IMG/VR virus record: IMGVR_UViG_3300044614_001780
Reading direction: 5' to 3' (one strand)
Length of the DNA stretch: 64,000 bases
DNA from: a virus
Below are positions 1-64,000 of this stretch, one piece after another. The notes under the pieces were generated by a model. That model saw nothing but the letters and a program-made list of their open reading frames with translations. It did no database searches and was not told the origin of the DNA. Each line of letters begins with the position of its first letter. Within the stretch, counting starts at the first letter, position 1. Both the position numbers and the translations under genes were made by a program.

Positions 1-423
1 AAGGAGTTGAAAATCACTAAAGTTAAATTCATTTTCTTCGAGCAAAGTATCGAGTCTAACAGTATCAACTTTAATTGTTTTTTTATGCCAAGATTCAAAT
101 CTTCCTTGAGGTTTTAAAAGAGAAGAGCATCCTTTATTTCCTTTCATGAATGCAGCATCTGGACCATAACAAACATGAAAATCAATGTCTTTCTGATCCA
201 CATCACTAGCAGCAACACAGAATCCATGAGATTCCACAAAACTATCTGCTCTTTCTAAAGCAATCTTCAACTCTTCAAATACTTCTGGATTTGGTTCAAT
301 CCAAATTATTTGCTTGGCACCAAGTTTTTCATAGTCGAAAATTTCTTCTCCACGATGAGCACCAACGTGAATTACTCCATCGACTTTAATATTATTTTCC
401 GAAAAATATTTGTATTGACTCAT
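1..423 (-). CDS. FkbM-family SAM-dependent methyltransferase (3' end runs off the window)
   Basis: Not in ORF track; manual translation from ATG 423: MSQYKYFSENNIKVDGVIHVGAHRGEE...IIWIEPNP...SSLLKP...VDTVRLDTLL, typical FkbM motifs; ATGA overlap with the stop of the upstream gene. Confidence 0.8.
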   Translation of the reverse strand, partial: MSQYKYFSENNIKVDGVIHVGAHRGEEIFDYEKLGAKQIIWIEPNPEVFEELKIALERADSFVESHGFCVAASDVDQKDIDFHVCYGPDAAFMKGNKGCSSLLKPQGRFESWHKKTIKVDTVRLDTLLEENEFNFSDFQLL

Positions 424-1220
424 TTAAAATAATTGGTATAGATAAAATCCTCTGCGACAGGAAAGTTTAAAGAACGTTCAAAATTATCTTTAACTGCATC
501 CATTTTAGAATGATAAAGGTCTTCTGTCAATGAAGAGATATCAAAATCATCATCTAGGAATATAATTCCTTCTTCATTGAAATACTCAGTAATTCCTCTA
601 CATCCATAAAAAATTGGAATAGTTCCAGTAGCAAAACAATCTGTAATCTTCTCAGTGAAATAGGTATCATAAACTGCATTTTCTACTGCAATAGAGAACA
701 TATAATCCTTTAGTGCTTCTTCTTTACAAGAAATATCTCGGATACCCCTACCAAATAAATCTACTTGGTCTTTGAACTTATTCACAAACTCAAGTCTCTT
801 TATATGTCCAGGAACCATAGACTTATTTGATGAGACCATAGAAACTAATTTGGTCTTTTCAAATATCTGTCTATCTACAACCCAAGGTGCAGCATTACTA
901 ATTGCATATTTAATCTTTGGATATTTTTCACATAATTCCCTATCGCAACTAAAAATACCATCAACTCTAGTAGCAGCAAACTCATAATTTTTAATAACCC
1001 AATCATAGATTGGTTTGATGATTTGTTTGGATTCCAACAACCAAATATATGTTGGTTTGGTCTGAACTGTAGAAAATGCTTCTAGAGAACGTTGATTTAC
1101 ATAAAAATTAACGTCTCCAGAACCATCATAAACCCACTCAGTGAACTTAGAAGTATTTTTATCTGAAGTGGATGGAAGAAGAGAATCGTTACAATAAAGA
1201 TTAATCTTAAACTTGCTCAT
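420..1220 (-). CDS. Glycosyltransferase family 10 (alpha-1,3-fucosyltransferase-like)
   Basis: GT10 signature YMFSIAVEN...YFTEKITDCFATGTIPIFYG. Confidence 0.8.
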   Translation of the reverse strand: MSKFKINLYCNDSLLPSTSDKNTSKFTEWVYDGSGDVNFYVNQRSLEAFSTVQTKPTYIWLLESKQIIKPIYDWVIKNYEFAATRVDGIFSCDRELCEKYPKIKYAISNAAPWVVDRQIFEKTKLVSMVSSNKSMVPGHIKRLEFVNKFKDQVDLFGRGIRDISCKEEALKDYMFSIAVENAVYDTYFTEKITDCFATGTIPIFYGCRGITEYFNEEGIIFLDDDFDISSLTEDLYHSKMDAVKDNFERSLNFPVAEDFIYTNYFK

Positions 1221-2055
1221 TCTTCATTGCCTCAAAGACCTTAGCAATTCCTTGCTCGATAGAAGTTTTTGGCATCCACCACTTAGTCAAATATGTGTCT
1301 GGTTGATTTCTCTTATCCATTTGAACAGAATCTTTTTGTTCAGAAGGTTGAATTCTAATTTCTTTTCCAATCAGATTAAATTGTCCACTAATTATGCCAG
1401 CAATATCAATAATTTTTGTCGAACGGAAACTAGTGATGTGGAGGTTATCTTCCGACGTAAAATCATTGAAATCCTCCATAATTTTCTCAAGCGCTTCACA
1501 GCAATCTTCTGCATACAAAAACTCCCTTTCCTCATGTCCATCAGTAAGCATATCAATTACACCAGTCTCGAATCCCTTACGAATAAAGTCTGTGATAACA
1601 TGTGCTTTATCATGGTCTTTTTCAACACCATAAACATTCCAGAACTTAACAATAAGTCCATTAAGAGACTTGGTATAAAGTTCACCAACATTTTTAAGAA
1701 CTCCATATGGAGAATAACTCATATTGCTCATCTGAGATGATGCAAAAACAAACCTTTTATTATACTTCTTAAGAAGTCCAAAGGCATTTGCCATCAAACG
1801 AGCATTGTTATCAATGAACTGGAAAGTATGTTGATATTTTTTAAGGTATCTAGAACCACCAACATCAAATGCAAGGAAGAATACAAAGTCAGAATCTTTG
1901 ATATTATCCTCCAAGTTTTGATTTGGGATAACAGTCATATCTTGTTCTGGTCCATTCACAACATCAAATTCATTGACGGTATGACCTTTTCCACGAAGAT
2001 ATTCGGTCAGGTATGCTCCAACCTGACCACTTGAACCTAATACTGAGATTTTCAT
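1207..2055 (-). CDS. NAD-dependent epimerase/dehydratase (extended SDR)
   Basis: GSSGQVG Rossmann motif, FASS, YGVLK (YxxxK), NVYG, REFLYAEDC. Confidence 0.85.
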   Translation of the reverse strand: MKISVLGSSGQVGAYLTEYLRGKGHTVNEFDVVNGPEQDMTVIPNQNLEDNIKDSDFVFFLAFDVGGSRYLKKYQHTFQFIDNNARLMANAFGLLKKYNKRFVFASSQMSNMSYSPYGVLKNVGELYTKSLNGLIVKFWNVYGVEKDHDKAHVITDFIRKGFETGVIDMLTDGHEEREFLYAEDCCEALEKIMEDFNDFTSEDNLHITSFRSTKIIDIAGIISGQFNLIGKEIRIQPSEQKDSVQMDKRNQPDTYLTKWWMPKTSIEQGIAKVFEAMKNEQV

Positions 2056-2744
2056 TCTAAGCTATCTACTATCCAAAGAGTTTGTACGTGTGGATATGCA
2101 TATCCATTTTGATATAATTTAGTCATCGAGATTCCCCACTTATCTAGAATCTCTTTATGTGCTCGTGATTCCCCATCCTTAAATTCTTCAAATCCTGGAG
2201 TTCCCCCCCAATCATCGTATCCGATTAAAGTACCAGGAACAATGAGATTATTTTCCATCAAATAATCAAATGCATATTTTGTTGGAGAATAAATGTCTAA
2301 ATCAAAATCAACATAAAATGCTGGTTTTAAATCTTTTTGTTGAGGAAGAGTCTCTTCAACAAGTCCAGCAATAACAGATACTTTACTTTGATTATTTCTA
2401 CCTGTAAAGATATTTTGAACTTCATTTTGAATATGCTTTGCACAATCATCTGAAGTATCCAGACTCATATACTTTAGCACATTAAATTCATCTGGAAAAA
2501 TATCTGGATTCCAGGAATCTTGGAAAATGGGTTCTGCTGTTTCTTTTGGCATTCCAGTAAAAACATCAAACCCATAAAAATTATTAACTTCTATTTTATG
2601 TCTATTTAAAATAGAAGCAATTTCTTTCATCGACCCACCATTAAAAACACCAAATTGATAAACATCATAATTTACCAATTCTTCTTTTTCAAAACTATTA
2701 TGGTCGTTAACTGCAACATCTAATAAAGAAGTTCTCCAACTCAT
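2052..2744 (-). CDS. TylF/MycF-like sugar O-methyltransferase
   Basis: QFGVFNGGS, YGFDVFTGMP, GLVEETLP, VDFDLDIYSPT, GTLIGYDDW motifs. Confidence 0.7.
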   Translation of the reverse strand: MSWRTSLLDVAVNDHNSFEKEELVNYDVYQFGVFNGGSMKEIASILNRHKIEVNNFYGFDVFTGMPKETAEPIFQDSWNPDIFPDEFNVLKYMSLDTSDDCAKHIQNEVQNIFTGRNNQSKVSVIAGLVEETLPQQKDLKPAFYVDFDLDIYSPTKYAFDYLMENNLIVPGTLIGYDDWGGTPGFEEFKDGESRAHKEILDKWGISMTKLYQNGYAYPHVQTLWIVDSLE

Positions 2745-3796
2745 GATTGTTTTTTAGCAATTTGACCACTAATCCATTCATATGTTTTACGAATACCTTC
2801 TTCAAGAGTCTGAGAATAATCCCAACCCAGTTTTTCACGAATCAAATCATTATTTGAATTGCGACCACGAACACCAAGAGGTGCATCGAGTTTATGTTCT
2901 TTATCTACATTCTTGCCAGAAACTTTAGCAGCAGTTTCAACCAATTGATTGATGGTAACCATTTCTTCTGACCCAATGTTAACTGGTCCAATAAAATTGG
3001 AATCCATCAATCGTCTTGTTGCTTCGATGCATTCATCAATATAGAGGAAAGATCTAGTTTGTTTTCCATCTCCCCATACTTCGATAGAACCTCCCTCAGA
3101 CGGAAGATATGCCACCTTTCTACAAATCGCAGCAGGAGCTTTTTCTCTTCCTCCTTCCCAGGTCCCCTCTGGTCCAAAGATGTTATGATATCTAGCAACA
3201 CGTACAGGAATGCCGTAATTCCTATTGTAAGCAAAATATAGACGCTCACTAAAAAGTTTTTCCCAACCATATTCAGAGTCTGGATTGGCAGGATAAGCAG
3301 AAGACTCCCTACAATCAGGATTATCGGGATCAAGTTGGTTATGCTCAGGGTACATGCAAGCAGAACCAGAATAGAAAATTTTAGTATCGTTTTTACCGAA
3401 TTTTTCATTTAATTTATGCTGCTCCTCAAGAACATTCAAATTAATAGTTGCTGAGTTGTGCATAATGTCAGCATCATTTTCACCAGTGAAGACAAATCCT
3501 GCACCACCCATATCAGCAGCAAACTGATAAATCTCATCAAATGCTTGGATATAACGGTAAGGAACTGACTGATAGAAATTGCCTCTATCTCCCTTATATT
3601 CAAGCACACGACGAACAAAATCTACATCACGCAAATCTCCCTGAACAAATTCATTTGCCTCAGTGGGAGAAAATTCTGGATATTTAAGGTCTACTCCACG
3701 AACCCAATATCCTTCAGAACGAAGTCTTTTAACCATGTGACTTCCAATAAAACCACCAGCACCTAAAACAAGTGCTTTCTTAATGTATTGACCCAT
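2741..3796 (-). CDS. GDP-mannose 3,5-epimerase-like NAD-dependent epimerase (WcaG superfamily)
   Basis: GAGGFIG, AADMGG, SACMYP, YGWEK, GGREKAPAAICRK, GVRGRNS match the GME family, including the catalytic Cys, Tyr and Lys. Confidence 0.9.
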   Translation of the reverse strand: MGQYIKKALVLGAGGFIGSHMVKRLRSEGYWVRGVDLKYPEFSPTEANEFVQGDLRDVDFVRRVLEYKGDRGNFYQSVPYRYIQAFDEIYQFAADMGGAGFVFTGENDADIMHNSATINLNVLEEQHKLNEKFGKNDTKIFYSGSACMYPEHNQLDPDNPDCRESSAYPANPDSEYGWEKLFSERLYFAYNRNYGIPVRVARYHNIFGPEGTWEGGREKAPAAICRKVAYLPSEGGSIEVWGDGKQTRSFLYIDECIEATRRLMDSNFIGPVNIGSEEMVTINQLVETAAKVSGKNVDKEHKLDAPLGVRGRNSNNDLIREKLGWDYSQTLEEGIRKTYEWISGQIAKKQS

Positions 3797-3834
3797 ACTT
3801 TAATCAAGAAAATAATAATTCTTTAGTATATATC

Positions 3835-3871
3835 ATACTAAAAAAGAGGGGTATTGTAAACCCCTCTTTTT
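3835..3871 (-). terminator. Intrinsic terminator hairpin that also contains a sigma70-type promoter (TTTACA-N17-TATGAT)
   Basis: AAAAGAGGGGT-TTACAAT-ACCCCTCTTTTTT on minus strand. Confidence 0.65.
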
Positions 3872-3876
3872 ATAGT

Positions 3877-4010
3877 TTATTTTTAACTGGAGATAATAAC
3901 CAGGCGGGAGTTATCCCATCCGCACCACCAATTTTTTAGAGAAATTGGAAACTCAATCAGTTGTTCGATTTCTCGGCTCCACCACCTAGTTTTACTTAAC
4001 TAGGAAAAGT
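3877..4010 (-). ncRNA. wcaG/manA-class cyanophage structured RNA (three tandem H-type pseudoknots, two UGGUG motifs)
   Basis: Pairings ACUU/AAGU+CCUAGUU/AACUAGG, GAG/CUC+CCAAUUU/AAAUUGG, CUGG/CCAG+UUAUU/AAUAA; UGGUG after units 1 and 2; directly upstream of a WcaG-type epimerase. Confidence 0.7.
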
Positions 4011-4219
4011 TGAGTTAACTTTGCAAATTCTATGACTCCATAAAATACACAAAGGATTAAAACATCCCAAAGCTTAAGTTTAATTGCAAAAGGTACTGTA
4101 AATAAACCACCAATACATTTTATTAATAATCCATATTTAAAATCACCCCAAAGAAGAACAAAATATCCAACTATTAAAAGAAAATTTCCAATATACCTAA
4201 GAAGGTCTGCTTTAATCAT
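3992..4219 (-). CDS. Small hydrophobic membrane protein (75 aa, about 3 TM segments)
   Basis: ORF track; almost entirely hydrophobic. Confidence 0.6.
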   Translation of the reverse strand: MIKADLLRYIGNFLLIVGYFVLLWGDFKYGLLIKCIGGLFTVPFAIKLKLWDVLILCVFYGVIEFAKLTQLFLVK

Positions 4220-4235
4220 GTATTAACCCAAGGCA

Positions 4236-4270
4236 CTCCGACCAGTACTGTTAAAGTCCATCCGTGACTA
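4236..4270 (-). ncRNA. Probable 5' element of the manA/wcaG-class RNA
   Basis: UAGUC-ACGGAUG-GACU hairpin followed by UUAACAGUACUGGUCGGAG; CGGAUGG recurs at 3916-3922. Confidence 0.45.
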
Positions 4271-4273
4271 TTT

Positions 4274-4444
4274 TTAAGAAGCATCATTATGCTCTGTATG
4301 TATTTTAATCACTTCACAGTCAGATGGCACAATTGATACCAAACGACCCGTTTTATCTTGAATTAAAAATGATTCTCCATTTTCAACTCTATCAATATAA
4401 TTATCAAAGTTTTTTTGAAAAGATTCAATGGAGATTTTTTCCAT
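4274..4444 (-). CDS. Phd/YefM antitoxin-like small protein
   Basis: MEKISIESFQKNFDNYIDRVENGESFLI resembles the Phd N-terminal fold pattern; start revised to ATG 4444. Confidence 0.55.
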   Translation of the reverse strand: MEKISIESFQKNFDNYIDRVENGESFLIQDKTGRLVSIVPSDCEVIKIHTEHNDAS

Positions 4445-4583
4445 CAGACTTTGGGACTCGATGTATATGCATAATACCTGCAAAAGGAAGTATTGTCAAC
4501 CCACATCCGCAAAGAAAAAGAAAAAAGGGACTTTGGGCAAGTACTTCTACAATTTTAAATAAAATATTAGTGTGATGTACCAT
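4425..4583 (-). CDS. Small single-TM hypothetical protein
   Basis: SPFFLFLCGCGLTILPFAGIMHIH hydrophobic helix; start uncertain. Confidence 0.45.
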   Translation of the reverse strand: MVHHTNILFKIVEVLAQSPFFLFLCGCGLTILPFAGIMHIHRVPKSDGKNLH

Positions 4584-4686
4584 TTCCATTATAATCGTTA
4601 GAATCATAATAACCACCCCTTGTCCCAAAATAAAGTGTGGTCAATACAAAGGGAATTGCAACAAATAAGAGTGCTTTACCTAACAT
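4567..4686 (-). CDS. ndhP: NdhP-like NDH-1L small subunit (39 aa)
   Basis: Not in ORF track; MLGKALLFVAIPFVLTTLYFGTRGGYYDSNDYNGNGTSH matches the recalled NdhP pattern TM-FGTRNGFYDTDQYHGNGSAH; start overlaps the end of gnd. Confidence 0.85.
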   Translation of the reverse strand: MLGKALLFVAIPFVLTTLYFGTRGGYYDSNDYNGNGTSH

Positions 4687-5710
4687 GATGCCCACCAAAC
4701 ATATATCGCATTCCGTTCAAAACTTTGGCTGCGAAAGTACCCAGATTGCGACTATTAAATCTTTCATAAAGGGCAGTAGTAATGACAGGAGCGGGTACAC
4801 CAAGGTCCACAGCGGCAGAAACAGTCCAACGACCCTCACCACTGTCGGAAACTCCTCCAGAGAACTGTTTAAGTTGACCATCATTCCGTAGAACATCAGC
4901 GGTAAGGTCAAGTAACCAACTACCAACAACACTACCACGACGCCATAACTCAGCAACCTCAGCAACGTCAATATCATAGCAATAAGATTCTGGGTCTGCC
5001 ATAGGGGCAACCTCTGCATCTCCTTCTTTGACATACTGAGCACCTGCATTTGCATTCTTGATGATATTAAATCCTTCTGCATATGCTTGCATAATACCAT
5101 ACTCAATACCATTATGCACCATCTTTACAAAGTGTCCAGCACCTGGACCACCACAATGCAACCAACCGTATTCAGCAGAAGTTATGTCTGAGTCAAATTG
5201 AGTCCTGGGGGCAGCGTCAATTCCTGGGGAGAGGGCATTAAAAATGCTTGAACAAGTGGAGACCGCAGTATCTCCGCCACCAACCATAAGACAGTATCCA
5301 CGATCCAGACCATAAACACCACCGCTAGTGCCACAATCAATATATTGGATACCAAGTTTTGCCAAGCGTTCTGCTCTCTTCCGACTGTCCTTAAAATTGC
5401 TATTGCCATGATCAATAATAATATCTCCTTCACCACAATATCGTAGTAACTCATTAATCGTCTCCTCTACAGTTTCTGCGGGCACAACCATTTGGAAAAT
5501 TCCTGGTTGAGTTGCACCATTTTTATTTTGCTTAACTACTTTAACAAGATTTTCAATAGTAGTTGTAACTCCATCCACAAATCCCTTTTCATAAGCTTCT
5601 TGTGCTTTTTCATAATTTCTACGATAACCCCAAACTTCTATTCCTGCCTTCATCATACGACGAGACATTCCTTCACCCATTCTACCTAATCCAATTAATC
5701 CTACTTTCAT
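4676..5710 (-). CDS. gnd: 6-phosphogluconate dehydrogenase
   Basis: GLIGLGRMG, DHGNS, DCGTSGG, GHFVKMVHNGIEYG, DSGEGRW, FGGH. Confidence 0.97.
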   Translation of the reverse strand: MKVGLIGLGRMGEGMSRRMMKAGIEVWGYRRNYEKAQEAYEKGFVDGVTTTIENLVKVVKQNKNGATQPGIFQMVVPAETVEETINELLRYCGEGDIIIDHGNSNFKDSRKRAERLAKLGIQYIDCGTSGGVYGLDRGYCLMVGGGDTAVSTCSSIFNALSPGIDAAPRTQFDSDITSAEYGWLHCGGPGAGHFVKMVHNGIEYGIMQAYAEGFNIIKNANAGAQYVKEGDAEVAPMADPESYCYDIDVAEVAELWRRGSVVGSWLLDLTADVLRNDGQLKQFSGGVSDSGEGRWTVSAAVDLGVPAPVITTALYERFNSRNLGTFAAKVLNGMRYMFGGHHVR

Positions 5711-5719
5711 AATTCCCTC

Positions 5720-7057
5720 CTAAACAAGTTTGAGTGGATAATCCCACTTAGTAATCTTTTCTATTTCTTCTTGTGGACCCCAAGTACCAAAATTATAATT
5801 ATAAGGTCTTGTATTTACTGGACACTGCTCCCCAACACAAAGAAGATCATCAACAATTCTCCAAGATTCCAACACTTCTTCCGAATGAACAAAGTGTGAT
5901 TGATCTCCCATTATTGCATCATATAAAAGTTTCACATACCCATCAATTGCACCCTCTGGGTAGCTATGAGTCAAAATTGCAGTTTCAATTTTATCATCCA
6001 ATCCAGGGGATTTAATATCAATCTGAATATCAAAATGTGGGTCTGGTTGGAATCTCATTACGATTCTATCTTTTGGTTCATGCTCACCAAACAAATTAAG
6101 TGGTGGTGATTTTAATTTAATTACAACTTCCACACAAGAAACAGGAAGTTTCTTGCCAGTCATAAAATAAAAAGGAACACCTTTCCATCTCCAATTGTCT
6201 ATATACATGTCTCCAGCAACAAAAGTTGGTGTTTGCGAATCACCGTTAACTCCAGACTCATTGCGATATCCTGCATATTGACCACAAACCAATTTTGTTC
6301 CCAATCTTGCAGCAGAAAGAACTTTGACCTTCTCTCTACGAATTTCTTTTGCATCATTTTTGCAAGGTGCTTCCATTGCAATTAGAGCAAGTAATTGCAA
6401 CATATGATTCTGCAACATATCCCTGACCGCACCAGCAGTCTCATAGTATTGTGCCCTACCCTCACAACCGATAATTTCAGTTGCAAAAATTTGGACCTCC
6501 TCCACATAATCACGATTCCACAAAGGTTCTAGAAGAATGTTACTGAATCTAGTTGCCAGAATATTATTAACAGTATCTTTTCCAAGATAGTGGTCTATAC
6601 GATAGACCTGTTTTTCTCGAAGATTTGACGAAACAATTTCTTGAAGTTCTTCTGCAGAGTTAAGGTTATACCCAAAGGGCTTTTCAATAACAACCTTAGT
6701 ATTATCCTGGTCATCTACAAGACCAGACATTTTAAGATTAAGAATAGCATCAGAATATCTTTCTGGTGGAACAGAAAGAAAATAAGTATTCTCATCACCT
6801 AAGGGCAAAAGTTTAAGTGATTCTAAATCACTTAAATCACAAGAAACATAATCTAAAATTCTTACAAAATCCTCAGAATAGGATCCCAAAGTATGCAACC
6901 AACTCTGTTTGCTGTGCTTAGTCCGTGATGCACCAATTATTTTAAAATCTTCTGGTAGAAGTTTTCTTTTATAGAGTTCATAAAGTGCTGGTATCAACTT
7001 TTTTCTACAAAGATCTCCTGTTGCTCCAAAAATTACTATTGTTTTCATAGTTACCAA
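5720..7057 (-). CDS. zwf: Glucose-6-phosphate 1-dehydrogenase
   Basis: GATGDL, EKPFG, RIDHYLGK, RDMLQNH, WRWKGVPF. Confidence 0.97.
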   Translation of the reverse strand: MVTMKTIVIFGATGDLCRKKLIPALYELYKRKLLPEDFKIIGASRTKHSKQSWLHTLGSYSEDFVRILDYVSCDLSDLESLKLLPLGDENTYFLSVPPERYSDAILNLKMSGLVDDQDNTKVVIEKPFGYNLNSAEELQEIVSSNLREKQVYRIDHYLGKDTVNNILATRFSNILLEPLWNRDYVEEVQIFATEIIGCEGRAQYYETAGAVRDMLQNHMLQLLALIAMEAPCKNDAKEIRREKVKVLSAARLGTKLVCGQYAGYRNESGVNGDSQTPTFVAGDMYIDNWRWKGVPFYFMTGKKLPVSCVEVVIKLKSPPLNLFGEHEPKDRIVMRFQPDPHFDIQIDIKSPGLDDKIETAILTHSYPEGAIDGYVKLLYDAIMGDQSHFVHSEEVLESWRIVDDLLCVGEQCPVNTRPYNYNFGTWGPQEEIEKITKWDYPLKLV

Positions 7058-7224
7058 TCGTCGTTGTCTTCGTTATCCCCGTCAAGTTCCTTTAAATAAT
7101 CAATCCACCATTGTGGGTCTTTTTGAATCCTCCATTTCGGAACATCCAACCCACGTTCAAAATACCAATCAAAGATTGCTTTTTCTATAATTTCCTTAGT
7201 TTCAATAATTTTCTTCCTTTTCAT
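7051..7224 (-). CDS. Hypothetical protein (Trp-rich)
   Basis: Part of track ORF 7051..7305; likely start ATG 7224; DPQWWIDYL. Confidence 0.5.
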   Translation of the reverse strand: MKRKKIIETKEIIEKAIFDWYFERGLDVPKWRIQKDPQWWIDYLKELDGDNEDNDDW

Positions 7225-7393
7225 CAACATCTCCATATGCATTATCCACATAGGGTCCGTGTGGTCGTTTGGTATCTTCTCTGACATAATTGACCTCAGA
7301 AACACTTGTGGACAACCACAATGATATTTTCATTATTATGTAGATAATTGCCAATGGCAGAAAACATAAAGTTAAGATTAATGTATGTTTCAT
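7202..7393 (-). CDS. Small single-TM protein with acidic tail
   Basis: N-terminal hydrophobic helix; ATGA-coupled to upstream ORF. Confidence 0.6.
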   Translation of the reverse strand: MKHTLILTLCFLPLAIIYIIMKISLWLSTSVSEVNYVREDTKRPHGPYVDNAYGDVDEKEENY

Positions 7394-7479
7394 TGTGGAT
7401 ATGCGTTATTAAGTCCCCAATTTACAAATACTATTATTGTACCAAAAATTAAAATTGAAGACAGTATTAAATTATTCAT
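7390..7479 (-). CDS. NdhQ-like single-TM micro-protein (29 aa)
   Basis: Not in ORF track; MNNLILSSILIFGTIIVFVNWGLNNAYPQ aligns with the recalled NdhQ C-terminal half (ISAVLILGFIAGLIWWALHTAY); coupled on both sides (TAATG, ATGA). Confidence 0.6.
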   Translation of the reverse strand: MNNLILSSILIFGTIIVFVNWGLNNAYPQ

Positions 7480-7607
7480 TACATTCCTCCGTTTCTAATT
7501 CCTACAATATATCCAATGATAATTCCGCACATAAATGCCACAAACATGTATAACATATGAGAAGTAAATTGAATAACCTCCAACCATTCACTATTCGTCA
7601 TCATCAT
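7479..7607 (-). CDS. Small single-TM protein (about 42 aa)
   Basis: MLYMFVAFMCGIIIGYIVG helix; 3' part of track ORF 7479..7679. Confidence 0.55.
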   Translation of the reverse strand: MMMTNSEWLEVIQFTSHMLYMFVAFMCGIIIGYIVGIRNGGM

Positions 7608-7881
7608 CCTCATAGGTTGAAGGTTCCTCAAAGAGTTCGTCCATTTTTTGCTGTAGAACTCTTTTTTGTAATTTTTCAATATCTTCTTCCGTAAATTTAA
7701 CCACTAGTAATGGATCTCCTGCTTTAACGTCGTTAAGTTCTGGATGCTTTACTTTTGGACTTTTTGAATACCCATGATAGGCATTCATAATCATCCATCC
7801 CTGTGCAATCATCGTTAAGGATATTCCCATTAGAACAAACCAAGGAACTAAAAAGATTAGTTCAGAGTGATGTTGAGCCAT
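7591..7881 (-). CDS. DUF2973-like cyanobacterial membrane protein
   Basis: N-terminal TM then HPEL.D...GD.LLVVKF motif. Confidence 0.55.
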   Translation of the reverse strand: MAQHHSELIFLVPWFVLMGISLTMIAQGWMIMNAYHGYSKSPKVKHPELNDVKAGDPLLVVKFTEEDIEKLQKRVLQQKMDELFEEPSTYEDDDDE

Positions 7882-8060
7882 GGAAATACTGGCGGAATTA
7901 CTCCAATGAGTCGAAGAAGACCCTCAGCAAAAAGTGCAAGAACAACCCAACCAACGCACATTGAAATAATCGAAGCATTGCGATTGTGTTTTCGTATTGC
8001 ATCATCAATCATCTCCTGAACTTCAGAACGTGTAATAAACTCTTCTTGTTCATTCATCAT
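7857..8060 (-). CDS. Small membrane protein
   Basis: EVQEMIDDAIRKHNRNA followed by TM helix. Confidence 0.6.
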   Translation of the reverse strand: MMNEQEEFITRSEVQEMIDDAIRKHNRNASIISMCVGWVVLALFAEGLLRLIGVIPPVFPWLNITLN

Positions 8061-8206
8061 TTCTCGTCTCCAAGAAACTTTGCAAGAGGGTCTCTTCTGG
8101 TCTTTACAATTTCGACAGCTCTTTTGTAAAACATGTTGTCTGTATTTCCAGACTCTTCAAAAGTTGCCTTGATCTTCACCCAGTTATCGTAGGTGTGTTG
8201 ATCCAT
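8057..8206 (-). CDS. Hypothetical protein (49 aa)
   Basis: Not in ORF track; MDQHTYDNWVKIKATFEESGNTDNMFYKRAVEIVKTRRDPLAKFLGDEK; ATGA overlap with next ORF. Confidence 0.65.
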   Translation of the reverse strand: MDQHTYDNWVKIKATFEESGNTDNMFYKRAVEIVKTRRDPLAKFLGDEK

Positions 8207-8307
8207 AAGGATTAAAATACGTATACTAATATATTATAATTCAGACCAATAAAACGCCTACCTAATGTGTTCAATACGACACACTGATTAAGAGATTATT
8301 AAATTCT

Positions 8308-8559
8308 TTACCTAATTTCAAAATTTAATTTTTTAACCTTTCTTGTCCTTCTTGCTTCTTGGTACTGCAAATCTTCCCTGCTCAACACAGATTTTGTATC
8401 ATCTAATTTATTTAAATTAATCAACTCAACCAAAGAAAGATCGACTGCACTTATCTTATCTCCAGTAATAGAAGTCAAATTATCACAACCGCAGCATTTA
8501 GTTTGCGTAGAATTTGATTCTAATTCTGTATTACAATTTTTGCATCTTACTTTTAACAT
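8308..8559 (-). CDS. Small zinc-ribbon protein
   Basis: CKNC...CCGC; start revised to ATG 8559 because the longer track ORF overlaps the tRNA. Confidence 0.65.
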   Translation of the reverse strand: MLKVRCKNCNTELESNSTQTKCCGCDNLTSITGDKISAVDLSLVELINLNKLDDTKSVLSREDLQYQEARRTRKVKKLNFEIR

Positions 8560-8589
8560 TTTTCTAATGATTTCTACTGAGTTATAACA

Positions 8590-8660
8590 AGCGGACAACG
8601 AGGATCGAACTCGTGATTTCAACTTGGAAGGATGACGTGTTACCGCTACACCATGTCCGC
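8590..8660 (-). tRNA. tRNA-Gly(TCC)
   Basis: GCGGACA acceptor stem, TGGTGTAGCGGTAACAC D-arm, anticodon loop CTTCCAA, GTTCGATC T-loop; CCA not encoded. Confidence 0.93.
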
Positions 8661-8669
8661 ATTATTTGC

Positions 8670-8699
8670 ATTATATCTTACATAAAAATTATCTGTCAA
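8670..8699 (-). promoter_or_regulatory. sigma70-type promoter for the tRNA
   Basis: TTGACA-N18-TATAAT, 9 nt before the tRNA 5' end, directly after a GCAA-loop hairpin (8699-8724). Confidence 0.75.
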
Positions 8700-8737
8700 G
8701 GGGAGAGACCTTTGCTTCTCCCCTATTATTCAGTTTG

Positions 8738-9403
8738 TCAAACTTCTACCGTGATCAGTTTGGAAGCATATTCATGAGCATATGAAGTGCGGGCACCATG
8801 AATGCCCCAACCAATCCAACTATACGCATAGTCCATGTAACGATTTATAGATTTGCCAGGAGTTTTCATCCTGTCTTCAATTCGTTTCCATTGAACTTCA
8901 TTCGTAAGATAACGAAGTTGCGTTGGAAGTGCTGATGGAGAACCACCATACCTCTTAGCAAAATCACCCAATCCATAATAACGATCGGCAGATGTCCATT
9001 GGATCAGACCATAACCACGACCGCAGTGATGGTACTGAGTCCTACTACCACCTTCACAAATATTAGGCACGAACATAGATTCTTGCTTAATATTGCCCAG
9101 GATAGTAGCAAGGGCGTTTCTGTCTTTAATTCCTTGCTCTTGGAAATAATCCACAGCAAGTTGTTCATGTTCTGAACACCCTTTACAAATTAGCCTTTTC
9201 TCTTTTGGTTTTTCGGGAGCAACCTCTCGGATTGCTGTCTTCTTTTCATCCACAAGTTTCAAATCTTTAATCTCGATAATAGAGACTTTTTGTTCCACTG
9301 GAGGTGGAGGTCCCTGCATCTTGTAGTTGACGAATGGCAGTGATGCCGTACTGGTTGTAACCGATGCCAGAAGGGGCAGGGCTACAGTAAAGATGTTTTG
9401 CAT
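8738..9403 (-). CDS. Phage tail lysozyme-like peptidoglycan hydrolase with N-terminal signal-like segment
   Basis: LATILGNIKQES...GYGLIQWT...QLRYL motifs of the Phage_lysozyme2 family. Confidence 0.75.
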   Translation of the reverse strand: MQNIFTVALPLLASVTTSTASLPFVNYKMQGPPPPVEQKVSIIEIKDLKLVDEKKTAIREVAPEKPKEKRLICKGCSEHEQLAVDYFQEQGIKDRNALATILGNIKQESMFVPNICEGGSRTQYHHCGRGYGLIQWTSADRYYGLGDFAKRYGGSPSALPTQLRYLTNEVQWKRIEDRMKTPGKSINRYMDYAYSWIGWGIHGARTSYAHEYASKLITVEV

Positions 9404-9410
9404 TAAAATT

Positions 9411-9481
9411 AATTGAACTCTACATCCGTATAGAAGAGGGGTATACCCAACTCTCGAAGGGCATCTTCCACGGCTCTAATT
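9411..9481 (-). ncRNA. Candidate structured 5' leader RNA of the lysozyme gene
   Basis: Nested pairings GAGC/GUUC, CCG/CGG, UGGAAGA/UCUUCUA, UGCCC/GGGUA, cGAGAg loop. Confidence 0.5.
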
Positions 9482-9571
9482 TTCACACTCAAAGTCTCAT
9501 AATATAAAAACCTACTCATAATAGGAATCCAAAATTGGATTTTTTCATAATATCAGATTATTTAGAAGACC

Positions 9572-9769
9572 CTAAAGGTCCAAGAAATAACCGCTGATAT
9601 ATTCCAAAGATAATACTTCCAGATTCTCTTTCTGAATTACCCAATCTCGAATCTCACTATAGACACTTTCAGCATCTTTAATTCGACCCTCATCACACAA
9701 TTCGTGCATACGATTAATATGGTCTTCAATAAGAGTATTGCAGACTTTTTTAACTTTTAGGTCAATCAT
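9572..9769 (-). CDS. Hypothetical protein
   Basis: ORF track; overlaps stop of upstream gene. Confidence 0.6.
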   Translation of the reverse strand: MIDLKVKKVCNTLIEDHINRMHELCDEGRIKDAESVYSEIRDWVIQKENLEVLSLEYISGYFLDL

Positions 9770-10187
9770 TAAAATAATCCTTCCGATAATATCTTCCTAG
9801 GACATTAGAATTATAATACGCAGGAGTCCCGTCGTCAAGAGACTCAATTAAAACGTTATTTACAAAGAGTTGTCTAGTTTCTTCGTAATTGCATTTTCCT
9901 TTTGTTTTGTGGAGGCTAAGTATTGTTCTGTTGCAGGATGTTTTGCCCCAAAGTTTAACATCAGCTTTGAGTTCGGGACATGATCCATAATAATTTTTCC
10001 AATCTGACTCTGATTTAACTTTTCTAGATTTTCCCTTTGGTGTGCGGAAACTCCAGAAATATTTTCTGCCAATGTAACTACGACCAGTTTTATCACAATG
10101 TATAAGATATACAAAACCAAAATTATCTTGAATATTATCAGACTCAAAAATTTCCCCATTGAATCTCCAAGGGTTTTCATAACTCAT
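9762..10187 (-). CDS. GIY-YIG-type endonuclease (T4 EndoII/Seg-like single domain)
   Basis: GFVYLI...SYIGRK, W..YYGS, conserved E, YYNSN. Confidence 0.7.
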   Translation of the reverse strand: MSYENPWRFNGEIFESDNIQDNFGFVYLIHCDKTGRSYIGRKYFWSFRTPKGKSRKVKSESDWKNYYGSCPELKADVKLWGKTSCNRTILSLHKTKGKCNYEETRQLFVNNVLIESLDDGTPAYYNSNVLGRYYRKDYFND

Positions 10188-10248
10188 ATTGTATTATTGT
10201 ACTTTGAGCTATTTAGAACCTAGAATTTTCTTGAAACTCCACAGAGTC

Positions 10249-10290
10249 ATTTTAGACATAAAAAAACACCCCCGTCAAGAGGGTGTAAAA
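10249..10290 (-). terminator. Intrinsic terminator overlapping promoter TTGACG-N18-TAAAAT
   Basis: ACACCCTC-TTGAC-GGGGGTGT-TTTTTT. Confidence 0.65.
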
Positions 10291-10304
10291 TTGTGTGAAA
10301 TGTA

Positions 10305-11726
10305 TCAGTTTACATTTTTTAGAATCTGACTTAACCACACTTCACTCATATTTTCAATGATTACATTTGCATCATTGAGAGTTTCAGCAAAGTTGTTCTC
10401 AAGGAGGTATGATGCTACAATCTGATAAACTTCTCCCAACTCCTTCTTTTCTCTTGGGGTTAATGTTCCAGCAGACATGGCAGAACTTCTTGCACTCTGC
10501 AAGTCCTTATCACCACCTTCTACCTTAGCAGCATAACCTCTTAATTGTACTCTTGGTTTATCTCTCACAGAACCCCTTCTAGATGCTGCTAGACCTCTTA
10601 GAGTTCTACTTTGTCTTTCTTCTCTCTTCTTTCTGTCTGCGTCAGACTCATCACGCTTGTGCTTGATATAAGGACGGTCGGCACCTCTTTCTGCTGCTGC
10701 AATGGTCTTGTCTACACTACCAGAACGTTGGTATGCCTTGGAACGTGCTGCAAGTTCTTTACGGACTGAAGTTTCACCTTCCTTGCCGAGTTCCTTACGC
10801 ATTCTGGTTGCTTCATCAAGTCCAAACTCTTCATTATATTCTTTATTTCTGACCGCTGCAATTGCTTCTGCTTTTGACATTCCAGAAGCCATCATTCTTG
10901 CAATTCTTACATCTGCGAAGTCATTATCACCATCTTGGTCTTGGTCTTTTTTCTTTGCTTCATAAATTGAAGAATACGCATTTGCAACATCTTTAAGAGT
11001 TGCTTTTGTTCCCCATTCAAATGATGACATAACTGCTCCTGGTTTTTTAATAGGTGAGGTTGAAGGTGTAGGTTTTGGTGCTGCAACAACAGGTGCTGCT
11101 GGTTTTGGGGCAGGTGCTTCAACTGCAGCAGCAGATCTATTCAAACTTGCCTTTCCAATCTGATTTGCAGTTGCTGATTTTGCGGTCCCACTTAGAATAT
11201 TTTTGGCACTTGAAGATTGAGAAATACTATTAACTGCCGCATTTCCTCTAAGTTGATCCAATTCTGCTTTATTTTGACCTGGCATATCCTTCATTAAAGG
11301 ATTTGGAGTCTTTGGTTTAGCAAAATTATCACCATATTTAAGTTTATTAACTGACATTCCAGTTTCAGCAGCACCTTTCACATCACCTGCTTTTTTCTGT
11401 GCAGAATATACTTGCATACCACCCTTAATTTTATCTGCAGTTGATGCAGAAGCAGATGATGAAGTTCCTGGTTTTGCTGGAGTCACTTTAGTTGGAGTTC
11501 CAGTAGTTGGTTTGGTGTATGTTGCCTTTGCGTCTGGATTTACACCACCCAATGAATTAGTTACAGGGAATCTATCACGAGCACGAACTGGAGTTGATTT
11601 TGCTGGTTTCATTGGACCAGAAGGTTTATCATTTGGACCATCCCAAAGAGGTTCATCTCTCAAAGGAGCTTCAGTAATAATGCTTTCATATAAATTTTTA
11701 ACCGCACCAAAATCTTCCTTATTCAT
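10305..11726 (-). CDS. Modular Lys/Ala/Pro-rich protein, putative internal head polyprotein
   Basis: Basic low-complexity modules separated by acidic (I/L)xE sites; C-terminal linker shared with 12772..15249. Confidence 0.65.
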   Translation of the reverse strand: MNKEDFGAVKNLYESIITEAPLRDEPLWDGPNDKPSGPMKPAKSTPVRARDRFPVTNSLGGVNPDAKATYTKPTTGTPTKVTPAKPGTSSSASASTADKIKGGMQVYSAQKKAGDVKGAAETGMSVNKLKYGDNFAKPKTPNPLMKDMPGQNKAELDQLRGNAAVNSISQSSSAKNILSGTAKSATANQIGKASLNRSAAAVEAPAPKPAAPVVAAPKPTPSTSPIKKPGAVMSSFEWGTKATLKDVANAYSSIYEAKKKDQDQDGDNDFADVRIARMMASGMSKAEAIAAVRNKEYNEEFGLDEATRMRKELGKEGETSVRKELAARSKAYQRSGSVDKTIAAAERGADRPYIKHKRDESDADRKKREERQSRTLRGLAASRRGSVRDKPRVQLRGYAAKVEGGDKDLQSARSSAMSAGTLTPREKKELGEVYQIVASYLLENNFAETLNDANVIIENMSEVWLSQILKNVN

Positions 11727-11773
11727 CTTATTGAGAGTAGTAAAAAGTACTTTTCTTAATATTATTTATTCTT

Positions 11774-12172
11774 TTATTTATTCTCAGAATCAACCCAATC
11801 CCCCTTTATACCCATTGCGCCACCTAAAAGGTCTTGTGCTTTACTTCCATCTTTTTCCTCTTCATAGTAGATAGAAGTTTTTTCTTCTGGTTGTTCTATT
11901 TTTTTATATTCTTCTATTGCTTTATCAACTTCACTCTCAACTCTTTGGTTTAATAATTCTGGTGTATTAATTACATAGTCATTTATTGTATCATCGATTA
12001 AACCACGTTTCAAAAGTTCTTTTTGTATTTCATCAACAAGTTTCCATAATTTATTTTTGTCTATTTTAAATTTAGAAGACAAAATCTCGATAATGCCTTC
12101 TAGCACTATCGAGATTTTTGCCCATTCTATAATTCCTTTTTTCTTTTTTCCAACTTGGAAATTAAAGTTCAT
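11774..12172 (-). CDS. Hypothetical protein
   Basis: ORF track; ATGA coupling. Confidence 0.65.
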   Translation of the reverse strand: MNFNFQVGKKKKGIIEWAKISIVLEGIIEILSSKFKIDKNKLWKLVDEIQKELLKRGLIDDTINDYVINTPELLNQRVESEVDKAIEEYKKIEQPEEKTSIYYEEEKDGSKAQDLLGGAMGIKGDWVDSENK

Positions 12173-12768
12173 TTTTTGGGGGGTGCAGAAACTTTTGCAT
12201 ACACCATTCTCTTACCCCATTTTTCTGGAGTAGTTCCTTTTCCTGCAATGTCTTTGGTAATTTGGGGAGACACATCAAAAGAAACATCTTTATTTACATT
12301 TCCAGTTCTTCCAAAATCACCAACATCATTAATTTTTGCTGTTGTAGATTTTGTCTTTGTTCCCTGTGGATTTGCAGTTAACTGCAATTTGGAACCATAA
12401 GAAATAGATGGTTTTCCTTCTTGTCCTTTTGGTGCCTGTCCTTCCTTATACTTAAAAGGAACTGCAGCATTTCTAGTTGTCCAGTTATGGGGGTCACCAG
12501 TTGCTGTAGTCTTGTTTGGAGTGAATTTATCTCCAGGAGCATACACTGATGCCTTTACTGGTTTCCAACCATATCTTTGTTGTTCTGCACCAGTATGTGC
12601 TCTTTGAGTGAATTTACCAGTAGATTTATCAAGTTCACCAGACTTATAATTTTTATATGCCAAAACCTTTGTATTTGGTTTTGGTTTTGCTGTTGGTTTA
12701 GATGCAAAAGGACCAAAGAACTCACTCAATGAATATGCTTCCGCACAAAATTCTTTATAAGTTTTCAT
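12169..12768 (-). CDS. Capsid-targeting-signal protein with RlpA-like double-psi beta-barrel domain
   Basis: N-terminus MKTYKEFCAEA; C-terminal ASVY..TATGD..AAVP..YGSKLQL..KINDVG..FDVS. Confidence 0.6.
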   Translation of the reverse strand: MKTYKEFCAEAYSLSEFFGPFASKPTAKPKPNTKVLAYKNYKSGELDKSTGKFTQRAHTGAEQQRYGWKPVKASVYAPGDKFTPNKTTATGDPHNWTTRNAAVPFKYKEGQAPKGQEGKPSISYGSKLQLTANPQGTKTKSTTAKINDVGDFGRTGNVNKDVSFDVSPQITKDIAGKGTTPEKWGKRMVYAKVSAPPKK

Positions 12769-12771
12769 AAT

Positions 12772-15249
12772 TTATTTTGCTGGTTTTTGAAGTGATTGGA
12801 AACTTCTATTTCCTTTTGCATCATATTTAACTGTGCCTTTGACACCACCCAGAGTTGCACCATAAGACTGTCCAACTTTTGCCTTTCCTTTTGCTACTTG
12901 GTTTACTCCAGAATTTCCAAGATTTGCACGAACCATTCTTTGTCCTTTATCCCCATAAGTAGCAGTTCCCTTAACTCCACCAACCTTTACATCATATGCT
13001 TTATTAGTAGCAACTTTTTGCTGCTTTCCTGCGATATTTGTTGCAGAAATTACTTTACTTGGTTTTACGTCAGAAGGACCTGACTTTCCTGTTCCTTCTT
13101 GTGATGGAATGTTTCCTACTTTTGGTTTTGCTCTTGTTGCTGCCATTCCTGCTGCTTGAATCTGTTGTCTGGTCTTTCCAGATTTTGCAGCGGCATCACC
13201 ACCTCCAGCACGGAAAGCAGCATCACCACCTCTTGCCGAGTCAGATGACATTCCTGTAGGTTTTGGTTTATTTTGCTTCCCTAGTAATGCTGCTCTATTT
13301 TGTGCCTTTCCAGCATCGGTTTTCCCTCTTTGAACTGCCCTACTAAATTTTCCAGTAAGTCCACCAGTTTTCATAGTATTGATTGCTGATTTATTGATAT
13401 TACTAATTGCACTTCCAACTGCTCCAGCTGCTTTTCCTACTGCTGCTCTATTTTGTGCTTTTCCAGCATCAGTAGAACTCCTAGAAACTGCTCTATTAAA
13501 AGAACCTAATACTCCACCACCATCAGAAAAGGACTTAATATTTTCATCAATTTGTAAATCGTCATTTTCCACAATAAATTGTTTCCAGTATTCATAAGCA
13601 GTCATCTCTTCGGTCTTGGTTGCTTGATAAGAACGAACTCTAGATTCACCTTTTTTGTCGGGTGCTACCATATGGGTTTTGATTTTCTTTGATGTTGGTG
13701 CTTCCTTCTTTTCTTTCTCAAATGCCTTATGAACTTTGGCAGCATCATCATACATATGGATTTTCTTAGCACCACTTTGCTTTGCTACTGCATTTGCAAC
13801 ATCAACTTTCTTCTTACCAATATCACCACCTTTCATTCCACCAGTGTAGTGAATGTTCTTCTTATCTACGTCAACACCATGCTTCTTGAGGTGTCCTTGG
13901 AATTCACTTGGTTTATCAAACTTAGAACGAGCAGTAATGAGATGAACGTTTTGTCCTCTTGCTTGCTTTCTCTTGATATCCTTAATTACTTTTTTGTTTG
14001 GACTAGCAGTTTGGGAGAACTTTTTAGCACTTTGGAACTCACTAAAGTCATAAGAATGTCCCTTATCTAACTTATGAGTATTGAACTCCTGGTTGCTTAA
14101 ACTCTTGACTCTCTTGCCAGATGCATCCTTAACGTGAACCTGAACGTTTGGTTTACCTTTCTTACCGTGTCCGAAGAGAGTTTCGTCAACATCATATGCA
14201 TGAACTGTTGTCTTTTTTCTAGTTCCTCTTGCCTTCTCTTCAATATACTCCTCAAGAATAACTGAGGTAAACTCATCACTAATGTGCTCAAACATTACTT
14301 CTGCTGCTTCATAACTCTCTGCGTAATCTGCAGCAACTAGCATTTCAATAACATAATCATATGCATCATCATAGTCAAAAGACTGATTCAATTGCTTCAT
14401 TTGATTAGCATATCTATTTCCACCAATAGGAGAAGTATTTCTTGCTTTATCAATTGCAGAATCTGCTTTTTTCTTAAGTGCTTCCATACCTTTACTTGCA
14501 GCCATAATGCCACCAGCAGCTAAAGCACCTTTAACTAGAAGTCCAGCAACCTCATCAATTTGCTCACCTTCTGGTTCAAATGAATTTGCCATTGCTTGCT
14601 TACGGATAGTGGCAAAATAAATCTGAGTTCCTTTCTCTTTACCGTATTGGTCAATCATACTCTTCTTCATTGATGAAGTGTCATACTTCTTTTTAAGTTT
14701 TTTCTCTTTCTTCATCTCTCCAGAAGTCATTTCTCTTTCCAAGATATACTCTTCCTTATAACCTTTTGCTGCAGAACTCCAATAATCATCCCAAGACTTT
14801 TGATTTGCTTCAGCATCTTCTCTAGAAGATGGTTTGAAAGTTCCACTTGTTTTACGAATAGAACCTTGAGGTTTTCTTGTTTTCTTTTTAGTTCTTGCCT
14901 TTGCTGCCAAGGATTCAATTTCTTCTTTTGATGCTGGTTTATCTTGGACTTTTTTTGTCACTGGATTCCAGTGTGCTTCATCTACCATATCTCCATCTAG
15001 TTCATATCCAGCAACTTGCATTCCTGGTTTTGCTTTTGCGAGAGGAAGTTGAGGTCCAGTTCTCTTCAAAAATTCTTTCTTTTCGTAAGGATTATCAGTT
15101 CCAGTTCCTTTATTGTATAGTTTTTGTGTCTTCTGGGCACCTTTATGTCCAGGACCAATCTCAAAACTTTGCTCAGAAAGTAAAGTCCCTGCAGTTTCAG
15201 AGGTTTTAATTTGAGTGTACAAGTTTTTAATATCGTTAATACTGGACAT
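12772..15249 (-). CDS. 825-aa modular protein with internal HAD phosphatase domain, putative internal head polyprotein
   Basis: YDVDETL, LITARS, K, MYDD HAD motifs; internal repeats TDAGKAQNRAA x2 and GGVKGT..Y..KG.R x2; late promoter upstream. Confidence 0.65.
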   Translation of the reverse strand: MSSINDIKNLYTQIKTSETAGTLLSEQSFEIGPGHKGAQKTQKLYNKGTGTDNPYEKKEFLKRTGPQLPLAKAKPGMQVAGYELDGDMVDEAHWNPVTKKVQDKPASKEEIESLAAKARTKKKTRKPQGSIRKTSGTFKPSSREDAEANQKSWDDYWSSAAKGYKEEYILEREMTSGEMKKEKKLKKKYDTSSMKKSMIDQYGKEKGTQIYFATIRKQAMANSFEPEGEQIDEVAGLLVKGALAAGGIMAASKGMEALKKKADSAIDKARNTSPIGGNRYANQMKQLNQSFDYDDAYDYVIEMLVAADYAESYEAAEVMFEHISDEFTSVILEEYIEEKARGTRKKTTVHAYDVDETLFGHGKKGKPNVQVHVKDASGKRVKSLSNQEFNTHKLDKGHSYDFSEFQSAKKFSQTASPNKKVIKDIKRKQARGQNVHLITARSKFDKPSEFQGHLKKHGVDVDKKNIHYTGGMKGGDIGKKKVDVANAVAKQSGAKKIHMYDDAAKVHKAFEKEKKEAPTSKKIKTHMVAPDKKGESRVRSYQATKTEEMTAYEYWKQFIVENDDLQIDENIKSFSDGGGVLGSFNRAVSRSSTDAGKAQNRAAVGKAAGAVGSAISNINKSAINTMKTGGLTGKFSRAVQRGKTDAGKAQNRAALLGKQNKPKPTGMSSDSARGGDAAFRAGGGDAAAKSGKTRQQIQAAGMAATRAKPKVGNIPSQEGTGKSGPSDVKPSKVISATNIAGKQQKVATNKAYDVKVGGVKGTATYGDKGQRMVRANLGNSGVNQVAKGKAKVGQSYGATLGGVKGTVKYDAKGNRSFQSLQKPAK

Positions 15250-15271
15250 TTTTATACTCTAGTTTTTTAGT

Positions 15272-15279
15272 TATTTATA
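15272..15279 (-). promoter_or_regulatory. T4-type late promoter TATAAATA
   Basis: Exact gp55 consensus; other exact copies at 21357-21364, 23388-23395, 31829-31836, 44816-44823, 47577-47584, 49275-49282. Confidence 0.8.
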
Positions 15280-15303
15280 AAAAAAGGGGAGCAACTGCCC
15301 CCC
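15279..15303 (-). terminator. Intrinsic terminator after nrdB
   Basis: GGGGGGCAGTTGCTCCCC-TTTTTTT. Confidence 0.75.
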
Positions 15304-15309
15304 AATAAA

Positions 15310-16494
15310 TCAAAGTTGGAATCCAGCAAATGTATCCTTTTTCAAGTCTTGCTTAATACCACCAACAACATAACTTTCAACTTCTGTTTCTTGTGGAGCA
15401 ACTTGAAGACCTTTAGAAGAAATCCAATGCTCTGTCCAAGGAAGGGGATTATTCTTCGCAGAAATATCATAAAGTGGTTTAAGTCCAACTGCTTTCATTC
15501 TACGATTTGCAATCCACTCTACATACTGATGAAGAAGTTTATCATTAAGACCAATCATAGAACCATCCTTGAATAGGTATTGTGCCCATCTCTTTTCTTC
15601 ATTTACACAATTTTCAAAAGCAGATCTCACCCATTCCTCTTCTTCCTTAGCAATTTGCTGCATTTCTGGATCATCCCCTTCACGCCACTTATTGAGGATG
15701 TTTTGAGTAATGACAAGGTGCTGATTTTCGTCTCTTGCGATGAGAGAGATAATTTTAGCGGATCCTTCCATAAGTTTGAGTTCACCAAACGCAAATGAGC
15801 AAGCGAACGAGACATAAAACCTGATACCTTCGAGAATGTTGACATTGGCAATTGCTCTATAAAGTTTCCTCTTTAATTCAATTCTTCCTTCTCTTGCATA
15901 ACCTGCACCCTCTTGTGCAAACAACCAATCATTAGAAGTTCCATATTGTTGGGCAGAATTAATAAAATCATCATAAGCACCAGTCACAGAAGATGCCCTT
16001 TCTATAATATGTTGATTTGATAGAATAGAATCAAAAACTTCTGATGGGTCAGAATATACATTTTTAATAATGTATGTGTAAGAACGACTATGAATCATTT
16101 CCATAAATTCCCACACAGTCATACATGCTTCCAATTCAGGAAGAGAGCAGTATGGGACAAATGCCATTCCAGGTCCACGACCTTGAACAGAGTCTAGAAG
16201 AATCTGATACTTCAAATTGGAAGTAAAGATATGCTTCTGTTCAGGACGAAGGGTTTGGTAATCAGCACGGTCTTTTTGGAGGGAGACCTCTTCAGGTCTC
16301 CAAAAGTATCCAAGTTGTTGAGTGGTTAATTTTTCAAAAATTGGATACTTATAGGAATCATATCTCTGAACCCCTAAAGGTTGACCAAAAAACATAGGTT
16401 GCTTTTTGGTCTCTACCTCTTTGGTATTAAAAACAGTCATACCATTTATTTCAGTAGTTTCTTCGGAATTAAGTCTAAATTTTACAGGATTCAC
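15310..16494 (-). CDS. nrdB: Ribonucleotide reductase class Ia beta subunit
   Basis: FWRPEEV, LLDSVQGR, EMIHSRSY, EGIRFYVSF, RDENQH, QETEVESY. Confidence 0.97.
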   Translation of the reverse strand: MNPVKFRLNSEETTEINGMTVFNTKEVETKKQPMFFGQPLGVQRYDSYKYPIFEKLTTQQLGYFWRPEEVSLQKDRADYQTLRPEQKHIFTSNLKYQILLDSVQGRGPGMAFVPYCSLPELEACMTVWEFMEMIHSRSYTYIIKNVYSDPSEVFDSILSNQHIIERASSVTGAYDDFINSAQQYGTSNDWLFAQEGAGYAREGRIELKRKLYRAIANVNILEGIRFYVSFACSFAFGELKLMEGSAKIISLIARDENQHLVITQNILNKWREGDDPEMQQIAKEEEEWVRSAFENCVNEEKRWAQYLFKDGSMIGLNDKLLHQYVEWIANRRMKAVGLKPLYDISAKNNPLPWTEHWISSKGLQVAPQETEVESYVVGGIKQDLKKDTFAGFQL

Positions 16495-18775
16495 AGTCTT
16501 CTTCTCCTTCTGAACTTAAAATTTCTGCAATTAAATCATCAACAGTTTGCTTTTCCTCCTTTACCTCATCTGTCTTAATATCATATGTATTCTGATAGTA
16601 AGAGGTCTTCCAACCATACTTGTATGTTTTGAGGAAGTCATTTGCCATTACAGTCACTGGAACTTCATTATCTGGATAGTTTTCTGGATTATAACTCCAG
16701 TTTCCAGAGATTGCTTGGTCAAAAAACTTTTGCATTACCGAAACAATATTGATATAACCAGTATTGTCTTTCATTTCCCACAAAAGAGTATAATTATTCT
16801 TCAGTGTGTGATATTGGGGAACAATTTGCTTAAGAGGTCCTTTCTTGGATTTCTTAATGGACAAGAATCCACGAGGAGGTTCAATTCCATTAGTTGCGTT
16901 TGACACAACGGAACTGCTCTCCGATGGCATCTGTGCGGACAGTGTTGAGTGCCTGAGACCGTGTTCCAGGATAGATGCTCTAAGAGTTTCCCAATCATGC
17001 TGATAATTAATGGATGAAATTTCGTCTACATCTTTTTTGTAAGTATCAATGGGAAGAATTCCATCGGCATACTTAGTGCGATTAAAGTACCCACATGCTC
17101 CCTTCTCTTTTGCAATTTGGTTGGAAGATTTCAGTAGATAGTATTGGAAACTCTCAGAAAGTCCATGGATTGCATCCCATGCCTCTTGAGAATCATAATT
17201 AAATCCAAGTTTAGCAAGGTAGTGTGCAAGTCCGATGTAACCAATACCAAGAGACCTACGTGCTTTAGTTGATTTTTCTGCAGCAACTACTGGATATTCT
17301 TGATAGTCAATCAACTCTTCCAGACCACGAACAGAAAGATCGCAAAGTTCTTCAAACTCATCATCAGATTTAACTTTTCCCACATTTACAGCAGAAAGAA
17401 TACACAAAGCAATCTCACCATCAGGGTCATCAATGTGTTGTAGTGGTTGAGTTGGAAGTGTAATCTCTTGACAAAGGTTACTCATCCATACTTTATCTTT
17501 AAAAGAAGAGTGTGAATTGCAATGGTCAATATTCATAATGTAGATACGACCCGTTTCCGCACGTTCCTTAAGGAGGTCAAGAATAAGTTCCTGTGCTTTA
17601 ATAGTTTTTTTCTTAATGGACGGATTCTTTTCATACGAAACATAGAGATCGTCAAACTCAGGGAGTCCGAAAGAATCATAAAGTCCAGGTACGTCGTGGG
17701 GACTGAAGAGAGTAATCTCTTCATCTTTGATGAACCTTTCATAGAACAACTTAGTAATTTGAATAGAGTAGTCAAGTTTACGAACTCGATTATCTTCAGT
17801 ACCCTTATTATTTTTAAGAACTAGAATGTCTTCGATTTCTTGGTGCCAGATTGGGAAGTGGACAGTTGCTGATCCACCTCGGATGCCATTTTGAGTGCAG
17901 CATCGGACAGTGCTTTCAAACTTTTTGAGGAATGGAACAACACCTGTGTGCTGAACTTCTCCGCCTCTGATTTTAGAGTTGATACCACGGATGCGACCTG
18001 CGTTGATGCCGATGCCCGCCCTTTGTGCAACGTATCTGCCGATAGCCATATCAGAACTAAAGATGCTATCGAGGGTGTCATCAGAATCAACAAGAACACA
18101 GCTAGCAAATTGTCGAAGTGGAGTTCGCACTCCTGCCATGATAGGTGTGGGAATGTTGATTTTGTGCTTTGAGATTGCGTCATAGTACCTCCTGACATAT
18201 GACATTCTGGTTTCTTTTGGATATTGCGAGAAAATAGTCGCAGCAATCATCATGTACATAAATTGTGGGGTCTCATAGACCTTTCCACTACTTCTATCTT
18301 GCACGAGGTACTTATCAACGACTTGACGTAGACCTGCATAAGTGAACAAGTAGTCACGATTATGATGGATATACGAACCAAGTCTATTAAGTTCTTCCTC
18401 AGTGTAGTTGTTGAGAATTTCTGCATCATAAACACCAATGCTTACGCATTTTTTAATATGCTCCAAAAATGTAGGATGCTCCTGAACTCTACCGTACAGG
18501 GACTTTCTAACAGAAAAAAGGAGAAGTCTTGCTGCAACAAATTGATAATTTGGATTTTCCAAATCAATCAAGTCAGAAGCAGAACGAATTAGAATCTCTT
18601 GAATTTCTGCAGTTGTAATTCCATCATAAAATTGAATGCCAGATTGCATCTCAACTTGAGAAGCAGATACTCCTGCCAAATCTTTACAAGCTTCATCAAC
18701 CATCAAGTGAATTTTATTCAAATCCAAAGATTCCACTCGACCGTTTCTTTTAATAACTTTTGTCCCGTTGCTCAT
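16475..18775 (-). CDS. nrdA: Ribonucleotide reductase class Ia alpha subunit
   Basis: ATP cone VIKRNG, PTPIMAG, ASCVL, SNLCQEI, C-terminal CESC; start ATG 18775 overlaps primase stop. Confidence 0.97.
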   Translation of the reverse strand: MSNGTKVIKRNGRVESLDLNKIHLMVDEACKDLAGVSASQVEMQSGIQFYDGITTAEIQEILIRSASDLIDLENPNYQFVAARLLLFSVRKSLYGRVQEHPTFLEHIKKCVSIGVYDAEILNNYTEEELNRLGSYIHHNRDYLFTYAGLRQVVDKYLVQDRSSGKVYETPQFMYMMIAATIFSQYPKETRMSYVRRYYDAISKHKINIPTPIMAGVRTPLRQFASCVLVDSDDTLDSIFSSDMAIGRYVAQRAGIGINAGRIRGINSKIRGGEVQHTGVVPFLKKFESTVRCCTQNGIRGGSATVHFPIWHQEIEDILVLKNNKGTEDNRVRKLDYSIQITKLFYERFIKDEEITLFSPHDVPGLYDSFGLPEFDDLYVSYEKNPSIKKKTIKAQELILDLLKERAETGRIYIMNIDHCNSHSSFKDKVWMSNLCQEITLPTQPLQHIDDPDGEIALCILSAVNVGKVKSDDEFEELCDLSVRGLEELIDYQEYPVVAAEKSTKARRSLGIGYIGLAHYLAKLGFNYDSQEAWDAIHGLSESFQYYLLKSSNQIAKEKGACGYFNRTKYADGILPIDTYKKDVDEISSINYQHDWETLRASILEHGLRHSTLSAQMPSESSSVVSNATNGIEPPRGFLSIKKSKKGPLKQIVPQYHTLKNNYTLLWEMKDNTGYINIVSVMQKFFDQAISGNWSYNPENYPDNEVPVTVMANDFLKTYKYGWKTSYYQNTYDIKTDEVKEEKQTVDDLIAEILSSEGEEDCESCKI

Positions 18776-19773
18776 ACTCGTTTCCAACCAATAAGTTTTG
18801 TTTTTGCTTCTAACCCCATAAAGGTATTTTCTTTTACGATTTTGTTGACATCAATGCCTTCAAGTATCATATCATTGATATCCTTTTCTTTCAAGTCATT
18901 TGGCCAAATTACAATAGGAAATTTGGAATCAATTGCCTTTTCCATTCTCTGAATGATTTGCTTATTTCGTTTTTCATTATCATAAACCATCACAAAGTCT
19001 GATTCGAAATTAGTAATAAAAAACATATAGTCTAAATCTGCTCCAACCATAGCAATTGTATTATCTAAAAACATACTATCGATTGGTCCTTCAACGACAT
19101 ATACAGTCTTGTTAAAATCTGCTTTATCTAAACCATATATTTTTGGATGGCTGTCGTCTAGGATAATTGTAATGTATTTGACTTTTGAATTCTTATTCAG
19201 ACTGCGACCTTGAAACCCGAAGATTTTTCCGTGATTGATAAGAGGAATGATGATTCTTGGTTCGTCGTTGTCCAAATTATCGAATGTGTGCTTCTGAGTG
19301 TTTGTCCACTCTTTGAAGTTTTGACAAAAATACAATTCACGAAAATATTCTTTTGGAATTTTTCTGTTCTCTAGATATTGTCTTGCCAAGTGTTCTTTAT
19401 TTAGTTCTGCTATAGTAGGTAGGTCAAAAGACTTTTTTGAAAAGTTAGGTTTTTCAAACTTAAATTCTGGAGTCTTTGTTTGACTTCCCTTTCCTGTTAG
19501 ACCATTCTTATATCTCTCCATCACATACTGGTCATACAGAACAGTATCAATATCCTTCAGGAAGTTTGTAAACGTCCTAGAAACCCCACAATTATGGCAT
19601 TTGAAGTTGTGGTCATTCTTCAGTTTATACAAGTATCCCCGTGCCTTATTCTTAGTCCTCTGACTATCTCCACAATAAGGACAACGAAAATTATACAAAC
19701 CTTCTTTTTTTCTAGCGAACTTATGCAGTCGGGAAGAAACCAACCCGATATATTTGGAATCAATAAAACTCAT
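18772..19773 (-). CDS. gp61: DNA primase
   Basis: CPYCGDS...CHNC zinc finger, FQGR, EGPIDS, TOPRIM YDNE, KDINDM. Confidence 0.95.
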   Translation of the reverse strand: MSFIDSKYIGLVSSRLHKFARKKEGLYNFRCPYCGDSQRTKNKARGYLYKLKNDHNFKCHNCGVSRTFTNFLKDIDTVLYDQYVMERYKNGLTGKGSQTKTPEFKFEKPNFSKKSFDLPTIAELNKEHLARQYLENRKIPKEYFRELYFCQNFKEWTNTQKHTFDNLDNDEPRIIIPLINHGKIFGFQGRSLNKNSKVKYITIILDDSHPKIYGLDKADFNKTVYVVEGPIDSMFLDNTIAMVGADLDYMFFITNFESDFVMVYDNEKRNKQIIQRMEKAIDSKFPIVIWPNDLKEKDINDMILEGIDVNKIVKENTFMGLEAKTKLIGWKRV

Positions 19774-19785
19774 TTCAAAGGGGGT

Positions 19786-20238
19786 TCACTTTGCTCTCTC
19801 TATGCTACTCGAATATGGAGAGGGTGTCAATTGCGAATTCCCTATGAACTTGGGAACAAAGGCATTGAAGACGGTGACTGCGATAACTGCAACAGCAGCA
19901 ACACCACCAACTTGCCATCTAAACTTAACTAAATCTTCTATTTTCTGTTCTATCTTTTCAATCTTTCTTGCAATTTCTTGCTGGTCCTTTTCATTCTCGT
20001 CTTTAATCTCATCAATCATCCTGACAAGAAGTTCGTCGGTTTTCATACTTTGTTCAATTCTTTCATCGTGCTTAGCAAGAATAGTAGCAATTCTATTGTT
20101 CCCTTCCGATATCTTTTCTACTGCTGCTTCCAGTTTGCTCAGCATCTCACGAGATAAATCCTCATAAATGCCAAGTTTCGATTCAAGAACTGCTAATTTT
20201 GAATCCTGAGAAAATACTGCCACTATCCTTGTCTCCAA
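19786..20238 (-). CDS. Coiled-coil protein with C-terminal TM helix
   Basis: Heptad repeats then WQVGGVAAVAVIAVTVF; its 3' end carries promoter TTGACA-N17-TAGCAT (19802-19830) upstream of gp61. Confidence 0.65.
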   Translation of the reverse strand: METRIVAVFSQDSKLAVLESKLGIYEDLSREMLSKLEAAVEKISEGNNRIATILAKHDERIEQSMKTDELLVRMIDEIKDENEKDQQEIARKIEKIEQKIEDLVKFRWQVGGVAAVAVIAVTVFNAFVPKFIGNSQLTPSPYSSSIERAK

Positions 20239-20420
20239 AGTTTTCTAGAGTTTTTTTGATAGATATACTTCTTCTTTCTTCCAGTCAATCTAACTGGAGG
20301 ATTTCCTGGGTCTGCCTCTGGAGTTCCCGCAATATTTCCACTTCCAACATTATTAGTTGGAAGTGCCCCAAGTTCTTCTCTTATATAAAAAATGATTTTA
20401 TCCAGGAGTTCTCTTTTCAT
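20223..20420 (-). CDS. Hypothetical protein
   Basis: IREE followed by PTNNVGSGNIAG and a basic tail. Confidence 0.6.
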   Translation of the reverse strand: MKRELLDKIIFYIREELGALPTNNVGSGNIAGTPEADPGNPPVRLTGRKKKYIYQKNSRKLWRQG

Positions 20421-20792
20421 TTAAATACAATCTAATTGTTGCATACAATTATCATCAATTTTAATATCATGAATAACTGTGTGTGGATATTCAGGAAGTC
20501 TATCCAAATAAACAATAAAAGTTTTCAGAACAGTCCAAAATTCTTCATCAATTTTATAAAATAAAAGTGGAGTTGCTGCATCACCAAAAACATTATAAAG
20601 TATAATGAAATGATTAATTAAAAGATGAATTTTTAATTCTCCATCTTTTTTATATCTTCTAAGTAATTTTTTTATCCACTTAAATCTCTTCAAATCATCA
20701 TAAAAATCTTCCTTGGTTACTGCCTGAGGATTTTCGTAATGTTTAATTGCAAAAAGAATATAATTATCTTCATTCAATTCATCAAATCTCAT
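20421..20792 (-). CDS. Conserved T4-like phage hypothetical protein
   Basis: FAIKHYENP...FYDDLKRFK...LINH...YNVFG. Confidence 0.7.
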   Translation of the reverse strand: MRFDELNEDNYILFAIKHYENPQAVTKEDFYDDLKRFKWIKKLLRRYKKDGELKIHLLINHFIILYNVFGDAATPLLFYKIDEEFWTVLKTFIVYLDRLPEYPHTVIHDIKIDDNCMQQLDCI

Positions 20793-20802
20793 ACTTCATA
20801 AA

Positions 20803-21321
20803 TTATGGAAGGAACTTGCTATCGTCTGCTGCATCACCACCAGTACCAGTAGTGCTTGCTACACCAGTTGTAATACCAGACATAGCAACAAGAACTTCAT
20901 GCTTGACTCTAAGGTTGCCGTGAGTGTCTATGTATGTAGTAACTCCAACCCATCCACCATGAGTTACAGAATAAGCAGTTGTTCTTGCTACACCAACTTC
21001 ATCTTCAGAAACACCAAAAATCTCTGTTGAAGAATAATTTGGGTCCCAAAGAGTATACTTTGGTCTCTGGGATGCAGTCCACTGCTGTCCAGAAATTGCT
21101 GCACCACTCAAATATTGAGTTGATGCAATCGAAATAACAGTATTTGAGGTAATTCCAGATACAACTGCTTGCCCAAAAGTATTACCTGTTCCAATTGAAA
21201 TAATATCACCAACACTCAATGCTGTGAAAGTAGTACCAGTTCCAGTTACAGTTTTATTTGTATAATTTACTGCAATGGTTCCAGCAGAATAAATGTCGTC
21301 TTTTTTACCCCAGAGTGCCAT
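20803..21321 (-). CDS. Probable virion structural protein (Thr/Gly-rich)
   Basis: MALWG start, VTGTGTTFT, HGGWVG...RVKHEVLVAM; late promoter 21357-21364. Confidence 0.6.
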   Translation of the reverse strand: MALWGKKDDIYSAGTIAVNYTNKTVTGTGTTFTALSVGDIISIGTGNTFGQAVVSGITSNTVISIASTQYLSGAAISGQQWTASQRPKYTLWDPNYSSTEIFGVSEDEVGVARTTAYSVTHGGWVGVTTYIDTHGNLRVKHEVLVAMSGITTGVASTTGTGGDAADDSKFLP

Positions 21322-21377
21322 CTTGTTCTTTTCCGTAAAAAATTTTTTCCTAAAGGTATTTATAAAAAGGGCAAATA

Positions 21378-21539
21378 TTATTTTTTGCCCCGCATTAAAA
21401 CAAATCTTAAAAAGTTTTTAGTTAAATCAAGTAATCCATTCTCCTCAAATCTTTTTGTTTTTGCTAACCATTCGGAAGCAGTTAACAATAGACCAAGAAC
21501 AATTGTTACTCCCCAGTTAGTTACAAAGCAGGTAATCAT
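21378..21539 (-). CDS. Small membrane protein (53 aa, holin-like topology)
   Basis: Not in track; MITCFVTNWGVTIVLGLLLTASEWLAKTKRFEENGLLD...; ATGA coupling. Confidence 0.55.
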   Translation of the reverse strand: MITCFVTNWGVTIVLGLLLTASEWLAKTKRFEENGLLDLTKNFLRFVLMRGKK

Positions 21540-21709
21540 GCTTGTGGTGTAAAGAGTTTATCCTTTACCATTTCATAAACTACATTATCAATGCTGTTAT
21601 CTGTGCTATCAACATACTTCTTGAGCAGGTCAAGAACAAGTTGCTTAACTGCTGGACTTGTAGCAATTTGAAGAAGAAGTGGTTTTAAGACCGCAACTAC
21701 TGCACCCAT
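21536..21709 (-). CDS. Hypothetical amphipathic protein
   Basis: VKQLVLDLLKKYVDSTDNSID; GAGG site upstream of ATG 21709. Confidence 0.6.
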   Translation of the reverse strand: MGAVVAVLKPLLLQIATSPAVKQLVLDLLKKYVDSTDNSIDNVVYEMVKDKLFTPQA

Positions 21710-21768
21710 GATGCCCTCCATGAGGTAATTCAAATAATATTTATTATAAAAAATTATTTTTTAATGAT

Positions 21769-23358
21769 TTACCATTTAACTTTGTTTGCCCAATAAGCAG
21801 CAGACATTTTTCCCTTTTTAATATTTTTTGCATGTCTTGTTTGAAATCTATGACGACGACTTGCATATTTCTTAGATTCTCCCTTTTTCTTGGGAGAACC
21901 CTTTACACCAAGTTGACCAAAACGAATTAATCTTTCTTTACCACCTTCACATGCCTTTACGACATGGGATTTTCCAGTTTCACCAGAACCATGTGCCTCA
22001 GCTCTAGGCTTATTGCACTTCATTTCAGACTTTTTTGACTCCTCTATTTCAACCCCCTCTCCAATTATACCATTGATTAGTTGTGAATTTTTTCTTCTTT
22101 TTGCATTTTCAAGTGCCTTTAATACCATTAGCATTAAAATTTTTTTTTTATCTAATTCTTCAGAAAGTTTTTCATCACTCTGCATATACTCAGAGGCAGT
22201 ATCAATATAATCTGCAGCTCTGGTAATTTTCGATTGAACCCAGGCAGGCATTTGTGTATCTGCCTTCTTTATTTTTTTACGAAGTGCCTTAATTGCTCTC
22301 TCCATTTGATCCAATTCAACATTTGCCATATAACCTTCATCATCTTTCTTTTTACCACTAGCAATTTCATTATGGTCTTCCATAATTCGTGGATTCATCT
22401 CAATTTTATTTTTTCCTTTCATCACATCGATAATTTTTTTCTTGGAAATCTTTTCTTTATTTCCACCTTTTTCCTCAATTTCAAATAAAAACTCTTCTTT
22501 CCAATTTGAATACTCTTCCATTCTTGCTTGAATTAAATTAGTTTTCAACTTTTTATTTTGCCTTGCTTTTTGACCGAGAGTTGGTTCTGTTCTCGAACCT
22601 TCTGCAGGACCAGCAGTTCTTCTTTCTCCCTCAGATGAAGGTTTCAGCATTTTCCTCTTATCCACCCCATAAGGAAGTTGTGGTCTATCTGGAGATGGTT
22701 GTCCAATTCTCTTTGCTGGTTGACCAACTCTAAATCCACCTTCAGAAGAAGCAGGAAGTCTCCTTCTTTTACTTATTAGTTTTCCTGGGGGAAGAGCCTT
22801 TCTTTCCGAAGAATCAACATTTTTTGGACCAGTTTCTCTAGACTCTTCTCTTTTTGGTCTTCCTGGTTTTCCTAAATCTTTTTTCTCATTTTGTTTTTTC
22901 AGGGAGTCTTTTGCTTCTTTTTTCTTTTGGAGTGCCTTTGCCCCATGGTAAGCACCCTTTGCCAATCCAGCAGCAAGAGATCCTAGATTTTCAATTGCCT
23001 TGGAATGTGCGGTAAGTTCTGGGTCTTTATATCCAATTTTTTGCACCTTTACACTTGCTAAAGCCTTTTTTGCCTTAGCACCTTCAGTTTCTGCTGCTTC
23101 TTTCCCTTTTTCTAACTGCCTCTTTTTTTGATCTTCGTATTTTTGTTTTTTAAATTCAAGTTGTTGTTGAAGATACTTGGTATAATTAGATGACTCCTCC
23201 TTGCCCTTACCCTTTGCTTTCTTATTTTTCTTTTGCTCAGACTCCAAGGCTTCTCTTCCTTTTTTGTTTATTTCGGAAGAAGTTAACTTTTTTCCATCCT
23301 TTTTGGATGTTCTTTCATATTTTTTATCTTCAAAGATATACTTTTCCCAGTAGGTCAT
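21769..23358 (-). CDS. Modular Lys-rich protein, putative internal head polyprotein
   Basis: MTYWEKYIFE start, YSNWKEEF linker, PAWVQSKITRAADY module, C-terminal RFG...RH...SAAYWANKVKW module; late promoter upstream. Confidence 0.65.
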   Translation of the reverse strand: MTYWEKYIFEDKKYERTSKKDGKKLTSSEINKKGREALESEQKKNKKAKGKGKEESSNYTKYLQQQLEFKKQKYEDQKKRQLEKGKEAAETEGAKAKKALASVKVQKIGYKDPELTAHSKAIENLGSLAAGLAKGAYHGAKALQKKKEAKDSLKKQNEKKDLGKPGRPKREESRETGPKNVDSSERKALPPGKLISKRRRLPASSEGGFRVGQPAKRIGQPSPDRPQLPYGVDKRKMLKPSSEGERRTAGPAEGSRTEPTLGQKARQNKKLKTNLIQARMEEYSNWKEEFLFEIEEKGGNKEKISKKKIIDVMKGKNKIEMNPRIMEDHNEIASGKKKDDEGYMANVELDQMERAIKALRKKIKKADTQMPAWVQSKITRAADYIDTASEYMQSDEKLSEELDKKKILMLMVLKALENAKRRKNSQLINGIIGEGVEIEESKKSEMKCNKPRAEAHGSGETGKSHVVKACEGGKERLIRFGQLGVKGSPKKKGESKKYASRRHRFQTRHAKNIKKGKMSAAYWANKVKW

Positions 23359-23386
23359 TTTAAGTTAAGAAGTTCCCTTTATATCT

Positions 23387-24541
23387 TTATTTATAGTTTT
23401 TGCGGGAAATATGAGATTTCTTTTTTTTACTTGCAGAGAAATCTCGAACCTTTTCTCCTGGGGTAATCCCCTGAACATAATTTAAATACTCAAGAGTACC
23501 TATCTCATGAACTTCTCTAACATCTCTTAACCAACTCTTAAACATGAGATTGTCTTCTGTTACACAAATCAAATAATTTGCACCTCTTCTAATAATTTTA
23601 CCAATCAATCCACTATTTACATTTTCAACAAAAGTACCAACTTCAAAAAGATTATTGTTTTTATAATTCCATCTCAACCCATCATAGTCAAACTCTGGTT
23701 CTATTCTCCAAGCCTCAGTTGACTCATTAACTTTCATGGATTTTCTAAGAGTATTAAACATCTCTTCTTTTTCTCTCTGATCCATATTAATTGGGAGACC
23801 TGCCTCAAATTTGTAAAAATCTCCCATAGCAACTGCAGCTTTCATAAGAGCAGAAGAACCAGGGGATTCTACCTCGCTATCTGGGTCCTTTACTCCTGCA
23901 GTGATTACTTCCAAATTAGAAAATTCATATCCCTGTCCTTCTGCTTTATGAGCCAAACTTTGAAATTCTCCAAGTCTTTCTTGCCCAACAACTAAAGTAA
24001 CATCAGTATACCCATCAGAATATACAGATTCAAGAATATCAAATATTGTTCTAGCATCTTCACTATCAACAATGTATTCCTCGTAATCAGGAAACATTGA
24101 TTTCATATAAGCAATCTTTAAAGTGGGGTTTAGTGGATTTGAAGAAGAATCTTGTATTCTACTTGGGTATATTCTATATTCAAATCCTTTTCGTTTTGCC
24201 TGAGAAAATCCTGCTTTTAGCAATTGCTCATGATTTTTTGATGGGGGATTAAATCTTCCAAGAACAACAACAACTCCTTTTGGTTCTTGTTCCTGTGTTT
24301 GTTGCTGTGTTTGATTCTGGTAGTTGGCACTAACTTTTTCTTCTTCACCAGGAATACCATCTACAGATTTCGAATCACCTTGCCCATAAAACTTTAGTTT
24401 ACCATTAACAGTTTTTGCAACAAAATTTCCTTGATTGTCATACCAATCTCCATGACCATTACCTACAAGTCCACGGTTCTTTGCCTCAGTAGATGCTAAG
24501 GTCTCTACTGCCTCGTTAAAAAATTTAGCAAAAGTCTTCAT
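23387..24541 (-). CDS. Cytidyltransferase/nucleotidyltransferase-like protein with capsid-targeting-like N-terminus
   Basis: MKTFAKFFNEA; GRFNPPSKNH (degenerate HxGH), NPL...K, VVGQER. Confidence 0.7.
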   Translation of the reverse strand: MKTFAKFFNEAVETLASTEAKNRGLVGNGHGDWYDNQGNFVAKTVNGKLKFYGQGDSKSVDGIPGEEEKVSANYQNQTQQQTQEQEPKGVVVVLGRFNPPSKNHEQLLKAGFSQAKRKGFEYRIYPSRIQDSSSNPLNPTLKIAYMKSMFPDYEEYIVDSEDARTIFDILESVYSDGYTDVTLVVGQERLGEFQSLAHKAEGQGYEFSNLEVITAGVKDPDSEVESPGSSALMKAAVAMGDFYKFEAGLPINMDQREKEEMFNTLRKSMKVNESTEAWRIEPEFDYDGLRWNYKNNNLFEVGTFVENVNSGLIGKIIRRGANYLICVTEDNLMFKSWLRDVREVHEIGTLEYLNYVQGITPGEKVRDFSASKKKKSHISRKNYK

Positions 24542-24578
24542 TATTACTTGGTTTTTAAATATTTATTTGTATAATAAT

Positions 24579-25505
24579 TTATTCAATATCCAAAACAATA
24601 GAAGATGCGGGAGCAATTAATGTTTTAGATTTCGTAGCATCAAGAATTGCTTTCTTTAACATTTCTGGAAGTTGCTGCTTTTCTCGTATTTGAACCCTAG
24701 CACCAATATCACCTTTTGATAAAGATTTAGAGAATATTCTAAGAAATCCGTCTTTTGTCCTAAGAGCATTTCCTCTTGAATCCCATAACGAAAAAAATTG
24801 ATCTGCTCTTCTTTTTCTAATAACCAAATATAAAGTTTCACCAGAATTAACCATATTGGATGTACTTAAAATATCACAATCATTTATTGTTATGATTTTA
24901 GAAGTTGTATCTTTTGACATAGAATTAGCAGTTCCATTCAAAATATAATAATTTATAGGACCTCCAACATTTGAAGCAGTAAATATATTAAGTCTCATAG
25001 AATCAGGTATTTTAATGTAAATATCTGGAATTATTATAGATTTTAATTTATCATATTCTGCTTTTATATTGTCCTTAGTTGTATTATCTAAGGGAGAATT
25101 AATTGAATTTTTTTGAATATCTTTAATTAAATAGTCTCCAATTTTATCCATAATTTTATTTTTTTGTGGAGTATAATAAGCATTAAGTTGTTCTGCAACT
25201 TTTCTCAATGCTTTATTCATCCACGATTTCATTTCTATATCATCTACAAAACTTTTTAATCCAGCACCAGCAAAGTTAATGGGATTATGCTGCTTGCAAG
25301 AAATTTTGTAACTACTACCTGAAGAAGTTGAGACTATTAAATCTGCTGCGGATCTGTCTCCCAATGGATCTTCCATAATATCAGAAACATCTTTAATTTG
25401 AAATCCATTTTTTCCTTTTATGGAAATTGGACCTCCAGTTGTAGAAATAAACTTTTTAACTTCTCTCAAAATATTAGTTTCTTGAGCAGACCTATTGCCA
25501 GACAT
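24579..25505 (-). CDS. Putative PD-(D/E)XK-family nuclease
   Basis: ADLIV......YKISCK fits a D...(E/S)xK core; very AT-rich gene. Confidence 0.5.
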   Translation of the reverse strand: MSGNRSAQETNILREVKKFISTTGGPISIKGKNGFQIKDVSDIMEDPLGDRSAADLIVSTSSGSSYKISCKQHNPINFAGAGLKSFVDDIEMKSWMNKALRKVAEQLNAYYTPQKNKIMDKIGDYLIKDIQKNSINSPLDNTTKDNIKAEYDKLKSIIIPDIYIKIPDSMRLNIFTASNVGGPINYYILNGTANSMSKDTTSKIITINDCDILSTSNMVNSGETLYLVIRKRRADQFFSLWDSRGNALRTKDGFLRIFSKSLSKGDIGARVQIREKQQLPEMLKKAILDATKSKTLIAPASSIVLDIE

Positions 25506-25543
25506 GAAAAATCCCCATTTTCTTTTATTTAGAAATGGGGATT
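25506..25543 (-). promoter_or_regulatory. RBS-sequestering hairpin/terminator with late promoter in the loop
   Basis: AATCCCCATTT-CTAAATAAAAGA-AAATGGGGATT-TTTC-ATG. Confidence 0.65.
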
Positions 25544-25547
25544 AATG

Positions 25548-25730
25548 TTATTCTGCCTTATCTACCACCTGACCAATTGCATCATCCAGGTCAGTAATCA
25601 CTTCACGAATATTAAAAATACGAGGAGGAACTGTATTAACATCGTTAGTATATCCTTTCTGTGATTCAAATAGTACTTGTCGAACTGCAGCAGCAGAACG
25701 GACATTCATTTCGAGTTTTACTTTACTCAC
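25548..25730 (-). CDS. Hypothetical protein
   Basis: AAAVRQVLF...PPRI..IREVI; GTGA coupling with mazG. Confidence 0.65.
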   Translation of the reverse strand: MSKVKLEMNVRSAAAVRQVLFESQKGYTNDVNTVPPRIFNIREVITDLDDAIGQVVDKAE

Positions 25731-26137
25731 AGGTCTCCCTCCTCACGATTTTCAGAATAGTACACATCAAATGCACCACCAGGATAACGTTTCTCCAATT
25801 TTTTCACATTGCGAGCAATTACTTCATCAAAAGAAACTTCAAGTGCCATACAAGCTTGAGCAACATACCACATCAAATCACCCAGTTCAAGCAAAAGATG
25901 TTCTTTATTATCTGCATTCCAAGGTTTACCTTGGAAAATCATCTTCTTGATAATTTCAAGGAACTCTCCCCCTTCTGCATTAATTCCAACACCAGCAGTT
26001 AGAAGACGTTCAATATTAGCACCCTTTTCATCTAACTCAACCATTCGGTCTGCCAAAGAAACAAACTCCCTGGAAGCATCAGAGGTTACTGCATCTACAA
26101 ATTCTTGATACTTAGCAAAATCAACTTGTTTCGTCAT
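25727..26137 (-). CDS. mazG: MazG-like NTP pyrophosphohydrolase
   Basis: AEGGEFLEIIKK, ELGDLMWY, KLEKRYP. Confidence 0.9.
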   Translation of the reverse strand: MTKQVDFAKYQEFVDAVTSDASREFVSLADRMVELDEKGANIERLLTAGVGINAEGGEFLEIIKKMIFQGKPWNADNKEHLLLELGDLMWYVAQACMALEVSFDEVIARNVKKLEKRYPGGAFDVYYSENREEGDL

Positions 26138-26139
26138 AT

Positions 26140-27513
26140 TTAAAATTTAAATCCAGAAAATTTACTTGTTTTTTCTTCATCATTACTATACTCTTCTTCT
26201 TGTCCAGAGTCAAGTATATCTTTTTGAGCACTTTGCTCAACGTCGTAAAGACGCATCTTTGCCCTATCAATCCCAACAACAAATCTTTTATTCATTGTTG
26301 GGTCATTATATCTGTTCTTTAATTGCTTCACCATAATCTGACCAAGTTGCTCTAATTCTTCTGTCGAGATAAGAGCAAACATAAGATCAGCAGTAGCAGG
26401 CAACCCAAAACTTTCAGAAGTATCAGTAAGCTCAACATCAGAATTTCCGTAACCAGAACGAGTAGTTTGAGTGGCAGAGACAATTGGTACGTTAGTTTCA
26501 ACTGCTAATCCACGAAGTTCTTCAGCAATTGCTTTAATATAAGTATATGAATTGATGGAACTATTTGCCTTATGCCTAGAAGAAGCACAAATATTCAAAT
26601 AATCAACAAAGATAATATCAGGTTTAAATGATTTTTTAAGTGACAACTCATTCAAAAGTGCTCGGAAGTGTCCTGCGTGTGCGGAAGCAGTTGGATACTC
26701 TTTAATAATAAGAGTTCCTTGACTTTTTTTACTAATATTATTCACTTTAGATTCAAACATCACTTTAGGAAGTGATTGGATATCTTGAATATTCACGTTC
26801 AAAAGATTTGAGTCAATACGTTCCGCAATCCTCTCTTCAGCCATCTCCAAAGTAATATACAATACATTCTTACCTTGAAGCAGAACAGAAGCAGCAACGT
26901 GACACATAAAGAGGGACTTACCCACACCAGTGCCTGCAAGAGCAATATTGAGAGTTTTATTAGGAAGTCCACCTTTTGTAACTTTGTTGAAGAATTCCAA
27001 ATCGAAAGGAATTTTGTCCTCACGTTGGTGGTAGAACTCATATCGTTTTTCCGAGTCCTTAAAATAATCGTGTCCAATGTTATTATCGAAAGAGACTGCT
27101 AGAGCATCCGATAGAATACTTGGAATTGCATCTCGATTTTTCTTTTCATCTTGACCATCTGCAATCTTAATAGATTCCATAAGTGCAAGGTATATAGCAC
27201 GGTCTCTACACCATTTCTCAGTAGTATCTACCAACCACTTGTAGTCAACATCATTATTATCCAACTTAGACACATACTCACAAATAGTTTTGTATGTGTC
27301 TTCGGTAATATCAGTACGTTTTTCAGTTTCAATAAGGACAACTTCTTTGGTTGCAAGTTTTTCGTAAGCAACAATAAACTTACAAATCTCCTCAAAAACT
27401 ACTTTCTCATGCAAGTTTTCAAAATATTCATTTTTAATAAAAGGAAGAACTTTTCTACAATAGTCATTGTTGAAAAGAAGATTCCTAAGAATAGTAGTTT
27501 CGACTTTTTCCAT
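26140..27513 (-). CDS. gp41: Replicative DNA helicase
   Basis: AGTGVGKS, ITLEM, VDYLN, SATQTTR, SESFGLP. Confidence 0.96.
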   Translation of the reverse strand: MEKVETTILRNLLFNNDYCRKVLPFIKNEYFENLHEKVVFEEICKFIVAYEKLATKEVVLIETEKRTDITEDTYKTICEYVSKLDNNDVDYKWLVDTTEKWCRDRAIYLALMESIKIADGQDEKKNRDAIPSILSDALAVSFDNNIGHDYFKDSEKRYEFYHQREDKIPFDLEFFNKVTKGGLPNKTLNIALAGTGVGKSLFMCHVAASVLLQGKNVLYITLEMAEERIAERIDSNLLNVNIQDIQSLPKVMFESKVNNISKKSQGTLIIKEYPTASAHAGHFRALLNELSLKKSFKPDIIFVDYLNICASSRHKANSSINSYTYIKAIAEELRGLAVETNVPIVSATQTTRSGYGNSDVELTDTSESFGLPATADLMFALISTEELEQLGQIMVKQLKNRYNDPTMNKRFVVGIDRAKMRLYDVEQSAQKDILDSGQEEEYSNDEEKTSKFSGFKF

Positions 27514-28523
27514 TAACCTCCGTATGAAAACTCTTTCTTTGCTGCCTCATCAAGTGCTTGCATTACTTCACCAGTAAAATATTTCTCTGGATTCTCCATA
27601 ATGGTCTTACCATATTGAGAAGTTCCATCAGGAACTTGATACCTAGTACCAGACTTTTCAAATATACCATACTTCTCAGCAAGGTCAAGAAGACCATAAT
27701 ACTTATCAAGTCCACGTTCATCATAGTAAAGACGAACTTCTACAGTTTTATTCTCTTTACTCAAACGAGACTTGTGGGTAGTTGCTTTAATGATATTGCC
27801 AACTACTTCTGTTCCATCCTTTTCTTTTTTCTTAGAAAGATAGATGATGGTGGATGCTGCGTACTTAAGACCAGAACCCCCACTCATTTCTTTCATTGGA
27901 ACATAGGAACCAACAACATCATAAGTATGATTAGTAACAATCATTGGAATCTTTGCCTGCCCCAATTTCAAGGTTAGCATCCTAAAGGCACCTTTGACAA
28001 GTTGGGATTTAGTCATATCACGAACTTGCTTGTCATCCAAAGCATCTTGAATTTCCTTTTCTGTAGAAAGCATACCAAGAGAATCAAGAACAAACATACA
28101 AGGTTTACGTTCACCCTCTTTCTTTTTGAGATACAAATCTACCGATCGAAGTGCCTTTGAACGGAACTCCTCAATAGTCACCACGTTTACAACAACTACT
28201 CTACTGGTATCAAGACCCCTACTTGCAAGAAGGGATTTAGTTATAGCAGCCTCAGTATCAAAGTAGAGGCAATAACCATCGGGATTATTATCAAGGAAAT
28301 TCTTAACCACAGCGAGAGAAAAGAAAGTCTTTCCAGTACTAGACTCTCCAGCAATAGCAGTAATCTTATTCCCAGATACACCACCAAGTACACTACCTGA
28401 AACCAGTGCATTAAAAATGAATGAACCCGTGTCAACATAAGTCTCTGTTTCATCAATATCAGAGGCAAGTTGAGTGTATTCGCCTCCAATTTCTTTTACA
28501 ATATCTTTAAGAAAATCCATCAA
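27513..28523 (-). CDS. uvsX: RecA-like recombinase
   Basis: [28 protein letters not shown]. Confidence 0.95.
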
Positions 28524-28684
28524 GCTACCATCCCATATTCTTCACGTAAGATTTTTTTATAAGGAAGTCCCTGTTCTTTTAGTTCCTTCACAAGTTTAAG
28601 TTTTTGATATAGTGCAGTGTCTCCACCAAGAGACATTGCTCTTACAATTGTATTCAGTTCTTCGTCGTTAATAGGCAAATCCAT
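28520..28684 (-). CDS. Hypothetical protein
   Basis: [11 protein letters not shown]...; coupled to gp43 stop (TGATG). Confidence 0.6.
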
Positions 28685-31182
28685 CAGGCAAAAAATGATT
28701 CTAGAGTAATTGTTTTTTCGACTTTCCAACCAATTGCATCAAGGATAACCCTCATAGGTTCCAAGAATGCTTTGTTGAATTGTAGTTCATAGTCGATGTA
28801 TTTGTCCAATCCCAGTTCTTTGGGGAACTCTTGAATGTAAGAAATTACATTCTCTCGGATTGGATTGGGAAGTTTTAGATAACAAAATTTAATTTTTTCA
28901 CCATTCTGAATTGCTGCATACTTTTTATCAAGTTTCTTTTCCTTAATAAAATGATTATACAGAAGAGCACCACGAACGTGAATGGGAGTTCCCTTTCCGT
29001 AAATTGTTGCGTGTGCTTTATGCTTTACCACATCAGAAACAGTTCTTGGAAATGATATTTCTTCCACAGAACGATTAGTAAACTCTCTCCGAGACTGTTC
29101 AATATAATCAATCATATCATCTTCAGTCTTAGTCATAATAATTTTGAGAGCATCCTTAATCATCTGACGACAAGGAGCAGGAGTAGAAGACTTAACTGCT
29201 TCCAGTCCCATAATCTTTAATTTTGGTTGTTCGTATCGAACACCTTCACTATCCCAAACATTAAGAATGTATCGTTTCTTAGCAGTCCAGATTCCACGGT
29301 CAGCAATGTTCTCCCGTTTCATCTGCATCTTTTGCTCATAAGCATTCACATAGTCCGCCAATTCTTGATAAGCACTTTCAATATAAGGCTCAAGTTCCAT
29401 TTTACACAACTTGTCAAGGAACGAGACAACTTTCTCACGAGTCTCCTCTCTTCCCTTGTATACACATTTAACCAAAGGACCCATATTAAGATAAATGGAA
29501 TCAGTATCAGAAGCAATGACATAATCTACGTTTTCAGTTTTCAACACCTTATTTAGATACTTGTTCATCTTACCCTCAATCCAACGAATTGAGACTTGCC
29601 CAGACAAAGTAATTGCCTCAGCATTTGCTAGTTTATAGTATCTAAAGTATTGGTTTCCGATGGCACCATAAGCAGAGTTCAGAGAAATCTTCTTTGCCAT
29701 CTGAATATTATTGCAACGAGCAATCTCTTTTTCCAATTCTTTGGTTGGAGTCTTCTGATATTCTTTCTTTGCCTCAATCATCTTCTTTTTGAAGATAACT
29801 CGGTCCCCATACATTTTTTCCATTAACTCTGGAAGAAATCCTTTCACATCCTTACGATACATTGCACCGTTAGCACAGACTGCATAATCTTTATACAGTT
29901 CAAAATTTATTTGTTCTTCAAGGATTCTATCAACAGTTGCTTGTGGATGTTTCTCGTTGAGGAGTGTCTCTGGAGAAATATTGTACTGCATAATAAGATG
30001 GGGATACAGAGAATTAAGGTCAAAACTGACCACCCAATCATATATCCCAGGAATCGGTTCCTTAACATATGCCCCCGCATATTTTTCATCTTTTGATGAT
30101 TTATCTTTTGGAGGAATAACAATGTTGCGTTTCTTAAGATAATTATAAATGATGGCATCCCAAGTTCTTACCTGAAAAAACACATCATTATAATTAACCT
30201 TAGCATCGTATGCCATAGTAAGGCATAACTCAATAAGTTTCATCTTGTCTTCCAATTGGTCAACAAGTTCAACGTCTTTGATGTTGTAGTCTACAAACTT
30301 TTGCCAGTCTTTCGTATAAAAATCCTTAAAGGTTTCAAACTCAGAGTGGTCTAGTTTTTTCTGTCCCAGTTCCACATTTGCAATATGGTCAAGACGATAT
30401 GACTCTTGATTTGTATAAGTAAACTTTTTATACAAATCAAGATAGTCAATCACAGAAACCCCCGCAATTTCGTAAGAGATTTGTTCTCTTCCCTGAATCA
30501 CAAGTTCTTTCCTGCGGATATTACCCCAAGGAGAAAGACGACGTGCTTCCTTATCTCCAAGAATCCGTTCAATACGTCCAGCAATATATGGGATATCATA
30601 CAACTCACAGTTCCATCCAGTAATAGCATCTGGAGTATTCTGTTGCCAGAATGCAAGGAATCGGTGAATCAAATCAATTTCATCAGAACACTTTACATAT
30701 GCAAGGTCTTTGCGAGTATTATTATACTCTCTAGAATTTGCAAAACAGATAATCTGCTTTGTTGCATAGTTCTGAAGGGTAATTGTAAGAATTTCTTCCG
30801 CACAATCAAAGACATTTGGGAATCCACTTTCAGCAGAAACCTCGATGTCAATTGTAAATAATCTGATTTTTGAAATATCAAATTTTATTTCTTCTTCTGG
30901 ATATTTGTCAGAAATATACTGTGCTTTATAGTTGTCATTGCCATAGACAACAAATCCCTCAACCTTAGAATATTTTTCTAGAAATTCTCTACACTCTGAA
31001 ATTTTTCCAGGTTGAATAGGTTCTACTGGATATCCATCCAACGTTCTATATTTTGTTTTTTTCTTTGAAGGTACAAATAAAGTAGGTTGATAATCTTCTT
31101 CTATTTGAAAGTATTCACCGTTGTCATAACCACGGACCAACATTTTATTAAATTTTTCATAGACGTTGGTGTAAAATCTCAT
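28684..31182 (-). CDS. gp43: Family B DNA polymerase
   Basis: DIEV exonuclease, SFDLNSLYP, KISLNSAYG, DTDS, KKRY. Confidence 0.97.
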   Translation of the reverse strand: MRFYTNVYEKFNKMLVRGYDNGEYFQIEEDYQPTLFVPSKKKTKYRTLDGYPVEPIQPGKISECREFLEKYSKVEGFVVYGNDNYKAQYISDKYPEEEIKFDISKIRLFTIDIEVSAESGFPNVFDCAEEILTITLQNYATKQIICFANSREYNNTRKDLAYVKCSDEIDLIHRFLAFWQQNTPDAITGWNCELYDIPYIAGRIERILGDKEARRLSPWGNIRRKELVIQGREQISYEIAGVSVIDYLDLYKKFTYTNQESYRLDHIANVELGQKKLDHSEFETFKDFYTKDWQKFVDYNIKDVELVDQLEDKMKLIELCLTMAYDAKVNYNDVFFQVRTWDAIIYNYLKKRNIVIPPKDKSSKDEKYAGAYVKEPIPGIYDWVVSFDLNSLYPHLIMQYNISPETLLNEKHPQATVDRILEEQINFELYKDYAVCANGAMYRKDVKGFLPELMEKMYGDRVIFKKKMIEAKKEYQKTPTKELEKEIARCNNIQMAKKISLNSAYGAIGNQYFRYYKLANAEAITLSGQVSIRWIEGKMNKYLNKVLKTENVDYVIASDTDSIYLNMGPLVKCVYKGREETREKVVSFLDKLCKMELEPYIESAYQELADYVNAYEQKMQMKRENIADRGIWTAKKRYILNVWDSEGVRYEQPKLKIMGLEAVKSSTPAPCRQMIKDALKIIMTKTEDDMIDYIEQSRREFTNRSVEEISFPRTVSDVVKHKAHATIYGKGTPIHVRGALLYNHFIKEKKLDKKYAAIQNGEKIKFCYLKLPNPIRENVISYIQEFPKELGLDKYIDYELQFNKAFLEPMRVILDAIGWKVEKTITLESFFA

Positions 31183-31442
31183 TGTGTAAGTTCTAAATAT
31201 TCGTCAAGCAAAGTTTGTTTAGGTTCAATTAGTGTCAGAATCTTATCCGAACTAATCATCAATTGGTCGGCATCTGTATAGTCTCCTATCCATGGAGATA
31301 ATTTTTCACCTTCAGACACAACAAAGGGATTTGTAAGTTTACAATCTGGTTGTCCCAAGTCCACAACTAGTTCTTCAATTTCAGATATCAGGAATGTATT
31401 GTTCATTAAGAGAATTAACATTATTGTTTTGTTCGTTTCCAT
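31179..31442 (-). CDS. Hypothetical protein (Sm-like pattern)
   Basis: LISEIEE...CKLTNPF...LSPW...ISSDKILTLIEP; resembles upstream neighbour. Confidence 0.65.
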   Translation of the reverse strand: METNKTIMLILLMNNTFLISEIEELVVDLGQPDCKLTNPFVVSEGEKLSPWIGDYTDADQLMISSDKILTLIEPKQTLLDEYLELTQ

Positions 31443-31734
31443 TCATTCGTTCCTCATAAGATTTTTTTACCATTTCTACTGGTTCCACTATAGTCACAAT
31501 CCAGTCCTTTTTTACTGGAATATTTGTATCAAAAGATAAAGGCATCCAAGGATAAAAGGCAATTTTATACTCATGCTCCTTTTCATTCTCAAGTAGAGTT
31601 TGTGGGGAAATCAATTTAACAACAACTGGATTTGAAAAAATTAAAGAAATTAAATTCCCTTCGTCATCAACTAATTCCTTAATATCTGCTACTACATCTT
31701 CACCAGATTTAAGTACAGCAAGTTTAATAGTCAT
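31381..31734 (-). CDS. Hypothetical protein (Sm-like pattern)
   Basis: KLAVLKSGEDVVADIKE...PWMPLS...DWIVTIVEP. Confidence 0.7.
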   Translation of the reverse strand: MTIKLAVLKSGEDVVADIKELVDDEGNLISLIFSNPVVVKLISPQTLLENEKEHEYKIAFYPWMPLSFDTNIPVKKDWIVTIVEPVEMVKKSYEERMNGNEQNNNVNSLNEQYIPDI

Positions 31735-31755
31735 ATTTGTCAAGTACCTCAAAAA

Positions 31756-31807
31756 ATTATAGCAAGAAAAAAGGGGGAAGTCAACTGGATTTTGCCAGTT
31801 GTTCCCC
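31756..31807 (-). terminator. Long terminator hairpin with embedded promoter TTGACT-N17-TATAAT
   Basis: GGGGAACAACTGG-CAAAAT-CCAGTTGACTTCCCCC-TTTTTT. Confidence 0.7.
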
Positions 31808-31831
31808 TGCGCCGACGATATTCAATATTAT

Positions 31832-32272
31832 TTATAAGTAGTCTTTACGTGTATGATGCTCTGGAACTATTTTACCAAGTTTAATCATTAACAATCCATC
31901 TTCGAATGCAACCTCTCGTACTTCCGTGTCGTCTGATAGTGTCCATGCTCTCTTGAAACTTCTTTGAGCCAATCCCTTATGGACGTATTGGGTATCAGAC
32001 TCCCTATCTTCCTTTTGCCCTTCGATAAAAAGTTTTCCATACTCTGTGTATACATGGACTTCCTCCTTTTTAAATCCAGCAAGTGCAAGTTCAAGTCTTG
32101 ATTCTACATTGCTTACTTGAACAAGGTTATATGGGGGATAGTTAGAAGTTGTTTCATGAAGATGAAACAGACGATCAAAATATTCATCCATTCCAATGCT
32201 ATTGCGGGTAATTCTTTCCATCAAGGCAGGAAGATCCGCAGCAGTAAACCGTGATGTTGCAAGGTTAGTCAT
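31832..32272 (-). CDS. hsp20: Small heat shock protein
   Basis: NYPPYN, LELALAGF, HKGLAQRSF, FEDGLL; AGGAG upstream of ATG 32272. Confidence 0.93.
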   Translation of the reverse strand: MTNLATSRFTAADLPALMERITRNSIGMDEYFDRLFHLHETTSNYPPYNLVQVSNVESRLELALAGFKKEEVHVYTEYGKLFIEGQKEDRESDTQYVHKGLAQRSFKRAWTLSDDTEVREVAFEDGLLMIKLGKIVPEHHTRKDYL

Positions 32273-32349
32273 TATAGTAGCTCCTTTAAAAGCGAGTTTG
32301 TGTTTTGTGGACCCATTCGGCATCCCACAATTATATATCGCAAAAGCAT

Positions 32350-32374
32350 AAAAAAGGGAGGTTCGGACCTCCCT
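32350..32374 (-). terminator. Intrinsic terminator after regA
   Basis: AGGGAGGT-CCGA-ACCTCCCT-TTTT. Confidence 0.8.
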
Positions 32375-32380
32375 AAAAAA

Positions 32381-32824
32381 TTATTCGGTTTCTTCTTCCC
32401 CTCTCTTTTTCTTTGCACCAATATTATATTTTGTTTCCAAAATCCAATCACCTTTATCTTTAAAAGATAAAACTTTAATTTGATTCAATGGTGCAATATC
32501 AGAGATTTTACTAACATCAACTACAGTAATCAATCCCCAATCTGCCAATAACTGCGTAATTCTGTTCCTTCTTTGAACATCATTCACAGTCAAATTTGCT
32601 GGTTTACCATCCAAAGCAAATAGTTCTTTAAAATGAACAAGATAATACTTACCTTGCTTATGAAGAATATGACAAGACTGATAGATTTTCTTTTCTTTGC
32701 GAGATGCTACTCCAATACGGGTCAAAGTCTCACGAACTTTCAAAAAGTCATCAGGTTCATTAAGAATAACTTCCACCATTTGGTCCGAAGACCACTTCAC
32801 TTCGGGCTCCTGCACGACACTCAT
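32381..32824 (-). CDS. regA: Translational repressor RegA
   Basis: DDFLKVRETLTRIGVAS, QSCHILHKQG.YY.VHFKELF. Confidence 0.96.
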   Translation of the reverse strand: MSVVQEPEVKWSSDQMVEVILNEPDDFLKVRETLTRIGVASRKEKKIYQSCHILHKQGKYYLVHFKELFALDGKPANLTVNDVQRRNRITQLLADWGLITVVDVSKISDIAPLNQIKVLSFKDKGDWILETKYNIGAKKKRGEEETE

Positions 32825-33207
32825 TTTTTTCCTCCAACATCAAGTTTTTGTTTAATAAAATTAATTTGTTCTTTACTAAGAATTTTCAAAGCTTGCTCTG
32901 CCTTTTCATTACTATATCCATAGTAAGATTTGACATATTCAATATCTTTGATTTTCTCTTTTTTGACCCAAGGAGAATATCTCTTCTTGATTCTGATTAT
33001 ATTTATATAAAAATCATATTGAAGTTTCTTGTTCAGTCTATGATTTATATTCATTTCATTTGCATACATTATGCAATCAATATGCCCAGACAAGCATTTG
33101 TTAATAATATATGGAGGATATTCCTTCTCCAAAGAAAGATCTTCATCTAAAATATTATCTTTTGTTTGGTTAATACTGCTCAACCAGTCCTTCAAATCGA
33201 TACTCAT
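32821..33207 (-). CDS. gp62: Clamp loader small subunit
   Basis: YPPYIINKCLS, ANEMN, YYGYSNEKA; position between gp44 and regA. Confidence 0.92.
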   Translation of the reverse strand: MSIDLKDWLSSINQTKDNILDEDLSLEKEYPPYIINKCLSGHIDCIMYANEMNINHRLNKKLQYDFYINIIRIKKRYSPWVKKEKIKDIEYVKSYYGYSNEKAEQALKILSKEQINFIKQKLDVGGKK

Positions 33208-34148
33208 TTAAACTTGCACTCCACCATAATTTCTGTGAGTGCTGCCAGCAGGTTTATTTCTTGGTCTGCCACAAATGCTGCTTGATACTGATACTTAGCA
33301 ACAATGAGGACGGCAGCAGCAATAGAAGGACCATCAAGGGTTTCATAACAAGCATCGTAAACACGACGCAAAAGTACCCCAGAATCATTGTCCAAATTAC
33401 TAACGACCCACTTACGTACCTCAGAAAAGTTTTTTTCCTTAAGATGTTTAATAAGGTCATCTGTCTTTACCTCCCCAAAAGACGCAAGAATCCCCGTGTC
33501 AATTTCACCACCCACCGAATATCGTTGGCACTCGTTAAGGACCCTTCTCCAGTCTGGGAAGTGTTTATTAATGAGTTCTGCAAGGACTTTTGGATCGTAC
33601 TTGATTTGTTCCAGTTCAAGTACTTGCTGTAGTCTTTTAAAGAATTGTCCTGCAATTTGTGGTCGTTGTCTTCCTTGAATGGAAAACTCCACAACGGCAC
33701 AACGGGAATGGAGTGGTTCAATGATTTTGTTTTTGTAGTTGCAGGTAAAGATAAATCTGCAGTTTCCACTAAATTCCTCAATAGACGCCCGTAAGAGGAG
33801 TTGTACATCTGCGGTCGTATTATCTGCCTCATCAATGATGATGACTTTGTGTTTAGCAGTTGACGAAAGTGAGACGGTCGAAGCGAAGTTCTTCGCATTG
33901 TTTCTGACAGTATCGAGGAATCTACCTTCGTCGGATCCATTGATGACATAAAAATCAGCTCCCAATTCATTACAAAGTGCCTTTGCTACTGTTGTTTTTC
34001 CACAACCAGCAGGACCTGTAAGAAGCAAATTTGGCACTTCTCCCTTATTTAGAAAGTCACTAAAGGTTTTCTTAATATTCTCTGGGAGAATACACTCTTC
34101 AATTGTCTTGGGTCGATACTTTTCGACCCACAAAAAATCACCACGCAT
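33204..34148 (-). CDS. gp44: Clamp loader large subunit
   Basis: WVEKYRP, GPAGCGKT, IIDEAD, SRC. Confidence 0.96.
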   Translation of the reverse strand: MRGDFLWVEKYRPKTIEECILPENIKKTFSDFLNKGEVPNLLLTGPAGCGKTTVAKALCNELGADFYVINGSDEGRFLDTVRNNAKNFASTVSLSSTAKHKVIIIDEADNTTADVQLLLRASIEEFSGNCRFIFTCNYKNKIIEPLHSRCAVVEFSIQGRQRPQIAGQFFKRLQQVLELEQIKYDPKVLAELINKHFPDWRRVLNECQRYSVGGEIDTGILASFGEVKTDDLIKHLKEKNFSEVRKWVVSNLDNDSGVLLRRVYDACYETLDGPSIAAAVLIVAKYQYQAAFVADQEINLLAALTEIMVECKFK

Positions 34149-34150
34149 AA

Positions 34151-34300
34151 TTAAGAAATAGGTTGAGGTCCACCAATAATAATAGCAGAAGGAATCTGAG
34201 CTTGGGCAATATGTTTTGCCTGTGATTGACTATCTGCATCAACAATTACTTCCAGGTATCGGTTATCACCTGGAAGTTTATATTTAACTTTATATCTCAT
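34151..34300 (-). CDS. Hypothetical protein (49 aa)
   Basis: Not in track; MRYKVKYKLPGDNRYLEVIVDADSQSQAKHIAQAQIPSAIIIGGPQPIS; ATGA overlap with gp45 stop. Confidence 0.55.
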   Translation of the reverse strand: MRYKVKYKLPGDNRYLEVIVDADSQSQAKHIAQAQIPSAIIIGGPQPIS

Positions 34301-34968
34301 TCAAAAGAAGAATCTGGTTCTAACGCAATATAGTAATTAAGATTATACCTTTCATTAGTAAACTTAGAGAGTAATTTTTTAGAAACAACTACATCATATG
34401 TTCCTGGAATAATTTTAATATTTTCTACCTTAAAATTAAATACGAAATTATTTTTCGTTTCTCCAACATCAATAGAGAATTCATTAGATGTATCATTTTT
34501 CTTATCTCGAACTAGCAAACGAATAACTCCATCTTCACCAACAGCAGAAAGGTCAGGAAGTTGGTACACTGCTGCTGCTTTGATGAGTTTATCCAATTGA
34601 GAGTGCTCCAGTTGGAAACAAACATCTTGAGTTGGAAGTTCTAGTTCTTTTTCAGGTGGAGTTACAATAACTTCAGGGTCTGCAAAGAAATATTTTACTT
34701 TTCTTTTTCCCTCACTGATTACAATGTATGAATTATTTTCAAAATTCAAATCTGGGTCTTGGTGAAGACCCAATCCATTCAGAAATTGATTGAGATCATA
34801 AATTGCAAAATCTTTTGGGAAAGTTTCATTGACAGTTGCTTCTGCTAGAATATTTTTCATTACAGAAATAGTTCTAAGTTTAGAACCAGATTTTACCAAA
34901 ATCGATTGGTTAATAGAAGCAAAGTTTTTAAGTACGTTAATAGTTTCAGAGGAAAGTTTCATAATCAA
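34297..34968 (-). CDS. gp45: Sliding clamp
   Basis: MKLS.ET..LKNFASINQS, FAIYDLNQFL. Confidence 0.95.
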   Translation of the reverse strand: MIMKLSSETINVLKNFASINQSILVKSGSKLRTISVMKNILAEATVNETFPKDFAIYDLNQFLNGLGLHQDPDLNFENNSYIVISEGKRKVKYFFADPEVIVTPPEKELELPTQDVCFQLEHSQLDKLIKAAAVYQLPDLSAVGEDGVIRLLVRDKKNDTSNEFSIDVGETKNNFVFNFKVENIKIIPGTYDVVVSKKLLSKFTNERYNLNYYIALEPDSSFE

Positions 34969-35528
34969 TAAGGAAAATCAGAATTAGGTTTTTTGTGGAG
35001 ACCAGAGAAATGATACAGGAGAATACAATAATGTATTGCCTTCAAAATGTCCATCTTGGATTTACCATTCTTCTTACCAAAACGAGAAAGGTATTTAATT
35101 GCATTTGAACGGGTAAATGCTTCCGCATCACCAATACTCTCAATCAAATCCAAAGTCTGGGTTTTGGACTGCTCAGAAGTGTAATGGGAATGATAAGTAC
35201 TTGAAAGATATTGCTCTACTTCTTTAAGGGTTTTATCTTCTTCATATTTCCAGAATCCATTTTTGTTGTTTTGCTCACTCATGCTATTAACTGTATTAAA
35301 ACTAATTGTATCAGAAGAATATGGTCCAGGGTTTCCAACAAGACTAAATCCGTCTTCATACCAAAATTGTTGACTAGGATGGTCTGCTGGATAGATTGTA
35401 TCACCTCCCTTTGCCCCCACAACAGTATCACCACTAAAAGTAATTACATCTGGGTTTTGGTTTACTACTTGGGCAGCAGGAGGATTATTAAGGTTAATGT
35501 TGTACGTTGTAAAATTTTTATCGTCCAT
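34965..35528 (-). CDS. DUF3310-like protein with N-terminal extension
   Basis: HY...NAIKYLSRFGKK...DILKAIHY; promoter TTGACT...TGTTATACT at about 35551-35578. Confidence 0.6.
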   Translation of the reverse strand: MDDKNFTTYNINLNNPPAAQVVNQNPDVITFSGDTVVGAKGGDTIYPADHPSQQFWYEDGFSLVGNPGPYSSDTISFNTVNSMSEQNNKNGFWKYEEDKTLKEVEQYLSSTYHSHYTSEQSKTQTLDLIESIGDAEAFTRSNAIKYLSRFGKKNGKSKMDILKAIHYCILLYHFSGLHKKPNSDFPY

Positions 35529-35574
35529 AATAAAAGATTCACTCCAAATCAGTATAACAGATTTCAAGAAGGAG

Positions 35575-37293
35575 TCAAGACACAATCTTGCTAAATCCTT
35601 TCACCTTCTCGACTTTTAAAACTCGATCAAACAAATCTATCATCTCATCGGTTTTATGTGATATTACTAAAATATTAGAATCTGTGATGACATATCTTAT
35701 AATTTTAGTAAAGTATTCAATTCCCGTACTATCCAAAGAACTATCAAAAACTTCATCAAGTATCAACAAGTTTGTTCTTATAGAATTTTTAATTCTAGCA
35801 ATTTCTCTCCAAGTAAACAGTAGTGCAAGATTAATTCTCATTTTTTCACCCTCACTGAAAGATTCATAACTAAATTCTTCATGTATTGGAGATTTAATAC
35901 TTTCAGAAAATTCTTCGTCTAGGGAAAAATTAATATAAAAGTCCATCATCTGGAGATACTTATTAATTTGTTGATTCATGATTGGGAGGTATTTTTTAAT
36001 AATTTTTGCTTTTACCCCACCATCTTTCAATAAACCTTGAACAAATTCATAGTAAGAATTAATTTCTTTATACTTTGCTCTATCTTCTTCAAGTTTAGAA
36101 AAAGAATTCTTCAATTCCTTTAACACATTTCTTTCAGTATTTTTATTTTTGTTTCGTGTGTTAAGTTTTTGAATTTCTTGCTGAAGTTCTCTTGTTTGCT
36201 TATTAAATTGAGAAATTTTAGTGTTGTTGTTAGATACTTCATTGTTTATGTTTAGAATTTTCTTAGAAAGTTCAGAAAATCGTTCTTCTCTTTTTTCTTC
36301 TTGAGAAATCGATTTTTCCAGTTCTACAAATCCAACTTCTAATTCATCTAATTTTTCTCTAAACTCTTCAATCTTATTTAATCGAAAGTTATCTTCTATC
36401 TTTTGTGTGCAAGTAGGGCATTCCGAACTATTTTCAAAAAACTCTTTTTGCTCAGAGTGTGTGCTAACTTTTTCTTGTATTTTTATTTTAAGTGATGTTA
36501 GTTGTTTTATTTTTTTAATGCATGAGGAAAGTTCCTCAATCTCTGGTTGAAGATTGGTCTCAATTAAATTTTGTTTTGTATTATTTTCTATCTCAATTTC
36601 TTTTACCTTTAATTCAAGTTCTTTTATTTTATTTTCCTTCTCTTCTATTTGATTTTCAATATCCCTTTCTATACTCTCTATAAACTTTTTTTGCATTTCA
36701 ATTTTTTCACCAGTATTTTGGTGCTTAAATGCAATTTCTTTTATTTTTTCCGAAGTTGTTTTTATTTTCTCTTTTACAATTGAATTCATTGCTGAAAATA
36801 TTTTTATATCAAGCAAGTCTTCAACAATTTCTCTTCTGTTAGCAGTTGATAATTGCATAAAGGGAACAAAAGATGCACTTCCCAATATTACAATTTGAGT
36901 AAACGATTTATAATTTAATTTTAAAACTTGTTTCTCTAACCAATCTTGCTGGTCATTATTTGATGCCAATTGATCTACAAGTTTACCATCTTTATAAATT
37001 TCAAATAATGCTGGTTTTATTCCTCTGCGAACCATCCAATTTGACTTTTGTGCTTCAAACTCAATCTCAACTAAACAATCTTTTTCATTTGTTGAGTTAA
37101 TCAACTGATTTTTTGTAATTTTTCTAAAAGCTTTATTGAAAAGAACAAAGCATAGTGCATCAAGTAGTGTAGATTTTCCACTTCCATTTGTTCCAATTAT
37201 TAGTGTTGTAGATGTTTCTTTAAAATTTATTTCTGTAAAATTATTTCCTGTCGATAAAAAATTACGGAATCTGATTTTGTCGAAGATAATCAT
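35575..37293 (-). CDS. gp46: Recombination nuclease ATPase subunit (Rad50/SbcC-like)
   Basis: GTNGSGKST, CPTC hook, FSEGE, LDEVFD. Confidence 0.96.
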   Translation of the reverse strand: MIIFDKIRFRNFLSTGNNFTEINFKETSTTLIIGTNGSGKSTLLDALCFVLFNKAFRKITKNQLINSTNEKDCLVEIEFEAQKSNWMVRRGIKPALFEIYKDGKLVDQLASNNDQQDWLEKQVLKLNYKSFTQIVILGSASFVPFMQLSTANRREIVEDLLDIKIFSAMNSIVKEKIKTTSEKIKEIAFKHQNTGEKIEMQKKFIESIERDIENQIEEKENKIKELELKVKEIEIENNTKQNLIETNLQPEIEELSSCIKKIKQLTSLKIKIQEKVSTHSEQKEFFENSSECPTCTQKIEDNFRLNKIEEFREKLDELEVGFVELEKSISQEEKREERFSELSKKILNINNEVSNNNTKISQFNKQTRELQQEIQKLNTRNKNKNTERNVLKELKNSFSKLEEDRAKYKEINSYYEFVQGLLKDGGVKAKIIKKYLPIMNQQINKYLQMMDFYINFSLDEEFSESIKSPIHEEFSYESFSEGEKMRINLALLFTWREIARIKNSIRTNLLILDEVFDSSLDSTGIEYFTKIIRYVITDSNILVISHKTDEMIDLFDRVLKVEKVKGFSKIVS

Positions 37294-37549
37294 TTGTTCT
37301 GGGAGGAATTACAAAGTCATTATTGGTAATTATAACATAATTATAATCATGCAGTTCACAAGTTCTAACTGCTAGATCACCATCAACCTCTACTACAGAC
37401 ATTGGTGGATAATCTTCTGCTTCTAAAAGTCCAGCATATCTCTCTGCGTCATCTTCTTCTTCAAAAAAGTATACTACTTGTTCTCCAGATTCATCAAGGA
37501 CAGCATATGCTCCTTCATCTTCTTGCCCCTCTATTGTTAATATGTACAT
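37262..37549 (-). CDS. Conserved acidic hypothetical protein
   Basis: FEEEDDAERYAGLLEA...VIPP; located between gp47 and gp46. Confidence 0.7.
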   Translation of the reverse strand: MYILTIEGQEDEGAYAVLDESGEQVVYFFEEEDDAERYAGLLEAEDYPPMSVVEVDGDLAVRTCELHDYNYVIITNNDFVIPPRTNDYLRQNQIP

Positions 37550-37586
37550 CTCATGGCAATGATGGTTTTTATGTATTTATTAATTA

Positions 37587-38630
37587 TTATTCCACTTCCA
37601 ATGCCTCCATATAAACATCTTTAATAATTCTTTTTGCCAAATTTTTATCTAAATTAAACTCCGAATCCTCAATATAACTTGTCAAAATAGACATAGTATC
37701 CTCTACATCCAACTCTGAGCACTGATAATTTGAATCATCAATATCTAAAATTTCAGATACCTTTAATTCAATAAATGAAACTTTTGACAATTCATCTAAA
37801 AACAAATCGAACTTTTTCTGGTTTGTTTTTTTCCTAACAATTAATTTAATAATTTTATCTTTTAGAAGATTTTTATCAATTGAATTAATGTTTGTATCTT
37901 CATAGTATATTTTTTCAAAAATAGTATGAGGATTTTCTATAAAGTTTAAATCGAGAGTTTCCGTATCAAAGATATTAAATCCCCTTTTATCATTATAGTC
38001 ATTCCAAAACATCTGATAAGGATTTCCTATATAAAATATTTTTCCATCATCACTTTTAGTGTGATAATGTCCAGAAAACACCTTATCAAATTTGTTAAAT
38101 ATTTTTTTATCCATCCCATGTGGTTGTAGTTGTCCAGGAAAAACAGAGAACCCACACAACTCCAAGTGTCCAAATACAACTTTAGATTCTGTTGTTTCTA
38201 ATAAATTAAAGATACTTTCTTGATTTTCTGGACAAATCCAAGGAAGTAATAACATATCCAACCCATCAATAGTTATTTCTTTTGGACTGGATATTTTTAT
38301 AACATTACTATAACTATCCAATAAAATGTCAATAGAGTTTACTTGGTTTGTATTTTTATAGTAAGTATCATGATTTCCCACTATACTATAAACACTTATT
38401 CCCAATTTTAAAAAATTATCATATACGTTTTCTTTTGCCCATTTAAGTGCCCAATAATCTACCCCTTTACGATTATCAAAGGCATCACCTAAATGGATTA
38501 CGGTTTTTATATTATTTTCTTTTAAGTAAGGAAAGAAAATTTCTTTATAAAATTTTGCAAAATAATCATGAAAATTTTTATTTGCTTTTTTGAAGTTATA
38601 ATGAGTATCAGTAATTAAAGCAATCTTCAT
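37587..38630 (-). CDS. gp47: Recombination nuclease subunit (Mre11/SbcD-like)
   Basis: TDTH, LGDAFD, GNHD, SGHYH. Confidence 0.95.
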   Translation of the reverse strand: MKIALITDTHYNFKKANKNFHDYFAKFYKEIFFPYLKENNIKTVIHLGDAFDNRKGVDYWALKWAKENVYDNFLKLGISVYSIVGNHDTYYKNTNQVNSIDILLDSYSNVIKISSPKEITIDGLDMLLLPWICPENQESIFNLLETTESKVVFGHLELCGFSVFPGQLQPHGMDKKIFNKFDKVFSGHYHTKSDDGKIFYIGNPYQMFWNDYNDKRGFNIFDTETLDLNFIENPHTIFEKIYYEDTNINSIDKNLLKDKIIKLIVRKKTNQKKFDLFLDELSKVSFIELKVSEILDIDDSNYQCSELDVEDTMSILTSYIEDSEFNLDKNLAKRIIKDVYMEALEVE

Positions 38631-39097
38631 TGATATAGTTTAATTTGAATATTGTCCTTAATGCTATTGTACTCCGAACTATTGGTTCTGTCACCATCAA
38701 CTGAAAAAACTTGGTCATAACCGCTTCTTTCAATGATTTTTTCCTTGATCTCCATTTGCTTCTTTTCTTTATGAATTCTTCTCAGAAATGCATAGTAAAC
38801 AATCTGAGTAAAATATGCAAATGGATTTGTTCTCTCAACATCAAAATTGTTTATATAATGAACACAGTTTTCAACTCCATCACTTATCATATCTTCTCTA
38901 AACATATAGTTTACAAAATTAGGACGATATGATAAGTGATTTGCAATTTTCAAAAAACAATCCCCAAGATAATTTGAAATCCTTGGTGGTGGTAAACCTT
39001 TTTTCTTTGCAACGTCAACTTTCTTTTTATGCTCAATAAGAGCAAGGTGAAATTCTTTGTTATTGACGTAATGGGGATTTTTTCTTTCCTTACTCAT
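38627..39097 (-). CDS. gp55: Late-transcription sigma factor
   Basis: HYVNNKEF, NFVNYMFREDMISDG, NPFAYFTQI. Confidence 0.95.
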   Translation of the reverse strand: MSKERKNPHYVNNKEFHLALIEHKKKVDVAKKKGLPPPRISNYLGDCFLKIANHLSYRPNFVNYMFREDMISDGVENCVHYINNFDVERTNPFAYFTQIVYYAFLRRIHKEKKQMEIKEKIIERSGYDQVFSVDGDRTNSSEYNSIKDNIQIKLYQ

Positions 39098-39130
39098 TAT
39101 TGATTAGTTTAATTTTTGTTTATGGTTTAA

Positions 39131-39202
39131 ATTATAACACTAATACTAGAGAGTTGACAAGGGTTATGCTTTCTGTGTAAAATAACTCTGTGGAGGTTCA
39201 AG
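39131..39202. promoter_or_regulatory. Divergent sigma70-type promoter pair sharing one -35 region
   Basis: Minus: TTGTCA-N18-TATAAT toward gp55; plus: TTGACA(39154)-N18-TAAAAT(39178) followed by ACTCTGTGGAGGTTCAAG. Confidence 0.6.
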
Positions 39203-39214
39203 ACTATAATAGAA

Positions 39215-39607
39215 CTAATTTTCTAGTTTATATAATTTCTCTAGGTAAATCCTTGCATCTGCAATTGAGGATAGATATCCCATGTTTGCTGTTGGTTTAT
39301 TTACTTTAGATTCTTTATTTTTATTTCTAATATACTTACTATACATTTTAAGCATATCCTCATCTGTTACTTCAGACATTGTTAATACTTTGTCCATATT
39401 AATAATAAACATTGAATCATCAGTAAATTTAATCCATGGATTTACCTTTACTCCAGTTAATCCAAATTGCTTTAAATTAATAGTTTCAATTGTAACTGGA
39501 TTATCCAAAATTAACAGTGTACGTTCATCTTCCTCACAAGGACAAACCTTTGAGAATATTTCTTCTCCAGATATTAATTTAATTACTGCATAAAATTCTT
39601 CTTCCAT
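39215..39607 (-). CDS. Conserved hypothetical protein (Sm-like pattern)
   Basis: KLISGEEIFSKV...NPW...DKVLTMSE. Confidence 0.7.
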   Translation of the reverse strand: MEEEFYAVIKLISGEEIFSKVCPCEEDERTLLILDNPVTIETINLKQFGLTGVKVNPWIKFTDDSMFIINMDKVLTMSEVTDEDMLKMYSKYIRNKNKESKVNKPTANMGYLSSIADARIYLEKLYKLEN

Positions 39608-39615
39608 AGTTAAAA

Positions 39616-41079
39616 TTATTCTTTAAAATTAATTTGTAATACTTCATAATTAAAATTCTCTTCGTTGTAAATTTTAATTCTCTCAATCAAATGATTTAAC
39701 GTATAATTTTTTTTAGACCTATACGTAATATCATCTGCAATGTCATAAAGAATTGCTTTTGATTTATTATCTCCTTTCCTTAATACTCTTCCAATGGATT
39801 GGAGATTTCTGATTCTTGATTTTGATGGTGAAGCAAAAATAACATTGTGTAAATTTTTAATATTTACTCCTGTTGAAAATGTTCCGTAAGAGGCAACGAT
39901 AATTGCATTATTTTCTTTTTCTGTAATCTCTCTTACTTTTTCTCGTTCTTCTGCATCAACTCCACCATAAACAAAGAATATTTTTCTATCTTTTGAAGCA
40001 GAATTATTTATCAGGTTGTAAATTGGTACTCCATGAGTTTCTACTCGATTAAAAAGCACAAGAGTATTGCCTTTTAAATCTAGTGCTAAATTTTTTATAA
40101 ATTTATTTCTTTTCTCATGTCCAATTATATACTGAATTTCTTCTTCGTATTCATTAAATTGATGCTCACTATGTTTTAATAGAAGAACTTTTATTTGTAG
40201 TTTAGATAGATGTCCTTTTTCTATTAGTTCTTTAGTTTGAGTTACCTTATATGATGGACCAAAAAGACCTTCCAAAACCCATTTATGCGTCTGTGAACCA
40301 TCCAATGTTCCAGTAAATCCAAATCTATATTTTGTATTATCCAACTTACCCATAATACCAATTAATGATTTAGATTTAAATTGATGTGCCTCGTCACCAA
40401 TTACAACATCAAAATGTTCATAGAATGTTCTTGGTAGTTTATAAATTGATTGCCATGTAGTAATCACTACTGGGTGTTCGTTTGTCTTTTCACGACCACT
40501 ATAGATACGATGGCAGAAGTCCTCAGCATTCCATCCATAGTCTTGAAAGTCTTTGAACATTTGTTCGACCAAGGAGGTTGTGGGGACCACTAGAAGAATC
40601 TTTTGATCTCTTTCTGCAAAATATCTAACAATCGAGTAAATCATCAAAGACTTTCCCGATGCAGTTGGTGAAATTAAAAGTTTACGATTGTATCTAAGTG
40701 CATCATAAACAGCATCAATTTGATAATCCCTAGGTTTGTGTTTAGAGATTCGAGTCATATAATCTTTAATCCCTTCATGGGAGACATGTTCATTTTCTTC
40801 AAATGGAGTCCCATAAAATTTATTATTTTCAAATTCAATTGAATAATTTGATTTCTTTGCCCAAGAAATTACCTTATCCAAAAGACCTACATAAATTTCT
40901 CCAGTAGCAATTGAAAATAAACGAATTTTTCCATCCCAATATTTACTTCTATATTGAGGCATGAACTTTGCCCCTGGAACATCAAAAGTAAAATAATCAC
41001 TAAGTTCATGCTGAATATGGGGATCAGCAGTAACAGTTAAGTATACTTCATTCTTTTTTCGTATTTTAATATCAGTCAT
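39616..41079 (-). CDS. uvsW: DNA helicase UvsW
   Basis: PRDYQ, SPTASGKS, GDEAH, TGT, QSIGR. Confidence 0.95.
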   Translation of the reverse strand: MTDIKIRKKNEVYLTVTADPHIQHELSDYFTFDVPGAKFMPQYRSKYWDGKIRLFSIATGEIYVGLLDKVISWAKKSNYSIEFENNKFYGTPFEENEHVSHEGIKDYMTRISKHKPRDYQIDAVYDALRYNRKLLISPTASGKSLMIYSIVRYFAERDQKILLVVPTTSLVEQMFKDFQDYGWNAEDFCHRIYSGREKTNEHPVVITTWQSIYKLPRTFYEHFDVVIGDEAHQFKSKSLIGIMGKLDNTKYRFGFTGTLDGSQTHKWVLEGLFGPSYKVTQTKELIEKGHLSKLQIKVLLLKHSEHQFNEYEEEIQYIIGHEKRNKFIKNLALDLKGNTLVLFNRVETHGVPIYNLINNSASKDRKIFFVYGGVDAEEREKVREITEKENNAIIVASYGTFSTGVNIKNLHNVIFASPSKSRIRNLQSIGRVLRKGDNKSKAILYDIADDITYRSKKNYTLNHLIERIKIYNEENFNYEVLQINFKE

Positions 41080-41500
41080 ATCCAGCAGTAAATCTCATGA
41101 ATTCAATTGCATTTTTTATTTGGTAAGTTCTATTTAAAATTGTCTTTAAAATACTATCCAAATAATTTAACATAGTCTGAAAATATTCAATTTTTGATGA
41201 AGTCTTCATAATTTCTTCATCAGCATCCATATACTTATCTATATCTGGTTTCAATACCTTGTGGTCAAATGGTTTTTCCTTGTATACTTCTGGGTCTGCT
41301 TTTCCAGAGTAATACATCCATTTTTCTTTTCTTAAAATTTTAAATTTATTCTCCTCTATTTTTTTAAGAAGAAGAATATTGTTATATATTTTATAATATT
41401 TTGCATGTAATGATGGAATTTTTATAGATTCTGAATGTAGATTGTCTGGATCTAATTTTGAATCTTGTTCCCATAACGATTGAATTTCATCAATATTCAT
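41072..41500 (-). CDS. uvsY: Recombination mediator UvsY
   Basis: LHAKY, YYSGKA, IKNAIEF; synteny. Confidence 0.9.
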   Translation of the reverse strand: MNIDEIQSLWEQDSKLDPDNLHSESIKIPSLHAKYYKIYNNILLLKKIEENKFKILRKEKWMYYSGKADPEVYKEKPFDHKVLKPDIDKYMDADEEIMKTSSKIEYFQTMLNYLDSILKTILNRTYQIKNAIEFMRFTAGYD

Positions 41501-42060
41501 AGTTCAATTTTTGTAATATTATATATTGTATATTTGAATGTTACTTGTGCTGTAATGTAATTGGAATTTGAATCCTTTGCGTCAAATCCAATTGTTGAAA
41601 GAGATACTGGAAAAAGTCCTTCAAATTTTACCGATGCAACTGGTCTAAAATTGCTATTATATACAACCAATGTTCCATCGGACTGTCCAGAAAATGCAGT
41701 TTGTTTTCCTGGATTTAAGGAATCTTCGTTTAAAAGTCTTTGATACTCCTCAAATGATTCTGGGTATCCAAATCCCCTTAACCAATTGTGGACAAGTAAA
41801 TAATTCTCCATGTTCTCATCAACAATGAAATCCAAGGAGAAATCATCGTAGGTTAATTTATCTCCAGGAATTGGAATATCCTTTAAATAAGTTGATTGTT
41901 GAGCAACACCCAAATTTATTGATGGAATGAGTGCAGTATTTGAGAAGAAATCGACTTTCGGACTTTTTGCTAATGTAAATTTAAATCCAGTAGTAGTTAG
42001 AAAATTTCTATTACTTAACTGCCTTTGTAATGGTAATAAAGTCTCCACTTTTAATCTCAA
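41497..42060 (-). CDS. gp3: Tail tube terminator / tail completion protein
   Basis: NRNFL..GFKF, PGDKL.Y, FIVDENMENY..NWL. Confidence 0.85.
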   Translation of the reverse strand: MRLKVETLLPLQRQLSNRNFLTTTGFKFTLAKSPKVDFFSNTALIPSINLGVAQQSTYLKDIPIPGDKLTYDDFSLDFIVDENMENYLLVHNWLRGFGYPESFEEYQRLLNEDSLNPGKQTAFSGQSDGTLVVYNSNFRPVASVKFEGLFPVSLSTIGFDAKDSNSNYITAQVTFKYTIYNITKIEL

Positions 42061-42086
42061 AATTATCTTTAATTATTTATTTGCAT

Positions 42087-42113
42087 AAAAAAAGAGGGTC
42101 CGAAGACCCCCTT
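42087..42113 (-). terminator. Intrinsic terminator after gp23
   Basis: AGGGGGTC-TTCG-GACCCTCT-TTTTT. Confidence 0.85.
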
Positions 42114-42131
42114 AATTTCCTTAGTGATGAA

Positions 42132-43514
42132 TCACATTAGGTTGTCAACACGTACTCTTCTGTAGTAACGGTTGCTGTTTGCTTCAAGACGGCCAAGACC
42201 AGCACTAGTGCCTTCCGCAAATGGGTTAGCAACAATGCCATAACGAGTCTTGAATCCGATTTTTGGCTGGAAGCTGTTCTCACCAACTGCACGTACCATC
42301 TGGAGAGGTACATATGGGCAGTAGAAGAGACCTGCATCATAAGGTGAAGAACCCTTATAACCAACAACGTAGTACTGGTTAGCACTGTTGTTTGCTGCAT
42401 ATGGGTCGATGTAAACCTTGTAACGACCATTGAGAACACCTGCGAAGGTGTTACCAGTGTCATCAACGTTGAGGTTTGCATTGAGTGCAGGGGTGTAGTC
42501 AAGAAGTCCTGCGTGGGTGAGTGCTGAAGCAACATCTGCAGAGCAGAGAATCATGTTGCCCTTTCCTCTACGAGTTCTTTGTGCAATCTGGTTTGCATCA
42601 CGCTCGATTTGGAAGATAAGACCCTTGAACTTCTCAACTGACCAACGACCGTTGGAGTCAACGTCGAGGTCGAATACACCTGAAGTTGCGGTATTGAGGG
42701 TTGCACCCTGCTCAGCAATCTTGTAGATGGTTCTGATAACTTCACGGTTGATCTCAGCAAGAATCTCGGTTGAGAGAATATTTGCTAATTCAGCCTCAGC
42801 ATTTAGACCATGGATTGCCTTGAGGTCTTGTGCAAGCTCTAGTGAGTATTCAGCCTTGAGTGCTCTGGACTTTGCAGTAACGGTGACTTTCTCGATTGAG
42901 AATGCCATCTCGTTGAATGCAGCAGATCCGCTACCATCAAGTGCTTCTGACTCAGCAGTGCTCATACCCTGACCTACATTGTAGGTTCCACCACCTGGGG
43001 TGAGAAGACCTGGGTTTGAACCTGACTGTGCGGTAGTACCAAAACCAGCAGCAACACCAGTTGCACCAGCGGTATTTCCATAACCAGCATTCTGACCAGA
43101 GAATGCGGTATCTGCTTCGTTGAATAGTGCTTCTGTTCCGTTCTGGTTTGTATACTTCGAACGCATTGCGAAGATAAGACCAGTTGGAGCATTCATTGGT
43201 TGAACGCCTGCGAGGTCATATGCGACCAAGTTAGGCATTGAACGACGAATGAGTGAGATTAGAACTGGGTCAAAACCTGCAACAGGTGCAGATGCTGAAC
43301 CACTAAAACCTGCAGCACCAGTTCCTGATGGGTTAGTGTTTACAGTTGGGGTCTCATAGAGAAAGTCACGCTCTTCACGGAGTGCTCTCTCTTGGTTTTC
43401 TAGCAGGATAGCAGTAACTGCTCTACGGTGGGAATCTTTAATTTCACCTAGACCATTATAGTCTAGGAGTGGTGCCCACTTCTCCTGCAATTGTTCTGCG
43501 TTGAACATTTGCAT
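42132..43514 (-). CDS. gp23: Major capsid protein
   Basis: KWAPLL, LIRRSMP, GVQPM..PTGLIFAMR, SRALKAEYS.ELAQDLKAIHG, FKTRYG. Confidence 0.98.
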   Translation of the reverse strand: MQMFNAEQLQEKWAPLLDYNGLGEIKDSHRRAVTAILLENQERALREERDFLYETPTVNTNPSGTGAAGFSGSASAPVAGFDPVLISLIRRSMPNLVAYDLAGVQPMNAPTGLIFAMRSKYTNQNGTEALFNEADTAFSGQNAGYGNTAGATGVAAGFGTTAQSGSNPGLLTPGGGTYNVGQGMSTAESEALDGSGSAAFNEMAFSIEKVTVTAKSRALKAEYSLELAQDLKAIHGLNAEAELANILSTEILAEINREVIRTIYKIAEQGATLNTATSGVFDLDVDSNGRWSVEKFKGLIFQIERDANQIAQRTRRGKGNMILCSADVASALTHAGLLDYTPALNANLNVDDTGNTFAGVLNGRYKVYIDPYAANNSANQYYVVGYKGSSPYDAGLFYCPYVPLQMVRAVGENSFQPKIGFKTRYGIVANPFAEGTSAGLGRLEANSNRYYRRVRVDNLM

Positions 43515-43567
43515 TTTAATTTACCTCTTTATGGAAATTGTAAGTTTGATTTCTTATGATATAAAAA

Positions 43568-44776
43568 TCACTTTTTGGAAACTCTCTCAAGTGCTTGAAG
43601 ATATACACCCATTGTTCCAGTTATTGGTTGGGTGTAATCAGTCTCTTCAGCCATGTAATCTTGGGTGTCTCTCTGAGTAACTACATTCGATGGGAAATAT
43701 GATTCCCTCAAAGTTACTAGTTTCTCACGATAGTCTTCTTCACTACCAAACTCAACATTTTCTGCAAGAGAAGCAAGCTTGTCTTTCTGCGAAAGTGCAA
43801 GTCCTTCAGAAACTTCCGCAAAAATTACGTCAGTTACTGATTCTGCTAGTCTCTTATTTAGAGCAACATTTCTTTCGATCTGCTCGTTGAGTTTTGACTC
43901 CATTTCATCAAGTTTTTCTACCATGCTCTCAAGCACATCATATTTATCTTCAGGGATTGATACATAATGTTCTTCAAAAAGTCCTTTCAGACCCATGAGG
44001 AATGACTCAGTTGCCTGAGATTGAATTCCTCTTTCAACTGCGAGTGCATTCTCTTGAATCCACTCATCAGCAACATACTCTAAATATGCATCGAGTCTTT
44101 CGGTCAATGCTTCTTCAATTGCTGCAACTTCTTCTGTTAGTTGCTCTTCATAATGAGTAAGAATTGCCTCTTCAATTTGCTGTGTTCTAGCATTTAAAGC
44201 AGCTTCAAAGATTGTTTTTGCTTTATCTCTAAACTCTTCGGAAAGATCTTCACCAGATAGAAGGGCAGTTACATCTTCTTCAATTTCATTTTCAATAGCA
44301 ATAAATGCTTCTTTCATTTTTTTCTTTTTATCATCTTCCTCATCTTCTTCGTCTTCTTCTTCACCCTCTTCGTCTTCGTCTTCTTCTTCTTCGTCCTCTT
44401 TTTCCTCTTTAGCAGCCTCTTCTAGTTCTTCTTCACCCTCTTCGAGTTCATACTCGTCCTCTACGAGTTCTTCATCTTCATCTTCAGATGCTTCTTTCAT
44501 TGCTTTCATAGCATCTGCTGCCTTAGCACCCTTGTTTACAACATCCTTAACTTGAGCAAGGGTTGCTCCAGGAGTTTTTAATTTAGCAGAGTCATCGGTT
44601 GACTTATAGTTTTCTGGAGTAGGACCACCAAGGTCTTCCCAACTACCAGTCTGACCAGCAACTGCTCCTGGTGCAAGTTTATGCATTGGTTCTGCTGCTG
44701 CAGCATTAGCATTTACAGCAGTCTTAGATTGTTTAGTGCCTGTTTCCATTTCTTGTAAGTTTCTACCACGGGACAT
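43568..44776 (-). CDS. gp22: Prohead core scaffold protein
   Basis: Acidic coiled coil, KAKTIFEAA, YLEYVADEW; between gp21 and gp23. Confidence 0.92.
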   Translation of the reverse strand: MSRGRNLQEMETGTKQSKTAVNANAAAAEPMHKLAPGAVAGQTGSWEDLGGPTPENYKSTDDSAKLKTPGATLAQVKDVVNKGAKAADAMKAMKEASEDEDEELVEDEYELEEGEEELEEAAKEEKEDEEEEDEDEEGEEEDEEDEEDDKKKKMKEAFIAIENEIEEDVTALLSGEDLSEEFRDKAKTIFEAALNARTQQIEEAILTHYEEQLTEEVAAIEEALTERLDAYLEYVADEWIQENALAVERGIQSQATESFLMGLKGLFEEHYVSIPEDKYDVLESMVEKLDEMESKLNEQIERNVALNKRLAESVTDVIFAEVSEGLALSQKDKLASLAENVEFGSEEDYREKLVTLRESYFPSNVVTQRDTQDYMAEETDYTQPITGTMGVYLQALERVSKK

Positions 44777-44825
44777 TTGAACTCTCCGATTTAATATATA
44801 TCGAAAATCTATATTTATTTATAAA

Positions 44826-45476
44826 TTAAAGATTTGATAAAAAGTCTTGGAACAGATTTAACTTCTGCTCATCAAGTTCTTTTTGGTCAACTAATGTATT
44901 TATTCTCTTATAAGTCTTCTGTGCTAGTTGCTCTCTGAGGATTCCTCCATCCCACACCCACTCCTTTCCTTCCATAATTCCAGAAACAAATGCATCGGGT
45001 GCAGATGGATCAGCAACAATATCAGCAGCAGTTGCAAGCATAAAGTCTTCACCAACAACTGAATAACCTTCATTAGTTGGCATCAATGAACCAACACCAC
45101 GAGAAGAAACACCAAGCATTACTCCTTCACCTAAAAGTGAAGAGGCAATTTTACCCATTGGAGTTTCAAGAATTTTTGCTTTTCCAATAAAATTGCTTCC
45201 ATCTCTATAAAGTTCACAAATTTTATGGGAAACTCTATCAAGGTTTACGGTAGGACCATCAGGATGTCCGAGTTCACCAAGAGCACGACCCTTCTGAATG
45301 AAGTTTTCGTTGTATCTCTTAACTTCTCTCTCAAGAGTTCTCATTTCATAGAGTCTCTTGTTTCTGTTTGGTTTATCTGCTTGCAGGAAAATACCTTCAA
45401 TAAAAAGGGATTTTTTACCGTTCTTTTCTTCGGTAATAACTTTTACCTTTTCGATTTCTTCTGTGATTAGTTTCAT
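44826..45476 (-). CDS. gp21: Prohead protease
   Basis: MKLITE, IEGIFLQ, GELGHP, GVSSRG.GSL, DIVADPSAP. Confidence 0.96.
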   Translation of the reverse strand: MKLITEEIEKVKVITEEKNGKKSLFIEGIFLQADKPNRNKRLYEMRTLEREVKRYNENFIQKGRALGELGHPDGPTVNLDRVSHKICELYRDGSNFIGKAKILETPMGKIASSLLGEGVMLGVSSRGVGSLMPTNEGYSVVGEDFMLATAADIVADPSAPDAFVSGIMEGKEWVWDGGILREQLAQKTYKRINTLVDQKELDEQKLNLFQDFLSNL

Positions 45477-45481
45477 TGTTC

Positions 45482-45751
45482 TTAGTTGGTAAATCCTACT
45501 TTTGCTACTTTTACTGTATTTGCTGATGCAAAAATCACATCGGTTGGGAGTTTTTGTAAGAATTCAACTGTACCAGTTGGCATAGTAAATGATAATGTTG
45601 TTGCTGCACCAACGGAAGTTGAAATACTTACAGTTGCTGCTGCTCCAGAACCGTTATATAACCTCACACAAGTTGCCTCACTAATGCTAGATGCTGTGCC
45701 AGCAGTCGTTGGCATTGCAATCTCAGTAGTAATTATTTTTGTTCGTTGCAT
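45482..45751 (-). CDS. Small hypothetical (possibly structural) protein
   Basis: ATCVRLYN...VEFLQK...KVGFTN; ATAAATA upstream. Confidence 0.65.
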   Translation of the reverse strand: MQRTKIITTEIAMPTTAGTASSISEATCVRLYNGSGAAATVSISTSVGAATTLSFTMPTGTVEFLQKLPTDVIFASANTVKVAKVGFTN

Positions 45752-45785
45752 TGGTATAATAAAGACTTTATTAGTTATTTATTAA

Positions 45786-47060
45786 TTATCTTTGTTCAAT
45801 CCAATTCAATACTGCAAGTGCTGCTTTGTTAGTATTGGGACTTGCACAAGCAAGAGTATAAGTATCACTAATTGTTCCAATACCAGTTCTGCCCAACTGA
45901 ATTGCTGCTTTAGTATCAATCTCAATCAGTGCTGCACCACCACCAACAACAAATCCATTTAATAGAGGAGTTCCTCCAGTTACTGCAGTTTGGGTAATAT
46001 TGTATTGTATGAAAGAATTAGGATCTGGGTGATCCACCCAAGTTCCTCCAGTAAGTGTTGCGTTTTCAATGAGTTTCCAATAAACATTAGTATTATCATT
46101 CGTTGCTGCCTGCAATGATCTCAAAAGCATCACACCAGTTAAATTAGTACTCTTCAAACGAATACTTACAATTGGATAGAATGTATTTGCAGATGCCATC
46201 GTTGTTCCCGTGATGGGATTTGCAATACTCAAAAGAGTTCCAAGTTTTTCTGGTTCTCCTTCCTGAATCAGAGAATTAGAACCTTGATACATGTAATGAG
46301 TTCCTGCAACACCAGTTACATTCTCAATCTCAAGACGAATAGGAAGGAATGGAGTAGAACACCAAACTCTATCTTGAGTATTTGAGTTATAAAAGGTATG
46401 ACTCTTAACAGTTTCTCCTGCCATTAACCAAGAAAAATCTACGGTTCCTGCACCATACCACTCATAACTAATAGAAATCATTTGTTGTTTTGTTGGGTCT
46501 GCAGTTATACCAGTCCAACCATTACCATCAAATTTTTCACCATTCCATTCATCTCTACCAACTCTTATTTCTGTGGTAATTCCAGTTGTAGATGTGCGAA
46601 TTACATAAGAGTATGTTCCCCCATTATCCTCAAAGTATGCACCATTATAATCATCAAACAATCCAAATCTTCTACGAATACCTACCTTTGGTTGTTCTAA
46701 ACGAATTGCGAATGCAAGTGTTGCTGGTCTTCCAGGAATGTATCTCATTACATTCTTGGTCTGTCTGATGATTTTACTTCCTGCAGTAGAACCAACTTGC
46801 ATGATTACATTACTAGCAGAAACATTATGAGTTGCAGTTCCAACTCCAACAATTCTCTCATCCCAAACATCAGTCTCTTTACCATACTGGAAGGTATTAA
46901 AGAAAACTGTTTGGAACGGAGCAACTTTTAATCTGTTGTTATTAGAAAACTGAGGTCTCCAGTCTGTCTGGTTTCCCCAATGGTCTGCAATCTGAAAAAC
47001 TTCAAAAAGACTTCTTTCTTGATTTAGAAAGTCCTGAGTATTCTTATTCCACTGTGCCAT
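45786..47060 (-). CDS. Beta-rich probable virion protein, paralogous to a domain of the large protein at 59421+
   Basis: RQTKNVMRYIPG, YEWYGAG, LPIRLEIEN motifs shared with 59421..64000. Confidence 0.65.
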   Translation of the reverse strand: MAQWNKNTQDFLNQERSLFEVFQIADHWGNQTDWRPQFSNNNRLKVAPFQTVFFNTFQYGKETDVWDERIVGVGTATHNVSASNVIMQVGSTAGSKIIRQTKNVMRYIPGRPATLAFAIRLEQPKVGIRRRFGLFDDYNGAYFEDNGGTYSYVIRTSTTGITTEIRVGRDEWNGEKFDGNGWTGITADPTKQQMISISYEWYGAGTVDFSWLMAGETVKSHTFYNSNTQDRVWCSTPFLPIRLEIENVTGVAGTHYMYQGSNSLIQEGEPEKLGTLLSIANPITGTTMASANTFYPIVSIRLKSTNLTGVMLLRSLQAATNDNTNVYWKLIENATLTGGTWVDHPDPNSFIQYNITQTAVTGGTPLLNGFVVGGGAALIEIDTKAAIQLGRTGIGTISDTYTLACASPNTNKAALAVLNWIEQR

Positions 47061-47062
47061 TA

Positions 47063-47377
47063 CTAATCAGTCCAAGTTAATCTTTCTGGTTGATATCTTT
47101 GTGCTTTTCTTACTTTTAACGAATTCTCAGTTATTGGATAAATGTTATGAACAATTGCTCCAGGATACTCTCCTTGAAGTTGTTCTGCTAATTTATTTTT
47201 ATCTAACATCTTTCCTTCTACTTCCATTCGATATAGTTTTCCTTCCCAAACTACATCCGCAAGAAATGATTCACCAACTGGTTCTGATTGATTTTCAGAA
47301 CCGTTGATGTAAAGATTTCCATTGAAATCACCAGCAATATTAATAGATTCGGAAATAAATTGTCTGTATGATTTCAT
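47063..47377 (-). CDS. Small protein with capsid-targeting-like N-terminus
   Basis: MKSYRQFISES; WEGK...YPGAIV module shared with 54478..55620. Confidence 0.65.
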   Translation of the reverse strand: MKSYRQFISESINIAGDFNGNLYINGSENQSEPVGESFLADVVWEGKLYRMEVEGKMLDKNKLAEQLQGEYPGAIVHNIYPITENSLKVRKAQRYQPERLTWTD

Positions 47378-47386
47378 TTTAATAAC

Positions 47387-47554
47387 TCACTCCTCTTCCG
47401 TATCTGATTCTAAATCAAACATTCCCGATACAACGGCAGGTCTTACAGTCTCAATTTTTTCAACTGCTTTTTGCATTAAAAGTTCTTTAATTTTATCAGT
47501 AATTTCTGTTGGAGATTGCTCTGATGCAATCATATCGATTAAATTGTCACTCAT
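47387..47554 (-). CDS. Small acidic prohead core protein (gp67-position)
   Basis: Not in track; MSDNLIDMIASEQSPTEITDKIKELLMQKAVEKIETVRP...EEE; follows gp20 and a late promoter. Confidence 0.65.
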   Translation of the reverse strand: MSDNLIDMIASEQSPTEITDKIKELLMQKAVEKIETVRPAVVSGMFDLESDTEEE

Positions 47555-47579
47555 AGGATTAATTATAGACTTAAATTAT

Positions 47580-49250
47580 TTATATTTGTCCTGCTTCTGG
47601 TTCCATCACTGTGTTTCCCATAGCAGAACTTGCTGGTTGTTCAGGTTGAGGTGCCCCCATAGGTTGTTCTTGGGGGGCAGTCATTTCTTGCTGCATTGCA
47701 TTTGGATCTGGCAAGATACCTTTCTTTATTTCAGTTTTAATTTGCTTATCAATGTCAATAATATCTCCATCAGTCTGCTTCAAAATCTTAGTTCTAACAT
47801 ACTGAACCGAGAAGTATCTCCCAAGATAAGGTTCCATTGCTGCAACTACAGCAAGTTTATCATTCATCAACTCACTTTCTTTTAATTCAGCAAAGTGATT
47901 ATCGTAAAGGAAATCATATTGGATGTGATCTGAAAGAGTGTTCCAATCTTCTGGAGTTACTATGTTTTTGAGAATTAACTGAGTTCTTAAAATATCATTG
48001 AATAAGTTTGCAAACCTTTTTCTCAATCTTCCAACAAACTTTGTAAACCTTACCTCGTCCCTTAAAATTTCTGATGAACGACCTAAACTAAATCCACCAC
48101 TAGAATTGGTTCTTGTTTCTGGAACATTTAATGATCTGAATAATTTTTTCTGGAAGTATTCAATATCTGCAAGTTCTCCGAGATTTTGACCACCAGGAAG
48201 AGTGGTGATTTCAGTTCCTCTACCACCTTCACGACGGGGGAGCCAAAAATCTTCAAGCATTGCCATGTATTTTCTATCATCACGAATCTCTCCAGTATCT
48301 GCGTTATAGACAAGTTTATTTCTATAACGATTCATTACATCACGAAGATATTGCTCTGCCTTAATTTTTGGAAGATTGCCAACATCAATGTAAAAAATAC
48401 GACGTTCGGGAGCACGAGACAATCTGTAAATAACCAGAGAGTCCTCAATCATTCTTAATTGATTGAGTGCCTTGATTGCTTTATGTAAGTATGACAATAC
48501 AGTTTGTCTATTTCTATCGACTAATCCAGAGGTAATATAAGTTATTGAATCTTTCGATAGTCTTACCATTCTGGCATCATTTTTATATGCCCCTGATGCA
48601 CCTGGGTTTGAACCAGTTTGCAAAGCAGCATTTGGGTTATAAACGTAAAATTCATCTATCTCTGGATTGGTAAAATCAATACTATTATCTTTGTTTATAA
48701 TATTATTAAGTGTTCCAGTTAATGTCTGCTTGTCATTCTTTAATTTTCGTATTAAACGAATTTTTAATGGGTCAATATATCTTATATCTTTAATTCCTTC
48801 TGATGGTTTGGTTACATCGATTACTTTATGGTAATACAGTCTTCCATCAATATACCAATTCCTAAAAATTTCATGGGCTTTCTTATCGAAATCCATGACT
48901 TCTTTAATATATTTAAATTCTTCTCTAATTGCTTCTTTGAGTTTATCTGATGCAGGAAGATTTGAAAGTTCTATTTCTACGGGAGAATCATTCAAATCCG
49001 AAACAATTGCCTCATCTACAATATCTTCAATGGCACTATCACACTCTGGGTGAAGTGCCATTTCACGATATCTTCTTACTAAATCTTGCTCATTTTTATA
49101 TACACCTTCAATGTCTACATACTGACCATAAAATCCACTGGAAATATAATAATCAGATTTGTCTTCATCATTTTGAGGAACAGGGGAAAGAATCTTATCG
49201 GATTCATCTCTCCCCTTATCCTCAAATTTGTAACCAAATAATTTAGGCAT
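47580..49250 (-). CDS. gp20: Portal vertex protein
   Basis: YREMALHPE, WYIDGR, YRLSRAPERRIFYIDVGNLP, EDFWLPRREGGRGTEI. Confidence 0.98.
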   Translation of the reverse strand: MPKLFGYKFEDKGRDESDKILSPVPQNDEDKSDYYISSGFYGQYVDIEGVYKNEQDLVRRYREMALHPECDSAIEDIVDEAIVSDLNDSPVEIELSNLPASDKLKEAIREEFKYIKEVMDFDKKAHEIFRNWYIDGRLYYHKVIDVTKPSEGIKDIRYIDPLKIRLIRKLKNDKQTLTGTLNNIINKDNSIDFTNPEIDEFYVYNPNAALQTGSNPGASGAYKNDARMVRLSKDSITYITSGLVDRNRQTVLSYLHKAIKALNQLRMIEDSLVIYRLSRAPERRIFYIDVGNLPKIKAEQYLRDVMNRYRNKLVYNADTGEIRDDRKYMAMLEDFWLPRREGGRGTEITTLPGGQNLGELADIEYFQKKLFRSLNVPETRTNSSGGFSLGRSSEILRDEVRFTKFVGRLRKRFANLFNDILRTQLILKNIVTPEDWNTLSDHIQYDFLYDNHFAELKESELMNDKLAVVAAMEPYLGRYFSVQYVRTKILKQTDGDIIDIDKQIKTEIKKGILPDPNAMQQEMTAPQEQPMGAPQPEQPASSAMGNTVMEPEAGQI

Positions 49251-49287
49251 TTTTCAAAAAATAGACGTTTTTAGTATTTATATTACT

Positions 49288-49938
49288 TCAGAAGGTCTCT
49301 TGATTTCCTAAAATACTATCCTGAGATGAACCCTCCAATGAATCGTACCATTGAACTTGTAAGTCAACGGTAAATTCTTCAATAGAATCTGCACTATCAT
49401 ATGAAAGCTCAATTGCACTAACTGCTGTTGGGAAACAACCATAGAATCTATATGACTTCAAAACTGGAATAGCATCACTTGTTGACGGAAGTGTTCCAGC
49501 AGATGAACTTGGTGCAATAACTCCTCTTCCTAATTGGTGTACTTTCATTTCAGTCTGATATGCAGCAGGTGTAATGACACCAGCATTATCATCATGCCTA
49601 TTCATGAAGTTCATCCACTTCTCAAATGCATCTCTAATCTTAAAGTTAGTATCATTAATTACGGTGATTGACCATGGATCGAATGTTCTATCTCCAGCAA
49701 TTTTTAAATTTCTTCCTCTGAAAGGAATATCAATTACATTAATGTTTGATGCTGGAAGACTTGCTGCTTTGATCATAAATCTGTAATCATCGTCTGTTAC
49801 GATGCCGAGTCCTGCAGGAAAACTAAGTTCGCATTCAAAAAGATTCGGTCTTGCTCCACCACCAACTAATCTGGATTTGAAGTCACTTACTGTTCTTTGA
49901 GTGTAACTTGGTAAATTATTAGTGTTTGAATTTGACAT
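49288..49938 (-). CDS. gp19: Tail tube protein
   Basis: GGARPNLF, PFRGR.LKIAGDRTF..W.ITVIND, IEEFTV. Confidence 0.95.
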   Translation of the reverse strand: MSNSNTNNLPSYTQRTVSDFKSRLVGGGARPNLFECELSFPAGLGIVTDDDYRFMIKAASLPASNINVIDIPFRGRNLKIAGDRTFDPWSITVINDTNFKIRDAFEKWMNFMNRHDDNAGVITPAAYQTEMKVHQLGRGVIAPSSSAGTLPSTSDAIPVLKSYRFYGCFPTAVSAIELSYDSADSIEEFTVDLQVQWYDSLEGSSQDSILGNQETF

Positions 49939-49958
49939 TTTTAGATACCTCTATGAAA

Positions 49959-52343
49959 TTAAACAGTTCCGACTACTTCGGAGAAGCTGACGCCAGTGCG
50001 GGTGGCAACAAATGTCAAACCAATAAAGTTAATTGACCTTGCTGGTTTTACAAAAATGTCTGCTTTGAATTGGTTTGAGTCAATAACATCTGGAGTATTA
50101 TTTGACTCATCACAAATAACTACAAATTCTGATACTCCTCTCTTTGCTTTTACATCACGTAGGTAAGGCTCAACAATATTTACAAAGTTTGTTCTTGTGA
50201 TTAAATCATTAAATTCAAATAATTGTGCTCTTGCTGCCTTTTCAATTGCTTTTTCTAGAGTCAAGAATAAACGACGGACGTTAATTCTATCAAATGCAGA
50301 TGGATATCCAAGTGCAGTCTTATCACCGAATAAAATGATTCCAGAACCAGGGGAAGCAATCACTGGATTTACTCTCTTGGAGTAAAGAAGATCTCTTTGA
50401 GTTTGTGATGGATTATATGCTAACTTAATGGCATTATTTAAAGAACCTCTTACAGAACCTGCAGGAGAGAACCAAGGATAATTCAGATTTGATGTTCTTG
50501 CCATCAATCCAGCAATATCCGCATTTGTTGCAAGATATAAAAACTTATTATTAAATCTATCTAAAGTATACTTAAATCCAGTATCAAAAACTGCATATGA
50601 TGAAGAAGTTAATGGTTCAAAGAATTCAATTATCTTATTTGTTTGAGTTGTCGAATTTGATGATGTTACTACATCTTCCTTGTGTGGGGAAATGCAAGCA
50701 ATACAATCTTTTCTATCTTCTGCAATTGCAATCAATGCGTTTGCTTTTGCTTGAGATTCATAAATTGTAGTTCCGCCTGATGGACCTTGAATGAGGAAAT
50801 CAACCGCATATTCTGCTGGATTTTCAAATTTCTTATAAGCAGAAATAATAGATGATAGAGTTGCAGACATTCCACCAGAATTGGAATAGTCCAAACCAGA
50901 AGTTAACGTGTATGATTTGTTTCCAGCAACACTAAATTTGGTTGATTGGGCATTTGTTCCAACTGTACCAAGTTCCAAAGTAAATGCCTTAACATTTGTG
51001 CTATTTGGAATTAAGCTAGAAGATATATTTGTTCTAATAGCACCAGCATAAATGTTTTGGGAATTATTTGAAATATAATTTTTATAGTAAATTGCTTGAG
51101 ATGGACTAATCTTAGCATCTAGTGCTTTAGATAAGAAAGTATACTTTTCAATGATATTGACAGCAGTTCCAGTTAGTTTTCCACTGTCATCAACAACCAC
51201 AATATGGATGTGATCATTTTTTGAATTTCTTTCTAATGCATATTGTGATGTGGATGGTTTTGGTGCAATGGACTTCCAATAAATGGTTGCATTTGATAGA
51301 CCAAGTGTTTGTTGGTCATACCAATCCTGTGTTCCTAATCCAGTTGAGAATGATGCTGTAGTAATACCAGCAGAAGTAACAATATTTACATCTTGTGTAC
51401 TTGCAAATGAGTAACTATTTGTATCGTCTCCTGGATTCTTATATTCAATAGACTCCGATACATTACTGAGGTTTACTCTATCTGTAATCTTTACACTGAT
51501 TTGTTCTCTTCCAACTTGAGTGATTACACCTCTGATGAATCCTTCAAATGTATTTACAACACCGTTGCTAGCATACTGTGCAGAAACTCTTTGAGTTACA
51601 GCATAACCAACCTGAACATCAGTTGCTACGGTTACTGTATCTACTTGTGTGAAAGTAAATGAAGCACCAGTTTGAACTGAAGTATTTGTTGAATTGCTGC
51701 TAAGTGTTATTGAACTACTTCCTATTGATGCAATATTTGTCAGAGATGGGAAAAATGCAGTATCAATTCTATTTCCAACAACCAAAGAAGAGGTTGTTAT
51801 TCCAGTAATTAAATTTGTAGTGATGCCTAGATTTCCAGTTTTTGTTGCAACGTTGGTTACTACTGTAGTTTGCTTTGCAGTAGTTCCAATTCCAGTAATA
51901 ATTTGGTCGGCAAATGCATCAATTGTACAAATCTTTAGATTATTTGCCCAAGTTCCTGGTGTCTTTGCTGCATACTCCCAGTTTGTATCATTAATATTAT
52001 TGTTATTATAATCTTCGTCTGATTCTATCTTTAGTGATGTAAGTGAATCTGTATTTGCTGTATTAAGAGTTGGTCCATCTGCTCTAACAACCCTTAGAAC
52101 ACCACCATAGGACAAGAATGATGATGCCGATAACCAATACTCATTTTGCCCATCTGCTTCTAATGGTTTTCCGAAAACATTAAGCAAATCCTGCTCTGTT
52201 TCTACTAGCACTGGAATACCAATTGGTCCCTTTTCAAAAGGACCAGCAAATGCACCAACTTGGTCGGTAACTGCATCAATTCTGCCAACAGTTAAGTCAA
52301 CTTCTCTTATTTTTACCCCAGGTGATACTAAATTTAACGCCAT
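49959..52343 (-). CDS. gp18: Tail sheath protein
   Basis: SPGVKIREVDLT, PWFSPAG, FDRINVRRLF, KPARSINFI. Confidence 0.96.
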   Translation of the reverse strand: MALNLVSPGVKIREVDLTVGRIDAVTDQVGAFAGPFEKGPIGIPVLVETEQDLLNVFGKPLEADGQNEYWLSASSFLSYGGVLRVVRADGPTLNTANTDSLTSLKIESDEDYNNNNINDTNWEYAAKTPGTWANNLKICTIDAFADQIITGIGTTAKQTTVVTNVATKTGNLGITTNLITGITTSSLVVGNRIDTAFFPSLTNIASIGSSSITLSSNSTNTSVQTGASFTFTQVDTVTVATDVQVGYAVTQRVSAQYASNGVVNTFEGFIRGVITQVGREQISVKITDRVNLSNVSESIEYKNPGDDTNSYSFASTQDVNIVTSAGITTASFSTGLGTQDWYDQQTLGLSNATIYWKSIAPKPSTSQYALERNSKNDHIHIVVVDDSGKLTGTAVNIIEKYTFLSKALDAKISPSQAIYYKNYISNNSQNIYAGAIRTNISSSLIPNSTNVKAFTLELGTVGTNAQSTKFSVAGNKSYTLTSGLDYSNSGGMSATLSSIISAYKKFENPAEYAVDFLIQGPSGGTTIYESQAKANALIAIAEDRKDCIACISPHKEDVVTSSNSTTQTNKIIEFFEPLTSSSYAVFDTGFKYTLDRFNNKFLYLATNADIAGLMARTSNLNYPWFSPAGSVRGSLNNAIKLAYNPSQTQRDLLYSKRVNPVIASPGSGIILFGDKTALGYPSAFDRINVRRLFLTLEKAIEKAARAQLFEFNDLITRTNFVNIVEPYLRDVKAKRGVSEFVVICDESNNTPDVIDSNQFKADIFVKPARSINFIGLTFVATRTGVSFSEVVGTV

Positions 52344-52429
52344 TTGTTTCCCCTCTTAAAGAAGTTCATTTAGTCTAAAAGTATTTATTATTTGATAACT
52401 TTATATTGGGGAAACTGCCAGTGAACAAA

Positions 52430-52663
52430 TTACCAGTCTGGGTATTCCCATTTATCTGCTATTTTATGTGAGATTTTTCTATTTTCCTGTATTCTTTTTA
52501 TGGTACATGATTTGCATTCATAAGAATATGCGGATGGGATACTTCCTCTGCCTTTACGAGTCAAGTAAAAACCATCAATTAAATCTTTAGTTTCTTTGCA
52601 GACCCTACAAGTTCTTTCAGTTAAAAACAGATACTCTCGTTCAAACTGCTCTTCTATATCCAT
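52430..52663 (-). CDS. Small zinc-binding protein
   Basis: CRVC...ECKSC; TAATG coupling with gp17. Confidence 0.65.
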   Translation of the reverse strand: MDIEEQFEREYLFLTERTCRVCKETKDLIDGFYLTRKGRGSIPSAYSYECKSCTIKRIQENRKISHKIADKWEYPDW

Positions 52664-54315
52664 TATCTGTAATCCCACATGTATGCCATATCTCCATATT
52701 CATCAAGATGCCATCTATCTCCATCTTTATCTACAAAACTAGTTTCCATTTCTGTTAATCCATCAGATATAAAACCAAATGGGGACATATCCTGCTCAAT
52801 TTGATTTTTCTGCTCTTCATAAATTCTCTTACGAATATCATTATCGGTCATTTCCTTAAAATAAGGTTGAACGATTAGCCAAGAGAAAATAACCAGGCAC
52901 ATTGCAAGGTCATCATTGCAACCATCTTCTGCCTCGAATGATTGATTGCGTTGGATGAATGTGGTTAATTCACTGATAACATCATAATCTTTAATTATCA
53001 CCTTATCGTCTTCTACTATAGTCTTAAGGTTCGAACACCCAACCTTTTTGACATTCTTAGACATCTTCACACCAAGTTGAGATTTCTTTCCAGAAAATCC
53101 TTGACCAACTAATTGTCCTGCACGACCTCTCATCGCACACATTAAAAGATTGCTATATTCTAAATCAAAATGAAGCATATTGGAAACTTGTTCACCAATA
53201 TCATTCACTTCAACAAGAACATAAGAATAGTTGTATGCTCTTCCTACTTTATCAATAATTGAAGGGAATAGAATTGGTTTTATATCATTATCCCTATATT
53301 TTGCTACTAGTTTATATGGGAAAGAAGTAATATCAACAACAACAAAAGCAGAATAATCTTTTCCTGTTCCTCTAGCAACGTCAACTGTCATCATATAAGT
53401 ATGGTCTTTCTCTGGATGCTCGTAAACATCAAGACCTTTATTTGAAGTTAATGGGTCTTCATAGACCATTGAACGAAGTTTTGATGGTGCAATCAAAGTA
53501 TCAACTGAACCCAGGAATTCGCATTCAAACTCCTGAGTAAACTGACGTTCAGAAGTGTTCCTGATAGTTTCTTCTTTCCAGGCAGCATCTCTACCAGGAA
53601 CAGCACTCCAGTGAACTTCTAGTGGAATATAACCATTTCTTCCCCTCTCTGCATCATGCCAGAGTTTATAAAACATATTCATCCCGTTAGGGGTTGAAAT
53701 GATTATAACTTTAGTTGATTTACCAGAAGAAATGGTAGGATATACAGAACTAAAGAACTGTTCTGCAATGTGATTTGGAATGAACGCAAATTCGTCCAGG
53801 AAGATGATGTTGAATGAGTTTCCTCGAACAGCAGATGATGAGGTAGATGCTGCTACAATTTTGCTACCATTCTCAAGTTCGAGAGAACCTTTATTCCAAG
53901 AACCAACACCTTGCTGCAACCACTTTGGCAGGTTTTCATAAGAAAGTTGCAATCTTCCCAAAAGTTCTCTTGCAGTCTCTGCTTTGTTTGCGAGGATTGC
54001 AATTCTTATATTGTCATTAAACAAAGCATAGTGAAGCAAATAAGAAACCACTGTCGTAGATTTACCAGTCTGACGAGGTAGTTTTGCAATATTAAATCGA
54101 TTATTGTGGAAGTTTGAAATAAGTTCCTTCTGGAAATCATACATTTCAAAGGGAATCAAACCTTCATCAAGAGAAACAATCTTGACGTAGTTCATTGCAA
54201 AGTAAACTGGGTCTTCTTTGCATCTTAAATATTCTTGAATTTGGTCAGTTGAAAATTCAATCTGGACATTCTCTGCCTTGAGGTTTGGATTGCCCTTATA
54301 ATGTTTTTCCGTCAT
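52663..54315 (-). CDS. gp17: Terminase large subunit
   Basis: YKGNPNLK, PRQTGKST, FLDEFAF, STPNG, DVARG..DYS, NDDL. Confidence 0.97.
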   Translation of the reverse strand: MTEKHYKGNPNLKAENVQIEFSTDQIQEYLRCKEDPVYFAMNYVKIVSLDEGLIPFEMYDFQKELISNFHNNRFNIAKLPRQTGKSTTVVSYLLHYALFNDNIRIAILANKAETARELLGRLQLSYENLPKWLQQGVGSWNKGSLELENGSKIVAASTSSSAVRGNSFNIIFLDEFAFIPNHIAEQFFSSVYPTISSGKSTKVIIISTPNGMNMFYKLWHDAERGRNGYIPLEVHWSAVPGRDAAWKEETIRNTSERQFTQEFECEFLGSVDTLIAPSKLRSMVYEDPLTSNKGLDVYEHPEKDHTYMMTVDVARGTGKDYSAFVVVDITSFPYKLVAKYRDNDIKPILFPSIIDKVGRAYNYSYVLVEVNDIGEQVSNMLHFDLEYSNLLMCAMRGRAGQLVGQGFSGKKSQLGVKMSKNVKKVGCSNLKTIVEDDKVIIKDYDVISELTTFIQRNQSFEAEDGCNDDLAMCLVIFSWLIVQPYFKEMTDNDIRKRIYEEQKNQIEQDMSPFGFISDGLTEMETSFVDKDGDRWHLDEYGDMAYMWDYR

Positions 54316-54491
54316 AAATTATTAAAATTCAAACTTGCTAATGTTTCTTGATATTTTAAGTGAAGTTTTACATAAGATTTTGCGATATTTTTAAGGTCAT
54401 CTACATCATCACACGCATCGATTTCTCTTGCGATTCTTTCATACTCAAAGTTTTTGGTTAAATTCTCAAGAACAATTTTATTTGGGTCCAT
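54312..54491 (-). CDS. 59-aa helix-loop-helix protein, NblA-like candidate
   Basis: Not in track; MDPNKIVLENLTKNFEYERIAREIDACDDVDDLKNIAKSYVKLHLKYQETLASLNFNNL; ATGA overlap with gp17. ORF is well supported, NblA identity is tentative. Confidence 0.5.
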   Translation of the reverse strand: MDPNKIVLENLTKNFEYERIAREIDACDDVDDLKNIAKSYVKLHLKYQETLASLNFNNL

Positions 54492-55620
54492 TTAGGTCTC
54501 CAGTAAATAATAAAGGTTTTGTTGGGTCCTTTGTTGATGGATTGAAAGATAATACAATAGCACCTGGATATATCTTAGATACTTCGAAAGTTACCTGTTC
54601 CTTAGAAGGTCTTGTAAATTGTGGGAAGAACATTTGAACTCCCAGGTTCTTTCCTCTCCAGTTTAGCAGTATACTGTAAGTCGTGCCACGAGACTGTATC
54701 CTCGTATAGTTCTCAGTTACTGAACTTGACTTAAGTGGTTCTGGTTTAATTACATCAAAGAACTCATATTCAGTTGCTTTAAATTCTTCTCTCCAGTTGG
54801 AGTAATCATAAGATTCTTTTCTAGTCTTATTACCCCAGTTCTTGGCACCAACTTTGCGACACTTAACTAAAGCACCAGAGGCATATGCAGAGGGCCAAAC
54901 CTTATAACGAGACTTTACCTTTGAGTAACAAGCATCTTTTTCTTCTGTCATTTTATTTTGAGATGCTTGCTGCATGATGCGAGCATTTTTTGCACTTTTA
55001 AGAGTTACCTGTTTCTTTAAATCAGTTGCCAAGTCCGTTGCAAGTTTTTCGTATGCTGATTGTGATTTTGGCATATCCATCATCAATGGGTTGCTGCTTT
55101 CAGTGGCAATCATCTTTGCCTTGCCTTCTCTATCAGGATTTGGGTCCTGACGATTCTTACGTTCAAATGCCTTTTGCTCCTCATCATCGGAGAGGGATGC
55201 CTTCATTTTGCTGGAACCACACTTTGGTTTTGTGGTTTGTCCTGGTTGTTTGGCACAGGGTTTTCCCGCATATTTACCACCCAGTTGAACCCAACCAGGG
55301 GTGCCATCAGAAGAGCGACTCTTAGTAAACCAGTCACGCAAAGAATCATCACCACTTTTTGTTTCTTCATTAACTTTCTCTGCTTTTTTCAATCTTGTAT
55401 AATAATCTGGAAGTTCTTCCAAATGCTGAAGGGCAATCATCCTTGCCATTTTTTTGCTTCCAGTATGCTCCCCCTCAACCTTGATTCCCAATTTTAATTC
55501 TGGTTCTAAAGTATCAAGAGAGATTTTATGCTTCTTCGCAATCTCCTCTGGGGACATATACTTTTTGATAGGTCCCTTTGGGTCAGTTGCTTCTAGAAGA
55601 AATTGTGAAAAAGTTTTCAT
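54478..55620 (-). CDS. Modular protein with capsid-targeting-like N-terminus, putative internal head polyprotein
   Basis: MKTFSQFLLEA; modules GIKVEGEHT..HLEELPDYYTRL, SLRDWF..GWVQ..KPC, DACYSKVK..WPSAYASG, separated by xxE sites. Confidence 0.65.
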   Translation of the reverse strand: MKTFSQFLLEATDPKGPIKKYMSPEEIAKKHKISLDTLEPELKLGIKVEGEHTGSKKMARMIALQHLEELPDYYTRLKKAEKVNEETKSGDDSLRDWFTKSRSSDGTPGWVQLGGKYAGKPCAKQPGQTTKPKCGSSKMKASLSDDEEQKAFERKNRQDPNPDREGKAKMIATESSNPLMMDMPKSQSAYEKLATDLATDLKKQVTLKSAKNARIMQQASQNKMTEEKDACYSKVKSRYKVWPSAYASGALVKCRKVGAKNWGNKTRKESYDYSNWREEFKATEYEFFDVIKPEPLKSSSVTENYTRIQSRGTTYSILLNWRGKNLGVQMFFPQFTRPSKEQVTFEVSKIYPGAIVLSFNPSTKDPTKPLLFTGDLNGPK

Positions 55621-55644
55621 TCTTAAGAATAAGTTCTCTAATTA

Positions 55645-56088
55645 TTATTTAGAATCTTCTGCTTGTGTCATATTTTGCTTCAATAGTTTTTGAAGTTCTG
55701 CCGTAGAACCAACAAATAAAGTATTATTATTGGTAATACTTTTTGGTGCTGATGGATCTTCTTCTTTTAATTTCTTCATTTTTTGTTGAAGGTCCAATAA
55801 CTTATCAGTTGTATCTGCTACATTTTTAATTAACTGACCAGCAACCTCAAATGCTCTAGGAGAATCTGATTGTTGTGCTATTTCAAGAATACCATCAATT
55901 GCTTCTTGTCCTTTTTCTATGAGTGAATATAATTGACCTCTGGTATAATCATAGTCATAATCACTTTCACTATCACCCTTCTTTGGGGATTTTGCTAAAT
56001 TGGAAGAATTGCCACTAATTATTTCACTTGAAATCTTTGTTGATTCAATTTCAAGTGATTGATCTATTGCATCAAAATCATTCATCAC
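55645..56088 (-). CDS. gp16: Terminase small subunit
   Basis: DYDYTRGQL, PRAFEVAGQLIK, FVGSTAELQK. Confidence 0.9.
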   Translation of the reverse strand: MMNDFDAIDQSLEIESTKISSEIISGNSSNLAKSPKKGDSESDYDYDYTRGQLYSLIEKGQEAIDGILEIAQQSDSPRAFEVAGQLIKNVADTTDKLLDLQQKMKKLKEEDPSAPKSITNNNTLFVGSTAELQKLLKQNMTQAEDSK

Positions 56089-57131
56089 AAATCAACCCCT
56101 TTTCTGGAACTAAACACCCTACCGTCACCAAAATCAAAATATTCTTCATCAAATCCAAATTCATCGTTATATGGAATTAATTCTTTATCTGCATCATTTA
56201 TTATGTTAATCGCATCACCTTCTTCATGAACTGCTTTTATTGTACGGTCCTGACCTCTTACTACATCAACTGTATTCCCATTGATTGCTTTAACTAACAT
56301 TTCCTCATCATTTATCATAATATATTTTTCTACCACTAATGATGTTGAATCTGCCACTAAAATTTGCACATCACTTTCATCAACTGCTCTTGTTAAAACT
56401 GTAGTTGCATCATTATTATAATCTTTTATTGGTCTTGGTTCTACAGTATATCTAAGTTGTCTAGATGCGTTTGCTCTTTCTGTATTTGTATAATAATCAA
56501 CCTGTACTTTTTTGATAATTGGTCCTTTTGTATCTGAGATGGCACCAAAAATTGCAGTTTTTGCAGTAAAATTCAAAGTATATACTAAACTTCTTCTTGT
56601 GGAATAATCACCTTCGTAATCGTCGGACATTGAAATGCCCTCTAAAATTATTGGTATATCTCTTTTCTCTCCAATTGAATTTACTAAATCTACAGTTACA
56701 TTAAATTGTGGTTGAAAATATGGAAGAATTTGTTCAATTATTTGAAGCATATCATCTTGATACTTAGTTATAATACTAAGTTGTATTCCTATATTATAGG
56801 GTGCTGGCATATAAACCTGAACAGGTCCAGTTCCAGATTTATTTGCTTGAAAAGTTTGTATTGTCGATACTTTCCTCGATGCATCATATTGAATACTGGT
56901 CATCTCAAATGCCATTCTTGGTAGAGTTATTGCTACTCTGTTTCTTGGATCTGGTTTTTCATCCAATCTTGCCAAGAACTTTTGTATTGGACCATACGCA
57001 ATTGGAACTTTGATTAGACTAATATCATTATCTGAACCATCTTTATGTCTTATTTGAATGTTATTAAATAACGTTCCAAATGCAACAATAGTCCTTTTAA
57101 TTATTTCGTTATATGCGTATTTTCCAAACAT
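56085..57131 (-). CDS. gp15: Tail sheath stabilizer / completion protein
   Basis: FGTLFNNI, VPIAYGP, LPRMAFE, EQILPYFQP. Confidence 0.93.
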   Translation of the reverse strand: MFGKYAYNEIIKRTIVAFGTLFNNIQIRHKDGSDNDISLIKVPIAYGPIQKFLARLDEKPDPRNRVAITLPRMAFEMTSIQYDASRKVSTIQTFQANKSGTGPVQVYMPAPYNIGIQLSIITKYQDDMLQIIEQILPYFQPQFNVTVDLVNSIGEKRDIPIILEGISMSDDYEGDYSTRRSLVYTLNFTAKTAIFGAISDTKGPIIKKVQVDYYTNTERANASRQLRYTVEPRPIKDYNNDATTVLTRAVDESDVQILVADSTSLVVEKYIMINDEEMLVKAINGNTVDVVRGQDRTIKAVHEEGDAINIINDADKELIPYNDEFGFDEEYFDFGDGRVFSSRKGVDL

Positions 57132-57155
57132 GTCATTAATACTAGTATATTATAT

Positions 57156-58580
57156 TTAGAATTCCCCAAACGGATTCTTTTCAGAAAAATCTACGATATT
57201 ATCTGCCTGTTCTTCAATTGCAAAATTTTCTGCAAAATTATCATAAAGGTTATCTGTAATAACTGATAATACTTTATAACTTGCTCCTGCACCAACTATA
57301 GTTTCTCCTAAAGCAAAATTGCCACTCATTATAGAAACTTTTAATGTTCTAGTTTCATAATTCCAATTCTTAACATATGCACTAGTTCCAGTTGAAACTC
57401 CTCTAACTACTTCATTGAATTCATAATCTCCTGTTGATATTCCTACTGGAGAATCTATTTGTATTGTTGGTGGATTTGCTAGAGATAAATGGTAATTCGA
57501 ACCAGCATTTGTGAATCTGACAGCAGTAACAATGCCAGTAGATGTCAATATTGCTTCTGCAGTAGCAGAATTAATTCCAGATAATGGGAATGGAGAATTT
57601 GGATCTACTGGAGCAGAGAATCTAACTTTTGGAACAGTAGAATATCCAACTCCACCTGAGTTTATAATTACTGGTGCGAGTACTCCATTCTCTATAATTG
57701 CTGTTGCTATTCCACCACTTCCATTAGAACTATTATTCTTTATGGTTATTGTTGGTGGAATTGTATATCCAATTCCTGGATTTGTAATAAGTATCTTACT
57801 TATTGACCCTCTATCTAAAACAGATATTGCTTCTGCTCTTACTCCAAATCCTCCTGGTTTTGAGAATGTTATTAATGGTGGAGACTTATATCCATTTCCG
57901 CCATTAAGTATATCAATTCTTGCTACAGATTTTCCTGAAATTCCAGGATACCTTGATGTTGCTAATCCTACAGAAAGTGAAGCAGAAGATGCAGCAGCAC
58001 CAACCATCTGTAAAGTGGCAATATAACCAAAATCTTTTACATTCTTATCAACATCATCTAATCCTGTGTCAATTATTTCATCTTCATATTCGAAGAGTTC
58101 GCAACGTAATTCATATACATAAAGATTATTTAATTGATAGAATGGAGTCTTTGATTCAACATATTTAATTTCAAATAAAGCATTATCTAATGGGAGATAA
58201 ATCAAATCTCCTTCTTGAGGTCTTTTTGCAGTTTTTATTACTTCTTTGCTGAACAAACTTAATTTTGGAGTAATAAAATCTTCGTATCTCTCCTTGGAAA
58301 TAATAAAAGTTATTTGGTCAGTGCTCCTTACACCAAATTTGCTGAGAATATCAGAATTTCCACCAAATCCATCAAAGGTTGATATATATGCTTCCAATCT
58401 GAAACTATCATCAAACTTGGAAACTATTATTTCTTTAATTATTTTTTTCTCATTAATAATTTTTCTGGGCATGTATACTACATCTTGCCCATAGATTACC
58501 AATTGTTCATTAATTAAATCTTGAATTAGTCTTTGTTCACTTGGTGAACCCTGTAGAAAGTAAGAATTTAATGGTGCCAT
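57156..58580 (-). CDS. gp14: Neck protein with Gly-rich repeat insertion
   Basis: YGQDVVYMPR, RPQEGDLIY, PFYQL, DFSEKNPFG; repeated I.N.G.GY..P units. Confidence 0.92.
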   Translation of the reverse strand: MAPLNSYFLQGSPSEQRLIQDLINEQLVIYGQDVVYMPRKIINEKKIIKEIIVSKFDDSFRLEAYISTFDGFGGNSDILSKFGVRSTDQITFIISKERYEDFITPKLSLFSKEVIKTAKRPQEGDLIYLPLDNALFEIKYVESKTPFYQLNNLYVYELRCELFEYEDEIIDTGLDDVDKNVKDFGYIATLQMVGAAASSASLSVGLATSRYPGISGKSVARIDILNGGNGYKSPPLITFSKPGGFGVRAEAISVLDRGSISKILITNPGIGYTIPPTITIKNNSSNGSGGIATAIIENGVLAPVIINSGGVGYSTVPKVRFSAPVDPNSPFPLSGINSATAEAILTSTGIVTAVRFTNAGSNYHLSLANPPTIQIDSPVGISTGDYEFNEVVRGVSTGTSAYVKNWNYETRTLKVSIMSGNFALGETIVGAGASYKVLSVITDNLYDNFAENFAIEEQADNIVDFSEKNPFGEF

Positions 58581-59392
58581 TATCCAATCATATCCATTGG
58601 TGGGAGTTCGTATTCTGTCTTAAGTGCTCTTTCGATTTCTTCTAATTCTCTTATTGCATCTTCATATAACTGTCTTCCATTTAATGTAATTCCACCAGGC
58701 AACTGAACACCGTTAAATTTAATCATATTTTGTCCCCACTGCCTTTTTATTAATGCAGTTAAGTAACGTTTCAACCAGAAATCATTATATACTTTTGGAA
58801 AATCATTTGGATTTACTATTCTATAGCAATCTAAAATAATATATTGGTTTGAAACTTGTTGCCAATCAATATCTAAGTATAATCTATGCTGCTTTTTATT
58901 GAATCTTAATTGAACATCTGGGGTCAAAATCCTGCTTATATCCTCCAAATGTGTTTTTACCATTCCATAATTTAATAAATCCAATGCACCATAATAATAT
59001 AAATCGTTTAAAAATATTTGATATTTAATATTAAATAAACCACTAGAAATTGTGCTTGAATCTACTTTAAATACGTTATTGACTCCAATGATTGTGTCTG
59101 GAAGTGCAATAAAATTTGTAGATTCTTCATATGTGACAGTTGTTACTCCAACAGTAGAAATTCCAGAAGTTGATTGTGTTCCAGATCTTATTATTTCCCT
59201 TTCTTCTGATTGTAATTTATGTTTTAAATATACTCTTTCAATACCATCAAAATGTCTTTCATGAAAATATTGCAAGGCATCATCAACTAAATCTCCAATT
59301 TGGTCATCATCAACGTTTATCTCTAAAACTGGTTTCCCCAGTTTTCTGAGACAGTATTCGATAAGACCCTGACGAGAATTGGGTGATGCCAT
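58580..59392 (-). CDS. gp13: Neck protein
   Basis: YCLRKLGKPVLEINV, WLKRY.TALIKRQWGQN, LPGG.TLNG. Confidence 0.94.
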   Translation of the reverse strand: MASPNSRQGLIEYCLRKLGKPVLEINVDDDQIGDLVDDALQYFHERHFDGIERVYLKHKLQSEEREIIRSGTQSTSGISTVGVTTVTYEESTNFIALPDTIIGVNNVFKVDSSTISSGLFNIKYQIFLNDLYYYGALDLLNYGMVKTHLEDISRILTPDVQLRFNKKQHRLYLDIDWQQVSNQYIILDCYRIVNPNDFPKVYNDFWLKRYLTALIKRQWGQNMIKFNGVQLPGGITLNGRQLYEDAIRELEEIERALKTEYELPPMDMIG

Positions 59393-59420
59393 TGCAATAT
59401 TTTCCTCTCTTTAGTGGTAT

Positions 59421-62400
59421 TTATGCCTGTGCCTCTGCCCAACGTAATACTAGGTTTCCTGTAATGTTGGAACCAGTTGTTAAATAAACGTTGATTGCAA
59501 GTACATCAGGACCATTTGGGAAGGTTCCCCTTCCTCCAATTGGAGTATTGTTTAATTCCTTCAATTCTGATAAATCAATAGTTGATTTATCTACTGCAGT
59601 AGCAACGAATGAGAAAACAGTTTCACCTGGAGCAGCAGATACTGTGTTTGAAGTAAATGTGTAAGTAGTACCACTTGGTCCAGAGTTTACTGAGTTAGAA
59701 AACTGAACATAGTTTCTAGTCGCATCATATCGGAATATGTTGATAACTCTTGTTCCTCCAGGAACTCCAGTGCCACTGACAAAGAAACCAATTCTAACGT
59801 TTGCAACATCAGTATTAGTAAAAACTTGATACTGTGTGAAATAATTCTGAGTTAATGTAGTGGTTGCATTTATGGTTTGTGCTCCTCCCTCCCATGTAAT
59901 TGAAGATGCGTTAGCAATTTGAGCAAATGATGGTTGTCCACCAGCACCCTGAGAAGTAAGAGTAAACCACTGGACACTTGCTGGGTTTGATGGATAATTT
60001 GAAGGATTTAAAATACCTTCAATAATAACTGCTTGTGATGTTGAACCACCAGTTGGAGTAAATTCAAGAGACTTAAGAAGCAATTGTGCTCTGTTAATCA
60101 ATTCTCTTTGTCCTAAATCACCAGTAATTGCGTTTGAAACACTTGGAGCAAGACGAATCATGAATGTAGTTACTTTTGTTGTTGATATTGTTCCACCAAC
60201 AAATGGGTAGTTAAAAATGTAACCACGATCAGAGTCAAATAAACCATCAGTAAGAAAAGCAGAACCCCAGTGACTAATAACTGGTGTTGCTGTGTTACTT
60301 AAAAGAATTGCTCCAGTACCTTGAGTATGTGATGCTGCTAACCCTGCAGTATAGTTTCTAAATGAACCAGAAGAATAATTTCCAAAAGTTGCAGATCTTG
60401 TCACTCCAGTGAGGGTATTACCTGATTTTCCAGTATAATTTATAAGTTCATTGTCTACATAAATTGTTCCAGTATTTGGATATAATGAAGCATCAAGTAG
60501 TGGAATTGATGTTTGTGAATTTGTAATATTGGAAGCAAGACTTGTCTTTGGACCTTCATTTATAACTTCGTAACGAACTGGCAAGTTACCAGATCTCATG
60601 TATGCTTCAGTGTTTTTATTATTATTCTTTAATCTATGTACAAATAAATAGTTTCCATCTGGTCCACGAAGCATCCAATCAATAAATCCAGCACCATACC
60701 ATGTGTACTGGAATCCAATCATCTGCATCTTATTAATTTCAATCTCATAACCACTTGCACCTGTTCCATCAGCACGGTCAATATTCCACTGGTATTGTGG
60801 AATAATAGTATCCTGAACTAAAGTTGCCTTTGCACTAGAAATTGAAGTTACACCTCTAAAATCAGGAGAAACAGTAATTCCATTATCTCCAATAATGGAT
60901 GTAACTACGTGAGTCATTCCACGAATTACTATTCTATCTCCAACAATTAATTGGTCAACAAATCTTGTATTTGCTCCAGAAACAAAATTAGAATCTGGAG
61001 TAGCAGAAATTGTACCTGCTAGTTGGAAAGTTGCAGATCTGAGACCAACAGACAAACTATTCCCATCATACTGCCAGAAAATACCATTTTGGTCATCAAA
61101 TGCTCCAGCACGAACTGTTGCACCCTTCCATTTATAAAGTGATACTGATGGTGGTCTTCCTAGAATTGGTTGAGTCGTAGAAAGAACATTTGTTGCTAAT
61201 ACTGTAAATGTATTTTCGTTAATGACACTATTTACAGTATAATGTCCATTGTATCCAGGAGAGGTTACATTACTTATTTGTACCTCTGCTCCAACCTGCA
61301 ATCCATGTTCTGTATCATCGGTTGTCATTGTAACGAGACTTCCAATTGAAGTTCCTGCGGCAGAAACTGTTCTCAAATCGTAACTTGGTGCAAATAATGC
61401 ACCAGTTGTATACATTACACCTTTACCTGATTGATATCTAATATACTTTTTAGATTGACGAACTGCGTGAGCACCGTGAGATGGTCCACCAACACCCAAT
61501 TGAACTCCACCATCAAATGGTCTGTGAACATAAAAACAGTCTGGTCTTGGATATACAGTACCTGCAAGACCTGCAGCAGTGACAGATCCAGTTGTTCTGG
61601 CATTGAATCTGATTTTATTTAACTCTGGGACACTATCAATAACAAAAGGTCCAGATGCTAAACTATGACCAGCACCAGCAGAAGTTATTGTTGATGTAAT
61701 TGTATCTCCAGGAACAAGACCATGTGCATTTGAAAATGTTACTTCAAACCTTGCCAATGAAGAGTATGAAATTGAAGCAGCATCTGCAATTGGAGAAGTT
61801 GTTAATTCGGAAAGTGATACTGATGGGAAGAAATTAAGAACTGTACCAGTACTTGGAGTTCCAGATGCAATTACTGAAGATATTCTTCCTCTTGTAGAAT
61901 TATCTGGAATAGTTCTATTAATAGTAATCGTTAAATCGTTTGTTGGACTTGTTCCTCCCAATAAAGTTCCAAGGATTTTAAGTTGATATCCAGTAAAATA
62001 TCCAGATCCAGGGGAATCGATGGAAACGTTATATGAACCAATAGATTTGGTAATATTAAATAAAGCTCCATCTCCAGTAAGTGTTCCTGAAAGACCAGTA
62101 AACGTAGCATTTCCAGAGAATGCTGTTCCCGAAGATGTGAACGAAGTTATTCTTCCATTACCATCAACAGTAGTTACTGTGATTGTTAAATCATTGGTTC
62201 CAGAACTTCCACCTAAGATAGTACCATTAACAGTAATTGTGTCATTAGGAGCATATCCCAATCCTGTAATAACTTGCCCTGGTTTAAAAGTTACAGTATA
62301 AGTAGGAGTGCCAGTTCTATAAACATCAAATACTGCACCAGCACCAAAACCATTTGTTACACCAGTTACATCTGTATATGTTCTGTAACTTGGTATTGCA

Positions 62401-64000
62401 ATTCCATAAGCACTATCTGCAATAATTACTTGATTTGTACTTCCATTATAAAGCAACAGTAATCTAGTATATTCATCCAGATAGAATGGAGAACCAAGTG
62501 GATCAATTTCTACAGATGGAACAGTGAATGATGAACTAGTATATCTTGATATTCCTATAGATAATCTAGTGGTATCTACATATCCAAAAAATCCAAGAAG
62601 ACCATTAAAACTATTTCCTACTTTTACTTGAGATTGCACATAAGAATTGGTATCATTATAAGTAGAACCTTCTTGAACTCCATTCAAATAAAGTCTTGTT
62701 GATGTTCCAGTTCTTGATACTGCAACATGGACCCAAGTGTTTGCTGGGATTGATGTAGTACCAAGGATTCTCTCTGCCCCATCCACATAATACGAAAGAA
62801 CATCTCCAGAAGTTATTCTTAACATCGGAGCAATCATGGGCTCAGATGTTCTCATATCAATTAAAATTTCCTGTGTACTTACTCTATTTCTATAAATCCA
62901 AGTTTCAAGAGTAAAATCGGATGTTGAAATATCAAAATCTATATTTGAATCTATCATTACTGAATCTGCACTAGATCCAGAAGTTGGATTTAATAGTAAT
63001 GACGAAACACCAAAAGCTTTTTGTGATTGATTTATTGAGGCATCACCCAAAGTAGTAACAGATTTTACTGTTGTAAATGTTGTGATACCAGATGTTCCAG
63101 GGTCAACTCCCCTGACTCTAATAATCAAATCATTATCTGAAGTTCCACCTAAACTGGTTCCTGGAATAATTAATCTTTGCCCATCATTATATTGGACTCC
63201 AGGAGAATTTAAATTCACTAAATATCTACCCTGAGTTCTATCGACATTGAATGTTGCAGAACCTCCTGAATTAAAATTGCTTGGAGATGCAGATAAAATA
63301 CCAACAATACTTTGCCCACCAACACCATTTACAAGATAGGGTGTTGAGAGAGTTAATATATTTCCATCTATATTTGTAACAAAAGTAGAATTTCCTGTTC
63401 CGTCATCTAATGCTGATCCAACTTGAATTCCAGTTATACTTGCAACTGCTAATGTATTTGATGGAGCGGTAACATTTCCAGACAAAGAAGTAGTTGCACT
63501 AGTTGTTGTTATACCTGTTACTTGAGTTCCTCCCAGAAGTCCACTTGCAGTTAATGGGGAACCAACAATAACATTATTTACTCCAGTATATGCTAAACGG
63601 TTTGAACCTGAACGAGTTATAAATTTTGAAATAAATGAACCTGTAACACCATTTGTGAACAAACTATATGTTGGGGAACCAATTGCTGCTCCTGTATAAA
63701 ATCCACCTCTTCTCAATTGTGAATATGTTGCATATAAACTTTCTGTTGGATTGCTTGTTCCAACTTTGCCCTTTGCGAAATATGTAAAAGTATTGGGGTT
63801 TAAAACAGATTGCACTAAGAAAGAACCTTCTGCTCTAGAAGAACCAGAAACAGTTTCCAATAAACCAAAAATCCTAAATGGTTGTCCAACAGAAAACCCA
63901 TGTGGTTCATTTGTCTGTACAGTAATTAACGATGCACCAAATCCCCCAGTAGGAGAACTTGCATCAGTTTGTACCTCTAATACAGAAATATCAGATCCTG
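59421..64000 (-). CDS. Large virion structural/tail-associated protein with LamG/ConA-like domain (5' end outside window)
   Basis: Frame stays open from 63998, so the track start at 63860 is not the true start; DFTLETWIY...WVHVAVSR...LYLNG lectin-like motif; repeated G..LGG....NDL.I units; Ser/Thr/Gly-rich. Confidence 0.8.
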   Translation of the reverse strand, partial: GSDISVLEVQTDASSPTGGFGASLITVQTNEPHGFSVGQPFRIFGLLETVSGSSRAEGSFLVQSVLNPNTFTYFAKGKVGTSNPTESLYATYSQLRRGGFYTGAAIGSPTYSLFTNGVTGSFISKFITRSGSNRLAYTGVNNVIVGSPLTASGLLGGTQVTGITTTSATTSLSGNVTAPSNTLAVASITGIQVGSALDDGTGNSTFVTNIDGNILTLSTPYLVNGVGGQSIVGILSASPSNFNSGGSATFNVDRTQGRYLVNLNSPGVQYNDGQRLIIPGTSLGGTSDNDLIIRVRGVDPGTSGITTFTTVKSVTTLGDASINQSQKAFGVSSLLLNPTSGSSADSVMIDSNIDFDISTSDFTLETWIYRNRVSTQEILIDMRTSEPMIAPMLRITSGDVLSYYVDGAERILGTTSIPANTWVHVAVSRTGTSTRLYLNGVQEGSTYNDTNSYVQSQVKVGNSFNGLLGFFGYVDTTRLSIGISRYTSSSFTVPSVEIDPLGSPFYLDEYTRLLLLYNGSTNQVIIADSAYGIAIPSYRTYTDVTGVTNGFGAGAVFDVYRTGTPTYTVTFKPGQVITGLGYAPNDTITVNGTILGGSSGTNDLTITVTTVDGNGRITSFTSSGTAFSGNATFTGLSGTLTGDGALFNITKSIGSYNVSIDSPGSGYFTGYQLKILGTLLGGTSPTNDLTITINRTIPDNSTRGRISSVIASGTPSTGTVLNFFPSVSLSELTTSPIADAASISYSSLARFEVTFSNAHGLVPGDTITSTITSAGAGHSLASGPFVIDSVPELNKIRFNARTTGSVTAAGLAGTVYPRPDCFYVHRPFDGGVQLGVGGPSHGAHAVRQSKKYIRYQSGKGVMYTTGALFAPSYDLRTVSAAGTSIGSLVTMTTDDTEHGLQVGAEVQISNVTSPGYNGHYTVNSVINENTFTVLATNVLSTTQPILGRPPSVSLYKWKGATVRAGAFDDQNGIFWQYDGNSLSVGLRSATFQLAGTISATPDSNFVSGANTRFVDQLIVGDRIVIRGMTHVVTSIIGDNGITVSPDFRGVTSISSAKATLVQDTIIPQYQWNIDRADGTGASGYEIEINKMQMIGFQYTWYGAGFIDWMLRGPDGNYLFVHRLKNNNKNTEAYMRSGNLPVRYEVINEGPKTSLASNITNSQTSIPLLDASLYPNTGTIYVDNELINYTGKSGNTLTGVTRSATFGNYSSGSFRNYTAGLAASHTQGTGAILLSNTATPVISHWGSAFLTDGLFDSDRGYIFNYPFVGGTISTTKVTTFMIRLAPSVSNAITGDLGQRELINRAQLLLKSLEFTPTGGSTSQAVIIEGILNPSNYPSNPASVQWFTLTSQGAGGQPSFAQIANASSITWEGGAQTINATTTLTQNYFTQYQVFTNTDVANVRIGFFVSGTGVPGGTRVINIFRYDATRNYVQFSNSVNSGPSGTTYTFTSNTVSAAPGETVFSFVATAVDKSTIDLSELKELNNTPIGGRGTFPNGPDVLAINVYLTTGSNITGNLVLRWAEAQA

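Follow-up and report, generated by a model that had tools for sequence, protein, structure and literature searches.

What do two very short open reading frames (ORFs) contribute to a cyanophage when they bracket its genes for the oxidative enzymes Zwf and Gnd, and are they what they resemble? The frames lie in the window, i.e., the whole 64,000-nucleotide stretch of viral DNA, which is an auxiliary metabolic gene (AMG) island of a T4-like cyanomyovirus with genes read on the minus strand. NdhP and NdhQ are single-helix subunits specific to NDH-1L, the respiratory and cyclic-electron-flow form of cyanobacterial NDH-1. A sequence-only reading of the window had likened one frame to each of these subunits, and had proposed that, together with zwf and gnd, they constitute a module that connects pentose phosphate flux to NDH-1L and would either shift host complex I toward NDH-1L or remodel it by way of a truncated mimic.

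Both ORFs are present where that reading had placed them, on the minus strand and overlapping their neighbours; the genes described below are likewise on this strand. The ndhQ-like gene (7390..7479) encodes 29 aa (MNNLILSSILIFGTIIVFVNWGLNNAYPQ) with one transmembrane helix and a C-terminal WGLNNAYPQ, and its assignment draws on homology, purifying selection and TAATG/ATGA coupling to the genes on either side. Its ATG has one base in common with the stop codon of an upstream 66-aa membrane ORF (7479..7679; TAATG), to which it is translationally coupled, and its TGA overlaps the ATG of a downstream 63-aa membrane ORF (7202..7393; ATGA). The gene is the third upstream of zwf, as had been noted, with the 63-aa ORF and an 84-aa ORF (7051..7305) intervening, which match phrog_2832 and phrog_2075, respectively. 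Between Q and P lies zwf itself (glucose-6-phosphate dehydrogenase; 5720..7057), which aligns to the annotated zwf of S-SM2 and other cyanophages, followed by gnd (6-phosphogluconate dehydrogenase; 4676..5710), which aligns to the annotated gnd of many cyanophages and lies directly upstream of ndhP, overlapping it. The ndhP gene occupies 4567..4686 and specifies 39 aa from its ATG, or 43 aa if a TTG at 4698 serves as the start; public data call the 39-aa form. With the ATG at 4684-4686 and the gnd stop at 4676-4678, the gene overlaps the 3′ end of gnd by 11 nt.

The ndhP and ndhQ-like genes share, by position, one co-oriented, overlapping run with zwf and gnd. Pattern matching places a candidate early promoter with a perfect sigma-70 consensus (TTGACA-18-TATAAT; 8670..8699, minus strand) upstream of this run, and a candidate bidirectional terminator, a GC-rich hairpin of 12 bp flanked on either side by T/A runs (3841..3871), at its close. 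A pattern scan of the window detected no strong terminator between the genes of the run. A host origin as subunits was also considered for the remaining small membrane ORFs in the block (66, 96, 67 and 63 aa) and was rejected, as none of the four gave a significant match in five picocyanobacterial genomes.

The product of the downstream gene was confirmed as NdhP by its matches in the PDB, the PHROGs and host genomes. A phmmer search of the PDB returned 6khi_P (E 1.5e-8) and 6hum_P (E 1.7e-7), the T. elongatus/Thermosynechococcus NdhP of NDH-1L structures, and the alignment covers nearly the whole length of the protein, with residues 8-43 placed on residues 8-44 of 6khi_P. The match to phrog_2173 has an E value of 2.8e-20, and relatives are found in 438 GTDB genomes, the best being those of Cyanobium/Synechococcus at 60-74% identity. 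The NdhP signature of one helix followed by an FGT[RK]xG[YF]YD...Y.GNG..H tail is found in the aligned window copy, where a single hydrophobic helix precedes the tail FGTRGGYYDSNDYNGNGTSH. Compared to cyanobacterial and cyanophage NdhP (6KHI_P; phrog_2173; T4-GC 248), the window copy is alike in its full length, its helix and its FGTRGGYYD..Y.GNG..H tail, whereas the NdhP of the marine isolates S-CAM9, ACG-2014h, ACG-2014f and Sf-CH3 carries a 3-residue insertion (..GENNYY..) that the window copy lacks; the window copy has a host-like appearance. Judged by alignment, the window NdhP is a full-length, host-derived NdhP homolog. An earlier mention of phage ndhP, which the sequence-only reading had pointed out, was indeed located (PMC10452541; PMC12801897), although at 386 phage records the gene is far commoner than the “uncommon” given by one of these sources (PMC12801897).

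The identity of the upstream product was proposed from an NdhQ helix sequence, which corresponds exactly to residues 22-44 of chain 6l7o_Q, and it was borne out by profile matches in both directions. A host-only NdhQ HMM, used to search every stop-to-stop frame of 20 aa or longer in the window (1,732 frames), retrieved 7390..7479 at E 6e-9, with the runner-up at 0.44. Used as a single query, the window peptide has NdhQ as its sole match in the PDB up to E 10 (E 0.68), and in six-frame searches the ndhQ ORF is its best match in five of five picocyanobacterial genomes (E 2.6e-5 to 0.12). Searched against the PDB, a profile of 10 phage Q sequences finds NdhQ chains alone (E 2.4e-4, 7.3e-4 and 0.05; next match E 4), and among 201 Cyanobacteriota genomes it matches a single ORF in each of 53; the 31 host loci fetched from these matches are without exception canonical ...F.GADSP-helix-W[AG]L..AY NdhQ, and the picocyanobacterial ndhQ ORF in turn matches 6khi_Q at E 2e-7. 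With a phage-only profile of 40 sequences, the ndhQ ORF was matched in 133 of 151 picocyanobacterial genomes. Alignment of the phage and host Q families by hhalign gave a probability of 97.8% (E 1.2e-12) and a score of 52, against a best score of 20 among 50 column-shuffled controls. Neither the NdhP nor the NdhQ-like peptide is matched by any Pfam or NCBIfam model, and the PHROGs include a family for P and none for Q. On these profile comparisons, 7390..7479 encodes a genuine, host-derived NdhQ homolog.

The phage form of NdhQ is nevertheless distinct from that of its cellular counterparts (6KHI_Q, 6L7O_Q and 6HUM_Q, along with picocyanobacterial ORFs such as L090:1459-1575). The two are alike in a single helix of the same length and in the W-[G/A]-L-x-x-A-Y ending, which is also how the window peptide continues after its helix (LILSSILIFGTIIVFVNWGLNNAY), and the exact WGLxNAYP ending of phage Q is that of Synechococcus, Cyanobium and Prochlorococcus NdhQ. 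They differ in length, at 26-35 aa for phage Q and 38-50 aa for cellular NdhQ, since the phage protein starts at a conserved Met before the helix and is devoid of the acidic N-terminal F-x-G-A-D-S-P segment (..SDSP/T in picocyanobacteria). Neither the window copy nor any other phage copy has this segment, as the sequence-only reading had anticipated in describing a phage version without the N-terminal soluble part. The gene is accordingly filed as a truncated NdhQ-core homolog and not as a complete NdhQ, and the function of phage Q could differ, owing to the loss from every phage copy of a segment that is otherwise conserved. Unlike cellular NdhQ, moreover, phage Q is encoded by a virus, and its gene is translationally coupled to ORFs found only in phages. 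The family is under purifying selection, as the median pairwise dN/dS among 49 distinct copies is 0.37 in frame, and the two remaining frames give 0.89 and 2.3. Across 40 phage copies the residues V..WG...AYP are invariant, and this motif is common to all of the host NdhQ sequences fetched. The sequence-only reading knew of no description of a phage NdhQ, and none was found in the literature searched.

In the host complex, NdhP and NdhQ sandwich NdhD1 and touch NdhF1, and the loss of either subunit leads to the disassembly of about half of NDH-1L (PMC6992706; PMC7021789; PMC11794437). Modelling of the complex, a check put forward with the original assignment, was carried out for the window Q paired with the NdhD1 that a Synechococcus genome encodes. 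The predicted pair scored 0.50 while the best of three controls scored 0.00, a pass that may only reflect likeness given that a like complex is already solved. Of 80 solved complexes, 58 attain the mark used, as do 2 of 110 mismatched pairs, and passing scores of 0.60 or lower comprise only 7 of those 80 solved complexes along with both of the passing mismatches. Runs agreed in at least 83% of contacts, with a partner pLDDT of at least 76. The prediction provides weak support for contact between phage Q and NdhD1.

A supplying or remodelling of NDH-1L by phage P and Q during infection is what we infer from the foregoing, and probably the two peptides top up or replace the host subunits and thereby keep NDH-1L intact. 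Both peptides would be made early in infection and inserted into the thylakoid membrane, where they would occupy the NdhP and NdhQ sites flanking host NdhD1, at the NdhD1/NdhF1 interface, and would substitute for or supplement host subunits that become scarce after the collapse of host gene expression. NDH-1L would in this way be prevented from breaking down into NDH-1M, and cyclic and respiratory electron flow would still make ATP. Phage Zwf and Gnd would meanwhile drive carbon via the pentose phosphate pathway to yield NADPH, and the surplus reductant would reach NDH-1L by way of FNR and ferredoxin. This link between pentose phosphate NADPH and NDH-1L can only be indirect and needs the FNR/ferredoxin intermediate, because photosynthetic NDH-1 is reduced by ferredoxin and not by NADPH (PMC6992706).

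That same preference for ferredoxin counts against the dedicated module first proposed, in which Q, zwf, gnd and P would be selected as a unit and the NADPH from Zwf and Gnd burnt via NDH-1L, a reading that is possible but rather unlikely. The bracketing of zwf and gnd by Q and P does recur in other viral contigs, with the orders Q-gnd-P or Q-zwf-gnd-P present in 24 of 80 viral loci (12 distinct Q cores) as well as in Sf-CH3, and the absence of strong terminators between the genes is in keeping with such a unit. More broadly, 49 of the 80 IMG/VR loci have P on the strand of Q and downstream of it; the gap from the Q stop to P is 4-5 nt in 18 of these, although the 18 contigs have one Q core sequence in common and contig counts do not equate to independent lineages. 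In S-CAM9, ACG-2014h and ACG-2014f, likewise, Q and P lie no more than 0.5 kb apart. The linkage is, however, optional. Nothing, or other DNA, separates Q from P in 25 loci; P adjoins petE or ndhI without gnd in some phages, Q adjoins petE or talC in some, and both genes are also found without zwf and gnd. All six of the isolates sampled for the purpose have P without Q, four of nine have Q without P, and for 11 distinct Q variants P is absent within at least 3.5 kb downstream. A relative of 97.8% identity contains Q-zwf-gnd and has lost ndhP, the loss falling right at the stop codon of gnd. The order Q-[zwf]-[gnd]-P is therefore recurrent and not obligatory, and the fact that P and Q are not always found together, or with zwf and gnd, argues against an obligatory joint mechanism. 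Part of the synteny may instead reflect island structure and not functional coupling, since these genes lie in a hypervariable AMG island between structural genes.

The missing N-terminal segment invites another explanation, namely that the phage NdhQ core is a truncated mimic that would compete with host NdhQ, so that NDH-1L is altered and not preserved; the complex might be destabilised, altered in its regulation, or converted to a phage-specific form, possibly with phage NdhP and, in certain phages, NdhD or NdhI. The segment is lacking in all of about 50 distinct phage Q copies and present in every cellular NdhQ fetched, and phage N-termini are often basic (MRTK.., MDKRK..) where those of the host are acidic. 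Partners for such a form are also on hand, as S-SCSM2R encodes ndhD and ndhP (PMC12801897) and P-TIM40 has ndhP beside ndhI. Even so, the mimic is unlikely: the strong conservation of the helix and C-terminal motif is what would be expected of a protein that still docks normally, phage NdhP is full length and host-like, and Prochlorococcus NdhQ itself has a short, degenerate N-terminal segment. Cyanophage AMGs in general, moreover, sustain the energy supply of the host rather than harm it. Likewise unlikely is a two-peptide kit of NdhP and a minimal NdhQ, to which certain phages would add NdhD or NdhI, that would generate a hybrid virus-host NDH-1L of altered stability or regulation owing to the absence of the N-terminal segment from viral Q, and would bind the cell, once infected, to cyclic and respiratory flow on pentose phosphate reductant.

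It is quite improbable that the Q-like peptide is an NdhQ descendant now working outside NDH-1, for example in membrane remodelling, in exclusion or as a partner of the 66-aa membrane protein. The coupling of Q to this conserved, phage-only ORF, which S-SCSM2R and 37 of 80 viral loci have upstream of Q, and the several phages that have Q without P would fit such a role, but the invariant V..WG...AYP residues are those conserved in host NdhQ, synteny with ndhP recurs, and the Q-NdhD1 prediction cleared its controls, as weak support. A chance ORF, or the decaying fragment of a captured host gene, is scarcely credible despite the very short length of Q, a hydrophobic composition that inflates weak similarity scores and a single-sequence PDB E value of just 0.68, given that forward and reverse profile statistics are significant, purifying selection is frame-specific, the starts and stops of phage Q copies are conserved, and a search of 1.84 billion protein representatives yielded forty 50%-identity clusters of the family.

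The electron-transport AMGs of cyanophages are thought to sustain energy supply during infection. The others of this kind (psbA/D, hli, petE, petF, PTOX, ndhI, ndhD and the PSI cassette) are likewise host-derived thylakoid genes of the same hypervariable island; none of them is NdhQ, and phage Q, at 29 aa, falls under the usual gene-calling and annotation cut-offs. NdhQ would thus be added to the cyanophage AMGs, and many phages would encode both of the proteins by which the NDH-1L-specific NdhD1/NdhF1 module is fastened to the remainder of NDH-1L. Together, P and Q provide a concrete, testable handle on phage upkeep of cyclic electron flow and ATP in infected picocyanobacteria, and the truncated N-terminus of phage Q offers a natural test of which portion of NdhQ is required. 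Genes of 26-35 aa are evidently being missed, as the ndhQ-like gene is without a PHROG and unannotated in nine of nine isolates inspected, yet widespread, with at least 75 cyanophage records and 208 IMG/VR contigs. Longer Q matches of 54-160 aa from the search of 1.84 billion proteins were considered as fusions and rejected, as they have the appearance of mis-called starts.

By its sequence, the window comes from a T4-like cyanomyovirus (Kyanoviridae); at the nucleotide level, 3900-8100 matches only Synechococcus and Prochlorococcus myoviruses, with zwf and gnd at 74-81% identity. Every gene in 3992-8622 is carried on the minus strand, and neighbours mostly overlap. Read 5' to 3', three small membrane ORFs (67, 96 and 66 aa) precede a 29-aa ORF (7390..7479); after it come a 63-aa and an 84-aa ORF, zwf (5720..7057), gnd (4676..5710), a 39-aa ORF (4567..4686), a Phd-like gene and a membrane ORF of 75 aa. 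By pattern matching only, 8699..8670 (-) holds a perfect sigma-70 consensus and 3841-3871 a strong hairpin, with no strong terminator found between them. Both micro-ORFs have the coordinates and overlaps that the sequence-only reading described. The 3' end of gnd and the 39-aa ORF share 11 nt, and the 29-aa ORF is coupled on both sides, by TAATG at its upstream junction and ATGA at its downstream one. The Phd/YefM-like antitoxin gene (phrog_375; 4274-4499, minus strand), between ndhP and the 75-aa ORF, has its own near-consensus sigma-70 promoter (TTGACA-17-TATTAT, 4499..4471), and such a gene also follows ndhP in 13 viral loci.

The assignment of the 29-aa product (Q) to NdhQ, a single-helix subunit specific to NDH-1L, draws on six separate tests. 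Searched alone against the PDB with E up to 10, the peptide has exactly one match, NdhQ (6khi_Q, E 0.68), which is suggestive only. Its tblastn relatives lie in at least 75 phage records, every one a cyanophage and mostly without an annotated feature; in nine different isolates the matched stretch forms an entire small ORF, 26-34 aa long, with the ending ..V.WG..[NH]AY... A ten-sequence profile of these nine and the window peptide retrieves only NdhQ chains from the PDB (E 2.4e-4, 7.3e-4 and 0.05; next match E 4) and, in a six-frame search of Cyanobacteriota, one ORF in 53 of 201 genomes. All 31 loci fetched from that search are canonical NdhQ, the Thermosynechococcus ORF being the PDB chain sequence within the aligned part. 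Picocyanobacterial NdhQ, at about 38-40 aa, aligns with 6khi_Q (E 2e-7) and shares the ending WGLxNAYP with the phage copies; a profile built from 40 phage sequences alone (window and IMG/VR) matched 133 of the 151 genomes of this family, usually once each. Alignment of phage with host sequences by hhalign gave a probability of 97.8%, E 1.2e-12 and a score of 52, against a highest score of 20 in 50 column shuffles. A host-only NdhQ HMM run over all 1,732 window frames returned 7390..7479 at E 6e-9 (second-best frame 0.44), and the window peptide alone found the ndhQ ORF as its single best match in five of five picocyanobacterial genomes (E 2.6e-5 to 0.12), where the four membrane ORFs neighbouring it had no significant match. 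The likeness to NdhQ that the earlier reading proposed is present at profile level, and the N-terminal loss it proposed is confirmed: phage Q starts at the Met preceding the helix in host NdhQ, and the F.GADSP / ..SDSP segment of cellular NdhQ is absent from every phage copy seen. By homology, phage Q belongs to the NdhQ family in truncated form. About 10 of the 151 picocyanobacterial genomes have two NdhQ-like matches each; one such copy (G348:C1:1726083-1726160) keeps ..VIWGLLNAYP behind a different N-terminus without DSP, and could represent either a paralog or a gene that this host acquired from a phage.

Among 49 distinct nucleotide versions of Q, median pairwise dN/dS is 0.37 in frame, versus 0.89 and 2.3 in the two alternative frames, and start and stop are conserved. 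The identical product has been called, unnamed, on 18 public contigs. A search of 1.84 billion representatives gave 40 clusters (50% identity) at E 0.001, almost all of 27-37 aa, and 208 IMG/VR contigs carry a relative in a search through one narrow pattern.

The 39-aa product (P), which falls in phrog_2173, a PHROG family without assigned function, is an NdhP homolog, as had been proposed. Against all PDB chains, phmmer placed NdhP of T. elongatus NDH-1L in the top two positions (E 1.5e-8 and 1.7e-7), aligned over nearly full length, with matches below these at E >0.1, that is, noise. With a small alignment of P as query, relatives turned up in 438 GTDB genomes, the best of them in Cyanobium/Synechococcus at 60-74% identity; the window tail is host-like and lacks a 3-residue insertion present in the marine isolates inspected. 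Phage ndhP was known, as the earlier reading stated (PMC10452541; PMC12801897). It has been called "uncommon" in cyanophages (PMC12801897), a label contradicted by the 386 phage records, every one a cyanophage, in which tblastn finds it, nearly always as "hypothetical" or uncalled and often adjoining gnd/zwf. The gene in these records is T4-GC 248 / phrog_2173. In the Prochlorococcus phage P-TIM40 (L210:1504-2207), the homolog gp027, annotated hypothetical, lies directly upstream of and overlaps an annotated ndhI, a different NDH-1 gene pair.

The proposed bracketing of zwf-gnd recurs in other viral contigs but is optional. Across 80 IMG/VR loci, counted as contigs rather than independent lineages, the layout that recurs is 67aa-96aa-(66aa)-Q-[zwf]-[gnd]-P-(phd)-75aa. 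P lies downstream of Q on the same strand in 49: as Q-gnd-P in 19 and Q-zwf-gnd-P in five, with other DNA between in seven and directly adjacent in 18, where the P ATG falls 4-5 nt past the Q stop. By distinct Q core these become 9, 3, 4 and 1, and for eleven Q variants at least 3.5 kb of downstream sequence contains no P. Among isolates, Sf-CH3 has gnd bracketed by Q and P; the two are less than 0.5 kb apart in S-CAM9, ACG-2014h and ACG-2014f; and in S-SCSM2R Q precedes talC, with P 4.9 kb further on. Q occurs without P in DSL-LC03, ACG-2014i, S-RIM12 and one ACG-2014j isolate, and the Q profile found no copy in P-carrying S-SSM4, S-RIM8, S-RIM2, P-TIM40, P-SSM2 and Syn33. The island is therefore flexible, and the bracket recurs in it as one layout without being an obligatory unit. 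An IMG/VR contig (L122:2962-5247) matches window positions 7639 to 4678 at 97.8% identity. The match breaks off precisely at the gnd stop codon, which gives a sharp mosaic junction where gnd and ndhP overlap; ORFs of 225 aa, 218 aa and 83 aa (glutaredoxin-like) there replace ndhP.

The 66-aa membrane ORF (7479-7679, minus strand; end ..MLYMFVAF.CGI.IGY.VG.RNG...) is translationally coupled to Q and conserved as its immediate upstream neighbour in 37 of the 80 loci and in S-SCSM2R (L006:2861-2992). No PHROG, Pfam family or host sequence matches its product, a possible partner of Q. The 96-aa and 67-aa ORFs (7591-8060, minus strand) are upstream of Q in 73-75 of the 80 loci; as single-sequence queries they have no significant host match, and the 96-aa ORF has a faint match (E 0.13) to DUF2973, a cyanobacterial family.

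In NDH-1L, NdhD1 is held between NdhP on one side and NdhQ on the other, and both subunits touch NdhF1 and interfacial lipids and carotenoids (PMC6992706; PMC7021789). When either gene is deleted, about half of NDH-1L breaks down to NDH-1M, and cyclic electron transfer suffers (PMC11794437; PMC4131877). Judged by homology, phage P and Q would most likely take both sites on host NdhD1/NdhF1 and hold NDH-1L intact in the infected cell; lacking the N-terminal segment, Q may be a plain replacement or a modifier. The electron donor to NDH-1 is ferredoxin (PMC6992706), and NADPH made by Zwf and Gnd would reach NDH-1L at most indirectly, through FNR and ferredoxin. Complex prediction lends weak support to docking of window Q on NdhD1 of a Synechococcus genome: the pair scored 0.50 against 0.00 for the best of three controls, with contact agreement between runs of at least 83% and partner pLDDT of at least 76. 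Of 80 solved complexes, 58 reached the mark, as did 2 of 110 mismatched pairs, but only seven of the 80 solved complexes, together with both of these mismatches, reached it at 0.60 or under, in a calibration set that included no protein under 30 residues. Because a homologous complex is already solved, the pass may show likeness only.

No description of a viral NdhQ was found, as the earlier reading had supposed, in literature that mostly excluded subscription papers and so gives no proof of absence; in the phage and AMG papers searched, NdhQ appears solely in a reference title and within a peptide string. By homology, phage ndhQ would be one more AMG that cyanophages carry for a subunit of a thylakoid complex. 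S-SCSM2R, published with ndhD and ndhP (PMC12801897), has an unannotated NdhQ-like ORF just before talC (PQ898602.1:182744-182848), and would therefore carry genes for three components of the module specific to NDH-1L.

Follow-up and report, generated by a model that had tools for sequence, protein, structure and literature searches.

Four genes in a 64,000-nt stretch of DNA from a T4-like ocean cyanophage (IMG/VR record IMGVR_UViG_3300044614_001780; "the window") start with near-copies of one decapeptide, which raises the question of whether their products, along with several long basic proteins, are loaded into the phage head as cargo in the way that T4 internal proteins are. All of the decapeptides listed in the initial annotation are present on the minus strand: MKTYKEFCAE (start 12768) in gene C, MKTFAKFFNE (24541) in F, MKSYRQFISE (47377) in G and MKTFSQFLLE (55620) in H, with the related MTYWEKYIFE (23358) in E. 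The tagged genes are scattered through the replication and packaging modules. The T4 internal proteins IPI, IPII and IPIII reportedly have a capsid targeting sequence, as Mullaney and Black are said to have found in 1996. This sequence is MKTYQEFIAE/A (reviews PMC9026906, PMC3012670); it is all that T-even internal proteins have in common (PMC3012670), and T4 experiments assign targeting to residues 4 and 7 and processing to residues 8 and 10 (review PMC9026906).

In six frames of the window the strict pattern MK[ST][FY]..F..E has only four matches, in C, F, G, and H, each of them coinciding with the first Met of a long coding-strand ORF. None was found in 50 shuffles of the sequence, and none is expected by chance. 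A search of T4 (NC_000866) with the same pattern returns only ipII, ipIII and gene 61.1 (reversed control, 0). All four proteins have Met-Lys, an aromatic residue at position 4, Phe at 7, a hydrophobic residue at 8, Glu at 10 and then a small residue; C is identical to T4 IPII/IPIII at 9/11 positions across residues 1-11, and comparison with the T4 proteins found no similarity of the C, F, G, and H mature parts to IPI, IPII, or IPIII past residue 11. The tag is kept while the remainder of each protein diverges, with the T4 targeting and processing positions (4, 7, 8, 10) staying invariant or hydrophobic in F and H homologs. The codons for it differ among the four copies, so that the constraint acts on the peptide. 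The 9/11 identity, the T4 pattern search and the conservation together support the earlier reading of the decapeptide as a T4-type capsid targeting sequence.

F (23387..24541, minus strand) encodes a 384-aa NMNAT-like nucleotidyltransferase (T4-GC190 "cytitidyltransferase"; phrog_395, E 8.5e-80) whose tag is followed by Ala and which is 38-45% identical to annotated family copies. Its homologs start MK.F..F..E in 35/35 loci, and M1, K2, F4, F7, and E10 are invariant in 20 aligned homologs (42-83% identity). An AlphaFold model (pLDDT 71.5 overall, 80-92 over the core) predicts a Rossmann-like nucleotidyltransferase fold, with NMN/NaMN adenylyltransferases as the top Foldseek matches (2qjo, 9rpm, 8aih, 3h05; E 2e-6 to 3e-5, probability 1.0), spanning about 190-290 residues. 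Enzymes of this class have the nucleotide-binding motifs (H/T)xGH and SxxxxR; in F and its homologs GRFNPP...H is invariant (G95, F97, N98, P99, P100, H104), but the T-(T/V)-G-H and SASK(L/Q)R of relatives read S-K-N-H and SSALMK in this phage. Some family members (P-HM1/2, Syn1, S-CAM7, jumbo coliphages) are a core domain alone or match from about residue 90, and thus are without the tagged N-terminal part; the copies of S-SM1 and S-SCSM1 have the tag.

H (54478..55620, minus strand), a 380-aa basic cassette protein of the T4-GC119 family, consists of the tag MKTFSQFLLE/A, DUF5661, VNE, a Cys module, MTE, a DACY module, a YSNWREEF motif, VTE and a G-like module, in that order. It has at least 7,998 relatives in metagenomes, and about 108 of the best 120 start MK.F..F..E; its five hydrophobic-x-Glu sites are 98-100% conserved. 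The homologs of S-RIM8, DSL-LC02, S-B43 (annotated as T4-GC0119 structural protein) and S-SM1 are without the canonical tag, yet GC119 is found in S-SM1 virions, so the tag is not the sole route into the particle. G (47063..47377, minus strand) is the simplest arrangement, with 104 aa made up of the tag MKSYRQFISE/S and one module (phrog_1742, E 7.9e-41). Its homologs in 135 cyanophage records align from residue 1, and hhalign (96.3%, E 1.5e-9) identifies its module as a homolog of the one at the C-terminus of H. A similar unit, a tag-like start with DUF5661 alone, is Caulobacter phage Cr30 gp177. C (12169..12768, minus strand) is a 199-aa basic protein with the canonical tag MKTYKEFCAE/A and a second site, L-S-E, at residues 17-19. 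Its homologs begin MKTF(K/L)(Q/E)F..E. In viral contigs they are located between D-like and A-like genes, and in DSL-LC03 and S-PRM1 the homolog comes immediately behind the gene for the major capsid protein.

The initial annotation had treated the four long proteins as capsid-targeted too. Among these, only H has the canonical form of the tag; A, D, and E have other conserved short leaders, ending in hydrophobic-x-Glu. That of E (21769..23358, minus strand), a 529-aa basic protein encoded directly downstream of F, is MTYWEKYIFE followed by Asp and reads as a Trp variant of the tag; the downstream neighbor of F begins M..W[KNRE]E..(I/L).E in 13 distinct viral contigs. A and D have what appears to be a longer LY..I..E leader. 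In D (12772..15249, minus strand; 825 aa, basic) it is MSSINDIKNLYTQIKTSE/T, and in A (10305..11726, minus strand; 473 aa, basic) it is MNKEDFGAVKNLYESIITE/A, of a type (M[NK]K.[DN][LF]...LY..[VI]..E) that recurs in A-like genes from over 20 viral contigs. Conserved internal SIYE/A and GLDE/A sites follow in A, and a C-terminal helical module common to D. In D (phrog_415, E 4.3e-4) the leader is followed by cassettes that end in MVDE, YILE, QIDE, and YIEE. A HAD-like domain comes next (about 346-516), and after it an internal tag-like motif, a stretch rich in Gly and Lys and, at about 750-822, a beta module. The HAD-superfamily motif set (motif I DxDxT, Thr/Ser, Lys, Asp-Asp) can be recognized in the putative domain: in 11 sequences D353 and D355 of motif I are invariant, as are V354, T439, K480/K481, and D501, with T357 and D502 kept in 90% or more of them. 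Foldseek lists mostly HAD phosphatases and nucleotidases for it (AphA, class C acid phosphatases, MDP-1, T4 Pnkp phosphatase), with a best E of 0.045 and a domain pLDDT of 55-77.

Two shared segments, YSNW(K/R)EEF and the A/D helical segment, had been described as linkers between modules. Both are present, the second as A 396-470 against D 253-333 (blastp E 4e-4). The sharing of YSNW(K/R)EEF thus stands, and its description as a mere linker does not, since it is a tag-like motif; in one E-like protein (L031) it is the N-terminus itself (MANWREELLFE). It and EEMTAYEYWKQFIVE of D appear to be internal tag-like motifs. In E the motif is YSNWKEEFLFE (22480..22512, minus strand; residues 283-293; EEYSNWKEEFLFE then Ile), with YSNWKEEF at residues 283-290 (nt 22489-22512), and it is kept as (Y/F)(S/F)(N/C/D)W(R/K)(E/D)E(F/L)..E in 16/25 E-like proteins. 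In H it is YSNWREEFKATE (54769..54804, minus strand; residues 273-284), with YSNWREEF at residues 273-280 (nt 54781-54804), and is found at the same junction in 61 of the best 120 homologs. In D, EEMTAYEYWKQFIVE (13567..13611, minus strand; residues 547-561) is followed by NDD, and E547, E548, M549, Y552, Y554, W555, K556, Q557, and F558 are invariant. Five relatives have a D-like ORF ending right after ...YWKQF(I/V)(D/K), that is, at the internal tag, and in the sole locus checked (L080) the next gene is a tagged, C-like one (MKTFKQFCAE). The C-terminal module of D also stands alone behind its own tag (MKTYSTFITE, MKTFEQFYSQ).

The head machinery that would act on such signals is encoded in the same window, all on the minus strand: gp21 prohead protease at 44826..45476 (Peptidase_S77, E 1.6e-37; 46% identity to T4 gp21), gp22 scaffolding core protein at 43568..44776 (T4_CASP, E 2.1e-76), gp23 major capsid protein at 42132..43514 (Gp23, E 1.2e-151) and gp20 portal protein at 47580..49250 (Portal_T4, E 2e-184). 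These Pfam matches (PF03420, PF25623, PF07068, PF07230) are all far above cut-off. The gp23 maturation site is likely DFLYE/T (residue 54), which is of the same motif type as SFLTE/A, which we take to be the cleavage position of T4 gp23, and lies 11 residues upstream of it in the gp23 alignment, the T4 site itself falling in an alignment gap. Late-promoter-like motifs had been noted upstream of most of the genes, and T4-late-type (T/A/C)TAAATA motifs are indeed found 19-49 nt upstream of A, D (and C), E, F, H, and a small ORF before G. ATAAATA, with 21 occurrences on the coding strand and 1 on the other, is the form upstream of A, D, E, and F, and H has CTAAATA. The copies upstream of E and D are TATAAATA at 23388-23394 and 15272-15278, and the 55-codon ORF ahead of G has its own TATAAATA. 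C starts 3 nt after D, so D's late promoter would be common to both.

Homologs of several of these proteins have been detected in virions. In S-SM1, T4-GC190 had 25 peptide counts and GC119 had 13 (PMC3037559 Table S8), and NMNAT-like/cytidylyltransferase proteins are also reported in the virion proteomes of S-CBWM1, S-SZBM1, and S-CREM2 (PMC10665884). S-SCSM1 ORF91, likewise an NMNAT-like virion protein found by mass spectrometry (MS), starts MKSFLQFLKE; F is a member of this cyanomyovirus family. The genes in the position of E are S-SM1 gene 191 and S-SCSM1 ORF92, also MS virion proteins. For GC119, GC190, GC1454, GC1455, and S-SCSM1 ORF91 and ORF92, the peptide counts obtained from mature, purified virions resemble the counts for gp6, gp20, and gp22; the G homolog of S-SCSM1 (ORF30) is absent from the MS-detected proteins of that phage. 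The authors of the proteomes left the virion association of the NMNAT-like enzyme unexplained, with the targeting sequence unmentioned, and noted that abundant late proteins might co-purify with particles. The virion presence of the F and H families is supported through homologs, at the resolution of the whole particle rather than the head interior. In the literature, no paper was found giving neo-N-terminus, N-terminomic or gel cleavage data for cyanophage or cyanomyovirus proteins, or describing a tagged or cassette cargo reading in cyanophages.

Taken together, A and C to H are probably capsid-targeted internal cargo, the cyanophage counterpart of T4 internal proteins, trimmed and probably cut by gp21. 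The amphipathic N-terminal tag (aromatic at 4, aromatic or aliphatic at 7, hydrophobic at 8, Glu at 10) would give affinity for the gp22 core, and a protein presumed to be bound there would be enclosed as the gp23 shell forms. The gp21 serine protease would then cut after the tag Glu, freeing the mature protein; this cleavage at the tag seems quite likely. H, D, E, and A are chains of exchangeable cassettes, each ending in hydrophobic-x-Glu and some with an internal copy of the tag. From these chains gp21 would most likely release fragments of 4-32 kDa, mostly basic, that remain with the DNA. For cleavage at the internal junctions themselves the chances look about even.

The long proteins had been described as basic modules split by xxE sites. 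They are basic (A, D, E, and H have pI 9.5-9.9), and their modules do start after hydrophobic-x-Glu: in the H, D, and E homolog sets, cassettes are gained or lost exactly there, and of 104 unique, phylogenetically non-independent contexts that precede 8 types of module, 93 contain [LIVMF]xE (background windows, 10.9%). Such sites are more conserved than other Glu residues, and in D four candidates (D171, D233, D338, and D561) are located where the AlphaFold model has a pLDDT under 50. The number of sites, on the other hand, is no evidence, as the [LIVM]xE counts of A, D, E, and H do not exceed those of composition-matched shuffles (z 1.4, 1.7, -0.5, and -0.1); position and conservation stand out, and count does not. 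Nor are the sites originally listed all conserved borders, several being weakly conserved (IITE, 0.41). The suggestion that cassettes are shuffled held up: comparison across phages shows exchange of modules, with an upstream segment ...V(D/S)E preceding three different cassettes in different contigs, and supports shuffling both between genes and between phages.

These observations could also be accounted for if leaders were removed and A, D, E, and H then stayed whole, like T4 Alt, with the border Glu motifs serving as recombination joints or helix ends. The unenriched motif count agrees with this, and cassette gain and loss exactly at the motif would also be expected from recombination at conserved joints. 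The L080 locus, where a D-like end (...YWKQFID) directly precedes MKTFKQFCAE, places tag-coding DNA at gene borders, where fusion would be possible. Many of the motifs are within AlphaFold-predicted helices, and those at D302-321, D356, and D404 are inside folded domains. The form of the junctions argues against it, however: P2 is free, yet P1 stays Glu and P3 is hydrophobic in nearly all cases (VNE, VSE, IKE, LKE, IQE, IVE, LDE, and others), and this is selection on a peptide motif and not on DNA identity. The motif also corresponds to what the encoded protease family recognizes, its cleavage being always after Glu (PMC5694885), and gp22, a known multi-site substrate in T4, has it in excess (z 2.8 for [LIVM]xE in gp22 and 2.6 in gp21, composition-matched shuffles). 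Whole, uncut long proteins are on this evidence rather unlikely.

The proteins might instead be disposable core components, helping to build or size the prohead core like gp22, gp67, and gp68, then degraded by gp21 and mostly expelled before packaging, with no effector role. The long ones are largely predicted to be disordered or helical, gp67 and gp68 are missing in cyanomyoviruses (PMC2984593), so that analogs would be expected, and extra propeptide sites in SPN3US have been proposed to aid the removal of fragments from the capsid (PMC5694885). But the six homologs listed above persist in mature purified virions, and F and, within D, the HAD-like domain resemble enzymes, for which a scaffold has no need; this explanation seems very improbable. 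Chance, or an unrelated signal (start preferences, membrane or secretion targeting) with the virion detections due to contamination, is hardly credible: the proteome authors did raise contamination themselves and MK starts are common, but four tag matches were seen against none expected, residues 4, 7, and 10 are invariant across homologs that are 41-82% divergent, the pattern picks out known internal protein genes in T4, NMNAT-like/cytidylyltransferase virion proteins come from five phages and several laboratories, and the codon differences among the four copies point to constraint on the peptide.

Read as internal cargo, these proteins can be compared with known systems. They are like T4 IPI, IPII, and IPIII in the decapeptide pattern, the small Ala or Ser after Glu, the gp20-gp21-gp22-gp23 machinery, their putatively late genes (by promoter motif) and their mutually unrelated, mostly basic mature parts. 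They differ in that an NMNAT-like enzyme belongs to the cyanophage cargo, known here from sequence, as do long proteins of several cassettes in which tag-like motifs occur internally. T4 Alt, a packaged ADP-ribosyltransferase processed by gp21 at both ends (PMC9026906), is similarly a large enzyme in the head trimmed by the head protease (as proposed on the cyanophage side), and the C-end motif of the short D-like proteins (...YWKQFID) would parallel its C-terminal propeptide; the cyanophage enzyme folds are instead nucleotidyltransferase and HAD-like, and no ADP-ribosyltransferase was seen in the window. T4 gp22, gp67, and gp68 are also multi-site gp21 substrates in the prohead, cut into internal peptides, and the cyanophage gp22 is likewise [LIVM]xE-rich; the cassette proteins by contrast have a basic, modular make-up that varies from phage to phage, and homologs of theirs are still present in the mature virion. 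In phiKZ, 201phi2-1, and SPN3US, a gp21-like protease cuts inner-body or ejection proteins at (S/A/G)-x-Glu (PMC5694885; citing Thomas et al. 2010, 2012). In these giant phages, too, processing after Glu affects many proteins of the head interior, some of them at more than one site, and propeptides act in incorporation, but the propeptides are often longer than 100 residues, P3 is small where the cyanophage P3 is hydrophobic, and chains of tiny shuffled cassettes with a universal ten-residue tag are undescribed in PMC5694885.

Delivery of the cargo into the host, with early functions there, is plausible at somewhat less than even chances. A more speculative and on balance doubtful extension is a combinatorial cargo, in which one tag would be loading address, protease site and DNA-level joint for cassette swaps. 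The phage could then reshuffle an injected set including the NMNAT-like enzyme and a HAD-type phosphatase, which would act before phage gene expression, for example by holding up NAD against NAD-depleting defenses.

Should the tag function as it does in T4, sequence alone would probably suffice to list what the most abundant ocean myoviruses package. This would explain the NMNAT-like enzyme and many uncharacterized proteins in purified cyanophage particles, and would mean that the signal for loading and processing in T4 has persisted on both sides of the deep coliphage-cyanophage split. The cassette proteins would then be a polyprotein form of internal proteins, and a large pool of proteins that may be the first to meet the host.

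The initial annotation had noted four gene starts that are near-copies of one decapeptide resembling the capsid targeting sequence of T4, and this observation is confirmed. The tags are present at C (12169-12768, minus strand, as are all genes in the window), which begins MKTYKEFCAE; F (23387-24541, -), MKTFAKFFNE; G (47063-47377, -), MKSYRQFISE; and H (54478-55620, -), MKTFSQFLLE. In all six frames of the window the pattern MK[ST][FY]..F..E has exactly four matches, at these four starts, with none in 50 shuffles. Codons differ among the four copies, which places the constraint on the peptide. In the T4 genome, used as a control, an equivalent DNA pattern matched only ipII, ipIII, and the small gene 61.1, and the reversed pattern matched nothing. 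The products of ipII and ipIII are annotated as internal virion proteins and both begin MKTYQEFIAE; their likeness to the window proteins ends at residue 11. Here they match the T-even internal proteins, among which the tag is the sole common part (PMC3012670). Within the T4 tag, residues 4 and 7 direct targeting and residues 8 and 10 processing (PMC9026906). Literature searches found no cyanophage capsid targeting sequence and no semi-tryptic evidence.

Among homologs the tag is kept while the remaining protein drifts. The start MK.F..F..E is common to all 35 homologs of F taken from viral contigs (41-82% identity), with M1, K2, F4, F7, and E10 invariant in an alignment of 20 sequences, and about 108 of the 120 best metagenome homologs of H share it. 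Homologs of G in 135 phage records align from residue 1. Those of C begin MKTF(K/L)(Q/E)F..E, and in DSL-LC03 and S-PRM1 the C homolog directly follows the capsid gene. Each related genome has one to four strict tags, and cultured relatives such as S-SCSM1, DSL-LC03, and S-SRM01 have the genes considered here. At position 10 of its tag, the DSL-LC03 copy of C (L010, 5001-5564) has Asp in place of Glu (MKSFNQFCKD); in T4 this substitution stops processing and spares targeting. A second site, NIQE/L (slashes mark candidate cuts), is retained a few residues downstream. The true start of this copy is probably 39 codons downstream of the annotated one, which falls within the capsid gene.

Several homologs have been detected in virions. 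The F family corresponds to T4-GC190 (“cytitidyltransferase”), a cyanophage-core gene; Sullivan et al. (PMC3037559) detected this cluster in particles of S-SM1 (25 peptide counts) and termed it an experimentally determined virion protein. The S-SM1 copy begins MKKFSAFLNE, and ORF91 of S-SCSM1, annotated as NMNAT (virion protein), begins MKSFLQFLKE. According to the S-SCSM1 and S-CREM2 papers, NMNAT-like/cytidylyltransferase proteins recur in cyanophage virion proteomes; these papers leave unsettled whether the proteins are carried or co-purified, and do not mention a targeting sequence. The H family is T4-GC119 (per the S-B43 annotation), with 13 counts in S-SM1 virions (PMC3037559), although GC119 proteins without the tag nevertheless occur in virions. 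In S-SM1 (GC1454) and S-SCSM1 (ORF92) alike, a virion protein is encoded immediately downstream of the F homolog, at the position of the long basic protein E (21769-23358). The tagged proteins are quite probably head cargo, a reading that is well supported. Also near E and F, in the replication-gene region, a gene at 20803-21321 (-) is homologous to gene 195 of S-SM1 (T4-GC425 “S-layer domain,” a virion protein by MS) and has a late promoter motif; with E and F it makes a second virion-gene island outside the structural module.

The window is a piece of a T4-like cyanomyovirus (gp13 to gp23, UvsW/X/Y, gp41, gp43, NrdA/B, and host-like zwf and gnd), whose closest sequenced relative, S-SCSM1, has a mere ~78% nucleotide identity. 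The adjacent gnd (344 aa) and zwf (442 aa; together 4676-7048, -) are host-like pentose-phosphate genes, typical auxiliary metabolic genes of cyanomyoviruses. Pfam confirmed a T4 head set of gp20 portal, gp21 S77 prohead protease, gp22 T4_CASP scaffold, and gp23 capsid protein. Aligned with T4, gp23 has DFLYE/T near the position of FLTE/A, the known T4 maturation site. T4-type head proteases cut after Glu in all cases (PMC5694885).

The long basic proteins A (10305-11726), D (12772-15249), and E have other leaders. E-like N-termini (MTYWEKYIFE, MRTWKEIIKE, MRPWNEIIAE, MANWREELLFE) have the hydrophobic spacing of the tag and end in Glu. The leaders of A-like (MNKEDFGAVKNLYESIITE/A) and D-like proteins (MSSINDIKNLYTQIKTSE/T) are 18-19 residues long and are kept across dozens of contigs with a conserved D-C-A gene cluster. 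Late-promoter-like motifs, claimed upstream of most of these genes, were found for A, D, E, F, H, and a small ORF before G.

Junctions between modules in these proteins have a consistent form. The H homologs of S-RIM8, DSL-LC02, and S-B43 share their small modules but arrange them differently, and one of these modules resides in E of this phage; the module shuffling proposed earlier is supported. Eight module types are preceded by 104 unique nine-residue contexts, which have ancestry in common; 93 of these have [LIVMF]xE, vs. 10.9% of background windows drawn from these proteins, and P2 is unconstrained. In D-like proteins, what comes after the segment ...G(D/E)(M/I/L)V(D/S)E/ differs between contigs (cassette X1, X2, or X3), and every cassette begins immediately after a hydrophobic-x-Glu motif of this kind. 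Glu in such motifs is more conserved than other Glu in A (0.86 vs. 0.67), D (0.97 vs. 0.70), E (0.74 vs. 0.39), and H (1.00 vs. 0.70), and the four best D sites are in stretches disordered per AlphaFold. Candidate junction Glu residues are H85, H226, and H303; D171, D233, D338, and D561; E10 and E293; and A19, A256, and A305. Cuts at the candidate sites would give pieces of 4-32 kDa, most of them basic (pI 9-10.6) and three acidic. Internal cutting of the cassette proteins is plausible, with the balance roughly even. The number of [LIVM]xE motifs was rejected as evidence, since gp22 and gp21 are enriched in them but none of A, D, E, and H is.

The initial annotation also described shared linkers. 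The sharing stands, but these segments are better read as internal tags. YSNW(K/R)EEF..E is kept internally in 16 of 25 E-like proteins and in 61 of 120 H homologs, while on contig L031 it stands at the very N-terminus of an E-like protein. Residues 547-561 of D (EEMTAYEYWKQFIVE) are invariant, and in five relatives the D-like gene ends right after ...YWKQF(I/V)(D/K); at the one locus checked (L080), a tagged C-like gene comes next. Elsewhere the region of D past this motif occurs as separate proteins with canonical tags of their own (MKTYSTFITE, MKTFEQFYSQ). G consists of a tag and a copy of the last H module (hhalign 96.3%), and gp177 of Caulobacter phage Cr30 of a tag-like start and DUF5661 alone. 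So a tagged protein with one module and a chain of several modules are variants of one thing.

Several neighboring genes may be mentioned here. An unlisted 55-codon ORF (47387-47554, -) between gp20 and G has its own TATAAATA at 47577-47583. Its N-terminal part is helical and its tail acidic (...FDLESDTEEE), and small ORFs resembling it also come after gp20 in S-SCSM1, S-PRM1, and DSL-LC03. It recalls T4 gp67 in position and composition only, with no sequence similarity to T4 gp67 or gp68; a review reports gp67 as absent from cyanophages (PMC2984593). Between G and gp21 are J (45482-45751, -; 89 aa) and I (45786-47060, -; 424 aa), the latter T4-GC15, phrog_1645 “virion structural protein.” J begins MQRTKIITTE, like the ITE motifs at the gp21 start and in the A leader, and the J-like ORFs 38 and 39 of S-SCSM1 are virion proteins by MS. 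Other cyanophages have the H-G-I trio between terS and terL, so the block moved as a unit. B (11774-12172, -), a 132-aa acidic protein (pI 5.0, phrog_3316) without a leader, lies between the basic C and A, overlapping the end of C by 4 nt, and may serve these adjoining proteins as a partner or chaperone.

Domain assignments are few. At E<=0.01 Pfam identified DUF5661 in H and had no match for A, C, D, E, F, or G (A has a sub-threshold UPF0181 match), and sequence searches of PDB chains with F and D found none. The AlphaFold model of F (pLDDT 71.5, core 80-92) best matches NMN/NaMN adenylyltransferases; in it the tag forms a short low-confidence helix. After the tag come, in order, a small domain that is conserved, a linker rich in Gln and Pro, the core of the enzyme, and a beta domain at the C-terminus. 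F is a predicted NMNAT-like enzyme whose nucleotide-binding motifs are partly changed in the clade of this phage. The model of D, with a pLDDT of 47, is of poor overall quality and was used for order and disorder only, with fold claims confined to the HAD-like region, where DxDxT is intact. The idea that the cargo acts as effectors is an analogy, drawn from likeness to IPI* and Alt and from the enzyme-like domains of F and D. A weak lead from the protein atlas points C to an RlpA-like double-psi beta-barrel (score 0.88, below the reliable range), and a profile search of PDB gave nothing meaningful, so no function is assigned. By eye, C residues about 85-190 have the pattern of such a barrel (TATGD...AAVP...GSKLQLT...INDVGDFG...DVS). 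If the RlpA-like reading is true, C would be a head-packaged protein that binds or cuts the cell wall.
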